DNA from: Candidatus Saccharimonadota bacterium
Lineage (GTDB): Bacteria; Patescibacteriota; Gracilibacteria; Absconditabacterales; Absconditicoccaceae
Length of the DNA stretch: 32,000 nucleotides
Assembly (NCBI GenBank): GCA_030429145.1
Contig: JAUIDC010000001.1
Coordinates: 60,001-92,000 of the forward strand
Direction: 5' to 3'
Part shown: positions 1 to 32,000 of the stretch, in pieces
Layout: each line of letters begins with the position of its first letter
Numbering within the stretch: position 1 is the stretch's first letter
The notes under the pieces: model-generated
Databases searched by the model: none
Seen by the model: the letters and a program-made list of their open reading frames with translations, nothing else
Told to the model about the DNA's origin: nothing
Position numbers and translations under genes: made by a program

Positions 1-45
1 ACAATGCGTATACCATACTCAACTTTTTCCGTAGTAAAATAAATA

Positions 46-615
46 TTATGAGAGAGAAGCTACTTCCTTATATCTAAAGCAGCTTACCAGATGATCATTG
101 ATCACACCTATCGCTTGAAGGTGTGCATAGACTGTGGTAGAGCCAAGAAACGCAAAACCTCTTTTTTTCATATCTTTTGCGATAGTGTCAGAGAGCTCAC
201 TCGTAGGTTTATAGTCCTCTATGGATTTCAATTTGTTATCTATAACGCTGCCAGCGGTAAATGACCAAATATACTGATCAAAAGAACCAAACTCTTTCTG
301 TACCGTAAGAAATGCTTGAGCATTTTTCACTGCAGCACGGACCTTTGCCTGATTACGGATGATTCATTCGTCTTGTAGCAACTCTTGTATTTTATCTTCA
401 TCAAACTGTGCCACCTTTTTTGCATCAAAACCAGCAAATGCTTTGCGATAGTTTTCACGACGACGTAAGATGGTCAGCCATGAGAGTCACGCCTGCATCG
501 TTTCAAGCAAAAGAAATTCAAAGTGTTTGCTTTCATCATGCATAGGCACTCCTCGCTCCTCATCATGATAGCGAATGTACTGTTCATCTTTCATACACCA
601 TGGACAGCGAATCAT
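46..615 (-). CDS. tag: DNA-3-methyladenine glycosylase I (Tag), 189 aa, 2 in-frame TGA read as Gly
   Basis: ORF 46..330 matches the C-terminal half of Tag (IWSF.., KKRGFAFLG.T.VYA.LQA.GVINDH). Reading through TGA at 364..366 and 487..489 adds the N-terminal half, starting MIRCPWC.. at 615. TGA 487..489 lies in the conserved QA[G]LSW motif. The gene ends in TAA. Confidence 0.9.
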
Positions 616-642
616 TTTGAAAATAATTATGTAAATAGACAA

Positions 643-670
643 TAAAAAAGAGAGGATCGCTCCCCTCTTT
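643..670 (-). terminator. rho-independent terminator after the DUF1761 gene
   Basis: A 7-bp stem (649..655 with 664..670) and an 8-nt loop. On the minus strand it is followed by a T-run (A-run 644..649 on plus). Confidence 0.55.
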
Positions 671-693
671 CATGGACATGATGTTGTATTTTT

Positions 694-1083
694 TTAAAGA
701 GAGATAAGCAATGCACCTGCAGCGAGTGCGCAGATAAGGCGGCAAATAGAGCTAATCCACATAACTGTATTGTTGCCATTAGCCCACATATTGTTGCTCC
801 AAGTAGTGATAAGAGAGAAACCAAGCCAAAGCACACCAGCGGTCATGAGAGCGTCATTCATCTCAGTCACACCTGCTTTCATAAATATCCAGTAGAGAGC
901 CCATACTGTGACAAGGTTGAAGATGAACTCGAGAACCATCATGAAGACCATGTTGTTCTTGTTGTTGTCACCGTGATGTCCTACTGCTTTCATATACATC
1001 TTACCAAAGAGCATAGGAGAGTACCAAAGCATTCCGATGATAAATGTAACCACCGCTGCTACAATTATTGCTGTATAGTTCAT
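694..1083 (-). CDS. DUF1761-like integral membrane protein, 129 aa
   Basis: Intact ORF with four hydrophobic segments. The N-terminal motif GMLWYSPMLFGKMYMKAVG resembles the DUF1761 family signature, recognised from memory. Confidence 0.6.
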   Translation of the reverse strand: MNYTAIIVAAVVTFIIGMLWYSPMLFGKMYMKAVGHHGDNNKNNMVFMMVLEFIFNLVTVWALYWIFMKAGVTEMNDALMTAGVLWLGFSLITTWSNNMWANGNNTVMWISSICRLICALAAGALLISL

Positions 1084-1303
1084 GAGATATGTTAGATAAA
1101 TAATAAAACATTTTTACTTTATCTACTGTGTCACATTTTCCCATTGTCTTTCTCCTTTATTACTGTTTGCTATATTTTATAGTAACCTTTGTACGTTCTG
1201 CAAGAGATTTTTTATCTCTGTCATTTATCGAAAAAATCTCCACTTTTGCAACTACTTCTTTGATTTCGTCAAATGTGTAAAGCATGAAAGTATGGTCTCT
1301 TAT

Positions 1304-1909
1304 TTACTGGCCTAAATCGCTTTTTACATATAATTCACCACAATTTATTCATCCATAGCACGTGTGCAAACATGAGGTATATCAACCGCCACAAGCTGTA
1401 TTCACCTGGCATCACCAAAATGTTCATCACGCATAATCAGTATACCAGTGATAGTCAGCGACTGCACATCTATCAGCATCTTTGGTATTTTCTAATCTAC
1501 TTATCAAACTAAATGTCAGCCCATTTTTGAAAACATTGTTGTACATGTACGTATATCATCATGTCACTACAACCATATTACTACCAGGAGCTACATTATT
1601 AACTGGATCTATTGGCAAGGAAGTCATGATGCCTGTTAGTTGAGGGAACCAGTTCGTTCCAGTTGCAGTATTGATGAGACAAGAACTATTGACAGAACAG
1701 CCCCCTGCTAAAGGATAAATACTCTGATCAGTCTTATAAATCTGTATTGCATTGTATAAAGAGGTCATATCCACTTTTCTTTTAGCATCTCTTGCTCTCT
1801 CTTGTACATCAGTGAGTCTTGGCACAAGGGCCGCCGCCAAAATACCGATAATCACAATGACTATCAGCATCTCTATCAACGTAAATGTTTTATTTTGTTT
1901 TATCACCAT
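1304..1909 (-). CDS. type IV pilin / pseudopilin-like protein (pilin 1), 201 aa, 7 in-frame TGA
   Basis: Class III signal and N-terminal helix MVIKQNKT/FTLIEMLIVIVIIGILAAALVPRL, with Glu at +5. The track ORF stops at TGA 1559..1561. With UGA=Gly the frame continues through a Cys- and Gly-rich tail (TGA at 1559, 1556, 1427, 1424, 1412, 1382, 1349) to TAA at 1304..1306. The upstream part of track ORF 1559..2065 overlaps the SIMPL gene and is rejected. Confidence 0.8.
1833..1885 (-). repeat. 53-nt stretch identical to 30266..30318 in inverted orientation (pilin N-terminal helix coding)
   Basis: Hand alignment shows tttacgttgatagagatgctgatagtcattgtgattatcggtattttggcggc on the minus strand here and on the plus strand at 30266..30318. 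Confidence 0.9.
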
Positions 1910-1911
1910 AG

Positions 1912-1940
1912 AAAAAAGAGAGAAATAACTTCCTCTCTTT
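1912..1940 (-). terminator. terminator-like hairpin between the SIMPL gene and the pilin 1 start
   Basis: The minus-strand transcript reads aaaagagag-gaagttattt-ctctctttt followed by ttct and then ATG. This is an AU-rich stem of about 9 bp plus a U-tract that ends 3 nt before the pilin 1 start codon. Its role (terminator or leader structure) is unclear. Confidence 0.4.
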
Positions 1941-1985
1941 TTATTATTTTTTAGATGATTTGCAATTACATTTATGCTATGGTGT

Positions 1986-2777
1986 CTAATCGATACTATA
2001 GATAACATTAACTGAGAGTGTAAACACCATCTGTCCTGGGGCGAGCTCTGCGCTTTCACCTCCACCGATACCCATAGCCATATCTGATCTCATAGCATTT
2101 GCATACATAGGCACTGGCTGGTAGTCCATCACTACGTCACTAATAGATGATACCTTACCAAGTTTTACACTAGCAAGATCTGCGAGCTGTTTTGCTTTTG
2201 CTTCAGCTTTCTCGTACGCCATCTCTCTTGCTTCTTGGTAGATCTCTTCTTTGTCATCGATATCGTATCTTGTAGAGTTGATCTGTGCTCCCTCTACCTG
2301 TGTTACGCTATCCATGATTTTTCCTGCATCTTCAAGGTTTCTTACAGTGATAGTCAATTGATGATTCGCGTCGTAACCATCCTGTCTTGATCTACCATCC
2401 TCGTAGTTGTAGTGAGGATACATAGAAATATTTGTTGTTTGGATATCTTTTTCGTCTACCCCTGCATCTTTGAGTGAGGTTCTAATATTTGCTATCTTTG
2501 TATTTGCCATCTGAAATGCCTCTCTTGTTGTTTTAGCAGTTTCTGTGACAGCAACATTGAAAATAAAGATGTCTGGAGTTGCATAGACTTTTCCTTCGCC
2601 ATTGACCGCGATGCTGTTTGTGACAAATGGTTGGTTACCAACATTGCTCGACTGTACTGGTCATTGTCTGTTCGTATCAGACACGATACCAGCAACTGAT
2701 ATGACTACAATAGCAAAGATAATAGAAAGAATCAGATTGTTCTTCCAGAGAGAACTTGATTGATTTGTTTCAGCCAT
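1986..2777 (-). CDS. SIMPL / DUF541 family secreted protein, 263 aa, 1 in-frame TGA
   Basis: ORF 1986..2510 matches SIMPL-domain proteins. Reading through TGA 2661..2663 adds an N-terminal TM/signal segment (MAETNQSSSLWKNNLILSIIFAIVVISVAG) and the typical IAVNGEGKVYATPDI start of the domain. The gene ends in TAG. Confidence 0.8.
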
Positions 2778-2884
2778 GAATCGTACGAATAAATAATAAA
2801 AAACGTTTACTGACCTTATAGTCAATTATTGAACGAGGTTCAAGAGAAGATGTGACAGGATATTATTAATGAGTTTTTTGAGTA

Positions 2885-2912
2885 TTGACTTTATTGCCGA
2901 ATAAGATACAAT
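2885..2912 (+). promoter_or_regulatory. candidate sigma70-type promoter for 3023..3868
   Basis: TTGACT (2885..2890), a 16-nt spacer, then TACAAT (2907..2912), about 110 nt upstream of the ATG. Confidence 0.4.
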
Positions 2913-3022
2913 ACCTTTGTGGTCTTTAAAAGTAAAATGAGTTTGACGAGCTCTGAGTATGTCAATTTGGGTAAGTTGCCTTAAGGCAGCTATTATAAAA
3001 CACAATTTAAAGAATATAAATT

Positions 3023-3868
3023 ATGGATAACAAAAAACAATCTTTCCGAGGGAAAGAAAACGAGATGTGGGCAAAAGTCCCCGTTTATATGAAAAAATAT
3101 TTTAGGGCTGAAATAAGTCACATCAGAAACTCGCTTATTAATTGGGTTTTAATATTTACCGTTGACTATGACACCTACAATAATCAAGCTCCTGACAAGA
3201 AGTGGAAATCACAAATTTGGATATGGAATACAAAAGAAAAAAGATGGAGAAGCAAAATCGTCATGAGCGATTTGTCTGAAGAATCTGTAGAGTATTATTT
3301 CATCCAGCATGAATATGAGAAAATAATACTCATATCTCGATTTGTTAGGGGCAATGCTATGATATACTCTTTTGATGGCACACATATAGGAGAGTTTCCA
3401 TTTAAGTATGAAGGTGGCAATCCCCTCCTGTGGAGGATGCTAGATGAGGATACTCTATTTATTGTAGATAATTCAACCTATAGTCAGTTTGAATACCACA
3501 TACCTACCAATACATTGATAGAGAGACTTTCACTCTATGGAGCCATTCCTGTTGACGAATTGGTAAAAATATACCATTTTGAAAAAGCAGATGTATTGGT
3601 GGTGAAGAGTTTGTTTCATGGCCATACAAAAATGTACGGAGTTACCGTTTGGAGCAAACATAAGGATCTCTCTGAGAAGCCAAACTACCGGAAAGCAAGT
3701 AAAATAAAAAACCATCTATCCGGGACACAAACAAATGGAACAGAAATGTGGCTACCTTATTGGCCATTTTTCGAAGGCATAGAAGTCTCTGCTGACGAAG
3801 AATACCTTTATATCACAGGAGTGAAACCCATACCGTGGGGAAGAATTCCAATACCGCCTTCGGTATAA
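3023..3868 (+). CDS. hypothetical protein, 281 aa, no recognisable domain
   Basis: Long intact ORF with no in-frame TGA. It has its own candidate promoter and a strong terminator. No TM segment and no motif I recognise. Confidence 0.55.
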   Translation: MDNKKQSFRGKENEMWAKVPVYMKKYFRAEISHIRNSLINWVLIFTVDYDTYNNQAPDKKWKSQIWIWNTKEKRWRSKIVMSDLSEESVEYYFIQHEYEKIILISRFVRGNAMIYSFDGTHIGEFPFKYEGGNPLLWRMLDEDTLFIVDNSTYSQFEYHIPTNTLIERLSLYGAIPVDELVKIYHFEKADVLVVKSLFHGHTKMYGVTVWSKHKDLSEKPNYRKASKIKNHLSGTQTNGTEMWLPYWPFFEGIEVSADEEYLYITGVKPIPWGRIPIPPSV

Positions 3869-3889
3869 AAATCATTTTAAGACCACACT

Positions 3890-3917
3890 AAAGCCCGGCG
3901 TATTCGTCCGGGCTTTT
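3890..3917. terminator. rho-independent terminator shared by convergent genes
   Basis: GC-rich stem gcccgg/ccgggc (3893..3898 with 3908..3913) followed by TTTT on plus. It lies between the stop of 3023..3868 (+) and the stop of the GNAT gene (-). Confidence 0.75.
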
Positions 3918-3918
3918 C

Positions 3919-4350
3919 TTATATTTTAAAAGTCATAAGATATTGCTTTTCAGAAATTTGATTCACTTTGGCCAATCAGAAACCCTCATAGTAGTCTACC
4001 AAATGCGGTCCAGCACTAATAATTATCATCTTACCTCACCTGCTCTTTACATAGTCTATAACATGGTTTGTCAATTTTGTACCGATACCCTGTCCTTGTC
4101 TATTGGGATGTACATTCAGCCAAAATAGCTCATAGACATCATAATCTATTCGAGATAATGAGACACCAATCACTCAGATGATCTCTTTTTGCTCTTCTGC
4201 CACGAAATAGATCGGCTTCAAAGGGTTTTCCTCTAAGAACATAGCCGCCATCTCTTTTGTAGCTTGTTTTTCATCATCAACATCATAATTAAGACCTACG
4301 AGTGAGGCAGCTGATTCTACTTCGTGTGCTTGAAGCTCCCTAATCTGCAT
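3919..4350 (-). CDS. GNAT family N-acetyltransferase, 143 aa, 3 in-frame TGA
   Basis: Absent from the ORF track because TGA splits it at 4174..4176, 4036..4038 and 3976..3978. The reconstructed protein contains the acetyl-CoA binding motif LNVHPNRQGQGIGTKL. Start ATG at 4350 overlaps the upstream gene's stop by 11 nt. Ends in TAA. Confidence 0.75.
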
Positions 4351-4753
4351 TTTCTACATAGTTCTTAAAATTATCCAAAATCATCTGTCGACCTTGTTTT
4401 TGCATCTCCTCGGAATGCTGTGTTTCCGTCTCAAAGGTTTCCAGAATTTTTATGCTTTCTCCATCCTCTATAAATTTTACACTTACTCTTCTACTATCGT
4501 CCATCGTATACTCGATAATCTCTTTCCCATTCACATTAGTATACGTTCCTTCAAAATCAAAACCAGCACTCCCATCTTTTGCTTCCATTCTTGTCTTAAA
4601 TCTTCCATCTACGCGCAGATCATTTTCTGCTCTCGGTGAGTGCCAATCATCTGAGGCGTGATTTCGCTGTGTAATGTGTTCAGGATTCGTCCACGCTTCC
4701 CATACTTGGTCGATCGGAGCATTGATAGTTGTTGAAATGGTGATTGCAGTCAT
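4340..4753 (-). CDS. SRPBCC / AHSA1-like (START fold) protein, 137 aa
   Basis: Intact ORF. APIDQVWEAWTNPEHI..DDWH...DLRVGG-like pattern typical of Activator-of-Hsp90-ATPase-homolog-1-like proteins. Confidence 0.7.
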   Translation of the reverse strand: MTAITISTTINAPIDQVWEAWTNPEHITQRNHASDDWHSPRAENDLRVDGRFKTRMEAKDGSAGFDFEGTYTNVNGKEIIEYTMDDSRRVSVKFIEDGESIKILETFETETQHSEEMQKQGRQMILDNFKNYVENAD

Positions 4754-4806
4754 GAGAGTATGAATTGATGAATTAAATTATATATTCCATTGAAGTACAA
4801 AAAATA

Positions 4807-5265
4807 TTACTCAGCTTTCTCACTAAGTTCTTTTAATATCTGCAGTGATTTAGGCCATGCGTCTATCATATACTCTGCAAAGCTTTCATCGAGATCAATA
4901 TCTATTCCTATACTTGTAGACCCACCTTTCTCAGAAAAAGTATAATTTTCGTGTGCACCAACCCATGAAGCATTCTCTCCGATACGCACTTCTCCATTTA
5001 CAATCTCTGCTTCATGTCTCAGAGAGATAAATTCATATGGTTTATTCTCTTCCACCACGGCAAGCATTCCTCCTGTCTGTGTAGGATCTTTTGGATCTGG
5101 CCCGATAAAGCGAATCTCTGAATCTTTTGACCAATCACCTTCAAACCATGAACCTGCAGGATTAAATGGCGCCGTCCATTGCTTGTATGTTTCTTTATCC
5201 AGCATTGTATGCCATACCTTTTCTACTGGTGCATCGATATCGATTGAGAAAGAGTATTTCTTCAT
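4807..5265 (-). CDS. SRPBCC / AHSA1-like (START fold) protein, 152 aa
   Basis: Intact ORF. IDAPVEKVWHTMLDKETYKQWT.. has the same family pattern as the neighbouring gene, so this is a tandem paralog. Confidence 0.7.
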   Translation of the reverse strand: MKKYSFSIDIDAPVEKVWHTMLDKETYKQWTAPFNPAGSWFEGDWSKDSEIRFIGPDPKDPTQTGGMLAVVEENKPYEFISLRHEAEIVNGEVRIGENASWVGAHENYTFSEKGGSTSIGIDIDLDESFAEYMIDAWPKSLQILKELSEKAE

Positions 5266-5333
5266 GAGTAGTATAATAAGGGAATAAATAGCGATATATT
5301 CTAGATAATTATTTTCAAAAACGAAATATTGAT

Positions 5334-6755
5334 TTACCCAACGCTACCCTCCATTTCCATTTCAACTAATCTATTCAGTTCTGCGGCATATTCAAGCGGT
5401 AGCTTTTTTACAATCGGACTAATAAAGCCATTTACAATCATAGCCATAGCTTTTTCTTCGTCGAGGCCGCGGGCCATCATATAGAAGAGTTGGGTGTCGT
5501 CTACTCTACCGGCACTGGCTTCGTGAGCGACTGTTGCATCGTCTGTTCAGACATGGATATGAGGGATGGTTGTACTGACTGATCTTTCGTCGAGAAGGAG
5601 CGCATCACATTCGGTTGCATTGACTGCTCATTCGGCAGTTGGCTTGATATCTACGATACCACGGTATGTTGAAATACCGCCATCTTTTGAGATGGATTTT
5701 GAGATGATCGTCGATGAGGTATTTTTACCGATATGAATAACCTTACTTCCAACGTCTTGAATTTGTTTTTCGTTTGCTACAGCTACGCCAATGTGATCTG
5801 CTTTTGCATAGTGTCCTTTGAGGATAGAACATGGATAGAGCATCGTCGTGCATGAACCAAGGTTTCCACCAATTCGTTCCATGTATGAGTGATCGTCGAC
5901 AAGCGAACGCTTTGTATTGAGGTTGTAGGTGTTGAGTGACCAGTTCTCGACTGATGAGTAACGCATGTGACTATTTTTACCGACATAGATCTCTACGCAA
6001 CCCGCATGGAGCGATTTGCTGTCGTATTTTGGAGCGCTACATCATTCAATATAGTCACCCGATGCATCGTCTTCGATGATGATAAGTGTATGCTCAAATT
6101 GACCTCCAGCAAGTGTGTTCATACGGAAGTATGCTTGAAGTGGCTCGCTCACTTTGACACCTTTTGGCACATAGATAAATGTTCCACCAGATCGGACGGC
6201 TCCGTGTAGTGCGGCGAATTTATGATCAGTATACGGTACAAGCTTCATGAAATATTTTTTGACGAGCTCTTCATGGTCAATGAGTGCTTTTGACATATCT
6301 TCAAAGATGACTCATTGCTCTGCCCACTTTTCTTTGATGTTATGGTAGACCACTTCGGCATCGTACTGTCCTCCTGCTCCAGCGAGATATTTTTTTTCTG
6401 CCTCTGGGATGCCGAGACGTTCAAATTTTTCTTTGATCTTTGGATCGACCTCATCCCATGATTTTGAATAGCCCTGAAATCCTTTCTCTGGACGAGCATA
6501 GTAGACAATCTCTTCTAGATTGAGCTCTGAAAGGTCTGGCCCCCATGAAGGCATCGGGATACTCAGAAAGTGCTCGAGTGATTTCAATCTATGCTCAAGC
6601 ATCCAGTCCGGTTCTTTGAGGTCCTTCGAAATTGCCCTCACATTTTCCTCCGAAAGCCCTTTCAGAAAGACCGCGTACGGTATCTGATCAAATGTTTCTA
6701 TAGTTGATTTAAGTGTTGTTTCTTGCATGTCGGGAGTATATGTATTTAACGACAT
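5334..6755 (-). CDS. sufB: Fe-S cluster assembly protein SufB, about 473 aa, 4 in-frame TGA
   Basis: Track fragments 5628..5966, 6042..6296 and 6312..6773 share one frame and all match SufB. TGA 6042..6044 is at YIE[G]CSAP and TGA 6312..6314 is at [G]VIF. Others are at 5628 and 5547. The C-terminus ..EMEGSVG then TAA is canonical. The start is either ATG 6755 (preceded by aaggtgg) or ATG 6773. Confidence 0.95.
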
Positions 6756-6789
6756 ATTGCCACCTTTTATCATGACAACTCAGTCATTT

Positions 6790-6816
6790 AAAAAACTCCC
6801 TCGTTGTGAGGGAGTT
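6790..6816 (-). terminator. rho-independent terminator after the small acidic protein gene
   Basis: Stem ctccctc/gagggag (6796..6802 with 6808..6814) and a 5-nt loop. The minus strand then carries 6 T (A-run 6790..6795 on plus). Confidence 0.7.
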
Positions 6817-6839
6817 CTCTGTAGCAACAAGAACTCTAA

Positions 6840-7013
6840 CTAATCATCCAGCTTATCTTTCACTTCAGCTTCAGCCTCATGAGCAGCCTCTTCGGCTCCA
6901 TGCTTTAGTTCTTCAGCTCCTTCTTCGATTCTGTTGCCTGTTTTTGTTGCTGCTTCTTCTACCTCATGCTGTGCTTCTTCAGCAAGGTTTTTTGCATCAT
7001 CTACAAAACTCAT
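6840..7013 (-). CDS. small acidic helical protein, 57 aa (hypothetical)
   Basis: Below the track length cut-off. ATG at 7013, TAG at 6840..6842. Sequence MSFVDDAKNLAEEAQHEVEEAATKTGNRIEEGAEELKHGAEEAAHEAEAEVKDKLDD. It is followed by a good terminator and resembles the next gene in composition. Confidence 0.4.
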   Translation of the reverse strand: MSFVDDAKNLAEEAQHEVEEAATKTGNRIEEGAEELKHGAEEAAHEAEAEVKDKLDD

Positions 7014-7039
7014 GATTATAATCAGTTAGTGATAAAAAC

Positions 7040-7222
7040 CTATAATCCAAGCGCACCACCTATTGATCCATCATAGTCGCCATCATCTTCTTTTTCTGCT
7101 CCTGCTTCCTCTTTCAGTTCTTTGATGGCTTCCTTAGCCTTTTGAGCCTTTTCATGGACCTTCTCATGCGTTTGATTTTCTAGTTCTTCAATCTCCTTTT
7201 CTGCTTCGTCTAACTTATTCAT
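7040..7222 (-). CDS. small acidic helical protein, 60 aa (hypothetical)
   Basis: Intact ORF that is Lys/Glu-rich and likely coiled or helical, with a Gly-rich C-terminal tail (GSIGGALGL). Confidence 0.45.
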   Translation of the reverse strand: MNKLDEAEKEIEELENQTHEKVHEKAQKAKEAIKELKEEAGAEKEDDGDYDGSIGGALGL

Positions 7223-7251
7223 GATAGTGTGATGAAGAAAAATAAAGATTG

Positions 7252-7590
7252 CTAATCTTTTGTCCCAAACAACATATTAATTAATGCCAAGACGATGGCA
7301 AAGATCGCTGTGGCAAGGAATCAACCAGTCTCAAATCCATCAACCATACCATCTACAAGCATAATCATCAACACCGTGATGATAAATGAAACAAGCCCCA
7401 AAGTGAGGATATTGAGAGGAAGAGTGAGCAAACGTAGTATCGTACCAATTATACCGTTCACTAGTGCAAGCACTACTGCCACCACTATGGCAGTCCAGTA
7501 TGAATCAACAGTGACACCCGGTACGAGATACGCAGCTATCGCAATAGCCAATGCACCGACGAGAATTCTAAGCACTATTCTCATGATCAT
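7252..7590 (-). CDS. small 4-TM membrane protein of the phage-holin-4_2 / YvlD-like type, 112 aa, 1 in-frame TGA
   Basis: ORF 7321..7590 is hydrophobic throughout. Reading through TGA 7321..7323 adds a further TM segment and ends at TAG 7252..7254. Size and topology resemble PF04020 proteins, assigned from memory. Confidence 0.6.
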
Positions 7591-7651
7591 AGAGGGTTAG
7601 AATATAAATATACCCTAAGCCTAGGCACCTATAAAAAAATTGCAAGGGCTT

Positions 7652-7972
7652 TTATTCATCTTTCCTCCACCCGTACTGTTTCATATTCACTATATCATTA
7701 ACAATAGGGATATCTTCTCTTTCGAGCAGGACTTTATGTCTGAGTCCTCTTTCTCCAAGTTTCATCGTAGGAAGATATCACTGTTTATTGATAACACGTC
7801 GCCATGGGTAACGAACCTGCTCCTCTGCCGTCATCCCACTCAATATTTTTCATACCATCCATCAAGAGGTTTTTATACCATATCCACTATCAAGAAGCTC
7901 TGCCACATGCCCATAGGTTGTCACGCGTCAGTATGGTATATCAGTGATGATTTCCATGATTTCTGCTTTCAT
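7652..7972 (-). CDS. alkyltransferase-like protein (ATL; MGMT-family DNA-binding domain without the active-site Cys), 106 aa, 4 in-frame TGA
   Basis: Absent from the track because of TGA at 7928, 7862, 7850 and 7778. Checked codon by codon: ..IPY[G]RVTTYGHVAELL...YPWRRVINKQ[G]YL.., with PWRRV where methyltransferases have PCHRV. Ends in TAA. An alternative start is at 8008. Confidence 0.8.
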
Positions 7973-8147
7973 GAGAATAGATCTATGTGAGTAAAGATAA
8001 AATGTCATCTGTTGGTATTTTTGGACGAGAGAGATGATGTCTCGCTGGAGAGACCCCATATAAATCGGTATGACTATTTGAGAATAGTCGTACCAGTACT
8101 ATGGGTAGAAACATATAGCAGGAGACCTTTCTCGGTGCATAGCTACA

Positions 8148-9992
8148 TTACTTCTTTCTTATTTTCTTCTTCTGATCCCACTCCTTACTCATCTGTTTCT
8201 TCCTATACGCATTGGCAAATCTATGCGCCTCATCGCGGAGCTGGGTTAGTAGTCTGTCTGCATCATCGTAGCAAAGTTCTTTTTCTACGATACGGAACTC
8301 ATCACTGAACATGTAGACTTTTTCTTTTGCTCATTTGTGTTTTGCTGTCCTTGCTCTTGCCTCTCATTTGCCAAGAGCACAAAATTGTACCTTTTCATAG
8401 ATATCACGAAACTCCTCAGAAGACTGATAGAGCGACTTTACGACACCAAGCTGTCCTTTTCCTCCATCAAGGATAAACACATCTGGCAAGATGCTATCAT
8501 CACATTTTTCACCGAGGCGGAATCTTCTCATCAATACCTCTGCAAGCGACGAGTAGTCGTCTGACTGTGTAAATAACGTATCGTTTTCTACGCTTTCGAT
8601 AATTTCGATCAGTTTCTTTTTCTTATCAGTTTTCGTCAATCACTTTACCTTATATTTTCTGTAGCCCTTCTTATTGGGAAGTCACTCTTTCATGGAACTA
8701 AGTCCTCCACTCACCCATCATCCCGAGAGATGTGAGATATCAAGACACTCTATCGTGTATGGAAATTTTTTTCGTTCGTATCTTTCATGTAATGTTTTGA
8801 GTAGTTCATTCATGAGATTGTCCTTCTCAAAGGCACTGGTCAACACATACGCATCGATACTTCTTTCGAGGAGTGCGATAGTTTCTTTCAAAGCATCTTT
8901 GAGAATACGCTTGTCAGTATCTATGCCGACCAATGCAGTTCACTCTTTCACCTGCTCTTCACAGCTGAGAATGTCTTCACAGGCAAGCAGTTTTTCTTCC
9001 TCTCGGAAGTGCCAGTTCATAGTACCAAATTCACGTTCAAACGTCTTTGCCAATGAGGAAATGTCACCATCATTTTGATGCTGTTTATAACGAATAATAT
9101 CAATAATTTTTCCCTCATAAAGTTTTACCATACAACAGACTCGCCATTCACCGATCATTTTTATCTCCACGATATTTCACGTCACCGGACGTGACAACAC
9201 AACGTTTTGCTTTTCGGTGAGCTGACCGACTTTTCAGTACATATCCCTGATCTGTGCTGCGTATTCGAAGTGCTGTTTCTTGACCGCCTCGTTGAGGCGT
9301 TCCATAATATACTCTTCAAGTAACTTCGTTCTTCCTGAGAAAAAGTCGGTCAGCAACGCTATGATCTTCTTATATTGTTTCTTCGACTCCTCATAGTCAT
9401 ACTTAGGCTCAAAGCCCATTCTTTTTGCCTCATCAACATATTTCTGTGCGTTATCTTGAGACAACTTATTATACACACACCAGCCTTCACAGATCCCGAA
9501 GAAATAATCAGAGCATAACTGTCACTGATGAAACTGTGTTTTCTTGCACCCTCTATACTGAAAGAGTTGACGAAAGAAATGCAACATCTCACGAAGTGCC
9601 CTCGTATTGTTTTTAGGACCAATATAGAGAGCTCCATCATTTTGGCGAAATCTCGTCAGAAAGATTTGTGGATACTGCTCTCCTGTCACTTTGATATATG
9701 CGTAACTATTGTCCGCCTTTAAAAGACTATTGTATGGTGGTGTATGTTTTTTGATCAGATTATCTTCGAGAAATAAGGCCTCGCTCTCTGTCGTTACAAT
9801 ATGAAACTCTACTTTCTCTGCATTTTGCAACATATCTTGTTTCCACACAGACCCTTTCTGAAAATACTGCGCTAGTCTATTTTTCAGATTTTTTGCTTTT
9901 CCGATATACAAAATTTTATCACGGCCATCTGAAAAAATATACACGCCGGGCTTCGTAGGAATATTCGTCAAATCTGATAAACGCATTGCCAT
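8148..9992 (-). CDS. uvrC: excinuclease ABC subunit C (UvrC), 614 aa, 9 in-frame TGA
   Basis: Five track fragments (9522..9992, 9234..9476, 8940..9170, 8718..8933, 8364..8639) share one frame. The protein has the GIY-YIG N-terminus (GVYIF.D....LYIGKAKNLKNRL), a UVR-like segment (FEYAAQIRD), DISHLSG[G]W and LRDEAHRFA motifs. Ends at TAA 8148..8150, only about 25 residues after DEAHRFA. Confidence 0.95.
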
Positions 9993-10017
9993 CGCCCTAG
10001 AGCATATCGAATAGATT

Positions 10018-10052
10018 AAAAAAATCCACCGCTAGTGATAACCAACGGTGGG
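10018..10052 (-). terminator. rho-independent terminator after 10079..10363
   Basis: Stem ccaccg/cggtgg (10026..10031 with 10046..10051). The minus strand then carries 7 T (A-run 10018..10024 on plus). Confidence 0.6.
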
Positions 10053-10078
10053 GTCCCATAGAACCTACATGATAAATA

Positions 10079-10363
10079 TTATGCCGCCACAAGAGTATCA
10101 TTATCAAGGTACTCCTGAAACGTATCTTTAGGAATGTAGAATTTATTTTCATCTGCATGCCAAAAGTTTCCACTCGTTGTTTTCACAACGACACAGAGTT
10201 GCTCTCCCTCAGGATTGAGTATAGAGAGCGTCTCTCCCTTAGGAATTGCTATTGGAGAGAGTCCGTCTCTGATATCTTTTGCTCCTTTGGGCAGGTAGCG
10301 GGCCTGTATTCTTTTTTGAGGCACAAATTGTTGCCCATACGCTAAAGTTGTTGTTTTTTTCAT
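10079..10363 (-). CDS. hypothetical protein, 94 aa, paralog of the C-terminal half of 10478..10918
   Basis: Intact ORF. Shares the pattern IP.GE..I.(N/D)P......V.T.SGN......N.FYI....F..Y with its neighbour. Confidence 0.5.
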   Translation of the reverse strand: MKKTTTLAYGQQFVPQKRIQARYLPKGAKDIRDGLSPIAIPKGETLSILNPEGEQLCVVVKTTSGNFWHADENKFYIPKDTFQEYLDNDTLVAA

Positions 10364-10427
10364 AGCTCTATTTGTTTTCTACATTATATATAGAATAACA
10401 TCTCATGTCAACCATTGATTGCTATAT

Positions 10428-10453
10428 AAAAAAGCTGGTGGAACCACCAGCTT
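10428..10453 (-). terminator. rho-independent terminator after 10478..10918
   Basis: Stem agctggtg/caccagct (10433..10440 with 10445..10452). The minus strand then carries a T-run (A-run 10428..10433 on plus). Confidence 0.7.
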
Positions 10454-10477
10454 GTTCTAAGAGTTGTTACTATATGC

Positions 10478-10918
10478 CTATACCGCAGCCTGCTTCTTGC
10501 TTTCTTTCTTTTTCATTTTCTTTTTTGCCTTCTCTTTGACTATAAAAGATTCTTTCACATACCCAAAAAAGGCTTCTCGTTCGATATAAAACCGATTGCG
10601 GTCTGTCTTTAAGGTGTTACCACTAACAGTTTCCACTTTGATGTATCCGTTTATGTCAGGATCTATGATTTTGATTTTTTCGTCTCCTGGAATCATTTTA
10701 ACTTGCATATCACCAGGTATTCTCTGTGATTCTGCCAATCGTTCATGTTCCGCTTCCGCTCGTTCTTGCTCAGTTTTATTTTGATACTGACGGCTAAGAG
10801 GTTGATAGGAGAGGAAATAGGCTGGTATAGTTGCTTTGGGGGCGAAGATATCGCCAGATTGTATTTCCATCATTTTTTCCGTTTTGTTGTGGTAGAGATA
10901 GTACATATTTGCTCTCAC
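10478..10918 (-). CDS. hypothetical protein, 146 aa, with a Lys-rich C-terminal tail
   Basis: Intact ORF. Its C-terminal domain is paralogous to 10079..10363. The start is uncertain, with internal Met codons at residues 5 and 16/17. Confidence 0.5.
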   Translation of the reverse strand: MRANMYYLYHNKTEKMMEIQSGDIFAPKATIPAYFLSYQPLSRQYQNKTEQERAEAEHERLAESQRIPGDMQVKMIPGDEKIKIIDPDINGYIKVETVSGNTLKTDRNRFYIEREAFFGYVKESFIVKEKAKKKMKKKESKKQAAV

Positions 10919-11003
10919 AATACAAGATCAGTTAGTTCTCAATTGCTTTTTTTATGTGTTTTGACTATAGTGGTTGCTATATTTTACTGGTCTATAACTA
11001 TGC

Positions 11004-11912
11004 ATGAATATACGAAATTTACTTGCTGACGATACATATCAGCAAAAAAAAGTGTTAGAAAAAATACTCTGTCATCATACAGGTTGGGATAAGGCTGACC
11101 TGATCAGACATTATGACGAAGAGATAGATAGTGCGTTAGTAGAAAAGATACATGAAGATTATGATGCGTACAACAAAAACGATAAACCACTTGAGTATAT
11201 TTTTGGTTATGTAGAGTTTTTTGAGAGAAAGTTTAAGATAGATGGGCGTTCATTGATTCCTCGTCCGGAGACGGAATATATGATCGAGGCGGTCAATGAG
11301 CACGTCACCCAATTGAAAATTGAAGATTGAAAATTGAAGAGAGTGTTACTAGATGTAGGAACTGGGACTGGCGTGCTAGGGATGTCTGTACTGATGGAAA
11401 ATCCTGATTTTTTTGATGAGGCCTATTTGACCGAATATTATGAAGATACTCTGTCGCTGGCGCAAGAAAACTTTGAGCAGCATCAGCCCTCTTTCGGCAA
11501 TAAAACGAAAATACGTCTCATCCAGTCAAACCTCATCCAGTTCATGGGTGAACAGTGATTGATAAAGGCAGATAAAGCACCTCATAGCATAGATTATACT
11601 CTTGTAGCGAACCTCCCTTACATCCCTGACGAGGTGTTTGATACACAAACCGAAGATAATGTCAGAAAGCGAGAACCTCGTCCTGCATTTGTTGGTGGTG
11701 ACGACGGGCTCGACTTTTACAGAGAGATGTTTGCTCAAATATTTGAGTACCAAAAAACATCGCCACAAAATCGGACGATGTTTCTTGAGATGATGACCCG
11801 GCAGGTCGACATCTTACGCAAAGAGTTTGGAGACAAGATAGCCTTTGAAGAAATTAAGACGTTTCACTTCAATATCAGGATAGTGAAAGGAGTTATGCTG
11901 CATTCGACATAG
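11004..11912 (+). CDS. prmC: peptide chain release factor N5-glutamine methyltransferase (PrmC/HemK), 302 aa, 2 in-frame TGA
   Basis: Track ORFs 11004..11330, 11334..11558 and 11559..11912 share one frame. The protein has LEYI.GY.EF....F.....LIPRPETE, the SAM motif LDVGTGTGVLG and a catalytic-loop equivalent VANLPYI. Ends in TAG. Confidence 0.85.
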
Positions 11913-12753
11913 TTTCTACAGGTGCAACCTTTGCGATAAGCTGGGGAATGTTGTCTTTCAACGCGTTGAGCTGACGACTATTTTGTTTTCTGAGCTCCAT
12001 CGCCATCATGATATTCTGCTCAGGATCATAGATGTCTGTTACACCATACTGCTTCGTTTGACGAATATCAACCTGCATCAGTCCCTTATACGATGATTTC
12101 TTACCCTTATTAGCATAGACGTCACCATGTGACTCGATACCTATGATGGTTTTGAGAATTTCTTTTGGTTGTCCATACTTTGCTGCTGCTCTATCAAGCA
12201 CATCCTCATATGGAACAGTCTTATGTGCAAATTGCTTATAGTTATCTACAAATCTTTTATACCAGTACTTTACGAATGTCGGACCGGTTACCTTATTTTT
12301 GCCACCAGGAAAATCTGAGCCAACATTGTTACGCATATTGGAAAGTATATTCGATGGGAGTTTTCTTCCCATCATAATGTTTTCTACGATCCTTGATGTA
12401 CCAGTTGCACCCTGCTGGTGCTGCATATACTCAAGAAAGTGGGTGAAAAGCTCCTTTTGTGGCATATCTATTCACTCCAAAGAGGTATCTGCGAGGTACT
12501 CATAAGCTGGCTTGAAAGGATCCTGCTTTTTGTCAGCACTATTGAGCTTACTCGCTCCCGCTGCGGCAGTTCATCCTCATACAATATCATTCCACAAATT
12601 CTGTAATTTCTCAACGACACTCTTAAACCCATCTCCTATACTTTCTATCATCTGCGAAAAACCAGAAAGCTCTTTACGAGTACCCTTCACAACATCATTA
12701 ATCTCCTTCTCTTTTGCTTCATTGCTACTCTGCAATGAGACAATCTCTCTCAT
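11893..12753 (-). CDS. SLT-domain (lytic transglycosylase-like) protein with a coiled-coil N-terminal region, about 286 aa, 3 in-frame TGA
   Basis: ORF 11893..12465 contains IIGIESHGD....K....YKGLMQV (an ES..GLMQ pattern). The frame stays open upstream through TGA 12472, 12571 and 12577 to ATG 12753, and an in-frame TAG lies at 12832..12834. The start is uncertain and I see no clear signal peptide. Confidence 0.6.
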
Positions 12754-13055
12754 AGTGCGAACCTCTCACAGAATAAATACCACTCTAAGTATACGAGGAG
12801 AGCCTCATAATAGCAAAAATCCATAATTTTCCTAACAAAATAGATTTGACAAATATAAAAAACATATTCTTATCATGTCAAGCGGTTTGCAATATCGGAC
12901 AACTATCTCTATAGTAGAGAGTGATCTCGATCCAATGTGTACCAAAGATATGATGTCTGTCGGAAAAACACTGATAGTCCTCACCTCTTTGTTGCTGTTG
13001 GGCAGATCTTCTTAGTTTTATGCACTTTCTATTTTATATTTTACGAATTACGTTG

Positions 13056-15197
13056 ATGCCAACAAGCAAAAGACAATTTGATGTCGTTCAGCATAGCGCT
13101 GATCGAAATGGTCATACTATCAGTATCGAAACTGGTAAGTTTGCCGGACAGGCAGATGGAGCCATTGTCCTCGGATATGATGACAATAAGTTTCTCATCA
13201 CGGCCGTTATGAATAAAAATCCTGATGTTAACAAAGACTTTTTACCTTTGACGGTAGACTTTAGAGAAAGTTACTCTGCTGGTGGTAAAATCGGTGGTGG
13301 AGCTTATCGTAAAAGAGAAGGTCGCCCACCTGAGTCTGCAATTCTCAATGCAAGACTCACTGATCGTTCTCTCAGACCTATGTTCCCCAAAGGGATGATC
13401 AATGATACTGTATTGACTGTCACTCCCCTCTCTCTCGATCATGAACAGGACTTGGGAGTATTTTCTATCATTGGTTCTTCTCTTGCAACACTCCTTGCAG
13501 GATTGCCGTTTGATGGACCTATTAGTGCCGTAAGAATCGGTAGAATAGATGGACAGTTTATCATCAATCCTACTGTAGAACAGATAGAAAAAGGTGAATT
13601 GAATTTGGTCGTTGCATGAAAAGACGGCTTTATCAATATGGTTGAATGTGATGCCGCGGAGGTAGATGAAAAGATTTTGGAAGATGCATTTGCACTCGCA
13701 CAGGAGGAGATCAACAAGATGTGTAAGATACAAGAAGAGTTTTTGAGCAAGTGTACGATAGAGAAAAAAGAGGTCTCGTACAATAAGCCGACAGAAGCAC
13801 TCATTGCATATGTACAAGGGATCATCACTCCTGAAAAGTTTGCTGCGATGACCGGCAATGCAAAAGTAGCATTCAATGACCTCTATCGTCAGTATGAAAA
13901 GGAGGTACTTGAACTCGCTCAAGAAAAGATTGCCGATGAGACGTTAGAAGAGTTTAGAGAGTCGACTATCAAGATTGCCGTATTCAATGTGATTAAGCAC
14001 TATATCCGTGATCGCGTACTTCAGGAAAAGAAGAGGCTTGATGATAGAGATATGCTGACTATTAGACCTCTCTACTGTGAAGCAGGACTACTTCCAAGAG
14101 TACATGGTTCAGGACTCTTTTGGAGAGGAGACACGCAGGTGCTCTCTACTGTGACCCTTGGTTCACCTGGTGATGTACAGATGTTAGATACCATGGAGGA
14201 AGACGGAGCAGAAGATCGTTACATGCACCATTATAATTTCCTTCCCTACTCTACTGGAGAAGCTGGAACATCAAGAGGAACAAGCCGTCGTGAGATAGGC
14301 CATGGCCATCTTGCACAAAAAGCACTCGAGAGGATGATTCCAGACAAGGTAACTTTTCCTTACACAGTAAGAGTCGTTTCTGAATGTCTCAGTTCAGGAG
14401 GTTCTACCTCTATGGGTTCTGTGTGTGGTTCAACGCTTAGCTTAATGGATGCTGGTGTGCCATTGAAAGCGCCTGTAAGTGGTATCGCTATGGGACTGAT
14501 CACGGAAACGGATGAAGAGACTGGAAAGATTAGCAACTATCAAATATTGACAGATATCATGGGTACGGAAGACTTTACCGGTGATATGGACTTCAAGGTA
14601 GCGGGAACAAAGAAGGGCGTAACAGCTATCCAGCTCGACATTAAGATCAAAGGGTTGACATTGCAGATCATCAAAGAGACAATTACACAAGCAAATGTCG
14701 GTCGCAATGAGATTCTGGACTTTATGCTTGAGACTCTTGCAGAGCCAAGAGCTCAGCTTTCTGAATATGCACCAAAGATCGTTTCATTTAAGGTGCCTGC
14801 TGACAAGGTAAAGGTCGTTATCGGAAAATGAGGCGAAACTATTGATGAGATCATCGAAGAAACTGGCGTAAAAATTGACTTTGAAGATGATGGCACGTGT
14901 TTCATCACGAGTAGAGACCAAGCAATGATCGACAGAGCAAAAGAGATTATCCTCGATATCGCAGTGTGACCGGAAGTGGGTTCTACCCATGAAGGAAAGA
15001 TCACTCGCGTGGAAGACTATGGTGTCTTTGTTGCTATCAGCAAGCGAAGATCTGGGCTCCTCCATGTGAAACAGATGGGTGGTCAGAACATTACTGCACA
15101 GCAAATTCATGCAGCATACAAAGTCGGAGATAAGATCAAAGTGAAGATATTGGAGATCGATAAAGAAGGAAGATTGAATCTTGGGAAGGTCCTCTAA
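13056..15197 (+). CDS. pnp: polyribonucleotide nucleotidyltransferase (PNPase), 713 aa, 3 in-frame TGA
   Basis: Track ORFs 13020..13619, 13638..14831 and 14976..15197 share one frame. TGA 13617..13619 is at LVVA[G], and TGA 14829..14831 is in the KH motif VIGK[G]GETI. The third TGA is at 14967..14969, before the S1 domain. Likely start is MPTSKRQF at 13056. Ends in TAA. Confidence 0.97.
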
Positions 15198-15216
15198 GAA
15201 AAATCTATAACATAAT

Positions 15217-15246
15217 AAAAACAGCCTCTACCAAGGCTGTTTTTTC
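15217..15246 (+). terminator. rho-independent terminator after pnp
   Basis: Stem acagcc/ggctgt (15221..15226 with 15235..15240) followed by TTTTT. Confidence 0.8.
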
Positions 15247-15270
15247 TCTATACACTTATAATATTTTGTT

Positions 15271-15441
15271 GTCGAATACACTGCGTGAGAAATAATCTAT
15301 ATACAAACAACTCTGGTATCATCGACCCGAGGGACCCGATTTATCGGGAAGGGAGATGACATTCATGAGTTGTATTAGCGCAAAACGCTGTATTCGACTA
15401 GATGTTTTTGCCTACTTTTTGCAGCAATACCAAAAAGTAGG
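15271..15441. ncRNA. candidate structured RNA, unclassified: a long irregular hairpin plus a perfect 11-bp hairpin
   Basis: Located between the pnp terminator and the stop of a convergent gene. Closing helix 15271..15286 with 15385..15398 (14 bp, 2-nt bulge). Inner helices 15307..15313/15367..15373, 15319..15323/15355..15359 and 15326..15328/15351..15353. Apical stem cccga-uuua-ucggg at 15335..15348. A separate hairpin pairs 15411..15421 with 15431..15441. Strand and class are unknown. Confidence 0.35.
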
Positions 15442-15457
15442 AGAAAGAGAAAAGAAA

Positions 15458-16072
15458 TTATCTCAACTGTATCAACTCATACTTCCCATCCGAGTAACTT
15501 ACTAGTCACTGCTTATTTCCACAGACGACATCTCCTTTTACAGGAGCCAGTGGCTTGCACGATGAGTAGTCATCATTACATGATAGCAGCTGATCAGCTA
15601 TCTGCAAAAACGATACCTCTTCAAAGCTGAAAGCGCTCTGAATTGGGTTTGAGAACACTAGTTCTCCAATGCTGTTTTTACCATACTCTATTGCCGTGAT
15701 TGGCTTACAAACTGAGCGGAATGCAGCTGCCACATACGGTTTTGTCCCTTCATAGCGCACATATGCATCAGTATACAGCTGATTATTTTCATAACAGAGC
15801 GTCTCCTCTTCTCCGTTAAAGTGAACCTGATAACATCATGGCTCGATATTATAGAAGTTTATTTTATGATCCGTTGGTTCATAGACATTTCCATTTATCA
15901 CAATTGCGTTGTCATCAGAAAAGAAACTCATACTGACAAACACATTTTGCGTCACAAATGATTTCGTATTGTTGTCGAACCTATAACCATACACCACGAA
16001 CAGGAAAATGAATGCCATGATAAAGGCAAAGACAATCAATTTTACTGCTACTCTAATAGGTATTCCAATCAT
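15458..16072 (-). CDS. hypothetical membrane-anchored protein, 204 aa, 2 in-frame TGA
   Basis: Track ORFs 15836..16072 and 15506..15760 share one frame and are joined through TGA 15836..15838. The frame also reads through TGA 15506..15508 to TAA 15458..15460. There is an N-terminal TM helix (IRVAVKLIVFAFIMAFIFLFVVYGY). The gene starts 14 nt downstream of greA. Confidence 0.5.
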
Positions 16073-16086
16073 ATTATCTCAAAAAA

Positions 16087-16560
16087 TTATTTAACATCCA
16101 ATATCTTCACCTCATATCTTCCAATATCCGCTCTCACTCTTACTACATCGCCTTTCTTTTTACCCTTGATAGCTGAACCAAGAGGTGACTCAAATGAGAG
16201 TGTACCCTTCAGTACATCTACCTCACCGCTACCAACAATCGTATACTCATATACTTTCTTACTCTCCACGAGCTCAAGCTTCACTTTTGAACCATAACGA
16301 ATGTCCTTGCTCTTCCCCTTGTCATCTTCAATAATCTGCACATCAGCTAAGAAAGCTTCAATCTCTGCAATACGAGATTCAATTAGTTCTTTTTCTGAGA
16401 TAGCTGTATCGTACTCTGAGTTTTCCGAGATATCTCCCTGTCCAATTGCTTCTTTCAGTCTTTCTAGTGCTGCAGGCAATTCCTCATTTTTCAGTCTGTT
16501 TAACTCGGCAAGTAGGTTATCATAACCCTCTTTCGTCAAAAAATTTACATTATCATTCAT
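16087..16560 (-). CDS. greA: transcription elongation factor GreA, 157 aa
   Basis: Intact ORF with LT.EGY..L..EL..L......P.....L..A...GD.SEN.EYD.A and a C-terminal SPLG.A..GKK.GD pattern. Confidence 0.95.
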   Translation of the reverse strand: MNDNVNFLTKEGYDNLLAELNRLKNEELPAALERLKEAIGQGDISENSEYDTAISEKELIESRIAEIEAFLADVQIIEDDKGKSKDIRYGSKVKLELVESKKVYEYTIVGSGEVDVLKGTLSFESPLGSAIKGKKKGDVVRVRADIGRYEVKILDVK

Positions 16561-16650
16561 CCGTTATGTATAGGTGTAAACAAAATAAAGCTCTGCAGTA
16601 ATGACTGCAAAAAATATATGATAAAATCTCTTTCTTGCAACTATTTTTCC

Positions 16651-17055
16651 CTATCCCATAGGTTTGACATTTTCTGTCTTATCTTTGGGAATGTTTTTTG
16701 CTCTGTCTTTTTCGTCTGCAATTTGTTCCTTAAGATGATCAAATGCATGGTTGACCAAATCGTGAACATTTTCAAACATTTCTCTTTTGTACGGCGTATA
16801 TTCTTTCCCATCAAGGATAAAGATAAACGTACCGTCATACCTACCATCTTCGTGTCTCGCGATCTTTACATCAATCGTGATGCGCACATCTTCATGACTT
16901 AAAATCTTCTTAAAGTAGGCATCCATTTTGGTATCCACATTGTCTTGTACGTACATTTTGATACTTGCTTCAACTTGTGGATCCGTGTCCTTCAGATAAT
17001 AATGAACATCAATGTTTTTGTGCATTTTACCGTAGGTTACGAGGTAAAACTTCAC
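16651..17055 (-). CDS. ribosome hibernation factor-like protein (HPF/RaiA, S30AE family), 134 aa
   Basis: Intact ORF. The layout resembles HPF: a helix (..MYVQDNVDTKMDAYFKKI), beta strands (VRITIDVKI.., GTFIFILDGKEY), then FENVHDLVNHAFDHLKEQI and a basic tail. Assigned from memory, with only moderate similarity. Confidence 0.5.
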   Translation of the reverse strand: MKFYLVTYGKMHKNIDVHYYLKDTDPQVEASIKMYVQDNVDTKMDAYFKKILSHEDVRITIDVKIARHEDGRYDGTFIFILDGKEYTPYKREMFENVHDLVNHAFDHLKEQIADEKDRAKNIPKDKTENVKPMG

Positions 17056-17138
17056 GTACCTGAAATATATCTATTATGCTCGAAAAATCAATTGTTTCTT
17101 GGAATTGTACTTACAGAGATTTTCCCTATAAGTGAGGC

Positions 17139-17375
17139 ATGAATCTCTTCAGATGACTCAATAGATTATTGGGTAAAATCGCCCAATGAGGCATATGGCT
17201 CTATCAAAAAACACTATCACCCGACAAAGGAGTTCCTTCTTTGTGGCTCAAAGGGAAAATCTGTGCTCATGAGCCACACTGCAGTGCGTATGGGAAAGAA
17301 TGTTTTGAAAGATATGGCTTTTGGCCATGATTTTTGTATACTGTCGATCGTGTTAGTTCGTGTACCCCAAGAAAT
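17139..17375 (+). CDS. yidD: YidD (membrane protein insertion efficiency factor) domain, 79 codons, 3 in-frame TGA, no stop codon before fmt
   Basis: Sequence MNLFR[G]LNRLLGKIAQ[G]GIWLYQKTLSPDKG....GKICAHEPHCSAYGKECFERYGFWP[G]FLYTVDRVSSCTP shows the C...P.CS.Y ... G...G ... R...C.P pattern of PF01809. The codon-by-codon read from 17139 to 17378 contains no TAA or TAG. Confidence 0.75.
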
Positions 17376-18323
17376 ATGAAGCACTATGATCCTCCATGTT
17401 ATAAAGTAGTTTTTTTCTCTTCAGCACCTATCTGAGTGCCATTTTTAGAGCAACTAGCGAAAGATAAAAGATTTGAAATAGCAGGTGTAGTAACGGCTCC
17501 TGATAAGCCAGTTGGACGTGGATTAGAAGTAAAGCCGAATGTGGTGAAAGAGGCTGCTCAATGATTGAATATAGAAACAATTCTCACTCCTGAAAAAATC
17601 AATCCGGAGAAATCTGATGAGTGAAAAGAGTTTGCGGATCAGCTAAAAGCACTTGATGCGGACTTTTTTGTCGTTATCGCTTATGGGAAGATTATGCCGA
17701 AATCGATATTGAACATCCCCAAGATTGGACCAATTAATGTACATGGTTCACTGCTACCAAAATATCGTGGTGCATCACCTATTCAGTCAGTTCTCCTCAA
17801 TGATGACAGTATGACGGGAATAACTATCATGTATATGGACGAGAAGATGGATGAAGGAGATGAGATCGCGAAGCGAGCATTTTCTATTGATTTCTCGTGG
17901 ACGACAAAAGATATTATAGACAAGATGATGCAGTCAGGGCCAGAGTTCCTCTGCAATTCACTCTGGGACTTCGGAAAAGAACATCTGAGTAGGAAGCCTC
18001 AAGATCATGACCATGCAACCTACTGCACAAAAATCGCCAAAGAAGACGGAGAAATAGACCCGCGGAAGGATAATCTCCAAAAAATATATAGCAAATATCG
18101 CGCCTATTACTTACGACCGAAAGTTTACTTTGTACACAAAGGAAAAAGAGTCGTTGTTGAATCACTTGTTATCGACAAAAAAACATTTGATCCTGACGCA
18201 CAGATGATTGATAAGAACAATGATCTACACTCCTCTATCCTCGAATGCAAAGTAAAACCAGAAGGAAAGAAAGCGATGGGTTGGAGTGAATTTGAGAGGG
18301 GGTATATAAGTAAAAAAACCTAG
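17376..18323 (+). CDS. fmt: methionyl-tRNA formyltransferase (Fmt), 315 aa from ATG 17376, 3 in-frame TGA
   Basis: ORF 17694..18323 matches the Fmt catalytic and C-terminal domains (NVHGSLLPKYRGASPIQ). The upstream extension in the same frame, through TGA 17433, 17562 and 17622, gives KVVFFSSAPI[G]VPFLEQL...VVTAPDKPVGRG. Ends at TAG inside the terminator stem. The frame is continuous with yidD. Confidence 0.93.
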
Positions 18324-18340
18324 CGACGCTAGGTTTTTTT
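18312..18340. terminator. bidirectional rho-independent terminator (fmt / LRR protein, convergent)
   Basis: Stem acctagc/gctaggt (18318..18324 with 18328..18334), flanked by an A-run on the left and 7 T on the right. Confidence 0.8.
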
Positions 18341-18362
18341 ATTCATCTCATAATCATTTCCT

Positions 18363-20030
18363 CTACTCTGCCATCCTCTTCATCATGAGCATAGCTCGAC
18401 CTCTGAGAAGTGGAATACTTAAATCGGTAGTCACCGTAATCACTCCATCTTGTTGTAACGCCTCTACATGCTTGCAATACCAACACGCAGTACTGTTATT
18501 CGCATCTCCATAGAGGATTCTTGAAAGCATAGTCGCAAGTTGCGCCTTATCTAATAACCCAGCTGGATTGAACATTTCTGCCGGCGTTCCATCTCCTTTA
18601 AGTCACATAATCCCAAGCTGACAAGCCATACTAGCATATTGTTTCATCTCTGCATTGCTTACATCCATATCAGCAAACACACACGTCCTTGTAACATCTG
18701 GCTGTTTATTTAACACATTCATTGCAAAGTTAACTATCATTTTTGCCGCCTCTCATCTTGTGAGATGATTATTTGTGCGGGCCTTTTGACATGTATCCAT
18801 GGTCGTAACACTATTTTTGCGTGCAAAAAGGTATGCTTCGTGTGTCTCTTCATCTTCACACGTATCCACGTTCATCCATGTTGAGAGCATCGGATCAACA
18901 TCTTTCACCTCATTTCTCTCATGAGCATCAATGCTATCACCATCAGTTTCAACAAGCTCGTTATTCTCTCTTGCCGTTTCCGAATTTGACATCAAAGCAT
19001 TTCCTGTTGTATCCTGCTTTATCTGTGCTGAAATACCTCCATTGTTAAGAGATAAACCCGCACACAATCCATCATACTGTGTTGGTGACATATCTCCATT
19101 GGGACAGTTATCCACCGGTAATATTGTTCTTTTTTGTCCACCGAAGCCTCTGAACCCTCGGTTTGGATCCGTATTTTGAAGGAACCATAGAGTGTTCAAA
19201 TCTAAATTGGTCGGCGACAAGTTTGTACCATCAAAATTTGATACAAGCAACCCCGAGTAGTTCCCGTGAGTAGTGATGGCAAATCATGTCAGTGGCGTGT
19301 TTGTCATATTTAGCCTTCCAAGACCTGTATTATATGTTATATCAATATAGGATATCCCTGCTCCGCTCAAATATATGTTCTGTAGGCTATTATAGCCTGA
19401 AAATGATAAATGGCCCGAATAAGGGGTTTGCGTCATATTGAAAGTGACTAGCCCTGTATTATTTGAGAAATCAAGCGATGTAATGGCATTCCCCCTTAAA
19501 GTAAGCCCTCTCAGGGACCTTTGCAAAGAAATATCGATACTTGTAAGCCAATTATTCCCCAAATCAATATGCAATAATCATGTCAATTGCGATAAGTTTA
19601 CCGACGATATATAATTTGCACCCAAAGATAGTACCGTTAAATGTGGTAGATATAATAATCATGTCATAATAGACCCACTCAGACTATTATCGTAGAGATA
19701 CAACTCAGTAATATGTCCTGATCAACTACTTAAGGGATTCTGAAAAGCATCTCGGAAAAGACTGTGATTACCATTTGCTCCCGCCCATAATCCTAGATCC
19801 GTATGTAAAAACCGATTCGTATCTTCTCACCAATTTGCCCCATTTGTTTCCTGATATAGCCATGCTAATCCTACGCACTCCTCATATGTAATAGCTATCG
19901 CTCCAGAATTATTCATACACCAATCAAAATTAGCTCACACGCCAACATGAATTGCTGCAAATACACTGCTAGAACCTAAAAGAACTCATCCAATGATGAG
20001 TGAAAAAATCCATTTTTTGATGCGCTGCAT
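18363..20030 (-). CDS. secreted surface protein with N-terminal leucine-rich repeats and C-terminal SLH-like repeats, 555 aa, at least 10 in-frame TGA
   Basis: Track ORFs 19284..19574, 18753..19250 and 18363..18575 share one frame. The rebuilt N-terminus MQRIKKWIFSLII[G]VLLGSSSVFA is a signal peptide. It is followed by ..LYQETNGANW.. and LRR units (L..L.L..N.I.S). The C-terminus carries two F.D....LGI.G.....F.P...L.KAQLATMLSRIL-type SLH-like units. Ends in TAG. Confidence 0.75.
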
Positions 20031-20136
20031 CTCTATTATTGAAAGGATAAAGAGTTACTCCCCAGCAATATAGGTTATTAATGACTAATTGCAATTAATT
20101 TATCCTTGCGTTATCAGTGATTCATGATGCAGTATT

Positions 20137-20165
20137 TTGCAAAAAGGTATCGTTTTCTGTATACT
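20137..20165 (+). promoter_or_regulatory. candidate sigma70-type promoter for the nucleoside hydrolase gene
   Basis: TTGCAA (20137..20142), a 17-nt spacer, then TATACT (20160..20165), 27 nt upstream of the ATG. Confidence 0.5.
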
Positions 20166-20191
20166 AAGTATGTCATTTATATATCATACAC

Positions 20192-21178
20192 ATGATGGAC
20201 CACAACAAAACCCTACCCGTCTTAATCGACTGTGATCCAGGTGCTGATGATGTTTTCGCACTTCTTTGGATTTTGATCAACCATAAATTTTCACACCTTC
20301 CGATGAAACTTGTCGGTATCACTACTGCTTGAGGAAATGTAGCAGCAGATAAGACCTATGCAAATGCACTCAGGATGTGCCAATTCGTGGGTGCGACGGA
20401 CATCCCAGTTGGGAAAGATCATAGACAGATAGAATCACAAGATGCAAGCCACATCCACGGAGAAGACGGCATCGGCAATCTTTCTTCTATGCTACCAGAA
20501 GTGCAGCTTCCTGCCGAAGAGAAAGACAGTGTAGAGATGATCGTCGAAGCCATCAAGCAGTATGGCAATGAACTTGTCATCCTTGTGACAGGGCCTATGA
20601 CCAATATTGCACTTGCGGAGGAACGCGAACCAGGTATCCTCTCACAGTGTAAAAAAATCATAGCTATGGGTGGAGCCGTACAGGTCAACGGAAATATTAC
20701 TCCTGTCGCTGAGTTTAACATCGCTTACGATGCAGAGAGCGCAGCTAAGGTATTTAATGCAACCAAAAATATTGTCCTCATCCCTCTCGACCTTACCACA
20801 CAGATGGTATTTACCGACGAGGACATGGAAAACTCTTTCAAAAATATTAATCATTCAACAAAACAAGAGTTCATGCGTGAACTTACCAAATTCACGACAA
20901 AAACAAACATGATGTTCAGAGAGACTGCCTACGACAAAGGATTTTATGTGCATGACGCACACACGGTCGGCATGCTCCTCTACCCACATATCTACAAAGG
21001 ATCTTTCTATGATGTCCATGTAGAGACAAAAGGTGAGCTTACCAAGTGAGAAACAGTTGTTGATGTCCGCAATCATGCAAGAACAGAAGTAAACAGCTTC
21101 ATTGCAACAGAATTCAACAAGAACCTTTTTCTTGAAGCAATCACGGAAGACTTTAAGCAGTTTGATTTTGGAGAGTAA
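20192..21178 (+). CDS. inosine/uridine-preferring nucleoside hydrolase family protein, 328 aa, 2 in-frame TGA
   Basis: The N-terminal motif VLIDCDPGADD lies upstream of the track ORF and is joined to it through TGA 20330..20332 (ITTA[G]GN). The frame reads through TGA 21047..21049 to TAA 21176..21178. Confidence 0.9.
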
Positions 21179-21207
21179 ACTTAGATCAGAATCAGTTTTC
21201 AATAAAC

Positions 21208-21235
21208 AAAAAAAGCAGCGGATATCCGCTGCTTT
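21208..21235. terminator. rho-independent terminator (strong on the minus strand, weaker on plus)
   Basis: Stem gcagcgg/ccgctgc (21215..21221 with 21226..21232) and loop atat. There are 7 A on the left, giving a T-run for the minus-strand operon, and TTT on the right. Confidence 0.75.
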
Positions 21236-21256
21236 ATCAAATATAGTACAATAGTT

Positions 21257-21571
21257 TTACGCTGCCTCAGCCCAGGCATGATAGATAGTTTGAATACCAC
21301 ATGTCATCACCTTAAAGTTTCGCTGTTTCAGCAAATCTCTTACGAAACGACTATAGCAGAGAAACACCTCTCCTTTTTGTCGATAATGATCAACAATTGC
21401 AGGATAGATAGATGCTATCTCTTCAAGGGCTGCACAGACAGACTCCAATGTCATATCATCTGCAGGTCTCATGACAGTTACCTCATGTACCCGCTGAAAT
21501 AGCGATGACGATGGTCGATTGACTGCGAGGAGTGGTAAACTCCAAAGTAAATAGTTCTTCTCTCTTTTCAT
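21257..21571 (-). CDS. hypothetical protein, 104 aa
   Basis: Intact ORF ending in TAA, 6 nt downstream of the preceding ORF. No motif recognised. Confidence 0.45.
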   Translation of the reverse strand: MKREKNYLLWSLPLLAVNRPSSSLFQRVHEVTVMRPADDMTLESVCAALEEIASIYPAIVDHYRQKGEVFLCYSRFVRDLLKQRNFKVMTCGIQTIYHAWAEAA

Positions 21572-21577
21572 AATGGT

Positions 21578-21856
21578 TTATTTTGGGGTTTTGTTAACAA
21601 GACATCCAAATATATAATTAAAATATATCTTGATGCGAACTCTTTTATAGGGTTTTTCCCTATCGTCTCTGAAGCCAAATCCATATACACGATTGACAAG
21701 CAACAGAGGAAAGAACGTAATAAGCCACAGCAGAATAAGAATAAATCCTATCGGTGGCGACAATAGTGGTGATACATACCATCTCAATGTCGTCTGCCTT
21801 CTGGGCACAGACTCATGAGTGTACCAAACTTTTTTCTTTTTGTGTCCCATAGGCAA
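21578..21856 (-). CDS. hypothetical small membrane protein, 92 aa
   Basis: Intact ORF ending in TAA. It has a basic N-terminus and one long hydrophobic segment (IGFILILLWLITFFPLLLV). Confidence 0.45.
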   Translation of the reverse strand: MPMGHKKKKVWYTHESVPRRQTTLRWYVSPLLSPPIGFILILLWLITFFPLLLVNRVYGFGFRDDREKPYKRVRIKIYFNYIFGCLVNKTPK

Positions 21857-21935
21857 ATGTGATATTTTGTTGTTATTTATTCAATGTATTATAATTCTTA
21901 TATTCTATAAGTCAATATTTTGTCTTTTACCTCAT

Positions 21936-22847
21936 TTATGTAACAACTACAAACAATACTAATACGATTAGTGCTAGTATCATAAGCAAAATCTGTCTTC
22001 TAGAAAGCTTATCATTGAGAAATATTCGGCAAAGCACTGCCGCAGTGATGATAGAAAAGAGTTTCACAAAATTAATAAGATTTGCTGGGTTTGTATCATA
22101 TGCATAGTAGTGAAGCGATCCTGCTGTAGCACCACACAGCCCTATCGTTGCAAACACCATAGCCTCACGTCTCGTTATGTTTCTTTTTAGGCCACTCCAT
22201 GATCATCTGTCACCAGTGAAATACCAGAGCAATCCAATGATCAATGTACATATCTCGACCAGTACAACTACCTGTAGTGGCTCAATATGTCCTCCCTTGA
22301 TAAGATAGTTGTTTCCTGTGACAAAGTACGCACTACAAAGTGATGCTCAAAGTGCGTAGAGCGTATCTGCATTGATAAAATGCGTATGCTTAATGTCTTT
22401 GTCACTACGATGGATAATAAATTGCATGAGTACGAGGAAAAATACTACTGCTATAGCTATCTTCAGAGGACTCAATGCCTCCACTCCAGGGAAAAGCCAC
22501 ACATTGACGAAGTACATGAGGAACACATTGACACTCATGATGATAAGAACTACTCATCCGTGCATGTGTTTATATGCCTTGAAGATGAGTGTCATAGCCA
22601 CATATCATGCGATACAGATTGTTGCAAAAAGAAGCCACTGCATCACTCACATAGATGGAAAGAAAGCTGACTTGGTGGTATACATCCATACAGAAACGAA
22701 AAGCAGTCACCATAGTGCCGCGAAGCCAAACTGATAGACCAATGCCAAAAATCTGTCATCATAGTGCATACTTTCTTTCTTCTGCAATGTGACTGACAGT
22801 CCAGAAATGATGGTTGCGATACAGGCGCCAATTATTCCCCAGTTCAT
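21936..22847 (-). CDS. DMT-superfamily (EamA-like) transporter, 303 aa, 6 in-frame TGA
   Basis: Track ORFs 22347..22538 and 21936..22160 share one frame with ATG 22847. The rebuilt protein is hydrophobic throughout, with about 10 TM segments, consistent with two EamA-like halves. Ends in TAA. Confidence 0.65.
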
Positions 22848-22904
22848 GGTAGCAAAATGTACTATAAAAGCCTGTCTCTATTATACTTTTCAAGCCTCAT
22901 TCTG

Positions 22905-22933
22905 TCAAAAAAACAGGCTTTTTTGATAGCCTG
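22905..22933 (-). terminator. rho-independent terminator after the SDR gene
   Basis: Stem caggct/agcctg (22914..22919 with 22928..22933). The minus strand then carries a T-run (A-run 22906..22913 on plus). Confidence 0.6.
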
Positions 22934-22965
22934 TTCTTCTGTGTAATTAATATGGAATCTAAGGG

Positions 22966-23754
22966 TTACATGGCAACATACCCACCGTCGATACTCACAA
23001 GAGAGCCTGTCATAAACCCAGGCTTATCAGAAAGGAGAAACACAACAGTCTCTGCAACCTCTTCTGGTGTTCCTAGTCTTTCTAAGGGCTGTGCTTTTTC
23101 GAGGAAAGCAACTCCCTTTTCCATATCGCCACCAAAATTTTCTTCTGCAAATCCTTTCATGGCGCCTCTTGCTAGTGGGGTATCTATGGTCCCTGGACAG
23201 ACACAATTCACACGAATATTATCTTTTGCATAGTCTATGGCTGTACTTTTTGTCAGCTGTCATACTGCTCCTTTCGCAGCACCATATGCTGAAGACTTAC
23301 CTTTACCAATAAGGCATTGATCTGACCCCATGATAACAATGCTTCATTTCCCATTTTTCTGAAGGTGAGGTATTCCATATTTCAGTGTTAAAAAGACTCC
23401 TTCTACGTCTACTGCAAACATTTTTCTTCGATCTTCAAGCGAAGTATCAACAATTGTTCCTACTTTATGAATGCCCGCATTAGCAAAAATACTATCAAGC
23501 TTTCCAAACTGTTTCACACACTCCTCTATCTGTTCTTTCAACTTTCCCTCATCGGTCACATCTCACTCTAAAAACAACAAATCATCTATATTATATCATG
23601 CTTTAACCGCCTCTCACCCTACTTTATCTGCTTCCTCTTTCTTTCTTCACGTAAAGCATACTTTTGCTCCCTCACGGAGCGCAGCAAGCACTGTTGCCTT
23701 CCCTATACCACTGGTACCACCAGTAATAAAAACTACTTTATCCTGCAATAACAT
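22966..23754 (-). CDS. short-chain dehydrogenase/reductase (SDR, FabG-like), 262 aa, several in-frame TGA
   Basis: The rebuilt N-terminus is MLLQDKVVFITGGTSGIGKA, the Rossmann TGxxxGIG motif. Track ORFs 23344..23559 and 22966..23211 share this frame. The C-terminus has the typical LG.PEEVA..V.FL.SD.....TG....DGG pattern. Ends in TAA. Confidence 0.9.
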
Positions 23755-23778
23755 AGTGTCTTTCTCATAAGAAGTAAA

Positions 23779-24258
23779 TTATATTTTCTCTTCATAATTA
23801 TCGGATAGATAACGAAACCAAGGACTTGTCTTAGGCACTATCACCTCATCAATATAATATCACTTTTCAAATCCTCACTCCTTTTTTCTCTTTTTAGTTT
23901 GCATCTCCTGCAAGATTCTACGATCTATACTCTTTGCCTTAATAATCTCATTTACTGACATCTGATGATTCATATTGTGGAGAATTTCATCTATATCATA
24001 AGAAGTATCGCTATCCCCTTGTGCTGCCATTCGTGCTTCCACTACCTCTTTCAGATCTGCAAGCTCTGCAATGATCTCTTCTTGTGTCTTATTGATCACC
24101 TTTTCAAGTTCATCAAGCTCCTCCACTGCCTTTGTTGCCAAGGCTTGAAGAAGTTCCTCTCCGACCAACATGGTAGGGTCTACCTTGCAACCCTCGCTTT
24201 TCATCAGATCGGGAATTTTATCTCTCACCAACTTATTGAAGACGAATGTTTTCGGCAT
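23779..24258 (-). CDS. MazG-like nucleotide pyrophosphohydrolase family protein, 159 aa, 2 in-frame TGA
   Basis: KLVRDKIPDLM.. and EELDE......EIIAELADLKEVV fit the all-alpha NTP pyrophosphohydrolase pattern. The frame reads through TGA 23875..23877 and 23860..23862 to TAA 23779..23781. Confidence 0.6.
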
Positions 24259-24318
24259 GTGTCATACTCTTTATGAGTAAACAGCAATATAGTATGCTAT
24301 CCTTATGGCAATGCAAGT

Positions 24319-25743
24319 CTATACACCAAGTTTCTCTTGTAGCTTCTCTTTCACTATATCTCCCCTTGCTTTACCACCCAAAGCTTTCATAACACCTCCT
24401 ACAAGTACATTAATCTTTCACTCATCACCATTTTTTACTTGTTCAACAATGTCAGCATTTTCCTCTATCACTTGAGCAATAGTCTCTTCCAACAATCACA
24501 TATCTATCTTTTCCTCTACGAAAACAGTTTTCACATCTACCTTTTTCTCTTTCATAAACTGCTGCATAGCCTTCTTCAAAAGTCATCCTGAAAAATCTCA
24601 TTTTTTATAATATGATAATATTTCGCCCAGTGGGGCGATATTCTCTTCAGTATAGTCGTCCTCCTGGAAGTAGTTAAGGAGCGTCTTTGTAGTCAGCCCA
24701 AGATCGTCTACCTCTTTATTGAGAGAAAATAGTATATGTGCTTTGTGTGGATCTGCTGAGAAAAACTTTGCATCCTTTGGATGAATACCAGCTTTGATGA
24801 TAGGATCTTCGATCTGGAACGGTAGTGTGTCAGTATTGATTTTTAGCTCTTTTGCCAGATGACTAATGTCGATAGCTGGGATGTCTGGCTCTTTGATATA
24901 CCTGTAGTCCTGGGCGTTTTCTTTGTTTCTCATCACTTTGATTTGCTTCTCTTTTACATCCCAAAGAGCTGTAACCTGCTCCTGCTTCGGCTCATTGTGT
25001 TCTTCCCAGTATGAAAGCTGTGCGTCAAGCTCTACACTCAGTGCGTCTTTTGCAAATTTGAACGAATTGATGTTCTTCACTTCTGTTCTTGGATTGAGAT
25101 CATTTGTTCCTTTCTTTCTGAGAGAGAGACTGAGATCGGATCTGATGTGTCCCTTCTCCATGTCTGCATCAGACACATGGAGAGCTCTGACTGTTTTTTG
25201 CAGATATTCGAAATAGATGCTCATATCATCGATACTGCGGATAGACGGTGTCGTAACGATCTCTACGAGTGCTCTTCCAGATCTATTGAAGTCGAGAAGA
25301 CTATGATCTCCCTCATGAAGGAATTTTCCCGTGTCCTCTTCGAGGTGAATATGATCAATTTGCACGGTAAATGTGCTACCGTCGAGTCTGTAGCAGGTCA
25401 ACTCTCCTCATACGACGATAGGATTTTCCAACTGCGTGATCTGGTAGCCTTTCGGCAGGTCCGGGTACTCATAGTGTTTTCTATCCCAATCGATAATAGG
25501 CGTTATCTGGCCGTGGATAGCTACTCATAGCTCGACCGTCTTTTTGATAGCCTCTTGATTTGGGCGAGGCAGGATGCCGAGCTGGCCAGTACAGAGCGGA
25601 CAGATATAGATATTTGGCTGATCGGTGTCTTCATTTTTACAAGCACAAAACATCTTGCTCTTTGTATTGAGCTCTACGTGCGTTTCGAGACCGATGACGA
25701 CCTCTAAACCTAACTGTTCCAATCTTTCTTCCAACGTAGCCAT
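24319..25743 (-). CDS. gatB: Asp/Glu-tRNA amidotransferase subunit B (GatB), 474 aa, multiple in-frame TGA
   Basis: Likely start is [25 protein letters not shown] at 25743. Track ORFs 25525..25899 and 24598..25401 share its frame. The C-terminal extension through TGA 24598, 24583, 24496 and 24418 gives the GatB tail ..[13 protein letters not shown].. and ends at TAG 24319..24321. Confidence 0.95.
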
Positions 25744-25799
25744 AGTGAGTATATACATGAGTAAGTAATTGCTAGTAGTCGTATTATGAAGTGTGTTGT

Positions 25800-27206
25800 C
25801 TACGAGTTCATCATCTCTTCGATACGTTTTCCTATTTGGATAAGATCCATATCTGTCCCATAATCCCCAGTGATTTGCATACCTGTCGGCAAGTTTCATG
25901 GAATCGTGAGGGTCGGTAGTTTCCCGAGACTGAAGCCTACTGTATAGACGTCGGACATATACATTGTGACTGGATCGTCCATCACCTGTCCTATCTTTGG
26001 TACTTTATTTGGCGTGACTGGCGAGATGATAATATCGACCTTCGCAAAATCCTCCGTAAATTTTTGGATAAGTTGATTTCTCGCGATGAGTGCCTTTTGA
26101 TAATATTTGTCCAAAAATCCTTGTGACAGCACCTGATTTCCCACAACAATCCTTCTTTGTGTCTCAGAAGAAAATCATTTACCTCTTGATTCGAGATAGA
26201 GAGAGACAAGGTCGTTTCACTCTACTCTATGACCATATTTGATACCGTCGATGCGCGAAAGGTTTGAGGAAGTCTCTGCCATCGTGATCGTATAGTATGT
26301 TGCGACAAGAAGCTCATCATCAAAAAATGGTAGTTCTACAAGCTCTGCTCACTTCTGTCTCAAGAGATCAAACATAGTGGTGAATGCTTGTTTAATGTCT
26401 GCATCAAGTGCTTTACTTTCAAAAAATGACTTATAATATCAGATTTTGAGCGATTTTTTTTCGGTAGCTGCTGAAATTCTCTTCTCCTCATAAGCGAGTG
26501 TTGCCAGATCATGACTATCCTTCCCTGCTATGGTCTGCAAGATAACTTCTAAATCCTCTGGACTATTGGCAATCGGCCCGATCGTATCCAGCGACGATGC
26601 ATAAGCCATACAGCCGTATCTAGAAACCATACCGTAGGATACTTTGTGTCAGTACACCTTGTTGTACCCTGCAGGCTGTCTGATCGAACCACCTGTGTCC
26701 TCACCAAGTGAAAATACTGTTACACCGGCTGCAACATTTGCAGCGCTTCCACCGCTTGAGCCTCCAGCAACAAGCGTTTGATCCACAGCATTTTTCGTAG
26801 CACCATGCATCGTATTTTCTGTTGAACTTCCATGTCAGAAGGCGTCACAGTTTTCTTTCACGATAAGTATCGCGCCTGCTTCCTGTAGTCTTTCTATAGC
26901 TGTAGCCGTATATGGAGAGATATAATCTTCCAATATCTGTGCGGCCCCAGTTGCCACTGTTCCCTCTACGAGAAATGTATCTTTCGCGCCAAAAGGAATC
27001 CCCTCGAGAAGTCCAATTTCTTCTTTTCTTTGTAACTTCTGATCAACCTCTCTTGCCTGCTCTAACGCTTGCTCCTTAAATATACGGACATTCGCATTGA
27101 GCTCATTTTTCTCAGCAAACGATATTCTTTCTGCGACCAAACTCTCACAAGTATATTTTCTTGCAATAAGATCGTCGTGTATCTGCTGTATAGTAAGATG
27201 TGTCAT
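25800..27206 (-). CDS. gatA: Asp/Glu-tRNA amidotransferase subunit A (GatA), 468 aa, multiple in-frame TGA
   Basis: Track ORFs 26835..27206, 26439..26630 and 25896..26144 share one frame and match the amidase-signature protein GatA. The frame reads through TGA 25896..25898 to ..[11 protein letters not shown].. and TAG 25800..25802. Confidence 0.95.
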
Positions 27207-27225
27207 CTCTCGTTGTAATAAGTAA

Positions 27226-27465
27226 TTAGACCACTTTTGGCACTTTTAAATAATCTCCCACTCTTTGTGGAAAATTCTCTCTAATGGCAGCAATATTCTC
27301 AAAATCTTCTATCTTATCCTCCCTAAGCTCTGAGAAATCCAACGTACGTCTCTCTATCTTCATGTCTTCCTTTCCTATCGCATTGTCCAATACATTAAAA
27401 AAATCTAGGATAGCACTATCCTCTTTCGCATTCTTAATCTTTGCTAACTGTTCGAGTGAAAACAT
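27226..27465 (-). CDS. gatC: Asp/Glu-tRNA amidotransferase subunit C (GatC), 79 aa
   Basis: Intact ORF directly upstream of gatA, with LREDK..........NFP.....Y.KVPKVV at the C-terminus. Confidence 0.8.
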   Translation of the reverse strand: MFSLEQLAKIKNAKEDSAILDFFNVLDNAIGKEDMKIERRTLDFSELREDKIEDFENIAAIRENFPQRVGDYLKVPKVV

Positions 27466-27570
27466 TATCGTTTACATATAACATGCAAAATAGCTTATAT
27501 ATAGTGCCATATTAGTAAAACTAGTCTGAATTACAACAGAGGAAACGTATTTTTTGTTGCTCGCTTCTTA

Positions 27571-27598
27571 TTGACATGTTTGTTTTTATATATAAAAT
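27571..27598 (+). promoter_or_regulatory. candidate sigma70-type promoter for the lipoprotein gene
   Basis: TTGACA (27571..27576), a 16-nt spacer, then TAAAAT (27593..27598), about 45 nt upstream of ATG 27645. Confidence 0.45.
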
Positions 27599-27644
27599 AC
27601 TCGTATAAACAAAATCGTTCAAAAAAACTAAAAAGTACACTACA

Positions 27645-28649
27645 ATGAAAATGCAAAACATCAGCGCCATGTGGCGCACGAAATTGATCATTATCATAAT
27701 GTTGTCATCTATTGGCTTCATTGGCTGTACAGGCTCCTCAAATTCTGAAACTCCTGTACGACAGAGAACACAAACGCAGCACTCTTCAGGCACTCCTCCT
27801 GCAAAAACACCTGCAGAAATACGTTCAGACTCTCTGGCACGTATTGATGAGCAAGAGCAACGCACGAGAGACAGCGTCATTCGTAATGTAAGCGTTGGTG
27901 ATATTATCATCAAGCCCGATAACAGCTACACGCTCAGCGAGCGCCTTGACTACGATCACGTATTACCCCTGCATGAGATATATACTTACTTCACACAGGG
28001 TGATATACTGAGTGTTCAGCGCTATACACAAGGAGATATACTCAGTGTTCAGCACTATCAGTTTAGGCTCTGGCAAGTAAAGGGAAAGTTCTTAGCTGCA
28101 ATTGGTTACCGTGGTAACAGTACGGATGCCTGGGCTAGCTCACTCAACGAAGCACTCAAACTATTTGAGCCAGCTCTCACATCAACAGACAAAAAACTCA
28201 TCAGAGGTAGTCTGGAAGAACACTCTATGCTCATGGGCAATCTTGCCAAACTTTCAGATGCAGATATGAATAAACTCATATCTATCATGGATACTATTGT
28301 CAGTAAACAAAATGACAATGGCTCATGGGTTACTTCTGGAGAAGGAGACAGTTTATTGATGATACAACACACTCTCCTCTCCAAAGTCTGGAAGATGCCT
28401 AAACTAGTAAAAGGAGAAGGCTACTACGGTGAAACGAACTGTCACTACTTGGGTCAATACACCAAAGAGTACTACGGTGGCCGCATCTGGAACACAAGGT
28501 ATTTAAACCGATTCCAGTTTGCAGCAGGATTTTTCCATCGTAGGTGCATAGATGCCGTAGCTCATACAGCAGCAGAGAGAAAGACCGTCGGCAAAAAAAT
28601 TGCAGAACTTATGAAGGACGCCGCAAGCAAGCTGACAGATGATGTGTAA
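27645..28649 (+). CDS. putative lipoprotein, 334 aa, function unknown
   Basis: Intact ORF with no TGA. It has a signal peptide with a lipobox-like SSIGFIGC, then a low-complexity Ser/Thr/Pro/Gln linker. No domain recognised. Confidence 0.6.
   Translation: MKMQNISAMWRTKLIIIIMLSSIGFIGCTGSSNSETPVRQRTQTQHSSGTPPAKTPAEIRSDSLARIDEQEQRTRDSVIRNVSVGDIIIKPDNSYTLSERLDYDHVLPLHEIYTYFTQGDILSVQRYTQGDILSVQHYQFRLWQVKGKFLAAIGYRGNSTDAWASSLNEALKLFEPALTSTDKKLIRGSLEEHSMLMGNLAKLSDADMNKLISIMDTIVSKQNDNGSWVTSGEGDSLLMIQHTLLSKVWKMPKLVKGEGYYGETNCHYLGQYTKEYYGGRIWNTRYLNRFQFAAGFFHRRCIDAVAHTAAERKTVGKKIAELMKDAASKLTDDV
27993..28058 (+). repeat. tandem duplication, 2 x 33 nt, inside the lipoprotein gene
   Basis: Unit 1 (27993..28025) reads acacagggtgatatactgagtgttcagcgctat. 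Unit 2 (28026..28058) reads acacaaggagatatactcagtgttcagcactat. They encode TQGDILSVQRY and TQGDILSVQHY and differ mostly at synonymous positions. Confidence 0.9.
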
Positions 28650-28673
28650 TGATTTTACAACAAACTATTGAAT

Positions 28674-28698
28674 AGCCCCCGTATATCGTGGGGCTTTT
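28674..28698 (+). terminator. rho-independent terminator after the lipoprotein gene
   Basis: Stem agcccc/ggggct (28674..28679 with 28690..28695) followed by TTTT. Confidence 0.75.
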
Positions 28699-28774
28699 CC
28701 TTTATGTTTTTTATTTGCTTTTGTTTTCGCAACTATTATAAAATAATATCTTTTTTATAATGTATGATAGACAC

Positions 28775-29113
28775 ATGGAAGAAAATATGATTTTTGTTTT
28801 TTGGTTGGCCTTGATTATTCTCTTTTTCGTTGCGGGACGAAAAATCTATGCTAAGGCTGGAAAACCTGGACGAGCAAGCATTATCCCTATCTATAATGCG
28901 TACACATGGATGCAAATTGCAGGAAGAAAATGACGAGAATTTCTTCTCCTTCTAGTACCTATCTACAATATCTATTTGACGTTTGTCATCAACATTGCTA
29001 TCGCAAAAAAGTTCTGAAAAAGCACAGCATTTGGTATAGGATTAGTATTCTTATCACCGATATTCATCCTTATTCTTGCTTTTGGAAAAGCATCGTATAA
29101 CCCATCTGCTTAG
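28775..29113 (+). CDS. DUF5684-like small membrane protein, 112 aa, 2 in-frame TGA
   Basis: Absent from the track as a single ORF. The rebuilt protein reads ..KIYAKAGKPGRASIIPIYNAYTWMQIAGRK[G]REFLLLLVPIYNIY...AKKF[G]KSTAFGIGLVFL... This matches the KAGKPGWA.LIPIYN / FGKS pattern of DUF5684, recognised from memory. Ends in TAG. Confidence 0.7.
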
Positions 29114-29130
29114 CTTTAAGAAGCAACATG

Positions 29131-29159
29131 AAAGCTCTTCAGTGAGCTTTTTTATTTTT
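29131..29159 (+). terminator. rho-independent terminator after the DUF5684 gene
   Basis: Stem aaagctc/gagcttt (29131..29137 with 29144..29150) followed by a T-rich run. Confidence 0.65.
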
Positions 29160-29171
29160 CTCACTTTCTGC

Positions 29172-30143
29172 ATGAAAAAAGGTATTCTCTTTGTCTGTTC
29201 CCTCCTTCTATGAGGGTTGAACATCCTACCAGTGTTTGCACAAGACACGATAGAGATGATGGATCCACCAGCATTGACCGACTACGTAACAGACTTTTCA
29301 AATGTACTAGATAGCGATACACTCAATGCTCTCAATAGTCGTGCCGCTCTCTATGAGCAAGAACATGGGCCACAAATTGTCACTGTGCTTTTCCCTCATC
29401 GTCAAGGATATGATCTTTTTAGCATAGCACTTAATATCTTCAATAGTAATGGTATTGGAAGTGCAGAAAAAAATGACGGGCTATTGTTGGTGATAGCTAC
29501 TGAAGAGAAAAAGATCCGTATCATGGTAGGATATGGCCTCGAGTCACAGATACCTGACCTACTCGCGAGTGATATCATAGAAAAAGATGTGAGACCTCTT
29601 GTCAATCAGTGAGACTTTAGTGGAGCGGTAAAAGCATTTTATGATAGAGCGACAACAGCCATAGCTACCAATGAAGGAGCGCGTTTTCAAGAAAGAGATA
29701 GATCTATTTCATTGAGTGATACAGAGCTACTGATCAACATCATCTTGGCAATTATCGTCTTTGCTATTGACGCTGCTTATGCAAGAAAAGCAAAAAAATT
29801 AGCAAAGATCAGGAAAGAAAACAAGGAGAAAAACAAAGACCAAAAGATAAAAAAACTTGTACCACGGCCAGTCATTCTCCTCTTTGTTTTTCATACCAGT
29901 GTGATATTTTGATTTATCATGCCCATATGAGGCAGCTACATAGGTTCCTATCTCTTCGGACCAGCGGCCGCAGCATGGATAGGCATCATCGTTTTTGCCA
30001 GATGGATTGGCGTCGGAGGTAGCAGGCGCTGATGATCATCAAGCAGTAGTTCGGGATGACGATCAAGTTCAAGCTCCTCAAGCAGTAGCAGCAGTTTTTC
30101 ATGATGAGGTGGTTCTTCAGGTGGTGGATGAGCTGGAGATTAG
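29172..30143 (+). CDS. TPM-domain (YgcG / TLP18.3-like) membrane protein, 323 aa, 10 in-frame TGA
   Basis: The signal peptide MKKGILFVCSLLL[G]GLNILPVFA is joined to track ORF 29217..29612, which carries the TPM pattern VTDFSNVL....L......YE.......V.V......G......A...F...GIG....NDGLLLV.......IRI.VGYGLE. The frame continues through TGA 29610, 29910 and 29928 into TM segments and a Gly/Ser tail. Ends at TAG 30141..30143. Confidence 0.85.
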
Positions 30144-30180
30144 ATACAAAATATATTTTGTATACAACATTTCGTTGTAT
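30144..30180 (+). promoter_or_regulatory. operator-like array of ATACAA/TTGTAT half-sites (a 20-nt perfect palindrome plus an adjacent 7-bp inverted repeat)
   Basis: 30144..30163 reads atacaaaata|tattttgtat, a perfect palindrome. 30162..30168 (atacaac) pairs with 30174..30180 (gttgtat). The array lies immediately after the TPM stop codon and overlaps the predicted -35 and spacer of the pilin 2 promoter. Confidence 0.45.
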
Positions 30181-30186
30181 TATAAT
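30158..30186 (+). promoter_or_regulatory. candidate sigma70-type promoter for pilin 2
   Basis: TTGTAT (30158..30163), a 17-nt spacer, then a perfect TATAAT (30181..30186), 55 nt upstream of ATG 30242. Confidence 0.5.
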
Positions 30187-30241
30187 AAGAAATCTATACG
30201 AATAGGTTGATATAAGGTTTAGTTGAGCTTCAAACACACAG

Positions 30242-30928
30242 ATGAAACAAAAAAGAGTATTTTCTTTTACGTTGATAGAGATGCTGATAGTCATTGTGAT
30301 TATCGGTATTTTGGCGGCTGCTCTCGTGCCGAGACTCGCGGACGTTCAGGGAAGAGCACGTAACGTGCAGAGAAAAGCAGATATCGCTACGCTTACCAAT
30401 GGGATAAAGATCTACTACTCTGACTATGGGAATTATCCAAGAGGACTCGGACATATGGTGACGGGAAACATTATGACGTCACTACCAAAAGACCCTCAGA
30501 TGTCTCAGAGACATCCTTGTTCTTGGTGGCCTGAAGGATGGTGAACTGGCGCACTTGCAGACTGATACTACTTCACTTCTGGATTTTACAATGACTCATA
30601 TAATTGTGGTAGTGCGATTGAAAATTGTAGCTCTGCACACTACTGATATCTCTATATTAGTTGTGCAGCCAATCCGACCAACTGTAAATTTGCAGGAGTC
30701 TGAGCTATGATGGAAAATGATGGCTCTATCAATTCATATGGCGGCACTGTGAGTACAGGCGCATATTATGCATGTAACCGAGGTAACAACTACGCAGAAC
30801 GATGACGATACACTCCTTATGGAAAATACTATGCTCGACAACTTGTCATGGGTGAAATGGCATGAGGATTAAACAGTAAGGGGAAACTATTTCTTCGTGT
30901 CTTTGTCAATGGAGATGTGAGGTATTAA
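30242..30928 (+). CDS. type IV pilin / pseudopilin-like protein (pilin 2), 228 aa, 6 in-frame TGA
   Basis: N-terminus MKQKRVFS/FTLIEMLIVIVIIGILAAALVPRL. The track ORF ends at TGA 30542..30544. A codon-by-codon read continues through TGA 30563, 30644, 30701, 30803 and 30863 to TAA 30926..30928, adding a Cys/Tyr/Gly-rich domain of 128 residues. Confidence 0.8.
30266..30318 (+). repeat. 53-nt stretch identical to the reverse complement of 1833..1885
   Basis: See the partner repeat at 1833..1885. It encodes FTLIEMLIVIVIIGILAA in both pilin paralogs. Confidence 0.9.
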
Positions 30929-30955
30929 AATATTTTACCGTACTGATATCATAAA

Positions 30956-31501
30956 ATGCCAAACATAATCCCTAACTATTTTCTCTCTACATTACAATCT
31001 CGCTTTGAAAAACACATGCATCGTCACAAAGGTATGGCGTGGAAGAAAGTGCAGGCGAAGTTAGAGACAAATAGTAAAAAGCTTGAGACTCTTTTTGCCA
31101 TGGAAGAGACTGGTGGAGAACCAGATGTTATTGGGTACGACAAAAAGAGTGATGAGTATATTTTTTGTGACTGCTCTGCTGAGAGTCCGAAAGGACGTAG
31201 GAGTCTTTGCTATGATGAAGCTGCTCTCAAGTCAAGAAAAGAACACAAGCCCAAAGACAGCGCTCTGAATATGGCAAAAAAAATGTGAATTGAGATCTTA
31301 GATGAAGAACAATACAGATACTTACAGGAACTCTGAGAGTTTGATCTGAAAACATCGAGTTGGATCAAAACCCCTGCTGAAATAAGAAAGCTTGGATGAG
31401 CAATTTTCTGTGATCGTCGTTATGACACAGTTTTCACCTATCACAACGGCGCAGAGTCTTACTATGCTTCTAGAGGATTTCGCGGCATAGTGAGAATATA
31501 G
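30956..31501 (+). CDS. DUF4256 family protein, 181 aa, 3 in-frame TGA
   Basis: ORF 30956..31288 continues through TGA 31286, 31334 and 31397. Motifs include ..GGEPDVIGYD....EYIFCDCSAESPKGRRSLCYD.., AKKM[G]IEIL, LQEL[G]EFDLKTSSW, IRKLG[G]AIFCDRRY and YHNGAESYYASRGFRG. Ends at TAG 31499..31501. Confidence 0.8.
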
Positions 31502-31531
31502 ATTGAAACAATTTACTTATGAGATAGCTCC

Positions 31532-31882
31532 ATGCAAAACACCAAAATCTTTACGATGCCATTTGCCAAAGTCTATCCGATGTATATCCAGAAGGCAGAA
31601 AAGAAAGGACGTACTAAAGACGAAGTCGATATCATTATTTGTTGGCTAACAGGATACACCAAGAAACAACTTGAGAAACAAATCAAACAACAAAATGATT
31701 TTCAAACTTTCTTTGCCGAAGCACCATCACTGAATCCAAATGTTTCAAAAATTACTGGCGTCATTTGTGGTTATCGCGTAGAGGATATACAAGATCCACT
31801 GATGCAAAAAATTCGTTATTTAGATAAGCTTATTGACGAGTTAGCTAAGTGAAAAGCGATGGAAAAAATTTTGAGAGAATAG
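31532..31882 (+). CDS. DUF2200 family protein, 116 aa, 1 in-frame TGA
   Basis: [35 protein letters not shown]...NP....[32 protein letters not shown][G]KAMEKILRE matches DUF2200, recognised from memory. TGA is at 31850..31852. Ends at TAG 31880..31882. Confidence 0.8.
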
Positions 31883-31898
31883 ATATGCTCCATTGATA

Positions 31899-32000
31899 CT
31901 ATCTATGTTTTCCCCACTCACGATGAATCAATGCCTCTAGCTCTTTAAAGTTTATTTTCAAAGCCCCAGAGGTCATGGTAAGTGGAGATCCACACATCTC
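31899..32000 (-). CDS. 3' end of an unidentified gene (partial; continues beyond the window)
   Basis: An open minus-strand frame runs from the window edge (..EMCGSPLTMTSGALKINFKELEALIHREWGKHR) to TAG 31899..31901. Only 33 codons are visible and there is no family assignment. Confidence 0.3.
   Translation of the reverse strand, partial: EMCGSPLTMTSGALKINFKELEALIHREWGKHR

Follow-up and report, generated by a model that had tools for sequence, protein, structure and literature searches.

A chromosome segment of the Absconditabacteria with a probable variant genetic code: UGA read as glycine, CGA and CGG behaving as tryptophan codons

Introduction

The reading of UGA as glycine is established for SR1 and Gracilibacteria and has proteomic confirmation in BD1-5 (PMC4032931). 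A second change, CGA and CGG as tryptophan codons, was predicted for Absconditabacteria by Codetta in 2021 (PMC8629427) and was taken as the working code for Absconditabacterales in work of 2026 on tRNA anticodon stems (PMC13092985), but has never been confirmed experimentally (PMC8629427). NCBI translation table 25 does not contain CGA and CGG as tryptophan.

We analysed a stretch of 32,000 nt (the window), which very probably comes from the chromosome of a member of the Absconditabacteria (candidate division SR1) that uses a code with UGA as glycine, CGA and CGG as tryptophan, and UAA and UAG as stops. Its polynucleotide phosphorylase (PNPase) finds its best matches in Absconditabacterales/SR1 genomes (identity up to 79%), in agreement with the lineage named in the initial annotation. 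That annotation also said that the UGA reassignment was not new. UGA as glycine is indeed already known, CGA and CGG as tryptophan have already been predicted, and nothing here is wholly new.

Gene structure and termination

Genes were rebuilt across the window with TAA and TAG as the sole stops, giving 37 genes (87% coding, 9257 sense codons), 25 of which contain TGA in frame (Table 1). The initial annotation had estimated more than 20 such genes and on the order of 100 TGAs; the count is 107, and the nine TGAs that it quoted by coordinate are all in frame on the strand it gave. As it had also noted, every gene ends in TAA (21) or TAG (16). This is partly a product of ORF construction but is still informative, because the ends of the Pfam profiles coincide with those stops.

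Pfam profile searches were run with TGA masked as X. A family was matched by 23 of the 25 TGA-bearing genes, and the matches crossed the TGAs and covered nearly whole profiles (SUFBD_core 2-232/232, Amidase 14-444/445, DUF4256 2-173/173; Adenine_glyco, IU_nuc_hydro and DUF2200 in Table 1).

Under the standard code, the TGAs would be real stops in a decaying, pseudogene-rich genome, or assembly errors, and genes are indeed fragmented when read with table 11. However, the 37 rebuilt genes are interrupted by TGA 107 times in frame and never by TAA, TAG or a frameshift, while the other two frames of the same genes hold each stop triplet in the hundreds. The TGA positions are also common to 80 related genomes, or are GGN there, and essential genes are hit, among them pnp, gatCAB, fmt and uvrC. 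Over 1712 bases the sequence is matched at 100% identity by an independent Logan assembly. We give this reading next to no probability.

It is very unlikely that UGA has a dual role, as glycine within genes and as a terminator at certain gene ends or in certain contexts, even though proteomics of a Gracilibacteria relative did show low-level alternative UGA readings (PMC4032931). All 37 genes stop at TAA or TAG where the family profiles end, and in none of them does homology end at a TGA. In the DUF2200 protein the TGA is residue 107 and the profile match runs on to residue 115, about 9 residues past it; the DUF4256 protein ends at the last profile position.

Table 1. Features of the window and their recoded codons
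Feature	Position	Strand	Family match or context	Recoded codons
Tag, DNA-3-methyladenine glycosylase I	46..615	-	Pfam Adenine_glyco 1-176/177	TGA 487, 364; CGA 553
DUF1761 membrane protein	694..1083	-	Pfam	TGA 0
Type IV pilin-like protein	1304..1909	-	Pfam N_methyl motif	7 TGA
SIMPL/DUF541 protein	1986..2777	-	Pfam SIMPL 1-205/205	TGA 2661
Hypothetical protein	3023..3868	+	No Pfam family match	TGA 0; 2 CGA; 1 CGG
GNAT acetyltransferase	3919..4350	-	Pfam Acetyltransf_1	3 TGA; 1 CGA
AHSA1/SRPBCC protein	4340..4753	-		CGA 4664, 4388
Second AHSA1/SRPBCC protein	4807..5265	-	Pfam	0
SufB	5334..6773	-		TGA 6312, 6042, 5628, 5547; CGA 6192, 5874
Holin-IV-like membrane protein	7252..7590	-	Pfam Phage_holin_4_2 1-105/105	TGA 7321
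Alkyltransferase-like (ATL) DNA-binding protein	7652..7972	-	Pfam DNA_binding_1	4 TGA; CGA 7799
UvrC	8148..9992	-	Pfam GIY-YIG, UVR, UvrC_RNaseH	9 TGA; 3 CGA
PrmC (release-factor glutamine methyltransferase)	11004..11912	+	Pfam PrmC_N, MTS	2 TGA; 2 CGA; 2 CGG
SLT-domain transglycosylase	11893..12753	-	Pfam SLT	3 TGA
PNPase	13056..15197	+		TGA 13617, 14829, 14967; CGA 13104, 15045
Hypothetical membrane protein	15458..16072	-		2 TGA
GreA	16087..16560	-	Pfam	0
YidD-Fmt fusion ORF	17139..18323	+	Pfam YidD, Formyl_trans_N, Formyl_trans_C, single frame	6 TGA; 2 CGA; 1 CGG
LRR/SLH surface protein	18363..20030	-	Pfam LRR_4, SLH	9 TGA; 3 CGA; 1 CGG
Inosine-uridine nucleoside hydrolase	20192..21178	+	Pfam IU_nuc_hydro 1-296/297	TGA 20330, 21047
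EamA-family transporter	21936..22847	-	Pfam EamA	6 TGA; 1 CGA
Short-chain dehydrogenase (SDR)	22966..23754	-	Pfam adh_short_C2	6 TGA; CGA 23428
Hypothetical protein	23779..24258	-	No Pfam family match	2 TGA; 1 CGA
GatB	24319..25743	-	Pfam GatB_N 1-273/277 and GatB_Yqey, both spanning TGAs	6 TGA
GatA	25800..27206	-		7 TGA (TGG codons 0)
GatC	27226..27465	-	Weak Pfam GatC match; gatCAB gene order	0
DUF5684 membrane protein	28787..29113	+		TGA 28931, 29015; CGA 28838, 28871, 28934
TPM-domain protein, Gly/Ser-rich tail	29172..30143	+	Pfam TPM_phosphatase 1-123/125	10 TGA; 1 CGA; 1 CGG
Second type IV pilin-like protein	30242..30928	+	Pfam N_methyl	6 TGA; 4 CGA
DUF4256 protein	30956..31501	+		TGA 31286, 31334, 31397
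DUF2200 protein	31532..31882	+	Pfam 1-111/111	TGA 31850

UGA as a glycine codon

When TGA columns were compared with standard-code homologues, glycine ranked first at 21 of 36 (P ~4e-15 for at least 21 at a 7.5% glycine background); the other 15 columns are variable and speak neither for nor against glycine. TGA swaps with GGN codons across 80 related Absconditabacteria/SR1 loci, and at conserved columns of these loci its partner is glycine in 602 of 696 cases. Over the 259 lineage columns with TGA in at least one sequence, glycine is enriched 7.5-fold. Counting TGA as glycine raises the glycine content of the window proteins from 6.3 to 7.5%; UGA then supplies ~15% of glycine codons, at 11.6 per 1000 codons.

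Among the single genes, GatA has glycine at four of its seven TGA columns in all 109 standard-code homologues; Ala, Asn and Gln hold the majority at the remaining three. In the DUF4256 protein the three columns are glycine in 114, 111 and 118 of 119 homologues. SufB was scored against 150 diverse representatives and gave glycine at three columns (119/123, 131/168 and 49/116), the remaining one being variable; E. coli SufB agrees with the SufB column assignments. In the DUF5684 protein, glycine occupies the column of TGA 29015 in 72 of 74 homologues and is commonest, at 18 of 74, at TGA 28931. Solved proteins point the same way for Tag (both TGA columns glycine in 3/3), for ATL (Gly, Ala, Gly, Gly in 2/2), for the single DUF2200 column (S. 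pneumoniae SP1917, PDB 3c9p), for nucleoside hydrolase TGA 21047 and for SDR TGA 23344 (3/4 solved SDRs; the five further SDR columns are variable). The column of nucleoside hydrolase TGA 20330 is Phe or Val in solved homologues and GGA in a relative.

Further sites were compared within the lineage. Among 80 PNPase orthologues, TGA 13617 lies opposite GGN in 72 and TGA in 8, and TGA 14829 opposite GGN in 61 and TGA in 17; TGA 14967 is mostly Asp. Relatives have TGA or GGN at six of the nine UvrC sites and at both sites of the hypothetical membrane protein, and GGA at holin-IV-like TGA 7321. Six of the ten TGAs of the TPM-domain protein fall inside its C-terminal Gly/Ser run, and SIMPL TGA 2661 falls in a variable N-terminal part. 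The nine sites called invariant or near-invariant glycine in the initial annotation did not all prove so: Tag 487, SufB 6042 and 6312, PNPase 13617 and 14829, DUF4256 31397 and DUF2200 31850 hold against relatives, but UvrC 8718 (Lys in T. maritima UvrC, which has Gly at TGA 8682) and Fmt 17433 (Ala in three solved Fmt proteins) do not, both being GGN or TGA only inside the lineage.

Translation table 4, with UGA as tryptophan as in Mycoplasma, yields ORFs identical to those of table 25, and a public protein catalogue has used it: its copies of GatA (P0001) and the DUF4256 protein (P0345) carry Trp at all seven and all three TGAs, respectively. That reading is highly improbable and was already refuted by the alignment columns, since Trp is commonest at 0 of the 36 and makes up 0.1% of the residues opposite TGA in the lineage, against 52% for glycine. 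The mean Trp count of GatA homologues is 0.3 per protein, whereas the window GatA would gain seven under table 4; the Trp content of the window would be 2.2%. A relative (L009) also possesses a normal tRNA-Trp with anticodon CCA. Judged by these alignments, UGA in the window is a glycine codon and not a tryptophan codon, as the initial annotation had proposed.

CGA and CGG as tryptophan codons

The window contains 37 CGA and 7 CGG codons; read as tryptophan, these are 44 of 142 Trp codons, and 22 of the 44 sit in genes that have no usable homologue. At columns of GatA, SufB and the DUF5684 protein that are at least 80% Trp, the window has CGA five times and TGG three times. The 13 columns of the same proteins that are at least 80% Arg are spelled AGA (7), CGT (3), CGC (2) and AGG (1), never CGA or CGG. 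In relatives, the partner is Trp for 91 of 115 CGA and 11 of 15 CGG codons; all five Arg partners trace to a single Gracilibacteria locus (L077).

When CGA/CGG columns were compared with standard-code homologues, at least nine CGA codons were found to face 75-100% Trp; of the 16 columns compared, 7 are variable and count neither for nor against Trp. The three CGA columns of the DUF5684 protein are Trp in 71, 74 and 61 of 74 homologues, and those of SufB in 113/138 and 130/135. Trp also occupies the Tag column ('EWG') in 3/3 solved proteins, both columns of the AHSA1 protein at 4340..4753 in 3/3 solved homologues, the column of SDR CGA 23428 in 3/4 solved SDRs and that of CGA 18114 in E. coli Fmt; the YidD-Fmt fusion itself is kept in five relatives. 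PNPase CGA 13104 lies opposite CGA in 46 and TGG in 23 orthologues, and the PrmC sites lie opposite TGG, CGA or CGG in relatives, site 11670 being Phe in T. maritima HemK. Solved structures have Phe or His in the column of ATL CGA 7799, and 2/2 relatives have TGG there.

It is very unlikely that table 25 is complete and that CGA and CGG are arginine, with Arg-for-Trp being real substitutions or ambiguous decoding. NCBI uses this table for the lineage, the tryptophan reading awaits experimental confirmation, and the closest relative (L031) has a tRNA(UCG) that looks Arg-like, carrying A73 and an A at position 20 or close to it. Against this, CGA and CGG swap with TGG in close relatives, where they otherwise pair with Phe, Tyr and Leu and not with Lys or Arg. 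Few substitutions are tolerated as poorly as Trp-to-Arg, which makes it implausible that it arose nine times independently at positions where Trp is nearly invariant. From their columns and partners, CGA and CGG behave as tryptophan codons here. 'Genetic code 25', as the window was first described, thus covers the glycine reading of UGA and is incomplete for these 44 codons. The CGA/CGG change was absent from that description.

Proposed code and tRNAs

By the comparisons above, UGA is a glycine sense codon, with termination at UAA and UAG only. CGA and CGG are read as tryptophan rather than arginine, and arginine is spelled AGA, AGG, CGU and CGC. Going by the literature on the lineage, a tRNA-Gly bearing the anticodon UCA would decode UGA, and release factor 2 would be absent; tRNA(UCG) and tRNA(CCG) charged with tryptophan would read CGA and CGG. 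No tRNA gene was found in the window or in ~13 kb of additional flanking sequence of this organism. In the flanks of relatives, tRNAs with UCG or CCG anticodons are not uniformly Trp-like: besides the Arg-like one above, that of L009 is Trp-like (G73, G1-U72, U20), and that of L001 has U73 and a Gly-like acceptor stem.

Consequences for annotation

Annotation with table 11 would split 25 of the 37 genes, table 4 would introduce 107 wrong Trp residues, and table 25 would leave 44 wrong Arg residues, some at conserved Trp positions. Visibility under table 11 was scored on the list of ORFs of at least 60 aa. The GNAT (0% coverage), ATL and DUF5684 genes are the TGA genes that are fully invisible, and EamA and pilinB are less than 50% visible; the earlier figure of nine genes entirely or largely invisible was not reproduced. 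The DUF1761 protein has an exact copy on Logan contig L082.

Gene structure of the window when UAA and UAG are the only stops

When TGA is not counted as a stop, long open frames that are absent under the standard code emerge in the 32 000 bases of the window (GC content 40%). We built a gene set from these TGA-open frames and from Pfam searches run with all TGA codons replaced by X. The resulting 37 genes cover 87% of the window and comprise 9257 sense codons. TGA occurs in frame 107 times, in 25 of the 37 genes, and neither TAA nor TAG is found in frame in any of the 37. The remaining two frames of the same genes commonly contain stop triplets (TGA 270 and 404, TAA 106 and 210, TAG 214 and 111, respectively). 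The genes end in TAA (21) or TAG (16) at positions that coincide with the ends of family profiles, and at no TGA in the 37 genes did homology end. Pfam profiles span the masked TGAs end to end: Adenine_glyco (profile positions 1–176 of 177), SUFBD_core (2–232 of 232), Amidase (14–444 of 445), IU_nuc_hydro (1–296 of 297), GatB_N (1–273 of 277), DUF4256 (2–173 of 173) and DUF2200 (1–111 of 111).

The initial annotation had stated that the standard-code ORF track fragments most genes and that nine are entirely or largely invisible in it. Scoring visibility on table 11 ORFs with a cut-off of 60 amino acids, we could not reproduce the number nine: three genes were wholly invisible (GNAT, ATL and DUF5684) and two were less than 50% visible (EamA and pilinB). 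The general point stands, as the remaining TGA-containing genes are split under table 11.

UGA is aligned with glycine

We compared the window genes with standard-code homologues and left the TGA codons masked, because the query must not bias the result. At 21 of 36 TGA columns, Gly was more frequent than any other residue; Trp held that rank at none. At a Gly background of 7.5%, the probability of obtaining at least 21 such columns by chance is ~4×10−15. Most TGA columns of UvrC and PrmC have no standard-code comparison, since PDB coverage of these proteins is partial.

Residues of standard-code homologues at the recoded columns of window genes (ATL, alkyltransferase-like protein; IU-NH, inosine-uridine nucleoside hydrolase; SDR, short-chain dehydrogenase; Tag, DNA-3-methyladenine glycosylase I)
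Gene	TGA columns	CGA/CGG columns
GatA	7: four Gly in 109/109; rest majority Ala, Asn, Gln	
SufB	4: Gly 119/123, 131/168, 49/116; fourth variable	CGA: Trp 113/138 (remainder mostly Phe), 130/135
DUF4256	3: Gly 114/119, 111/119, 118/119	
DUF5684	2: Gly 72/74; second with Gly commonest, 18/74	CGA: Trp 71/74, 74/74, 61/74
Tag	2: Gly at both in 3/3 solved structures	CGA: Trp in 3/3
ATL	4: Gly, Ala, Gly, Gly	CGA/CGG (7799): aromatic
DUF2200	1: Gly	
IU-NH	2: Gly at one; Phe/Val at other	
SDR	6: Gly at one; variable at five	CGA: Trp in 3/4
UvrC	2 aligned: Lys at one; Gly at other	
Fmt	3 aligned: Ala at one; variable at two	CGA (18114): Trp in E. coli
AHSA1		CGA, two columns: Trp in 3/3
PrmC		CGA/CGG (11670): aromatic

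For a comparison within the lineage, we scanned GTDB species genomes with the window PNPase and aligned the orthologues from the best 80 loci, which belong to Absconditabacterales/SR1, by codon. The highest PNPase identity among these 80 loci, which include RAAC1_SR1_1 and oral taxon HOT-345, was 79%, and the organism is placed within Absconditabacteria/SR1. In the 259 columns with TGA in at least one sequence, the other residues were 52% Gly (a 7.5-fold enrichment) and 0.1% Trp. Where the unambiguous codons of a column agreed to at least 60%, TGA coincided with Gly in 602 of 696 instances (86%). Two PNPase codons illustrate the exchange: among the 80 relatives, GGN outnumbers TGA by 72 to 8 at codon 13617 and by 61 to 17 at codon 14829, which belongs to the GXXG motif of the KH domain.

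L001, L003, L004 and numerous further PNPase loci are recorded under the title 'uncultured Candidatus Peribacteria bacterium'. The same MAGs are clearly Absconditabacterales, with PNPase 55–79% identical to that of the window and TGA at Gly columns, and the titles look like a systematic taxonomic mislabel.

Residue composition agrees with these alignments: Gly makes up 6.3% of residues without the TGA codons and 7.5% with them, and Trp would rise to 2.2% under table 4. That table, used by Mycoplasma/Spiroplasma and some endosymbionts, also makes UGA a sense codon and yields an ORF structure identical to that of table 25. It differs in assigning UGA to Trp, whereas the UGA columns of the window are Gly and never Trp; in addition, the lineages are unrelated and the tRNA-Trp of the relatives has the anticodon CCA, not UCA. 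We therefore rejected UGA as a Trp codon on the 0 of 36 standard-code columns and the 0.1% of lineage partners. Selenocysteine insertion likewise reads UGA through within genes, but it affects few genes, at catalytic sites aligned with Cys, and depends on a SECIS element. With 107 in-frame TGA codons spread over 25 genes of the window, and Cys at only 0.3% of the aligned residues, this reading was rejected as well. (An Rfam search at gathering scores detected no family in the window.) The alignment evidence also rules out that the genes are pseudogenes in which TGA is a real stop.

We conclude that the comparative alignments confirm the assignment of UGA to Gly in the window, proposed by the initial annotation. 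The nine TGA codons named there were all correctly located. Seven hold as the invariant or near-invariant Gly sites they were said to be; the other two, UvrC 8718 and Fmt 17433, are Gly within the lineage only, the former being Lys in T. maritima and the latter Ala in three solved Fmt proteins. The accompanying interpretation as code 25 was right for UGA and is incomplete, because it overlooked a change in CGA and CGG.

CGA and CGG are aligned with tryptophan

CGA occurs 37 times and CGG seven times in the window. In PDB alignments, the Arg given by the standard reading faces well-known Trp residues in Tag ('YHDEE[R]GVP' versus 'YHDNEWGVP'), SufB ('ME[R]IGG' versus 'MSWTQS') and Fmt ('YL[R]P' versus 'NPWP'). 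After masking of CGA and CGG and comparison with standard-code homologues, Trp was the majority residue at 9 of 16 CGA/CGG columns (P~1×10−13) and Arg at none of the 16.

A contrast test gave the same result. We tallied the window codons at those columns of GatA, SufB and DUF5684 in which at least 80% of the homologues share one residue. Trp columns were occupied by CGA (5) and TGG (3). The 13 Arg columns were occupied by AGA (7), CGT (3), CGC (2) and AGG (1), and never by CGA or CGG. Gly columns held GGN (46) and TGA (6).

In the 80 relatives, CGA and CGG pair mainly with Trp, Phe and Tyr, whereas CGT, CGC, AGA and AGG pair mainly with Arg and Lys; TGG in turn pairs most often with CGA and CGG. 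At conserved columns, Trp stands opposite CGA in 91 of 115 cases and opposite CGG in 11 of 15. The five Arg cases at conserved CGA/CGG columns all come from L077, a Gracilibacteria locus, a pattern that fits published accounts, in which the change is general among Absconditabacteria but has a patchy distribution in Gracilibacteria. Altogether, comparative evidence covers 22 of the 44 CGA/CGG codons of the window, none of them pointing to Arg; the genes that hold the other 22 have no usable homologue. By these alignments, CGA and CGG behave as Trp codons in the window.

Decoding tRNAs and release factors

From the literature, UGA would be read by a tRNA-Gly(UCA) with concomitant loss of RF2, and CGA and CGG by tRNA(UCG) and tRNA(CCG) charged with Trp (PMC8629427). 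As identity criteria we used G1:C72, C2:G71, G3:C70 and U73 for tRNA-Gly(UCA), and G73 with no A20 for Trp-type tRNA(UCG/CCG). The window and two contigs that extend it (L081 and L082) contain no tRNA gene; together they cover ~45 kb of the 936 kb or more that the genome comprises. ARAGORN detected no tRNA(UCA) either in the window or across the 80 related loci and their flanks. The GGQ motif was found in none of 9771 ORFs in the relatives' flanks (1.34 Mb), which has no bearing on prfB either way.

By chance, a small number of tRNA(UCG) and tRNA(CCG) genes occur in the relatives' flanks, and these are heterogeneous (coordinates and identity elements are tabulated below). The Trp-like tRNA of L009 lies 10 nt from a tRNA-Trp(CCA), and their T-arms are nearly identical. 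L031 is among the two closest relatives, and its own CGA/CGG codons fall on Trp columns despite its Arg-like tRNA(UCG). The tRNA(CCG) of L001 has U73 and a Gly-like acceptor stem, and position 37 is a pyrimidine in one of the relatives' UCG/CCG tRNAs. The Gly-like stem raised the possibility that CGG means Gly, which we rejected, as the seven commonest partners of CGG columns do not include Gly.

This mixed set is the only point at which the results might go beyond what is known. It is conceivable, though we think it improbable, that within a code with three changes (UGA read as Gly, CGA and CGG as Trp) the CGA/CGG tRNAs of this sub-lineage lack the canonical Trp identity set, as the Arg-like look of the L031 tRNA(UCG) would suggest; either an altered recognition rule of TrpRS/ArgRS or a still-transitional, ambiguous Arg/Trp decoding would then be involved.

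Relation to known codes

The assignment of UGA to Gly is already known since 2013 as NCBI table 25, described for SR1/Gracilibacteria by Campbell et al. 2013 and Rinke et al. 2013, as cited in PMC8629427 and PMC4032931, and proteomics of a BD1-5/Gracilibacteria bacterium has confirmed it (PMC4032931). The window shares with table 25 the Gly meaning of UGA, UAA and UAG as sole stops, UGG as Trp codon, a source organism in Absconditabacteria/SR1 and a moderately low GC content (40%). It differs in CGA and CGG, which table 25 keeps as Arg and which behave as Trp here.

For Absconditabacteria, Codetta predicted CGA and CGG as Trp codons besides UGA as Gly (Shulgina and Eddy 2021, PMC8629427). All three codon meanings were recovered here from independent alignments. 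CGG is rare, as in the Codetta code (7.6 per 10 000 codons here), with Arg encoded mostly by AGA, and part of Gracilibacteria keeps CGA/CGG at Arg, as L077 does. CGA usage is 40 per 10 000 in our 9257 codons from one window, a little higher than the value of less than 37 in the aligned Pfam domains of PMC8629427. The CGA/CGG tRNAs have Trp identity across the clade in that study, whereas the few seen in the relatives' flanks are mixed. A 2026 tRNA survey takes CGA/CGG as Trp in Absconditabacteria as its working code (PMC13092985). This assignment is in no official table, and no published experimental proof was found. The window is thus an independent confirmation, not a discovery: single-gene alignments agree with a computational prediction of 2021 that has had no proteomic proof so far.

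Consequences for annotation and public copies

All protein predictions from this region hinge on the code chosen. Under table 11, 25 of the 37 genes are hidden or broken up. Table 4 places Trp at 107 Gly positions, many of which are invariant catalytic or structural glycines, and the official table 25 still places Arg at 44 Trp positions, including near-invariant Trp residues of Tag, SufB, SDR, AHSA1 and DUF5684. Residues miscalled in this way spread to homology searches, structure prediction and family profiles throughout the lineage.

The copies of GatA (P0001) and DUF4256 (P0345) in the public protein catalogue derive from the same 936 577-bp NCBI contig as the window and carry Trp at every TGA (7 and 3 sites, respectively), which indicates that table 4 and not table 25 was used. 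Four of the seven miscalled sites in GatA and all three in DUF4256 are near-invariant Gly. Neither gene contains CGA or CGG; the catalogue copies of window genes that do are presumably also wrong. Catalogue proteins from other lineage members (P0002–P0011) likewise have Trp in place of Gly.

Two Logan contigs from run ERR3428547, matched exactly through P0345 and the DUF1761 protein, overlap the window and are identical to it; P0001 and GreA gave no exact match. L081 is 100% identical to its right end over the 1712 bases compared, which places the organism in that sample, and L082 covers the left end; together they add ~13 kb beyond the window (~9.5 kb right, ~4 kb left). The genes of L082 were called by the standard code, and its Tag is reduced to a 42-aa fragment. 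The window is useful chiefly for annotation quality and as a source of clean, testable sites at which proteomics could confirm the CGA/CGG change.

Other features of the window

Coordinates of window features and of tRNA genes in related loci
Feature	Location	Strand	Remarks
Pilin-like gene	1304–1909	−	N-terminal methylation motif
SufB	5334–6773	−	No neighbouring sufC or sufD
Small ORF upstream of SufB	6840–7013		Highly charged; no family match
Small ORF upstream of SufB	7040–7222		Highly charged; no family match
YidD-Fmt	17139–18323	+	Single open frame
Region of ~750 bases	21179–21935		No Pfam or Rfam match
GatA	25800–27206		Catalogue copy P0001
Lipoprotein-like gene	27645–28649	+	Hypothetical; no TGA
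Pilin-like gene	30242–30928	+	N-terminal methylation motif
Overlap with L081	30289–32000		
DUF4256	30956–31501		Catalogue copy P0345
tRNA (UCG/CCG anticodon)	L009 696–851		G1-U72, G73, U20; Trp-like
tRNA(UCG)	L031 8916–8990		A73, A at or near position 20; Arg-like
tRNA (UCG/CCG anticodon)	L001 19151–19224		
tRNA (UCG/CCG anticodon)	L001 19537–19608		

The membrane-protein insertion efficiency factor YidD and the methionyl-tRNA formyltransferase Fmt share one frame, in which their Pfam matches lie ~3 residues apart with no TAA or TAG between them. The same fusion is found in the relatives L001, L003, L004, L006 and L017 and appears to be a conserved fusion protein of the lineage.

DUF4256 shares 73–76% identity with homologues in Bacteroidota, Acidobacteriota and Bacillus, about as close as PNPase is to its nearest relative, and the best matches of GatA outside the lineage are from Flavobacteriia (51–54%). 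Horizontal acquisition, with GGA-to-TGA changes thereafter, is a possible cause of this similarity.

The region of ~750 bases contains only two unsupported minus-strand ORFs of ~105 amino acids each. The lipoprotein-like gene has a tandem duplication, 'TQGDILSVQRY' followed by 'TQGDILSVQHY'. Recoded codons are unusually frequent in the two type IV pilin-like genes: one has seven TGA, the other six TGA plus four CGA, and TGA-TGA doublets are among them. Host attachment in this lineage is thought to proceed by means of type IV pili (PMC8080830).
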